Of a stretch of 24,125 bases of DNA, positions 1 to 24,125 are shown in pieces. The stretch is from a virus (lineage: Duplodnaviria > Caudoviricetes): positions 1-24,125 of IMG/VR virus record IMGVR_UViG_3300020042_008600. The stretch is one strand, 5' to 3'. The position numbers and the translations under genes were made by a program. The notes beneath the pieces were generated by a model. It worked only from the letters and a program-made list of their open reading frames with translations. It was not told the origin of the DNA and did not search any database. The first letter of the stretch is position 1. Every line of letters begins with the position of its first letter.

Positions 1-2
1 TC

Positions 3-1043
3 TTGCTTGTGCACAACGCGATGATGGCGATTGATGAGAGCACCACCATCAAGACGCCTGGCTCGGCCCGTAGCAAAAACACCGAGAAGGTGGGCCGTGG
101 CGCGCGGTACAGGCGCATCCTCACGGGCTCCCCCGTTACCAAGAGCCCAATGGACCTGTACCAACAGTGTGCTTTTCTGTCCGATGACTGTTTGAATGTG
201 AGCAGTTACTTCGTGTTTCAGGCCCGCTACGCCGTAACAGTTGAGCGCCAGCTAAACACCCACAGCTTCAAACAGATCGTTGGATACAGGCGCTTGGATG
301 AGCTGAAAGAAAAGCTCGACCGGTTTGCGTATCGCGTGAAAAAAGAAGAATGTTTGGACCTGCCTGACAAGCTCTACGTCAAGCGGGAGGTGGACTTGAC
401 GCCCGAGCAGCTCAAGTACTACAACGAGATGAAGGCCTTTGCCATGGCCCAAATTGACGGTGGCTTGGTGAGCACTGTGAATGCGCTCACGCAACTCATG
501 CGCCTGCACCAGATCGTGTGTGGCCACGTGAAGCTAGACGATGGCACTGTGATTGAACTGCCCAACAAGCGCATGGACGAGCTGCTGTCGGTTGTTGAAG
601 AGACGGACGGCAAGCTCATCATTTGGGCCAACTACAGGCACGACATTGAAGCCATCAAGATGGCGCTTTCAAAAGAATATGGCATGAACAGTGTGGGCAT
701 GTACTACGGCGACACTGACATGGACGAGCGCAAGCGTGTGCTTGAAGAGTTTCAAAACTCAGACAGCGAGATGCGCTTTTTTGTTGGCAATCCAAGCACT
801 GGCGGCTACGGCTTGACGCTCACGGCAGCCAACACAATGGTCTACTACAGCAACAGTTTTGACTTGGAAAAAAGGCTGCAGTCTGAGGACCGTGCACATC
901 GTATTGGCCAGACAAAAAACGTCACTTACATCGACTTGATTGCCGTGGGCACCGTAGACGAAAAGATCGTCAAAGCGCTGCGTGCAAAGATAGACATCGC
1001 AACACAAGTTCTTGGAGAGGAATTTAAAACATGGCTGATTTGA
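3..1043 (+). CDS. SNF2-like (SF2) helicase, C-terminal part, truncated by the window start
   Basis: Motif II AIDESTTIK, motif III LTGSP, RLHQI, motif V GGYGLTLTAA, motif VI QSEDRAHRIGQ. Walker A is absent and presumably lies upstream of the window. Confidence 0.92.
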   Translation: MLVHNAMMAIDESTTIKTPGSARSKNTEKVGRGARYRRILTGSPVTKSPMDLYQQCAFLSDDCLNVSSYFVFQARYAVTVERQLNTHSFKQIVGYRRLDELKEKLDRFAYRVKKEECLDLPDKLYVKREVDLTPEQLKYYNEMKAFAMAQIDGGLVSTVNALTQLMRLHQIVCGHVKLDDGTVIELPNKRMDELLSVVEETDGKLIIWANYRHDIEAIKMALSKEYGMNSVGMYYGDTDMDERKRVLEEFQNSDSEMRFFVGNPSTGGYGLTLTAANTMVYYSNSFDLEKRLQSEDRAHRIGQTKNVTYIDLIAVGTVDEKIVKALRAKIDIATQVLGEEFKTWLI

Positions 1044-1726
1044 TCCCTTGGTCACGCGACTACGTGTACGAAAAACTTGAGCGAATCGACGCGTCTTCTG
1101 GACGTCTTTATGTCTTGCCAAATGGTGTACAGGTGCCCTCTGTGACTACTGTGCTCGACCGCACAAAGGACAAGACCGCGCTCAAGGAATGGGCCAACCG
1201 TATTGGCCAAGCGGAGGCTGACAGGCAACGAGATCAGGCGGCCTACATTGGCACGTGGATGCACGCCACATTGGAGTCTGTTTTGTCAGGTGACCCGTTG
1301 ACCGTGGGCCGTGATTGGCAGGCCATGAAGGGCCACCAGATGGCGTTTACCTTGGCCAACAAATACTTCGGTGCAATATCGGCCATTCACGGCTCTGAGG
1401 TGGGTCTGTACTACCAAGACCGCTACGCCGGCACCACTGACTTGGTGGCCACCTATCGTGGCAAGTTGGCCATTGTCGACTTTAAACAGTCTGTCAAGCC
1501 CAAGCGCTACGAGTACATCACCGATTATTTTCACCAGCTTGCTGCGTACGCTACCGCACATGACTGGAAGCACGGCACGTCAATTGGCTATGCCGCTGTG
1601 CTGGTTGCAGTGCAAGACGGGACGACGCAGGAGTTCACGATTGCGGGCCGAGACTGGGACTTTTTCAAGTCCGAGTGGCTCGATCGACTTACTGCTTCGG
1701 AGGCTGCGCGCTCACCATTGGACTGA
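1031..1726 (+). CDS. PD-(D/E)XK exonuclease (phage MGME1/Cas4-like, no Fe-S cysteines)
   Basis: PSVTTVL, GTWMHATLE, SEVGLY, YAGTTDLV, IVDFKQS and QLAAYA motifs. GAGG SD upstream; overlaps the helicase stop. Confidence 0.88.
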   Translation: MADLIPWSRDYVYEKLERIDASSGRLYVLPNGVQVPSVTTVLDRTKDKTALKEWANRIGQAEADRQRDQAAYIGTWMHATLESVLSGDPLTVGRDWQAMKGHQMAFTLANKYFGAISAIHGSEVGLYYQDRYAGTTDLVATYRGKLAIVDFKQSVKPKRYEYITDYFHQLAAYATAHDWKHGTSIGYAAVLVAVQDGTTQEFTIAGRDWDFFKSEWLDRLTASEAARSPLD

Positions 1727-4700
1727 CCGAGTCAAACGGGAAGAGTGACTGGAACATCGAGCGTGCGTTGGCGTTGGTCGGAGCATTACTGTTGCTACTT
1801 TGGCCAGCAGGCTTTGGTGCGGTGTCCATGAGCCCTTGCACGCCACGCGTGTTCGGTGCTTTTGGCAACTGACGCAACTGACGAGCAGCCTCTCCTTGCG
1901 GCGTGAAAGGAGACGTCTTCGCGGGTTTTTCATCCTGCGCTGACAGATAGTTTAGGGACGGGGTAACAGCGTTTTTTCCAACGGAGACACCCAAGGAGCC
2001 TAAGTAATTGATGACCTTGTTGGCAATGTTCAGCTGCTCTTTTTCAGTGCGCCCTTTTTGCAACAGCAGTGCCATGGCTTGGGGGTCCTTGACCGCGTTT
2101 TCTAAGATGGCTCGCACGGTGGCGTTGGGCAGGGCGTCAAAGATTTGGCGCACAGCTTTAGAGCCTGCTTGGGCAGCAATAATCGGAGCGCCGCCTCCGG
2201 CCCCTGCAGAGGCGCTTGTACCAATCTTTGCACCTACCACGCGCAGAGCCAAGTCAGTCACAGCATCCGCACCTTCAATCACATCCTCGTAGGGAATGTT
2301 GTTCTTCAAGGCGGTTTCAATGCGCGCCATTGGCGTGATGAGTTTTTTAAGGTTTGACATTTCTGTCAATGTCATCAAGCCGTTGACGCGCATGATGTTT
2401 ACAAGCGACGGCTGATTACGTCCAAGCGGCTCAAATAAAGCTGTTGCATATGCATCAGGGCTGAACTTACCCGTCGCACTCATGCCTCCGGCTTTTGCAT
2501 AGGCGTAGTCGTATAGCGAAGACTTGAGGCCCTCTATCGCATCAGGGCCCCCTTTCTTAGCCAGAGTTACAAGCCCGTTAATGCTCTTCATTGGAAACCG
2601 ACCGCCCAAACCTTCAGCGATTATTTTGGTAGGGCTTTCAGCGCTTAACAGGCTGGCGAAAGTTGACTGGTTATTGGCCGCCTTAGACAACACGCTGTTT
2701 TCTTTGGCTACTTGGGTCAGCAAGTTGGACGCGTGGGCCGCGTCCCGCAGGTCGCCCATGATGCCCATTTTTTCAAGCAGCGGAGCGTTATCTTTAGCAA
2801 ACGTGGTCAGCTTGTTAAAGTTAACCTTTTGGACATAGATGCCCTTGGCCTGATCAAAGACTGTTTCAAGTGAGTTTGCAGCGGCAAGGCGCAAAACCCT
2901 GTTATGTGCATCACGAACAGAGGCAACATTTCCTGTTGCAGCAACCGCCAAAGGCTTCAATTGCACGGCCTGTGGGCTGTCAACGCCAAACTTCTTAACC
3001 ACTTCGCGGTACTGCGTGCGCATGAAGCCCACAGCGTCTTCAATCTCTTGCATGCGCAAGGCGGTCTGATCGGCATTGCCGCCAAACGCAGTACGCACCA
3101 AGGTCTCTGGAGGCACCCGATCCTTACCGGTCTTAGCCACTGCGGTCACTGTGTTGGCATAGGTGCGAGTGAACACGTCGTTCAGTGACCGAGAGAATTG
3201 GCGAGCTTGGTCATACATCGGGTCTTGGAGCGTGTCTAAGTCGCGCATCATGCCGTCGGCCATGTTGCTGTAGAAGCTGGCCTTGCTGCTGTCGCCTGCG
3301 CCCGCCGCATCGCGGGCCATCTTAAGCAAGGTGGAGCGGTAGTTCACCAAGTCTTGAACAGGTTGCTCTTTAATCGACGGCATGCCTGGCGTTAGTTCGT
3401 TATTCCTCATAACACTAACAGGCATTTCTCCGGTTTCCAAATACACGTTGGTTAGTTTTCCTTCTCGAAACAGCTTTACTGACTTCTCGCTTATGCCAAA
3501 CGAATCCATGATCCTGAGGACTTGTGGAGGAATGTCCTTGAACAGCGCGGGGCCCATCTCGGAGGCCCGTGCAAGAAACGAATCAACAGTGTTAGAAGGC
3601 GTAAGGGACGGCGCAGAAATGGCGGTGAATGGAATCTGCTTAGTAAGCTCTTTGCCGTTGAACTGGTTAATACCCACCACAACGGGCTCATAACCAGTTT
3701 TTTTAACAGGCTTGGTCATGCCCTCTATCGTGGCCGTCCAAAGCTGGGACTCCACGTCGCGTGCTTCACGCAGGGCCAGCTCGGTCTCGTTCTTAACCAA
3801 CTGGCCGATCTGCTGACGAGCTTCGGGGGTGTCTTTGGTAATCTTGGCGATTTTGCGAGCGGCGTTGGCGTCGGCCAACGACAAACGCGTTTCAATCATG
3901 TTGTCAAAGCGCTTTTTCTGCAACTCTGCTACAACCACCAACGCCTGAGGGTCGCCAATTTTTTGCAGCTGTTCAATAAGAGCTTGGTAGGCCAAGGCCG
4001 CTGTTTGGCCTTGCTTGGTGGTCTCGCCCCCAAATTCAGCACGATGATTACCAAGCGACGCTTCCAAATCCATCAAGGCTTGGCTGCCGGTTTTCTGTCC
4101 AGAGGTCGGCGTGGGCACCGAGCTGGGCAGCTGGGCGCGCAACGCTTTGAGCAATGCCTCTGGGTCCTCGCCGCTTTTGTTCAAAGCGTCAAGCAGCAAA
4201 TTGGCGGCTTTCTTTTCCAACGATGCACTGCGGTTGCCCGTGGCGCTTTTAACCGAAGAAAGCCCTGTTTTGGCAATGTCCACGGCGCTTAACAGCAACT
4301 TGGTGGGGTTCACTAAACCTACGCCAAGCTCTGCTGTAAAACGCACACCCTCCTGCCCTGGACGGTATGCCTCTGCAGTTCCCCCTGCCACACCCATGCC
4401 GGCGGCTGTCACGCCCTCGGTAGCCATAAAAACGCCTGGGCTGCGGCGCGCTGTCTCGCCCATGCCTGAAATAAACTTAGCTACACGGCCAGCGGTTGGG
4501 CCGGCGACAGGCAAGTAGAACGCAGCGGGGGCAGTCGCAATGGATGAGCCAAAGGTCTTGCCGCCTTCGCGGTAAGGCACGAGTCGTGGGTCGGTCTCCT
4601 CGGGGATAAGACCCTCGGTCGCCTGTCCAGCTTGATAACCAAAATAGCCGCCAAGTGCGGTGGTGACCAAAGGAATGCCTGCGGCAAAGCCCCCGATAAA

Positions 4701-4970
4701 GGGTGCTGACTTTGCGGCCAAGGGCATGCCTATTCTGAAGCCCGATAAAGCCCCGGCTACTGTCGGCGAATCACGAAGCGCGCCGGCAACAGTGCCTTTG
4801 GCAATAGTGCCCGCAATGTCGCCGCCAGTGATCTCGGGCGGCCCACCTGTTGGAAACATCGTGTCCAAAGAAGGTCCCGAAGCCGCTCGCCCTACCGGAG
4901 CGGGTGCAGGCGCGGCCTCGGGCGCTGTTCCGCTGGGAAACAACTCATCAATGCTTGGTGGTTTTGCCAT
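1689..4970 (-). CDS. Large putative internal virion/ejection protein (about 1093 aa)
   Basis: Long helical Ala/Gly-rich ORF with Gly-rich hydrophobic segments near the N-terminus; last gene of the structural operon. Start moved from 4994 to the ATG at 4970 (MAKPP), which follows GAGG and the upstream stop at 4975. Confidence 0.7.
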   Translation of the reverse strand: MAKPPSIDELFPSGTAPEAAPAPAPVGRAASGPSLDTMFPTGGPPEITGGDIAGTIAKGTVAGALRDSPTVAGALSGFRIGMPLAAKSAPFIGGFAAGIPLVTTALGGYFGYQAGQATEGLIPEETDPRLVPYREGGKTFGSSIATAPAAFYLPVAGPTAGRVAKFISGMGETARRSPGVFMATEGVTAAGMGVAGGTAEAYRPGQEGVRFTAELGVGLVNPTKLLLSAVDIAKTGLSSVKSATGNRSASLEKKAANLLLDALNKSGEDPEALLKALRAQLPSSVPTPTSGQKTGSQALMDLEASLGNHRAEFGGETTKQGQTAALAYQALIEQLQKIGDPQALVVVAELQKKRFDNMIETRLSLADANAARKIAKITKDTPEARQQIGQLVKNETELALREARDVESQLWTATIEGMTKPVKKTGYEPVVVGINQFNGKELTKQIPFTAISAPSLTPSNTVDSFLARASEMGPALFKDIPPQVLRIMDSFGISEKSVKLFREGKLTNVYLETGEMPVSVMRNNELTPGMPSIKEQPVQDLVNYRSTLLKMARDAAGAGDSSKASFYSNMADGMMRDLDTLQDPMYDQARQFSRSLNDVFTRTYANTVTAVAKTGKDRVPPETLVRTAFGGNADQTALRMQEIEDAVGFMRTQYREVVKKFGVDSPQAVQLKPLAVAATGNVASVRDAHNRVLRLAAANSLETVFDQAKGIYVQKVNFNKLTTFAKDNAPLLEKMGIMGDLRDAAHASNLLTQVAKENSVLSKAANNQSTFASLLSAESPTKIIAEGLGGRFPMKSINGLVTLAKKGGPDAIEGLKSSLYDYAYAKAGGMSATGKFSPDAYATALFEPLGRNQPSLVNIMRVNGLMTLTEMSNLKKLITPMARIETALKNNIPYEDVIEGADAVTDLALRVVGAKIGTSASAGAGGGAPIIAAQAGSKAVRQIFDALPNATVRAILENAVKDPQAMALLLQKGRTEKEQLNIANKVINYLGSLGVSVGKNAVTPSLNYLSAQDEKPAKTSPFTPQGEAARQLRQLPKAPNTRGVQGLMDTAPKPAGQSSNSNAPTNANARSMFQSLFPFDSVSPMVSAQPPKQ

Positions 4971-4974
4971 CTGG

Positions 4975-7056
4975 TTACCTCGTGGGTCCATCAAACTTGG
5001 GACGCAACTCTTTAAACCCAGTCTGCGGGTTCATCACAATGTATTCACCGGGAGGAAGTGTCTTCCACACGCTTGGGTTAGTAATTGTGCGCTGTTGGAT
5101 GCCCAGCAGTTCCCGCACAGCGGTAATCTCTTCGAGCTTTTTTGTGGCAGCTTGACGTGCAGCAATGCCCGTCTTTTTCATGTCTCGAATGCTTGCCGTC
5201 TTACCCTCAATGCCCTCAAGCACGTTGTCTAGCGCAATAATTTGGTTGATGTAGCCGTTCTTGTTGGCAAACATCCGTGGGGCCAGTTTTAGCTCGCCCA
5301 AAATTTGCTGACGCTCGCCTTCGGCAAACCGAGGGTTTTCCTGCAAGGTGTTAACGACGCGGTTGGTCATGCTGTCCAGCATTGCAGTGCTTTGTTGGAA
5401 CTCTGGCCCGATCTTGCCTGCCGCGTCCAGTGGTACGTTACGCGCAACACCCGCCACCAACACAGGCACAAAACCGGTGCCAGTGGCTGCCAAGTCAAAG
5501 AAGCTGGACTTAGTGCCGGTGCGGGCAGCTTGAAAGACCTCGGGTGGAACGGCATCCTCTGTCAGTCCCACATAAGCAGGGGCAGGCGCTGATCGTGTTG
5601 TTCTTGCGCCGCCGACCACAGTCGACGGAACTGGTGCACTACCAGGACGGCGGCTGTTCAAAGCCCTCACCACAAAATCAGGCAGTTCATTGCGCTGTAT
5701 GCGTATGGACTTGAGACCTGTTTCGGGGTCAGTAGACTCAGTCTCAGTTTTTTGCGTGTAGTCCGTTATCGCCGTCATAAACGTATTTTCCTGCTCTGGC
5801 AGCATCGAACCTGCCTGATACAACGGGGCAAATTGAATAAGGGTGTTCAGGATGTCGCCCTTGGTGCCTTTACCCAAGGGGCCTGCTGTTTTTTCTCCGG
5901 CTTTCTTAGCATCAACCTTTGCTTGGGCACGAAGCACTTCATTGATCAAGCTGCCCTTGCGCTTTTGCAGCTCAGTGTTCTGCGCAGTGACCTGGTCAAT
6001 GTCCTTCTCGCCTTGTTGCAGTGCCAAGAGCTTGAGCTGGCGATCAATCTTGCCAATTTCATCAATGCGCTTGCCCATAGCAGCGGGCAGTGTGCGCGTG
6101 GCCCCGGCCAGGCGTGACAAGAAATTGCCGCGCAGGGGTCGCCCTGAGTCGTCCACGTTGCCAGCAAATCCAAAGGCCCGTTGTCCGAGGTCAAACAACA
6201 TCTGCGCCTCAGACGCGCCTCGGTCTGCGCCTAAAAGGCTCGTGTATTCAGGTAGGCGTGCTTGCATGGCCCCTGACAAAGTGGGCGCTACAACCGGCTT
6301 TTGGTTAAACAGCCCCATAGAGGCTCTCTTTGCCGCAGCCACCATGTCCGGCGGGTACAGTGATAATTCTTCAGAAGGACCTTGTCCAACAGGGGTCACG
6401 CCTTCTTCGTCAGACCCTGTTTGAAAATTTTGGACGTACCCGCCGCGCGCCATGCCAATGGGCGGAGGCATGCCCATGTTAGGAGGCATGCCCATGTTAG
6501 GAGGCATGCCCATGTTAGGAGGCATGCCCATATCAGGAGGCATTGGGGGCATGCCCGAAGCGCCGCCCATGCCGCCGGCCATTAGCTCGGCAATGCCACC
6601 TTGTTCAGGTGGAGGCGGGGCCATGCCCATGTCAGGAGGCATGCCCATGTCAGGAGGCATTGGAGCACCGCCCATGTTAGGGGGCATGCCCCCCATCATC
6701 GGTGGCTGTGGCCCTTGAGCCATGTCTTGTGATTGGGGAAGCGCGCCAATACCGCCACCGCCCTGCTGTGCAAGGATAGGCTGCAGCATTGCAAGCACTT
6801 GCTCAGGGGTTTCAGTAGCGGCTTGATAGCCAACGAGGTCAGCCAACTCATCGCGACGAGCATCGACAGAGCGCATGTCGCCCCGCAAGTTGTTCATCAG
6901 GATTTCAGGAGAGTCAGGACGACGCTCCATCATTGTCCGAGGACCCTCTTCTTCGTCATCGCCCTCGTCGCCTTCATCTTCCATGAAGTCCATGAACCCT
7001 TGCATGATCCCCATGTTTTCGATGTCGTCGTCTTCTCGCATCATCTTTTTGTTCAT
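4975..7056 (-). CDS. Putative internal virion/ejection protein (693 aa) with acidic and Met/Pro/Gly-rich N-terminal region
   Basis: GAGG SD. Acidic N-terminus (EDEGDEGDDEEE), PPNMGM repeats, MARGG motif, then a helical/coiled-coil region. Function inferred from operon position. Confidence 0.65.
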   Translation of the reverse strand: MNKKMMREDDDIENMGIMQGFMDFMEDEGDEGDDEEEGPRTMMERRPDSPEILMNNLRGDMRSVDARRDELADLVGYQAATETPEQVLAMLQPILAQQGGGGIGALPQSQDMAQGPQPPMMGGMPPNMGGAPMPPDMGMPPDMGMAPPPPEQGGIAELMAGGMGGASGMPPMPPDMGMPPNMGMPPNMGMPPNMGMPPPIGMARGGYVQNFQTGSDEEGVTPVGQGPSEELSLYPPDMVAAAKRASMGLFNQKPVVAPTLSGAMQARLPEYTSLLGADRGASEAQMLFDLGQRAFGFAGNVDDSGRPLRGNFLSRLAGATRTLPAAMGKRIDEIGKIDRQLKLLALQQGEKDIDQVTAQNTELQKRKGSLINEVLRAQAKVDAKKAGEKTAGPLGKGTKGDILNTLIQFAPLYQAGSMLPEQENTFMTAITDYTQKTETESTDPETGLKSIRIQRNELPDFVVRALNSRRPGSAPVPSTVVGGARTTRSAPAPAYVGLTEDAVPPEVFQAARTGTKSSFFDLAATGTGFVPVLVAGVARNVPLDAAGKIGPEFQQSTAMLDSMTNRVVNTLQENPRFAEGERQQILGELKLAPRMFANKNGYINQIIALDNVLEGIEGKTASIRDMKKTGIAARQAATKKLEEITAVRELLGIQQRTITNPSVWKTLPPGEYIVMNPQTGFKELRPKFDGPTR
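6464..6660. repeat. 18-bp tandem repeats encoding PP(N/D)MGM
   Basis: ggaggcatgcccatgtta at 6464, 6482 and 6500, a variant at 6518, and further gtca variants around 6622-6660. Confidence 0.9.
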
Positions 7057-7065
7057 ATTGACCTC

Positions 7066-9168
7066 TTAAAAAAGACCAGCTTTTTTCGCGCCAGCGAAAG
7101 TTGAGAGTCCTCCCAAACCAACGCCAACAGCTTGTTGGAACGGGCTTGCCGATGGCTGGCTTGCCACTGCCGTAGACATCTGCGTAGACGGTGCGCCTTT
7201 GTAAATGTCGGACAAGAAACCAGCCTGTTGGTAAGGAGCGTAGATTTTTTGCAGCTCGGTGGCACGCTGCGCGTCCAATGTCTGCTGGTTAAACGCCTGC
7301 TGCGCTTGACCGGTGTTGTACAAGAAGTTGATGTCGCCTTGCTGCAATGCCTGAGCCGTTTGGCCCAATGCGCCTTGTTGCACGCCAAGCTGACCCAACT
7401 GGCCACCCAATTGACCCAGGCCTTGAGCAGTCTGTTGGCCAATGCCAAACTGTTGACCCGCCAATGCGCCAATCCCTTGGCCAAGCCCCTGGTACTGCTG
7501 TGCTTGCTGGCCGTAGATACCGGCAGCGGTTTGGGCAGCTTGATTGCGCGCTTGCCCCTGTTGCAGCATCAAGTTGGAAATGTTTTGATTAATTGAGGCC
7601 TCTTGGCCGGCCAGAGCGCCGCCCTGAGAAGCCAAGTTGCCGTATTGCTGTGCGGCCTGTAAGTACTGGCCGGCTGCGCCTTGGCCAAGCTGCGCCTGCT
7701 GCACGCCGAGTTGACCGAGGCCCTGCCCTGCTGCGGCTTGCTGCTGTGCCAAGTTGCCATAAAGACCTGCTGCGGCTTGGCCAAGCTGCGCCTGCTGTGT
7801 AGCTTGTTGACCAACTTGAGTGCCTGCTTGTACGCCCAAGCCAGCTTGCTGTGCGGCCAACTGTGCTGCCTGCTGACCCAATTGGCCCTGCTGGCCCGCT
7901 GTTTGAGTTTGCAACTGCGCGGCCTGTGCAAGTTGCTGTGCAGCACTCTGTCCAAGTCCTGCCTGTTGGGCAGCAACAGAAGCCTGCTGACCCCCAAGTT
8001 GGCCAATCCCTTGGCCCGCTTGCATCTGACGGCCCTGCTGTTGCTCAAATGCCTGCATAGCTTGCGCCTGCGCCTGGCTGTAGCCCTGCGACAAGAGGTT
8101 GGCAATCGTAGCGCCTTTCTGGTCCATCAGATTGCGCTCCATCTCCGCACGTTGGATGCCCTCTCGCTCAGTTCCAAACGCCCCAGCTCTCACTGCCTGA
8201 GCTGCCAAACCTTGCCGGGAAAGTGCGCCTTGGCGATCTATCTGCTTCATTGTTTCGTCAATAACTTGCTGACGATAAGGGTCCATGAAGCTCTGAGCAG
8301 AGGCGGGGTTGTAGCCCTGAATGGCCCCGCCAAGCTGACCAATGCCTTGTTGGATTGTGCTCTGCGCCTGCTCAAAACCAGGTTGTGCAGCTGCAAGACG
8401 TGCCTGCTGCGCAGCTTCGTAAGCATTAGTTACGCCTTGGCCAAAGCCTCCTTGCTCCGCCGCTTTTGCAGCCATGACAGCAGCGTCCTGCCCTTGGCCA
8501 AGTCCTTGGCTAATCAAATTTTGAGAGCCGCTAAAGTCAGCGCCGCCAGAGCCAAGAGCTAGTTGTTGCGCTTGAGTCAGTCCGCCAATCCCTTGGGAAA
8601 TTGCAGTCGTTGCAGGTGTAAGGTCTGCCTGACTTGACAAGGCTGCCATGTTTTGACCCGTGGCCAGTGCTCCGAGGCCCGTGTTCAGGTCTGCCCGCGC
8701 ATTGCCAAACTGGCCAGTGGTGTCGGAATCTGCTGCACGCTGCGCGGCCAAGTCCAAGTAGCCCAGGCCTTGGTTGATTTGACCAATGCCAGAGGTGACG
8801 TTGGCTGCTGCCCCACCTGCTTGGCCCATGGCGGTTTGAGCGTCAGTGAACTGCGCACGGGTATCAGCCCCGCGCAGGATGTCAGCGGCTTCACCCGTGG
8901 TGGTGTATGCCGACCCCAGTGCTGTGTTGGCGTTAGTCATGTAGGGGTTAAACGCCCCTATCCCTTGGTCTCTAGCGGCCTTCATTGCCGCTAGTTGTTC
9001 AGCGGAGAAGCCTGCTACTTGATAGCTAGGAAGCTGTTGTGCAAGCGTCTGAGCCCCAGGTGCTTGGTTGAAGGCCAGTGCCTGGGCTTCTTGCAGTAGC
9101 TTGAGCTTATACGCTTCAATCTCCGGGGCTTCCCGGACTATTTGTTGTTCTGTTCTAATTTCTGACAT
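7066..9168 (-). CDS. Gln/Ala/Gly-rich putative DNA pilot/ejection protein (700 aa)
   Basis: VAGFSAEQ, FMDPYRQQVID and AGAFG segments, long QQAxLG helical repeats, hydrophobic Gly-rich C-terminus. ATG directly follows the upstream TAA. Confidence 0.72.
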   Translation of the reverse strand: MSEIRTEQQIVREAPEIEAYKLKLLQEAQALAFNQAPGAQTLAQQLPSYQVAGFSAEQLAAMKAARDQGIGAFNPYMTNANTALGSAYTTTGEAADILRGADTRAQFTDAQTAMGQAGGAAANVTSGIGQINQGLGYLDLAAQRAADSDTTGQFGNARADLNTGLGALATGQNMAALSSQADLTPATTAISQGIGGLTQAQQLALGSGGADFSGSQNLISQGLGQGQDAAVMAAKAAEQGGFGQGVTNAYEAAQQARLAAAQPGFEQAQSTIQQGIGQLGGAIQGYNPASAQSFMDPYRQQVIDETMKQIDRQGALSRQGLAAQAVRAGAFGTEREGIQRAEMERNLMDQKGATIANLLSQGYSQAQAQAMQAFEQQQGRQMQAGQGIGQLGGQQASVAAQQAGLGQSAAQQLAQAAQLQTQTAGQQGQLGQQAAQLAAQQAGLGVQAGTQVGQQATQQAQLGQAAAGLYGNLAQQQAAAGQGLGQLGVQQAQLGQGAAGQYLQAAQQYGNLASQGGALAGQEASINQNISNLMLQQGQARNQAAQTAAGIYGQQAQQYQGLGQGIGALAGQQFGIGQQTAQGLGQLGGQLGQLGVQQGALGQTAQALQQGDINFLYNTGQAQQAFNQQTLDAQRATELQKIYAPYQQAGFLSDIYKGAPSTQMSTAVASQPSASPFQQAVGVGLGGLSTFAGAKKAGLF

Positions 9169-11343
9169 TTATTTCCCCTTGACGGCTCCGCCTTCGAGCA
9201 TTTTCATCATCTTGTACATGCGAGCTGCGCCTTTGCGACGGCTGCCGCCTCCGGCGTTGCGCACGGCCTTGGCCGTAAAAACGAACTCACCGTCTGACAG
9301 CATCGCGGGAATGTCATCCGAAACCCCAGTGCCGGGGCCGTTGATTGGGCCTTGGCGACGTGGGAAGTTGGTCATTTTGGCGTCACCGCCCTTGGCCATA
9401 CGACGGGGCTGGCCGTCAGGGCCGTAGATGATGGGAACACCGTACAGGCCTGCGACGTTATAGGGTTGCGCTACGCCAGCAGGGCTGTTGGTGACGCCCA
9501 TAGGAATTACTGTGCCGGGCTGGCCGATTGGAATAGTGCCGTACGACGGGGTAGGCACGATTGGGTTTTCCGGTGTCGTAGGCTTGGTGTAGGTGCTCAG
9601 GCCACCCCTGAATTTATCAGGGTTGTCCCTGATGTAATCACTGCCAGTGTAGTTCCGATCAAACGCAGGGTTCGGGTCGGCCGGCTCTCCCTCCATGCCC
9701 CCGGCGGCGGCTACGACGGCAGTGCCTGCAAGAGCGAGTGGGCCGTACTTGGTAAAAATACCCGCGTCTGCTGGCAAGCCAGGTCGGCTGGGAGAGAGGT
9801 ACTCGCCATACAGGTTTTTTGCACCCGTGACCATGCTGTCAATGAAGCCCGGTTGCGCGCCTTGGGGCACGCTTGACAGACTGTAATTAGCAGCACCGCT
9901 TGGCATTATTGTGCGAGGCACTGAAGCATTAAGACCTGATGCGGAGCCACCAAAGCGAGTGCCCGTGCCGGTTGCAGCGTCTATACCAGGAACTGGAGCA
10001 GGAGTTCCACCAGTCATGCTGTAGTCAGCTTTAAAGTTACCGGCGGAGTCAAACCCTGCAGACTGGCCGGACGCGTTCATGCCAGGCACTTTTAAGCCAC
10101 CGCTGTATTGTTTGTCGGCCAACATGGGCAAGTCTTTCGCTGTTGGAAGAGGGCCAGAGGCCTCAACAGGGCCAGTGAAGCTTCCCTCGCCCGTAAAGTT
10201 GGGGTCTCGCATTTGAGCATCGCTAACAGGGCCAGTGGAGCTTCCCTCGCCCGTAAAGTTGGAGTCTCGCATTTGAGCATCGCTCTTTGAGTTCAACCCT
10301 TGCAGCGCTGCTGCTGATGCACCAGAAATCAGACCCATTCTTAAAGCATCTTGGGTGCTCATGCCGCCCAACTTGCCGATACCTGCACCGATTAAGCCGG
10401 TTGTCAAGCCTGTATTCAAGGCACTGCCGGCTGCGCCAGGTAAGTAACCACCAACCGCCGACAGGGGGCTTGTGCCCATGATCGTGCCGCCGCCGCCAAT
10501 GTAGCCCATAGCACCAGAAATTAAAGCATCTTTAACTGATCCGCCGCCCAAAAGTGTTGTACCTGCGCCCGCAAGGCCTGCTGCAGTGCTCATTGAAAGG
10601 CCCACGCCTGCTGGCCCGAGGACCGTGGCCAATGCAACTGTAGCCAAGATGCGCCCAACAGGGCTCTTTACCACGTCCTTGACGACGTTCACAACACCCT
10701 TGACGACGCTCTTGGCCGCATTAAAGATTTTCTTAAGAAAGAATTCCGGCAGGCCTGTAACGGGATTAATCGTGCCCGAGCCTCCGCGTCGGCGCAGCAG
10801 TTGTGCCTCTTGCGGCGTGATGTGCGCCAGCATGGTATCGCCGTTGCGGCCTTGGCCAGCCAAGTACGACGCCACATCCGCCAAGCCGCCAGAGGCCATG
10901 CCCATGGGCTGCAACCCTTGAACAACAGGCGACATATTCATGGGTTCTTGGGCACCCGCGCCCTGCATCTGCCGCATCTCTTGCAGCACCACAAGCATTA
11001 CGCCAATAAATTCAGGATCATATTCTTCAGGCATGTCTCCTTCATCAAGGGCATCTGCCTTAATCAAGTCTTGAAGCAAGCTTTTATATTCGCTGGGGTT
11101 TTGACTAATGTATTCAAAAACCTGAATAAGCATGTCAAGCTGCGCAGGCGCGAGCTGAAGGTCACCAATGTTTTGACGGATGGCTTCTTTTAGAGCAGCA
11201 TCCTCGCCAGGGTTGACCATACCGAGCGCGGTCATCGCGGCATCGTAGGAGTCCGCGCTGGTGACTGTTTGTTGCTGCTGTTGGGCTTGTTTGCCCTCCA
11301 TGCCCATGCCTTGAGGCAAGGCCATGATTCCTTCATTTGCCAT
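9169..11343 (-). CDS. Putative internal virion/ejection protein (about 724 aa) with membrane-active region and C-terminal GPGTGxSDxIPAMLSxGEFV module
   Basis: ATG at 11343 behind a GGAAAGGA SD; the track start at 11358 is a TTG overlapping that SD. Acidic leader, MASGG, GRNGDTMLAHIT...NPVTGLPEF, amphipathic helix and Gly zippers. The C-terminal motif is one I recognise from phage tape-measure/virion proteins. Confidence 0.72.
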   Translation of the reverse strand: MANEGIMALPQGMGMEGKQAQQQQQTVTSADSYDAAMTALGMVNPGEDAALKEAIRQNIGDLQLAPAQLDMLIQVFEYISQNPSEYKSLLQDLIKADALDEGDMPEEYDPEFIGVMLVVLQEMRQMQGAGAQEPMNMSPVVQGLQPMGMASGGLADVASYLAGQGRNGDTMLAHITPQEAQLLRRRGGSGTINPVTGLPEFFLKKIFNAAKSVVKGVVNVVKDVVKSPVGRILATVALATVLGPAGVGLSMSTAAGLAGAGTTLLGGGSVKDALISGAMGYIGGGGTIMGTSPLSAVGGYLPGAAGSALNTGLTTGLIGAGIGKLGGMSTQDALRMGLISGASAAALQGLNSKSDAQMRDSNFTGEGSSTGPVSDAQMRDPNFTGEGSFTGPVEASGPLPTAKDLPMLADKQYSGGLKVPGMNASGQSAGFDSAGNFKADYSMTGGTPAPVPGIDAATGTGTRFGGSASGLNASVPRTIMPSGAANYSLSSVPQGAQPGFIDSMVTGAKNLYGEYLSPSRPGLPADAGIFTKYGPLALAGTAVVAAAGGMEGEPADPNPAFDRNYTGSDYIRDNPDKFRGGLSTYTKPTTPENPIVPTPSYGTIPIGQPGTVIPMGVTNSPAGVAQPYNVAGLYGVPIIYGPDGQPRRMAKGGDAKMTNFPRRQGPINGPGTGVSDDIPAMLSDGEFVFTAKAVRNAGGGSRRKGAARMYKMMKMLEGGAVKGK
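10165..10284. repeat. 60-bp tandem duplication (2 copies, 58/60 identical)
   Basis: 10165-10224 versus 10225-10284 differ only at 10178/10238 and 10203/10263. Encodes SDAQMRD(S/P)NFTGEGS(S/F)TGPV twice. Confidence 0.95.
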
Positions 11344-11403
11344 GATAGTCCTTTCCAATTTTTGACGAAGGCCTCACGGGCCGCGCGCCGGGAAAGGACG
11401 CGT
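11344..11403 (-). promoter_or_regulatory. Structured 5' leader able to sequester the SD of the first ejection-protein gene
   Basis: Perfect 9-bp inverted repeat gtcctttcc (11348-11356) / ggaaaggac (11391-11399), one arm being the SD. Additional CGCGUC/GGCGCG and GGCC/GGCC stems. Confidence 0.6.
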
Positions 11404-11413
11404 TGATGGCAAT

Positions 11414-11443
11414 ATTATCCATTAAATTCTTAACTTCTGTCTA
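11414..11443 (-). promoter_or_regulatory. Candidate sigma70-type promoter
   Basis: Minus strand TAGACA (11443-11438), 18-nt AT-rich spacer, GATAAT (11419-11414). It sits at the largest intergenic gap of the operon. Confidence 0.5.
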
Positions 11444-11768
11444 CTAAAAGAGCGCTTACAACAACGTAAACACTGCTTTGCGAAGATGTGACCACTAACG
11501 CGTCAAGTTGCTCAAGCACTAGAGGGCCCGCGTTCCAGCCGGCCAAAAGGTCTACATACTTGTTAGAGGCTACCGCTTCCAAAGGCACCAGATAGTGCGT
11601 TCCGGTTCCGCTAGGAGAAAAGGTAACGGTTATATTGGTGCTTGCCGCGTTTGTGTTTGCTATCCAAATAGATTTGACGATAGCCGTTGTGGCCGCAGGA
11701 ACCGTCAATACAGTATTTGCAACGGCTGAAACCAAGGGTTCTTCAAACCGTTTATATGCGTTTCCCAT
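11430..11768 (-). CDS. Small beta-rich virion (tail-associated) protein, about 112 aa
   Basis: Start at the ATG in the TAATG overlap (MGNAYK). TVLTVPAATTAIVKSIWIAN and PLVLEQLD pattern resembles small phage structural proteins downstream of tail nozzle genes. Confidence 0.62.
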   Translation of the reverse strand: MGNAYKRFEEPLVSAVANTVLTVPAATTAIVKSIWIANTNAASTNITVTFSPSGTGTHYLVPLEAVASNKYVDLLAGWNAGPLVLEQLDALVVTSSQSSVYVVVSALLVDRS

Positions 11769-11941
11769 TATTTTCCAAGGAACCAAGTTTGTGCTTGATC
11801 CTTGTTCTCCGTAGTTATAGGCGTGTAGGTGCTGTTAAGCTGCGCGATAATCTGCTCAAGCGAACGCACAAGCTGATTGAACTCCCCAGGGTCGTAGTCC
11901 TTGGAAGCATTGGGCAAGCGGACGTTGTTAATTTTGCTCAT
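11768..11941 (-). CDS. Small phage protein, about 57 aa (RLPNA..YD...NQLVRSLE)
   Basis: ATGA overlap with the upstream stop and TAATG overlap with the downstream gene. The track's longer start at 11989 is unlikely. Confidence 0.7.
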   Translation of the reverse strand: MSKINNVRLPNASKDYDPGEFNQLVRSLEQIIAQLNSTYTPITTENKDQAQTWFLGK

Positions 11942-13782
11942 CTCAGGCCGTCTGGTTGAATGTCCACGCGCATCGTACCAAAGCGCCAATCGGTGTCTAC
12001 AGCGTCGCTCTCAATTCGAAGCTGAATTTGACGGCCTCGGGCCCTTGTGTCTACCTTTTGGGTAGTTGGCGTGATCACGTAAGGGTCAAGCGAACTGGGG
12101 GATGCAGTGGCTTGAGGGAAGGGGCGAAGCAATAGATGCACAGTGAGGCTGCCCAACTGATCTTTAAAATCTGGTATAAACCTGCTCATCAGCAGCATGT
12201 TGTCTCCGTCCCCAATGTCAAAGTACCCCGACCGGATATAAGCAACAATGGCCTCGCCATCCCCGTTATGACCCGTTTCTTGGCTATACATCTGCGATCT
12301 GCCCTCAGTCAGCCCGTAGATGGTAGATATGGTATCCGCAGTGCTGGTCGGGTCATAAGAGGCGGCAAGGGGACGGCTGAACGTGCCTTGGTCGGTCCAG
12401 GTAGTGCGCGCCATTGTTCCAATTGACCACACGTCCTCAAGGTAGTTGTAGGTCACGAAGCGGTCAATGTAATCACTTGTAAATGAGCAGTACCACCATG
12501 TAACTTCATTAAACTGCGAATTTACCCCAACGTAAGTCTTCTGACTTTGTACAATGTTGATGTCTTTGTACACGTAGTCTTGAACGGTAGACGGTAATTT
12601 TTTCACCGTACCGTTAAACACGTAAAACGCTTCTTTGCCCATCCAATACGCTACACCGTTGACGTCCACCGCAGCATGCGGCCCAATGCAGCCGCAATTG
12701 GAACCAAGCTGTTGGAACTCAAACGTGAAGGTAGGGCCAACGTACTGCTGCCCGTGGAGCGCGGTGTCTGTAAAAATCAGAATCTGCCCTCTTGAACGGA
12801 GTGCGGAAACGATTCGATTGCCGTCTGTCAGCCGTTTGCTACCTGCAGTGTTTGTTGCCGATGCAATAAAGTTTCCAATGTCTTCCTGAGTTGAAAACCG
12901 CACAAACATGGGGTCTTGCGTAGTGGGGTCTCCCACTGTTGTCTCCGTGCCAAAGCATACCAAGTGCCTGTCCGGTGTTGACACAAGCGCAAAGGTGCTC
13001 TTTGTAGGTGCTCCTACAATGGTGGTGGCCCTTCCCCCGACGCTAGGAGACCACTCAAAAATACTTCCATCTACGCGCTGCAAGATCAGGTCTTGGCCAT
13101 AGGTATCGAACTGCCATACGTCAGAGAAAAGAGTCAGACTAACGGAGGCAGGGCGTGGAGTGCCCCAGGTAGAGGCTCCCCACGCGCCTGTTCCCCAGCC
13201 GTAGTCGGAGTAGCTTACGTCAGGGCCCACTGAGATTTGGTAAGCTGCAGTGGCGCTTCCTGTTGCAGAGACGGTTGAAGATGCTGCCTGTGGCGACAAG
13301 ATGGTGTACTCGTCTGCCGTATTTATCGCCTGTATTTCAAATTCAGCAGTAAGGCTCGCGTTGGTAATGCCTCCGGGGTTTCCGGTGACGCTTGAAAAAG
13401 TTACAAAATCCCCTACGATCGCTCCGTGGGCCACGTCGTTTACTGCTACCGTAGTAGAACCTGAGGTTGTGTCAAACGTGACAGAACCAGTGGCCCTGAT
13501 AGGTGTTACATCTGTCCAAACGCCCCCGGAAAACACGTATACCTTGCGGGTCGTGCCAACGGCCGCGTAGGGCACTCCATCAAGGGAATTCCAGGTAAAA
13601 GTGCATGTTGCCATGCCCACAAGGTATAAGGGTATGTTGTCAAACGGTATCCATCCGCCAATCTTCTCAGGCAGGCCATACCGAAAGCGAACGTAATCGC
13701 AATCGACCCAGCCGCCTTCCGAACCGTATTCGGTATTCTGCTTGTCAATGCCCGGCTTGAGAAAGAGTCGAAGAAGTGCCAT
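11938..13782 (-). CDS. Tail nozzle / packaged-DNA stabilisation-type protein (tail tubular B or P22 gp10-like, probable beta-propeller), 614 aa
   Basis: KPGIDKQ..EGGW...VRFRYGLPEKIGGW N-terminus, beta-rich repeats, C-terminal RARGRQ...WRFG. Size and position between fibre and ejection genes fit. Confidence 0.68.
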   Translation of the reverse strand: MALLRLFLKPGIDKQNTEYGSEGGWVDCDYVRFRYGLPEKIGGWIPFDNIPLYLVGMATCTFTWNSLDGVPYAAVGTTRKVYVFSGGVWTDVTPIRATGSVTFDTTSGSTTVAVNDVAHGAIVGDFVTFSSVTGNPGGITNASLTAEFEIQAINTADEYTILSPQAASSTVSATGSATAAYQISVGPDVSYSDYGWGTGAWGASTWGTPRPASVSLTLFSDVWQFDTYGQDLILQRVDGSIFEWSPSVGGRATTIVGAPTKSTFALVSTPDRHLVCFGTETTVGDPTTQDPMFVRFSTQEDIGNFIASATNTAGSKRLTDGNRIVSALRSRGQILIFTDTALHGQQYVGPTFTFEFQQLGSNCGCIGPHAAVDVNGVAYWMGKEAFYVFNGTVKKLPSTVQDYVYKDINIVQSQKTYVGVNSQFNEVTWWYCSFTSDYIDRFVTYNYLEDVWSIGTMARTTWTDQGTFSRPLAASYDPTSTADTISTIYGLTEGRSQMYSQETGHNGDGEAIVAYIRSGYFDIGDGDNMLLMSRFIPDFKDQLGSLTVHLLLRPFPQATASPSSLDPYVITPTTQKVDTRARGRQIQLRIESDAVDTDWRFGTMRVDIQPDGLR

Positions 13783-14015
13783 TACCTAAATCCTGCGGTT
13801 TTCTTTGCTATTTTTTTTGGTTGAGCTACGAACTGCTTACCAGCCGCCTTGCCTTTGCGCTTGGCTTTGGTCGTAGCTGCATATTCCGCAGGGGACAAAG
13901 ACTTGATAGCTGCTTCAGGGAGATACCGCTCACCCGTTTTTGACGAAGGCTTCCCCGACTTAGTGCGCCATTTCTGGTCGCCCCAGTTTTTAAGAGAAGT
14001 CTGTGGAGCTTTCAA
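13782..14015 (-). CDS. Small Lys-rich protein, C-terminal half of a DUF5872-like family
   Basis: SLKNWGDQKWRTKSGKPS, GERYLP and GKQFVAQP motifs. TTG start in a TTGA overlap with GGAGG 9 nt upstream. Confidence 0.7.
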   Translation of the reverse strand: MKAPQTSLKNWGDQKWRTKSGKPSSKTGERYLPEAAIKSLSPAEYAATTKAKRKGKAAGKQFVAQPKKIAKKTAGFR

Positions 14016-14368
14016 TCTCTGTAACCTCCGCCCGCTTTTTTATAGCGCTGCGCTACCATCTGGGCTTTTCTCGCTGACCATTGCCCTGCTCCAGTGCCTG
14101 CGGTGGCCTCTGCCTTCACAGCGTTAAAAATACGTTTGCGCAGTTCTGGCTTGGTGTAGTTGCCCGCAGCGTTGACCGTGGACTTTGCTTCTCCACCTGC
14201 CTTGAATGAGGCGGTTTTAGCCGCATTGGCAAAATCACTTTTCTTAGGGGCACCTTTGGCACCGACACTGCGCATCTTTTCGCCGGAGCCTTCGGCAATG
14301 CGTTTTTTCTTTGCAGCGATGTTGGCATACAAACCGCCGCCTGCACTTTTCTTTACTGGAGTTTTCAT
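14012..14368 (-). CDS. Lys-rich two-module protein (GLYANI... module plus DUF5872-like N-terminal half), about 118 aa
   Basis: ATG at 14368 right after the endolysin stop. NYTKPELRKR, GQWSARKAQ and YKKAGGGY motifs. Confidence 0.7.
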   Translation of the reverse strand: MKTPVKKSAGGGLYANIAAKKKRIAEGSGEKMRSVGAKGAPKKSDFANAAKTASFKAGGEAKSTVNAAGNYTKPELRKRIFNAVKAEATAGTGAGQWSARKAQMVAQRYKKAGGGYRD

Positions 14369-14369
14369 A

Positions 14370-14711
14370 TCAACCCACGTTCCGTTCAAAATGAGGGCAA
14401 TCGACAAGCGACTTGAAGTTCCCGCCCCAGCGATTTTTGGGGTTCAAAGTCTCCCAGTAAGCACCCAACGGCGCAAGGATGCTCTTGTCCCATATTATCC
14501 GCCCATCTTTGAAGAAATTCAAGTCAATGGCGCATCGTTTCAAATGGATTGAGTTGAGGGTCTTGGAGCGACCCGTCTTGACGTAGATAGCCTGTTGTTC
14601 AGGCGTACGGGCAAGCTCCCCGCCAGTGACTAGAAAGCCTTGTTCTGTGGCGTATTGGATCAGCTTGCACATATCCAACAGGAATGCGGCTTGTTCAGTA
14701 TTAAGGCTCAT
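14370..14711 (-). CDS. Endolysin, M15 family Zn peptidase, about 113 aa
   Basis: RTPEQQ, SxH-x6-D (SIHLKRCAID), RWGG and DxxHFE motifs. ATG in an ATGA overlap with the holin stop. Confidence 0.88.
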   Translation of the reverse strand: MSLNTEQAAFLLDMCKLIQYATEQGFLVTGGELARTPEQQAIYVKTGRSKTLNSIHLKRCAIDLNFFKDGRIIWDKSILAPLGAYWETLNPKNRWGGNFKSLVDCPHFERNVG

Positions 14712-15217
14712 TTTTTCCTCATTTCTGCCAGCTTCTCGACGGTACGGCCTCCAAAATAGGCCCCCATAATCAGCATCCCCCAATTCCCAAGCAGGGTGAC
14801 GTAGGACTCATTGGCGTTGTAGTTAAACGCCGACATCATGGCAAACAGAAAGTAGCCAAAGAAAATGGCTATAAGGCTCATAGGGCGGATATTTTTGGAC
14901 AGCCAAGAGTCACTGCTCATGTCGGCTTCCCAGCGGTCTGTAATGTTGTCAGCGTCGTTCTGGGCGGCTTTTGCCAACAACTCCATCTCAGCTAACTCCA
15001 TCTTGGCTTTTTCAATGCCAAGCTCAAGCAGGCGCTCTTCGTGGTCAAACTGAAGCTGTCTTAGATTGGACACGTCCTCGGGTGTGGGGTTGTCTGGAAT
15101 CTTTACGCCAAGCGTTTTCTCTACAACTTCCTTACCCTTGGCTTGGATTGCAGACGACAGTAACCCCAAACCGTTTTGGGCAAGGCTACCAAGGAGGGAT
15201 GCAACTATGGGGATCAT
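14708..15217 (-). CDS. Holin, GTA-type 3TM holin-like
   Basis: DSWLSKNIRP followed by two hydrophobic helices and AYFGGRTVEK. Directly upstream of the endolysin. Confidence 0.8.
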   Translation of the reverse strand: MIPIVASLLGSLAQNGLGLLSSAIQAKGKEVVEKTLGVKIPDNPTPEDVSNLRQLQFDHEERLLELGIEKAKMELAEMELLAKAAQNDADNITDRWEADMSSDSWLSKNIRPMSLIAIFFGYFLFAMMSAFNYNANESYVTLLGNWGMLIMGAYFGGRTVEKLAEMRKK

Positions 15218-15492
15218 CTTTTTTCCTTTTCCTCTAAGTTCTTCAACAACTTTTCAATTCTTGCCTCTGTACGCTCTGTCTTTTTGTTCAGCGCCAGTGA
15301 ATCAAAGTACAGCATCACCATCAACGGCATAAACAGGCAAATCAGAATCATCAACAACATTGCAACAACTATGTATCCCGATTCAGGTGAATGGCGTACA
15401 TCAAGGCCCAAATTTCTAAAATTACCACCAGAACCGCCCCAAAAATTAAAGCGTCGTTTTGTAACCTGTCGATCATTTGCTGACGTTTCCAT
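15214..15492 (-). CDS. Small membrane protein with C-terminal coiled coil (start uncertain: 15492 or 15360)
   Basis: TM segment IVVAMLLMILICLFMPLMVMLYF, then a charged helix. ATGA coupling to the holin. Confidence 0.6.
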   Translation of the reverse strand: METSANDRQVTKRRFNFWGGSGGNFRNLGLDVRHSPESGYIVVAMLLMILICLFMPLMVMLYFDSLALNKKTERTEARIEKLLKNLEEKEKR

Positions 15493-15896
15493 TTTCTTTT
15501 CCGTTCTGCTATCACCTCTTGCTTTATCTCTTCATCATGCTTTTTTGCAAGTCTTTTAAATTCCGCTTCGTACCTTGACCAGACTGCACCCAAGGCTGGG
15601 TCGGTGTGGTAGACCAAAAACTCACGCAACTCAACCGCTTGGCGCTCAAGTTCAATCTGGTTGAACACGTTCTCAAGAGCCTGAGCCTTGAGCGATTTTT
15701 CCTTTGGCGGGTTAAGTTCTTGACGCTTGACTTCTTTTTTTACTTCCTCATGCGCCTCAAAGAACTGCCCAATGAATCCTGAAATCTCCTTGGTTATCTT
15801 GTAAAGGTCAGAGCCTGTGGCTTTGGCATCCTTATACAAAGAAATACCTTGCTTAATTCCAGCAATTGCGGCGAGAGCAAGGGTAATAGGTTCAAT
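15369..15896 (-). CDS. Coiled-coil protein with C-terminal TM helix, probable ATT start, about 175 aa
   Basis: The frame stays open 19 codons upstream of the track's TTG (15839) to ATT GAA CCT ATT ACC (xEPITLALAAIAGIKQG), preceded by AGGGA. C-terminal hydrophobic helix. Confidence 0.68.
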   Translation of the reverse strand: MEPITLALAAIAGIKQGISLYKDAKATGSDLYKITKEISGFIGQFFEAHEEVKKEVKRQELNPPKEKSLKAQALENVFNQIELERQAVELREFLVYHTDPALGAVWSRYEAEFKRLAKKHDEEIKQEVIAERKRKWKRQQMIDRLQNDALIFGAVLVVILEIWALMYAIHLNRDT

Positions 15897-15908
15897 TTTA
15901 TTTTCCCT

Positions 15909-16121
15909 TTACATCGTTGCTCCCGATGCAGCAGGAACCGTCGTAATCTCGATTGCCACTGACTGGTTTAGGTCCAGTGGCTGCCCGCAATCGGCGCAAG
16001 TGTCTGCGTCAATTTCGGATTGATCAAGGTCGTAGCCGCACGCGCCGCAGAGAATTTCTACGGCGTGTGCGGGCTCAATGTTGCCGTCAGGCAGCAGCTT
16101 CGACGGGTTTTGCAGTTTCAT
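15909..16121 (-). CDS. Small Zn-ribbon protein, about 70 aa
   Basis: CGACG...CADCG. The ATG at 16121 (MKLQNP) is preferred over the track start. Confidence 0.65.
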   Translation of the reverse strand: MKLQNPSKLLPDGNIEPAHAVEILCGACGYDLDQSEIDADTCADCGQPLDLNQSVAIEITTVPAASGATM

Positions 16122-16275
16122 CGGATGCGGGTGCCTCAGGCACGCTAGTTTGTGGGGTGGCTTCTCCGTGCAACGCGGCAACCAGCTGGAAAACCTCGGT
16201 GTACGGACGCGAGCCCAGGTAGTTCAAGACGTTGTTGATTAAAGCCAAGGAAAGTTCAATTTTTTTGTCGTTCAC
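16087..16275 (-). CDS. Small phage protein, 62 aa (possible fibre-associated chaperone)
   Basis: GTG start behind GGAGA. LINNVLNYLGSRPY.EV..LV pattern resembles small proteins downstream of phage fibres. Confidence 0.7.
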   Translation of the reverse strand: MNDKKIELSLALINNVLNYLGSRPYTEVFQLVAALHGEATPQTSVPEAPASDETAKPVEAAA

Positions 16276-16284
16276 GGTTTCTCC

Positions 16285-16313
16285 AAAAGCGCCGCTGAAA
16301 TGGGGCAGCGGCG
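16285..16313 (-). terminator. GC-rich hairpin with short U tract after the fibre gene (weak terminator or processing site)
   Basis: cgccgctg (16290-16297) / cagcggcg (16306-16313), 8-nt loop, followed on the minus strand by CTTTT and then the next SD. Confidence 0.5.
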
Positions 16314-16323
16314 AAGACCCCTA

Positions 16324-18783
16324 TCAGCCTAGACGATAACAAATAAAGGTGTTTGCAGATGTTCTTCTAAAACGTAGTCGTGCAGTTGTTGCCGTTGTAA
16401 TACTTAATGAACCAACAAATGTTACGTTTGTATTTACGGCAAGTGTGATTGTCCCGGAAGCTGTATTAATGATGAAAAAGTCATAACCAACATTTGATGC
16501 TGCCCAAGTGGTTACGGCCTCCAAAGATGTCCCGTTAGGTACTGTTATTGTGTATGACGTACCACTAGCTGTGATAATTTGCGATTGGATATTGGCTGTG
16601 GTTAGTGTAGTAGCACCGGCAGTAGTTGCAGGGGTAGGAGCATAAGGCATGACTGCCCCTGTCTGCATTTGCATATTGCCATTAAGGTCAATAGTTAAAC
16701 GAGTTGTCGCCGCAGTTTCTGCTTCAATTGTAGAAGTACTAAATTTCCATCCGCCAGAACTTGCCGTGCCGGGAAGATAAAACACCCCTTTTCCAGTAGC
16801 TACTGCAAGATTATTACCAATTGAAATTGAAGAAGCCGAAGTTGCTATGCCAGATGTACCTACACATAAAGTACCGTCTCTTAATGTCATTTGTTTGGTT
16901 GTTACAAGGTTCCCCGAACTTGCGGCTGAAAAATTAAGTTCCGCCGTATTGGCCCCCGGACTTTGTGACCATATCCTTGCTGCATCGGGGTTGTTAACGG
17001 AAACGTCATTTATACCAAACTGAAGCATTGCCAAAGCACTGCCCCCGGATAAGTCTTGAATAGATATTCTTGCAGCACCGCCCCCGGTTGTAGAAGCAAC
17101 TGTCAAAAGTCCATATGTACTTGGCGTGGTAGTACCGACTCCCACATAACCTGTTGTGTTGCCCGTAGGCAGTGTCCCCGCAATATTACCCGTGGTAGTT
17201 GTAAGGCTGAACGAATTAGTTGTTGAGGTAAAGTAGTTTGCTTGAGTGGCACTGGTGTTTGCATACCAAATTTGATAGGATTTGGCCCCCGTAACGGCGG
17301 TCCATGAGACTGCAATTGAAGATGTTGCACCGGTTGTCGTAACAACAGTGGACTCAGTACTTGCAACAGTTGTACCGCCCAATCCATCAACAGCAACAAT
17401 CACAAAGTACCAAGTGTTTGCAGCAAGAGAGCCGCCTGATGCCGATCCAACTGCTGTCGGTGTAGCGGGTGTACTGAGTGCCGTAGATGTATAGCCAATC
17501 GTTCTTGCCGATCCTATTACATCGAGTTTGTAAGAAGGGGAAGTGGTGCCAATACCTACATCACCAGTGGATGTAATACGCATAGACTCAACACCACCCT
17601 CAGTAAAGGCAATAGTGTCAGCGGCAGGGAACCATATACCTGTGTTGGTGTCGCCTGTTGTGGTGATGGCAGGCAACAACGCTGTTCCAGCCTGCACGGT
17701 TGTTACACCTGTAGCTGACAAAGTAGTGAAAGCTCCAGTGCTTGCCGTTGTTGCACCTACAGACATATTGTTTATCGTGCCAACACCTGTAGAGGTAAGG
17801 GCAAGAGTAGGCGCATTAGCCGCAGTCAACGTAATTAAGTTGGTATAGGCTGTACCATCCACATCATAAGCAGCAAGGGCAAGTGTGTTGGCGGCTGTCT
17901 GAGCAGACCGAAGTACTGTGCCAGTTACAAACTGTCCGTTTACGGTAATGGTATCTGCTACCGCATCACCAATAGTTGTATTACCGTTTAGCGTAGTCGC
18001 TCCAGAAGCAGTTAGCGTGGTGAACGCACCAGTAGAAGCTGTCGTTGCCCCAATAGACATGTTGTTGATTGTGCCCGTACCTGTTGAGGTCAACGCCAGC
18101 GTTGGCGCGTTAGCCGCAGTCAACGTAATAAGGTTGGTGTACGCAGTGCCGTCCACGTCATAAGCGGCAAGGGCGAGTGTGTTGGTTGCTAATTTTGCAG
18201 ACCGAAGTACCGTGCCCGTGACGTAAGAAGCCGCTTGAGTGATGGTGTCAGTATCCGCGTCACCCAAGGTCACGTTTCCAGTAGCACCCAAGGTTGTAAA
18301 CGCCCCAGAACTGGCTGTAGTTGCACCTACCGTAGCGTTGTCAATCGTGCCGCCGTTGATGTCAACAAAGTCAAACATCTGGATGACGTTTGTGCCATCA
18401 ACATACAGGTGAGCTTTGCGGCCAGTTGGAACGGTAATGCCTGTGCCTGCCGAGGTCTTGACCGTAATGCTTTGAGAGCCCGTGGTGTTGTTTTGGACAA
18501 TGTACTGTTTCTGAATTGTCGGAACTATCAGCTCTCGCGTAACAGTCAACGAAACTGCTGACGTCACGTTGAGCACCAGGGCCCGCGCTGCTTGAGACGC
18601 GTTGCTGTCCGTCAGCGTAATAGTCAAGTTGGCGTCTGATGGGTAGCTTGGATTTCCGTAACCAACAATGGACTGCTCAAGCGCTGTGCCCAGGTTGGTG
18701 TTCGTAGTCGTGCCCCAAGAACCCGAGTTCTCGCCCGTGGCCATCAACTCAATCTTTAGGTTTGTGGAGTAGGTACTTGCCAT
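16324..18783 (-). CDS. Tail fibre / receptor-binding protein, 819 aa
   Basis: MASTYS...GENSGSWG..TNTNL N-terminal anchor, Thr/Ala/Gly-rich repeats, DTNTGIWFPAADTIAF, ESMRITSTGDVGIGTTSP, FN3/Ig-like insert. Confidence 0.85.
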   Translation of the reverse strand: MASTYSTNLKIELMATGENSGSWGTTTNTNLGTALEQSIVGYGNPSYPSDANLTITLTDSNASQAARALVLNVTSAVSLTVTRELIVPTIQKQYIVQNNTTGSQSITVKTSAGTGITVPTGRKAHLYVDGTNVIQMFDFVDINGGTIDNATVGATTASSGAFTTLGATGNVTLGDADTDTITQAASYVTGTVLRSAKLATNTLALAAYDVDGTAYTNLITLTAANAPTLALTSTGTGTINNMSIGATTASTGAFTTLTASGATTLNGNTTIGDAVADTITVNGQFVTGTVLRSAQTAANTLALAAYDVDGTAYTNLITLTAANAPTLALTSTGVGTINNMSVGATTASTGAFTTLSATGVTTVQAGTALLPAITTTGDTNTGIWFPAADTIAFTEGGVESMRITSTGDVGIGTTSPSYKLDVIGSARTIGYTSTALSTPATPTAVGSASGGSLAANTWYFVIVAVDGLGGTTVASTESTVVTTTGATSSIAVSWTAVTGAKSYQIWYANTSATQANYFTSTTNSFSLTTTTGNIAGTLPTGNTTGYVGVGTTTPSTYGLLTVASTTGGGAARISIQDLSGGSALAMLQFGINDVSVNNPDAARIWSQSPGANTAELNFSAASSGNLVTTKQMTLRDGTLCVGTSGIATSASSISIGNNLAVATGKGVFYLPGTASSGGWKFSTSTIEAETAATTRLTIDLNGNMQMQTGAVMPYAPTPATTAGATTLTTANIQSQIITASGTSYTITVPNGTSLEAVTTWAASNVGYDFFIINTASGTITLAVNTNVTFVGSLSITTATTARLRFRRTSANTFICYRLG
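17710..18330 (-). repeat. Internal duplication of about 92-98 aa in the fibre (two copies plus a partial third)
   Basis: Identical 35-aa core NTLALAAYDVDGTAYTNLITLTAANAPTLALTSTG repeated at 294-nt spacing; GATTAS(S/T)GAFTTL occurs three times. Confidence 0.92.
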
Positions 18784-18793
18784 TTCATTTCCT

Positions 18794-19441
18794 CTATGGA
18801 GTTATTTGTGTCCAGGCCACCGTGTTTGCATCGTTTACTGCCACCCATCCCGGCGACTGAGCAGAGCTTATATTTTGCCAGTTTGGAGTTTGGTTGTCAT
18901 CCACCAAAGACCAGATTACTATGCGAACAGAACCGACTTCTCCCGTTGCCTGCACGCCCGTGACGGAAACATCTGTTCCTTCCTCAACCGTGACAGAGCC
19001 TACCTGGCCCGTCGCCTGCAATCCCGTGACAGTGACGTTAGCCGTCCCCGTAACGGTGACTGACCCGACTTGGCCAGTAGCCTGCAATCCCGTAACAGTA
19101 ACGGCAGCCGCCGCTGTAACCGTGACAGAGCCTACCGCGCCCGTCGCCTGCAACCCCGTGACAGTGACGTTAGCCGCCGCTGTAACCGTGACAGAGCCTA
19201 CCTGGCCCGTCGCCTGCAGCCCCGTAACAGTAACGGCAGCTGTGCCTGTAACCGTGACAGAGCCTACCGCGCCCGTCGCCTGCAGCCCCGTAACAGTAAC
19301 GGCAGCTGTGCCTGTAACCGTGACAGAGCCTACCGCGCCCGTGCCAGTGGGAAGAGCAGCAAGGCTCTGGCCCCATGGGTCTTCGCCCCAGCCAACACCG
19401 GAGGCATCCCACCCTTGGAACGCTACAACGGTATCGGCCAT
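18794..19441 (-). CDS. Val/Thr/Gly-rich repeat virion protein (fibre-like), 215 aa
   Basis: AGGAG SD. About 6.5 copies of a 22-aa repeat flanked by Trp-containing termini. Confidence 0.8.
   Translation of the reverse strand: MADTVVAFQGWDASGVGWGEDPWGQSLAALPTGTGAVGSVTVTGTAAVTVTGLQATGAVGSVTVTGTAAVTVTGLQATGQVGSVTVTAAANVTVTGLQATGAVGSVTVTAAAAVTVTGLQATGQVGSVTVTGTANVTVTGLQATGQVGSVTVEEGTDVSVTGVQATGEVGSVRIVIWSLVDDNQTPNWQNISSAQSPGWVAVNDANTVAWTQITP
18925..19345. repeat. 66-bp coding tandem repeat array, about 6.5 units
   Basis: cccgtcgcctgcagc at 19206 and 19272; atcccgt at 19021 and 19087. Encodes ATG(A/Q)VGSVTVTxxAxVTVTGLQ. Confidence 0.93.
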
Positions 19442-19450
19442 GAACGCTCC

Positions 19451-19888
19451 TTAAGCGATACGAATGATCGCGTTGGTTGCGTCGGCCGTTGGGAAGATGA
19501 TGGTAAAAGTTCCACTTGTAGAAGTCTTTGAACCGCCAAAATCTAAAACGCAAACAGTTGGGTCGCCCGAAGCCGTGTCGTTGTAAATCAACGCGCCAGA
19601 GGCCGTAATGGTGGCGCTTGTAAACGAAAGGTCAGCAAAATCTGTAAATGCTGTGGTGCTCGTCGACGTAGGGGTTACGTTTGTCAGCGTTCCGCCCCCC
19701 GCCGCGTACGTGCCTGAGGCAGCGACCTCGTTGGTAGCCGTGTAGGCTGTGGTGGCCGCCGTAAAAGACGCGCTGCTGGAGTACAGCGCCAGCTTAAACG
19801 TGTTGCCCGTGCTGAGGGTAAAGTTGTGAACCGCGCGCATCAGCTCGACCTTAAAGCTGGTACACATGAAGTTTCCAGAAAACGCCAT
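19451..19888 (-). CDS. Small beta-rich virion structural protein, 145 aa
   Basis: CTSFKVEL, FKLALY, YAAGG.TL, ALIYN, VLDFGG and AIIRIA motifs. AGGAG SD. Confidence 0.72.
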   Translation of the reverse strand: MAFSGNFMCTSFKVELMRAVHNFTLSTGNTFKLALYSSSASFTAATTAYTATNEVAASGTYAAGGGTLTNVTPTSTSTTAFTDFADLSFTSATITASGALIYNDTASGDPTVCVLDFGGSKTSTSGTFTIIFPTADATNAIIRIA

Positions 19889-19889
19889 T

Positions 19890-20177
19890 TTAATCTCCTA
19901 GTAAATGGACAAGCTCCGCATGTCCTGCTTCGCGTAAACGATAAGCAATTGTTGAGCGATCCTGCTCAACTGCCTCTTTCAAATAAAACGCTACAACATG
20001 CTTGACGCTGTCCTTGAAAGCTCTTGCTTGGGCCTGCACCGCTGGGTGCGACTGGTCCCCGACATAGATGATCTTGTCGGCAGCGCGTGCGGCAAGTTCT
20101 TCCACAGACCAGCCTCGGTTTTGAGTGGTCTCGACGTCGACGCTGCCGACAAGAATGGGGGAGGAAACGGTAATCAT
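19890..20177 (-). CDS. Hypothetical phage protein, 95 aa
   Basis: ATGA coupling to the upstream gene. TTQNRGWSVEELA and QARAFK motifs. Confidence 0.7.
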   Translation of the reverse strand: MITVSSPILVGSVDVETTQNRGWSVEELAARAADKIIYVGDQSHPAVQAQARAFKDSVKHVVAFYLKEAVEQDRSTIAYRLREAGHAELVHLLGD

Positions 20178-20833
20178 GGTCCTGGTGAATCCGATTTGAG
20201 GGGAATACGAAGCATGCCATCTCGGTACTCATCCCGGCGACGACGGCCCTGTTGTTCAACGCCAAGCCCTTTAATGGCTTCTTGGTAGGAAATCTTGAAA
20301 TACTCCATCATCTCTCTTGGCCCCTTAGTGTAGCTGTATGCCTGTACCAAACATGCATACAATAACGCTTCAGGGGCATTTATGCTTACCCACGTGGTTG
20401 GGTTTGCCGACGACAGCTGCGTTGGACGGTAAATGTATCCCAGCTCCACGCTGTAGTCCTGGTTTGGCGTAGGCGCAACGTAAAACGTGTTTTGGTCCCA
20501 CACAGCATAGTACTTGGGCGTGCCTTGCGTGGTGCCGTTTGGCCAGTACTCTTTCATGAAGGACGTGTCCCTAAACTCCAAAAACAACTGATCACCACTA
20601 GTGGGCGTCAGAATTAAGTACCGATGCGTCAACAGATCAGTGGGAGCAGTCAGAAACCTGTTGCCTTGGGTCATGGTGCCAGTGACTTCTAGCTTGAACA
20701 CATCCAAGTCAATCTCTCGAAGAATTTGATTCTCCGCCATTGTGATAAAGACGTTGATCACCGGTTCGGTAAAAACATTGCTGCCCACCTCGGTGTAGTT
20801 TTGGATGTTGGTGACAAGTTCGTCGTAGGTCAT
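20174..20833 (-). CDS. Head-tail adaptor / tail tubular A-like protein, 219 aa
   Basis: MTYDELVTNIQNYTE, FITMAE, GTPKYYA, VAPTP and APEALLYACLVQA motifs. Position in the tail module. Confidence 0.68.
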   Translation of the reverse strand: MTYDELVTNIQNYTEVGSNVFTEPVINVFITMAENQILREIDLDVFKLEVTGTMTQGNRFLTAPTDLLTHRYLILTPTSGDQLFLEFRDTSFMKEYWPNGTTQGTPKYYAVWDQNTFYVAPTPNQDYSVELGYIYRPTQLSSANPTTWVSINAPEALLYACLVQAYSYTKGPREMMEYFKISYQEAIKGLGVEQQGRRRRDEYRDGMLRIPLKSDSPGP

Positions 20834-21180
20834 GAGATGCTTACAGTCACTGATCCAACAACACCTTGCGCAATAAGCGCTTGGTCCTGAACATACGGCT
20901 GCATATTGGTGCCACCCTGAACACTGCCATAGCTTTGAAAGGCGGTAAAGCCAGGCGCTCCAACAAAGACGGACACAGGTTCAATGCGATCGGGTCGCGG
21001 ATCGCGCAACGCAATGGCGTCTCCGTTGTAACGCAATGGCTCCAGCTGGGGCTCTTTGGGCTCGTAGTCGTCAGGGCACACCATAAACCCGCGCCAGTTT
21101 TTGCGCAGGTTGTTGTACCTGTACCGCTGCCCGCAATAGTCGCAGAGTCCGTAGGAATGTATGCCAGTCGCAAATGCCAT
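20830..21180 (-). CDS. Small Cys-containing phage protein, about 116 aa
   Basis: ATG at 21180 just after the upstream stop. CDYCG...VCPDDYEPKEPQL and DPRPDR motifs. Confidence 0.7.
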   Translation of the reverse strand: MAFATGIHSYGLCDYCGQRYRYNNLRKNWRGFMVCPDDYEPKEPQLEPLRYNGDAIALRDPRPDRIEPVSVFVGAPGFTAFQSYGSVQGGTNMQPYVQDQALIAQGVVGSVTVSIS

Positions 21181-21181
21181 G

Positions 21182-21847
21182 TCATACCCCCAGGTCCGGT
21201 ACAAACTGCACGCTGGCGGTGTCTCGGTCCTCCAAGGCGGCGCGCTGGAAGTCTTCTTCGTAAATTGCCTTGAGCGCCGAGGCACGGTCTGCAGCAAACT
21301 TGAGCGACAGATAGTACGCCAAGCCGGAGGCCAAACACGGTAAAAACCTAAAGTTTACATCCGCCGTGTTGGTGTAGGCCCCTGCGTCTTGGATGCGACG
21401 AATGCGGTAGTACACAAAGGTATATCCGGCGGCCGGGGCAGGGTAAAAATATACCTTAGGAATGTTGGTTCGCTCAACATAGAACTGAGCAGGACGGGCC
21501 TCCGTGGTCTTGTCAGGCACATTGAGCCAGTCCTCCCGGCTGATGCGCTCGATGTAGACATCGGTGTTGGTGCCTTGGTTGTTTTGGCGAATGACCGCCT
21601 CAAGCACGTTGACAACGGAAGCGTCCAATGAAATCTCATTAACGCCGGCCGTCAGCGCAAAAGTAGCCTCCTCAATGGTCCACAAATTCAACCCGCGATT
21701 GGCCCAGTCAAGAAACAACAAGTTAAGCGAGCGGCGGGCTGAAGTAAGTTGGTACCCACTGGTTGGCCTCATGCCGCAGCGCTCAAACGCCTCTTCAATT
21801 AAGTCATCAATTGACAAGTCAAATGTGGTTGTGTTGGAGGTAGTCAT
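21182..21847 (-). CDS. Head-tail adaptor-like protein (P22 gp4 / tail tubular A-like), 221 aa
   Basis: IEEAFERCG, ARRSLNLL..DWANRGLNLW, RP.QFY and LPCLASGLAYYLS motifs. Confidence 0.65.
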   Translation of the reverse strand: MTTSNTTTFDLSIDDLIEEAFERCGMRPTSGYQLTSARRSLNLLFLDWANRGLNLWTIEEATFALTAGVNEISLDASVVNVLEAVIRQNNQGTNTDVYIERISREDWLNVPDKTTEARPAQFYVERTNIPKVYFYPAPAAGYTFVYYRIRRIQDAGAYTNTADVNFRFLPCLASGLAYYLSLKFAADRASALKAIYEEDFQRAALEDRDTASVQFVPDLGV

Positions 21848-22512
21848 TTGCTGTACAAATTGTCAAATGTCGCTTGTGCATCCATGTACGAGTCATCTTG
21901 CTCCGCACAGTGTATCCACTGACCAGGCTTAAAATCAGGTGCCCCTTCCCCTGTTTGCCAAAACGCAGGGCTTGTGACCCTAACGCGATTGTTTGGCAAC
22001 GCCACAATGTTACCTGTCCACTTGCCTGCATCGGTCAACATCAAAACATGACTCTGTTTGTGCTGCGCAGGACAATCGGCCACCTCGCTCTCCGTGTAAT
22101 CCACGGTAAACAAGTACCGGCCCGTATAAAACTCGCCGTCAATCTTGCACATCCAAGGACTGGGGCTGGTCCGCGCAAACTTAATCACAGTGTGATGATG
22201 CGACGGACAGTCCCAAGGCTGCGCCAGATGGGTAGGCATGCGCTCGGGCCACTCTTCCAATGGGATGTCCCCCACCAGCGCGGTGATTGGCATGCGCGCC
22301 CACATAGCTCCCCCATGCACGTTTTCTGACCCGTCTACGTGGCTTTCACACCCTGTAAACACAATCTGAAAACTCAAGCAACGATCCGGCATGACGTTGA
22401 CCGCAATAACATTTGCGTGCAAGTACTCGCCATGGTACTTCTGATGCATGTGGGTAAACTCGCGTCTAACCCAGCACTTAAAGTACGGAATGTTGCTGAT
22501 GAGGTATGACAT
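21844..22512 (-). CDS. Cys/His-rich globular phage protein of unknown function, 222 aa
   Basis: Coupled at both ends (TAATG, ATGA). GGAMWARMPI.AL, QPWDC, YLFTVDY, QHKQSH and ALPNNR motifs. Confidence 0.75.
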   Translation of the reverse strand: MSYLISNIPYFKCWVRREFTHMHQKYHGEYLHANVIAVNVMPDRCLSFQIVFTGCESHVDGSENVHGGAMWARMPITALVGDIPLEEWPERMPTHLAQPWDCPSHHHTVIKFARTSPSPWMCKIDGEFYTGRYLFTVDYTESEVADCPAQHKQSHVLMLTDAGKWTGNIVALPNNRVRVTSPAFWQTGEGAPDFKPGQWIHCAEQDDSYMDAQATFDNLYSK

Positions 22513-22766
22513 TACTTAGCTTTTTTAGCCATTTTCTTGGCAGCACCGCCAGCAGCGTAACCTTTGGACATCATGCCGCCTGAGGCATAGCCTTTGGCCA
22601 TCATGCCGCCGCCCATCATGCCCTTAGGCTTTTTCTTGGCGTCGCCACCTTTGGCCATCATTACTGGGCCCGTTTTTTTGCTAGGCTCAGAGATCATTTT
22701 GTTTGCGGGGCCGCTTTCAACAGCACCACCACCGCGCGTAGCGGCACCCATTCCACGTCCAGCCAT
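22512..22766 (-). CDS. Small Lys/Gly/Met-rich protein with tandem xAxGG motifs, 84 aa
   Basis: AAGGAG SD. MAKGG, MMGGG, YASGG and YAAGG. Confidence 0.75.
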   Translation of the reverse strand: MAGRGMGAATRGGGAVESGPANKMISEPSKKTGPVMMAKGGDAKKKPKGMMGGGMMAKGYASGGMMSKGYAAGGAAKKMAKKAK

Positions 22767-22767
22767 A

Positions 22768-22989
22768 TTAAACTCCTTTTTTCATTGCACGGCCTTTAAC
22801 GTCGGCCGTTTTACGTTTAACAGCGCGACCCATTTTGTCGCTCATGTCAGAATCTTTCATCATTTTGCCGTCAGGCATCTTGTGCATGCCTGCCATGCCA
22901 CCTTTTTTCATTTTGCCAACGCCATCAGCCGCAAAAGCAGGCACTGATTTGCCGCCTTTTTTAACCATTTTTAATTTTGAGGTTGCCAT
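22768..22989 (-). CDS. Small Lys/Met-rich basic protein, 73 aa
   Basis: AAGGAG SD. VPAFAADG.GKMKKGG and HKMPDGKMM motifs. Confidence 0.75.
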   Translation of the reverse strand: MATSKLKMVKKGGKSVPAFAADGVGKMKKGGMAGMHKMPDGKMMKDSDMSDKMGRAVKRKTADVKGRAMKKGV

Positions 22990-22998
22990 TACTACTCC

Positions 22999-23238
22999 TT
23001 ACTTTGCTTGCTGAATAAGTTGGTCAATTTTTGCTTCAAGGCGATTAAAGCGCTGGTCAATGTGGTCAGTAATTCTTTGAACTTCTGCTTGAGTAACGTA
23101 ATCACGTGCTACCTCCTCGCGTGTTTTGTTTAATAGGATGTCCAGCCGTTTGAGGTCGTCAAATTTTTCACGAATGAAAAACCACAACCCGCCGACTGCG
23201 GCGGATAAAACGGCGGACCAGATTAAGTTAATGTCCAT
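22999..23238 (-). CDS. Small N-terminal TM plus coiled-coil protein, about 79 aa
   Basis: TGATG coupling gives the start MDINLIW. Hydrophobic helix, then LLNKTREE...RLEAKID. Confidence 0.72.
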   Translation of the reverse strand: MDINLIWSAVLSAAVGGLWFFIREKFDDLKRLDILLNKTREEVARDYVTQAEVQRITDHIDQRFNRLEAKIDQLIQQAK

Positions 23239-23492
23239 CAGCATTTCCATCTTGCTAGGGCAGCCGCCTTGCGGGTAGGCTTGCCTTTTTCATCTTTCAT
23301 TGGCCCCGGCATACCGGACATTCGCGCGCAGAACGAATCTTTGCGCTTGCCGCCTTTGGGCTGGGGTGCTTTCAAGTTACTACCTGTTGCGGCGTTGTAC
23401 TTGGCACGGCCTTTGGCAGTCAAGCCCGCCCCCTTGGAGACGGGCAATTTCTCGCCACGACCAACCGAAAGGGAAGGCGCTTTCTTGGCCAT
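23238..23492 (-). CDS. Small basic protein, DUF6321-like, 84 aa
   Basis: GLTAKGRAKYN..TGSNLKAP, SFCARM and ALARWKC motifs. Confidence 0.68.
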   Translation of the reverse strand: MAKKAPSLSVGRGEKLPVSKGAGLTAKGRAKYNAATGSNLKAPQPKGGKRKDSFCARMSGMPGPMKDEKGKPTRKAAALARWKC

Positions 23493-23794
23493 TACTGCGC
23501 AGCTCCACCATAGAAGAACAAAGTCACGCTGGTAATCTCCACGCCAGAGACATCAATAAATACTCCCGAATCAAAGAGAATTCCCATGTCCGGCAAAAGA
23601 ATGTCAGTGGCTCCGGCCACAGCGGCGGTGGTGAGGGTCAGCAATGCTGTGGCCCCAACAACACTGCCATTCCTTAGCGTAATTGTTCCGGCCGTTGCCG
23701 TGTTTGTAAAATAAATGCCGGCTACCCGGGTGCGACCCGCAACGGCATGCGCGTCGACAGTCTTTGTGACTGCCTGAATATTGCTGTTGCTCAT
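23492..23794 (-). CDS. Small beta-rich virion protein, 100 aa
   Basis: AGGAG SD. RVAGIY, LPDMGILFDSG and VTLFF pattern resembles capsid-proximal proteins. Confidence 0.68.
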   Translation of the reverse strand: MSNSNIQAVTKTVDAHAVAGRTRVAGIYFTNTATAGTITLRNGSVVGATALLTLTTAAVAGATDILLPDMGILFDSGVFIDVSGVEITSVTLFFYGGAAQ

Positions 23795-23806
23795 GTCCGC
23801 TCCTAA

Positions 23807-24124
23807 TTAAGCAGTGCGTGTGAAGACGTATGCTGTGGCGCTTGAGAACATGATGGTAAAACGAGCAACGCCTGTCACGCCCGAGGCAACGGTCAAGTCA
23901 CCAAAAGAACCGGCAGTGTCTGCGGCAGCAGTTGACAAAATGCCGTTGGTGGCAACAGCAATAGTCACTGTGTTTGCGCCAGCAGTGTTGTCGATGTACA
24001 GGTTAAAAATTGTGCCTTTAACTGCTCCCAGTGCTGCTCCAAGCAACGTGCCTGTAGGCAGCGTAATAGCGGTTGCCGCAGCAGATGTAGAAGTAATGTA
24101 GCCAGTAGCAACTTCAGCAGCAGT
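23807..24124 (-). CDS. Thr/Ala-rich beta protein, possible capsid decoration protein, 5'-truncated by the window end
   Basis: The frame is open to the window edge: TAAEVATGYITSTSAAATAITLPTGTLLGAALG...AYVFTRTA. Confidence 0.68.
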   Translation of the reverse strand, partial: TAAEVATGYITSTSAAATAITLPTGTLLGAALGAVKGTIFNLYIDNTAGANTVTIAVATNGILSTAAADTAGSFGDLTVASGVTGVARFTIMFSSATAYVFTRTA

Positions 24125-24125
24125 G

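Follow-up and report, generated by a model that had tools for sequence, protein, structure and literature searches.

A conserved A-x-G-G motif in late proteins of HTVC023P-type podophages, a probable maturation site cut just before the alanine

A short motif, [F/Y/M]-[A/K]-x-G-G, occurs at eight sites in five unrelated late proteins encoded on the minus strand of the virus DNA analysed here (24,125 nucleotides, hereafter the window). The motif is conserved, enriched in late proteins and located at joints, and the tape measure protein pb2 of phage T5 is cut at R|AEGG, directly ahead of the same mark. By analogy with T5 we consider it probable that the motif serves in maturation and is cut immediately N-terminal to the alanine (X|A-x-G-G), removing propeptides and freeing cargo modules. 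The late region of an HTVC023P-type podophage, a freshwater bacterial virus, makes up the window; the context is podovirus-type (SU10 adaptors and a nozzle-type protein; relatives HTVC023P and HTVC027P), and no tail tube gene was recognised in it. Minus-strand translation confirmed all eight motifs at the positions given in the initial annotation, whose statement that the five proteins share no other similarity also holds, the motif excepted. The proteins, their sites and the modules next to them are as follows:

4975..7056, minus strand: 693-aa likely ejection protein, with a 202-aa leader of net charge -22 ahead of the motif (translation)
6439..6453, minus strand: MARGG, residues 202-206 of the 693-aa protein, kept in every aligned homologue covering the site
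6412..6426, minus strand: FQTGS, degenerate second copy nine residues after MARGG (homologue alignment)
9169..11343, minus strand: 729-aa ORF, likely start Met 6, ejection or internal protein (its homologue in DSL-LC04 bears the annotation 'tail tape measure protein')
10885..10899, minus strand: MASGG, residues 154-158 of the 729-aa ORF, ending a leader of net charge -16 (translation)
10738..10884, minus strand: N-module GRxGDTxLAH...GGSGTINP.TGLPEF behind motif 1, also found without the motif
9385..9399, minus strand: MAKGG, residues 654-658 of the 729-aa ORF, ahead of the Gly-Glu module (translation and alignment)
9169..9384, minus strand: C-terminal Gly-Glu module (C-module), GPGTG-SD-IPAMLSDGEFVF plus two helices (homology to tape-measure modules of the JBD30, Douge and lambda type)
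14012..14368, minus strand: 118-131-aa basic protein, a fusion of phrog_16028 and phrog_17747 modules joined at FKAGG (each module also a short stand-alone family)
14192..14206, minus strand: FKAGG, the module joint of that protein (translation and alignment)
22512..22766, minus strand: 84-aa basic protein containing three copies (47 of 50 homologues carry the motif, copy number varying among relatives)
22644-22658, 22575-22589 and 22545-22559, minus strand: MAKGG, YASGG and YAAGG in the 84-aa protein (translation)
22768..22989, minus strand: 73-aa basic protein (motif in 39 of 42 homologues)
22897-22911, minus strand: MKKGG in the 73-aa protein (translation)

All four Gly codons and varied Ala and Lys codons are used at the eight sites, which indicates a protein-level signal and no DNA repeat. 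The residue preceding the alanine is variable (F, M, Y and L, also R, A, K, S and H), and three window sites have Lys replacing Ala, or no adjoining module. A ninth match to the pattern, absent from the earlier list (YAAGGG in a 145-aa protein, 19694-19708), lies within a Gly run and was handled apart.

Motif counts in late and non-late proteins were compared with 300 shuffles in 30-residue blocks. The late proteins of the window have 9 motifs against 1.53 expected, a count reached in 0 of 300 shuffles, although this test is not a fair one because the pattern was defined on the window. Among held-out genomes, G001 (14 late motifs against 2.59 expected), DSL-LC04 (12 against 2.28) and HTVC027P (6 against 1.39, with 65 of 87 CDS examined) are all enriched, each with no motif in non-late proteins and with 0 of 300 local shuffles reaching the observed count. 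In HTVC023P, also held out, the enrichment is weak, with 5 late motifs against 2.10 expected (reached in 12 of 300 shuffles) and 1 non-late, and is not significant once Gly-run matches are removed (2 against 1.37). CRP-901 (67 of 77 CDS examined) has none, either late (1.45 expected) or non-late. The HTVC023P result without Gly runs and the 24% Gly content of the 84-aa protein could suggest that the motif is due to chance in Gly/Met/Lys-rich proteins, or to a DNA repeat, but this reading is already refuted by the shuffles in three held-out genomes, by the codons that vary from site to site, and by the positional conservation in homologues.

This conservation could be followed in most detail in the 729-aa ORF, which consists of an acidic leader, motif 1, the conserved N-module, a low-complexity middle, motif 2 and the C-terminal Gly-Glu module. 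The GG is the most invariant part of the motif, being kept at motif 1 in 106 of 112 diverse leader-bearing homologues, 95 of which have Ala two positions before it; the residue before Ala (n=106) is F in 75, M in 26, L in 3, and R and Y in 1 each. The leaders are negative in 110 of the 112 homologues, with a median net charge of -18 versus +9.5 for the rest of the chain. The motif is found no more than 45 aa upstream of the N-module in 128 of 168 instances, and upstream of the C-module in 90 of 100 anchored homologues, with variable spacing between motif and module. For the 693-aa protein, the nearest named Atlas cluster to residues 195-693 is the P22-type DNA ejection protein PF16928 (score 0.84), which is a lead only.

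The C-module is present in the four motif-bearing genomes examined (4/4) and was not found in the motif-less CRP-901. It matched 966 phage records at E<=1, PHROG tape measure families down to E 8e-8, and the PDB chains 8ZDO_S and 8RK3_A, and in profile comparisons it reached 99.6% with the JBD30-type module and, through the latter, 97% with the lambda type (motif excluded). It is a putative catalyst or docking unit. Comparison of the N-module and C-module profiles was not significant (14.8% and 1.2%), and a whole-protein profile found the JBD30 tape measure protein and not those of T5 and lambda, nor crAss001. In two low-confidence AlphaFold models of the C-module (pLDDT 62 and 65, pTM 0.39 and 0.34) the motif is predicted to be unstructured, and the first of these low-confidence models gave no match in Foldseek and nothing above Z 2.6 in VIA-align.

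In the small basic proteins the motif follows the joining of modules. All six fused forms of phrog_16028 and phrog_17747 have it, versus 0/6 of the stand-alone forms of the second module, three of which carry LKKGG, and in the L010 homologue of the fusion two motifs enclose an additional module, while an insertion in the L077 homologue of the 73-aa protein is bounded by motifs. Related small basic families are without it (0/11 in a 77-aa family and 0/53 in the DUF6321 family). Six motifs split a 1809-aa protein of G001, and likewise a 1680-aa protein of G002, into modules, and the large mosaic protein of the relatives, encoded between terminase and portal and outside the window, has PcfJ (DSL-LC04) and DUF6973 (G001) as its only Pfam matches. 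The motif had been described as lying at apparent boundaries, and this is borne out by the alignments of homologues, which place the sites behind leaders and at module joints; a single signal common to internal or ejection proteins and small basic late proteins is likewise supported.

Such positions could also be occupied by a structural hinge, that is, by the first turn of small domains, serving as a joint at which fusions are tolerated and which has no reader, in which case the T5 cut would be specific to T5. The frequency of the motif ahead of both modules agrees with this, as does the fact that it starts three tape-measure module families. However, the spacing varies, the N-module occurs without the motif, the motif is unstructured in the low-confidence models, and unrelated sequences follow it in about 20 protein clusters (23, with some Gly-run noise), so a hinge appears unlikely.

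The reading of the motif as a maturation site draws on T5, in which pb2 is cut 'after R1127' according to its intact mass (Linares et al. 2023, PMC10038345); the accessible part of that paper names the site as R1127 and no motif. The residues that follow are AEGG, and the C-terminal fragment has 92 aa. There are only two A-x-G-G in the 1219 residues of pb2, and a random bond precedes one of them at p=0.0016; moreover, all 24 of the T5-like loci (24/24) retain R|AEGG. As in the window, the A-x-G-G stands ahead of a short Gly-Glu module in an ejected protein, whereas T5 has a single site, in a siphophage tail protein. Because T5 pb2 is cut directly ahead of the same mark, the five late proteins of the window are probably packaged in precursor form and processed at the motif afterwards. 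Once the motif is excluded, no significant profile similarity is seen between the T5-type module and the lambda, JBD30 or window type (0.2-0.5%), and the proposed link from the window to T5, as to crAss001 below, rests on motif and architecture.

In lambda, gpH is converted to gpH* and gpHC after tail assembly, when some 14 kDa is cut off at its C-terminus (PMC12617516). A-x-G-G is present in gpH at 718 and 734, but a cut at the canonical site F733|A gives 79.8 and 12.5 kDa, which departs from the reported ~78 and ~14. Similarly to the window, a homologous module lies behind F-A-T-G-G, with a second copy 45 residues later, but gpH is a single tail protein, in contrast to a set of head cargo, and the JBD30, lambda and Douge modules sit on long-tail tape measure proteins, whereas the window phage is of podovirus type. 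A cut of the JBD30 protein at residue 1066, a software prediction in the JBD30 paper, was left out of the evidence.

A podovirus case is provided by the crAss001 cargo protein C1, gp45, whose portal-bound model starts at A425-F-G-G (Bayfield et al. 2023, PMC10172136; PDB 7QOG), and which these authors read as one uncut chain bridging 420 A. There are eight A-x-G-G sites in the 842 aa of gp45, and the model would start at one by chance with p about 0.01; the start may also simply mark the edge of order. The form A-x-G-G-x-[LIVMT] occurs at seven sites in gp45, is absent from the 29 further late proteins that were examined (14,106 aa), and occurs 111 times, versus 9.3 expected, in 29 gp45 homologues, which swap modules at A-x-G-G sites. 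The two resolved segments (214-245 and 425-552) each fall within one inter-motif piece, and AFGG is ordered in the portal-bound model, still attached to the downstream domain in crAss001 virions. We re-analysed the published MALDI peak lists for bands 4-13 (10/13) by mass match only, at 80 ppm, with trypsin and a few broad peaks, and gp50, excluded. The portal and eight further proteins gave clear fingerprints and intact gp45 gave none (0-5 peaks in each band, most of which keratin-like or other proteins account for), a weak result, since sampling covered only fragments of 15 kDa or more. Like the window proteins, gp45 is a podovirus cargo punctuated by A-x-G-G, with swappable basic modules, but all its motifs are in one protein, which its authors treat as uncut. 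With the motif removed, the portal-bound domain and the window module have a profile similarity of at most 1.9%, the low-confidence C-module model gave no structural match, and phmmer found no shared modules.

Processing of the late proteins, as put forward in the initial annotation, receives indirect support from the T5 site and from the crAss001 model, with sorting as a live rival, but its likeness to adenain, ASFV pS273R and C39 leader peptidases is not supported. These enzymes cut after GG, with (M/I/L)xGG-type spacing, and share with the window a Gly-Gly signal and basic products, whereas spacing and register differ: the hydrophobic residue of the motif is five from the end where (M/I/L)xGG needs four, and 0/8 window sites have M/I/L at P4. 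The invariance of the GG would agree with such a cut by a dedicated cysteine protease, as would the small basic products, which we take to resemble adenovirus core peptides. At the T5 site it is contradicted by the cut before Ala, A425-F-G-G staying on the downstream domain in crAss001 speaks against it, and no such protease was found among the 31 window proteins or the scanned G001 genes, making this explanation very improbable.

A stronger rival is a docking or sorting tag without a cut, in which phi-A-x-G-G-x-phi would bind scaffold, portal or the Gly-Glu module and bring cargo into the prohead, tandem copies providing avidity. Tandem copies 8-10 residues apart, which do occur, leave little to release; in some large proteins 13 residues separate the motif from the C-terminus, or 17 from the N-terminus; the crAss001 portal-bound model shows it ordered; and scaffold mediates the recruitment of ejection proteins in P22 (PMC8402733). 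Nevertheless, T5 is cut at the motif, the related small basic families and one stand-alone module do without it, and among 76 larger motif proteins it falls in the last 35 aa in only 7 and in the first 45 aa in 5. We regard docking without a cut as not very likely, though sorting and cutting are compatible.

If the motif is a site cut before Ala, the acidic leaders (net -16 and -22) would accompany the 729-aa and 693-aa ejection proteins into the prohead, and removal of these leaders would yield mature chains, near-neutral or basic, that begin with ASGG and ARGG. The small basic proteins and the mosaic terminase-portal protein of the relatives would be polyproteins, giving basic peptides and effector modules, and new modules would be gained by insertion between motifs. 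The Gly-Glu module behind one motif may cut itself and, in the head, also other cargo. Given cleavage, this module is the most likely catalyst, at about an even chance, followed by a host protease as a possible candidate and, less likely still, an unrecognised phage gene. Host involvement in tail cleavage figures in the title of a T5 paper cited in PMC10038345. Scans of the 31 window proteins and of selected G001 genes detected no protease families, no HExxH was present in the G001, DSL-LC04 and HTVC027P proteins examined, and no protease gene tracking the motif was found; the G001 head-module genes had no family match and are common to the motif-less CRP-901. A Cys/His-rich 222-aa protein adjoining the basic genes was considered as a protease and rejected, being present in only 17 of 70 loci with the adaptor and the 84-aa gene, while of the 53 loci that lack this protein 47 retain the motif, and DSL-LC04 also does without the protein.

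Dedicated head-protease genes are present in T4 (gp21) and in phiKZ/SPN3US, whose prohead proteases cut after Glu in a short x-x-E signal. The window shares with T4 and phiKZ acidic propeptides on internal or ejection proteins and one short signal on many unrelated substrates, but the motif-1 homologues have F/M/L/R/Y before the Ala instead of Glu, and conserved residues lie behind the inferred cut. P22 gp7 is trimmed by the host oligopeptidase OpdA, losing a 20-residue leader to give a mature end Lys-Gly-Gly-Lys-Gly (PMC8402733). This is also an ejection protein that loses an N-terminal leader ahead of a GG-containing word, with one residue before GG and not two, whereas the window leaders have 149-202 aa and the word is A/K-x-G-G. 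For polyvalent proteins, processing by zincin domains has been proposed (Iyer et al. 2017, PMC5512222). Like the large protein of the relatives, they are packaged mosaics near terminase and portal, and that of DSL-LC04 has a PcfJ domain; in contrast, the examined proteins of G001, DSL-LC04 and HTVC027P have no HExxH, and the accessible part of PMC5512222 mentions no joint motif. In the literature searched, mostly outside subscription journals, we found no description of an A-x-G-G phage signal.

More tentatively, the same analogies suggest that X|A-x-G-G may be a widespread, unnamed maturation signal of tailed phages, possibly read by a self-cutting Gly-Glu module on siphophage tape measures (T5, lambda, JBD30 and mycobacteriophages) and on portal-bound podophage cargo (crassviruses and the HTVC023P type). 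If true, podophages would load ejection proteins, basic peptides and swappable effectors as precursors, freed without a head protease gene, and the loading and exchange of injected cargo in this abundant group of aquatic phages would follow a rule. The maturation reading predicts that lambda gpH is cut at 733|734 or 717|718, a 40-year-old gap in site and manner, and that crAss001 gp45 is in pieces and not a single chain running 420 A through the portal. These points, including cargo loading, can be tested on cultured phages by mass spectrometry and point mutants.

Outside the pattern, one candidate further site was observed in a 1101-aa ejection protein, whose YREGG word recurs in G002 and G003:

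4560..4574, minus strand: YREGG in the 1101-aa ejection protein (translation)

The window is a complete record of 24,125 bases, whose nearest cultured phages are DSL-LC04, HTVC027P, HTVC023P and CRP-901/902. The public runs richest in its words are freshwater metagenomes, with at least half of the words present in 5 of the 20 runs listed. Its genes are arranged as follows:

Plus strand: helicase and nuclease
Minus strand: late operon with the cement-protein end, small basic genes, two SU10-type adaptors, a fibre, lysis genes and a 614-aa nozzle-type protein
Minus strand: four large late proteins of 729, 700, 693 and 1101 aa

The two SU10-adaptor paralogues (20174-20833 and 21182-21847, minus strand) are separated by one gene, and a 215-aa protein (18794-19441, minus strand) has Thr/Val-rich tandem repeats of 22 residues. 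The complete 61-kb relative G001 has a GroES-like gene within the head module (G001:C1:3424-3933), which is kept in all five genomes compared.

The eight sites of the [F/Y/M]-[A/K]-x-G-G motif, in five late proteins, were located exactly where the initial annotation had placed them. Since the pattern was defined on the window itself, its enrichment was tested on relatives, against shuffles in 30-residue blocks that preserve local Gly/Met/Lys richness. An excess in late over non-late proteins was found in G001 (14 late matches where 2.59 were expected; none among 45 non-late proteins), DSL-LC04 (12 versus 2.28; non-late 0) and HTVC027P (6 versus 1.39; non-late 0). It was smaller in HTVC023P (5 versus 2.10, reached by 12 of 300 shuffles; non-late 1), which has Asn-containing variants, and did not extend to CRP-901, where the same test gave no match in late or non-late proteins. 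The codons of the motif are not alike from site to site. The motif is real. A ninth match to the pattern, YAAGGG in a 145-aa protein (19694-19708, minus strand), is probably a different, structural site; Y-[SA]-x-GGG is retained there in DSL-LC04, HTVC023P and HTVC027P.

Both sites of the 729-aa protein are conserved. Among 112 diverse homologues having the leader, 106 present GG at site 1, 95 of these with an Ala two residues before, itself preceded by F or M. The leader before the first motif is acidic (-16 in the 729-aa and -22 in the 693-aa protein), with a negative charge in 110 of the 112 homologues, and the remainder of the chain is neutral to basic. The 131-aa protein consists of two modules, each a separate short family in PHROGs, joined at FKAGG; the motif is found in 6/6 fused forms from relatives, where the second module also stands alone, or an extra module is inserted between two motifs. 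In the 84-aa and 73-aa families the motif is retained in 47/50 and 39/42 members, with insertions bounded by motifs, and in two other basic families it is absent (0/11 and 0/53). The 700-aa protein (7066-9168, minus strand) is Gln/Gly/Ala-rich and varies from 294 to 700 aa across relatives; near residue 33 its counterparts in G001 and G003 have FNQGG, and the window FNQAP.

Large mosaic proteins with motif-separated modules, encoded between terminase and portal, were found at these loci of relatives:

G001:C1:6649-12078
G002:C1:40787-45829
G004:C1:34055-37078

The first two (1809 and 1680 aa) have six motifs each, dividing the chain into modules, which include DUF6973 and a copy of the module behind the first motif of the 729-aa protein in G001, and an HExxH word in G002. 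The DSL-LC04 counterpart has a PcfJ domain and three motifs at its start.

The likeness to adenovirus, ASFV and C39 cuts after GG, proposed initially, is not supported: the spacing is off by one, and M/I/L lies four residues from the end in 0/8 sites. In the 729-aa protein, the second motif is followed by a Gly-Glu module with matches to tape measure proteins, and this pointed to two experimental cases. Intact mass puts the cut in T5 pb2 after R1127 (PMC10038345), at R|AEGG, leaving a 92-residue fragment; the 1219 residues of pb2 include two A-x-G-G. R-A-x-G-G variants also occur at the orthologous site in the phage family of the window. The crAss001 cargo protein gp45, reached via an Atlas lead (score 0.80), has seven A-x-G-G-x-[LIVMT] words, and 29 other late proteins have none; its homologues (n = 29) have 111, versus 9.3 expected, with modules gained or lost at these words. 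Crassvirus homologues of gp45 (L149:30988-33516) differ in which basic inter-motif modules they have and in the order of these. The portal-bound model of gp45 spans residues 425-552 (PMC10172136), beginning with the Ala of AFGG. In both T5 and crAss001 the boundary falls before the Ala. None of the four MS-covered ranges quoted in PMC10172136 crosses a motif. In crAss001 peak lists for bands 4-13 (PMC6235969, section 7 and supplementary file 8, parts 70-74 and 173), the portal and eight other proteins were identified and no gp45 fingerprint was found, a faint hint that gp45 is not intact.

The mapped T5 cut likely fixes the register of the motif, which on balance would be cut just before Ala, removing propeptides and freeing cargo modules. 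Motif and architecture are what carry the T5 result over to the window, and our confidence in a cut before the Ala is therefore moderate. Profile comparisons show homology of the Gly-Glu module to the JBD30 type and, motif excluded, of the JBD30 type to the lambda type (97%). They place the T5 type in a third family (87.5%); its resemblance to the other two disappears once the motif is removed, and all three were gathered with patterns that include it. The crAss001 domain has no significant similarity to any of these three families, and a low-confidence structure model of the Gly-Glu module gave no match in a Foldseek search. Once the tail has been assembled, lambda gpH is cut ~14 kDa from its end, with site and catalyst described as unknown (PMC12617516). 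A cut C-terminal fragment is also kept in DT57C (PMC10713586). In gpH the motif occurs at 733 and 778, with an additional A-x-G-G at 718. The motif reading makes exact predictions for lambda as well as crAss001. The A-S-G-G at 718 (L051:1043-3604) would give pieces of 78.2 and 14.1 kDa, nearer the reported masses than the canonical 734.

No protease family was recognised among the 31 window proteins or the selected G001 genes scanned, and the G001 head genes are common to CRP-901, which has no motif. G001, DSL-LC04, HTVC023P and HTVC027P all carry the Gly-Glu module, which was not found among the CRP-901 proteins examined and whose Ser, Asp and Glu residues are invariant in 71/71 aligned sequences. 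Because the lambda cut occurs inside the finished tail, we favour self-cutting by the module. A host enzyme is a possible alternative: in P22, OpdA of the host shortens gp7, leaving a KGGKG end (PMC8402733), and the title of a cited T5 paper mentions host involvement. A 222-aa Cys/His-rich protein (21844-22512, minus strand), which has no Pfam matches and whose counterparts in relatives bear PurM or ferredoxin annotations, was rejected as catalyst, being dispensable (found in 17 of 70 loci holding the adaptor and the 84-aa gene).

The system resembles prohead maturation of internal proteins in its acidic propeptides and single signal for many substrates, but in the features tested it differs from both adenain-type systems (motif spacing) and T4-type systems (mostly F or M before the Ala, not Glu). 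Mosaic cargo has been described for polyvalent proteins, but there processing is ascribed to zincins (PMC5512222). No description of an A-x-G-G phage signal was found in the literature searched.

G-x-G-x-A-x-[RK]-G, another word common to several proteins, opens the 84-aa protein (22725-22766, minus strand) and occurs at these loci:

L057 (G001 59571-60149)
L089:816-1463
L104:5678-6049

It forms the terminal tail of several unrelated basic proteins, ~10 residues past an AxGG motif, and could be the actual sorting tag.
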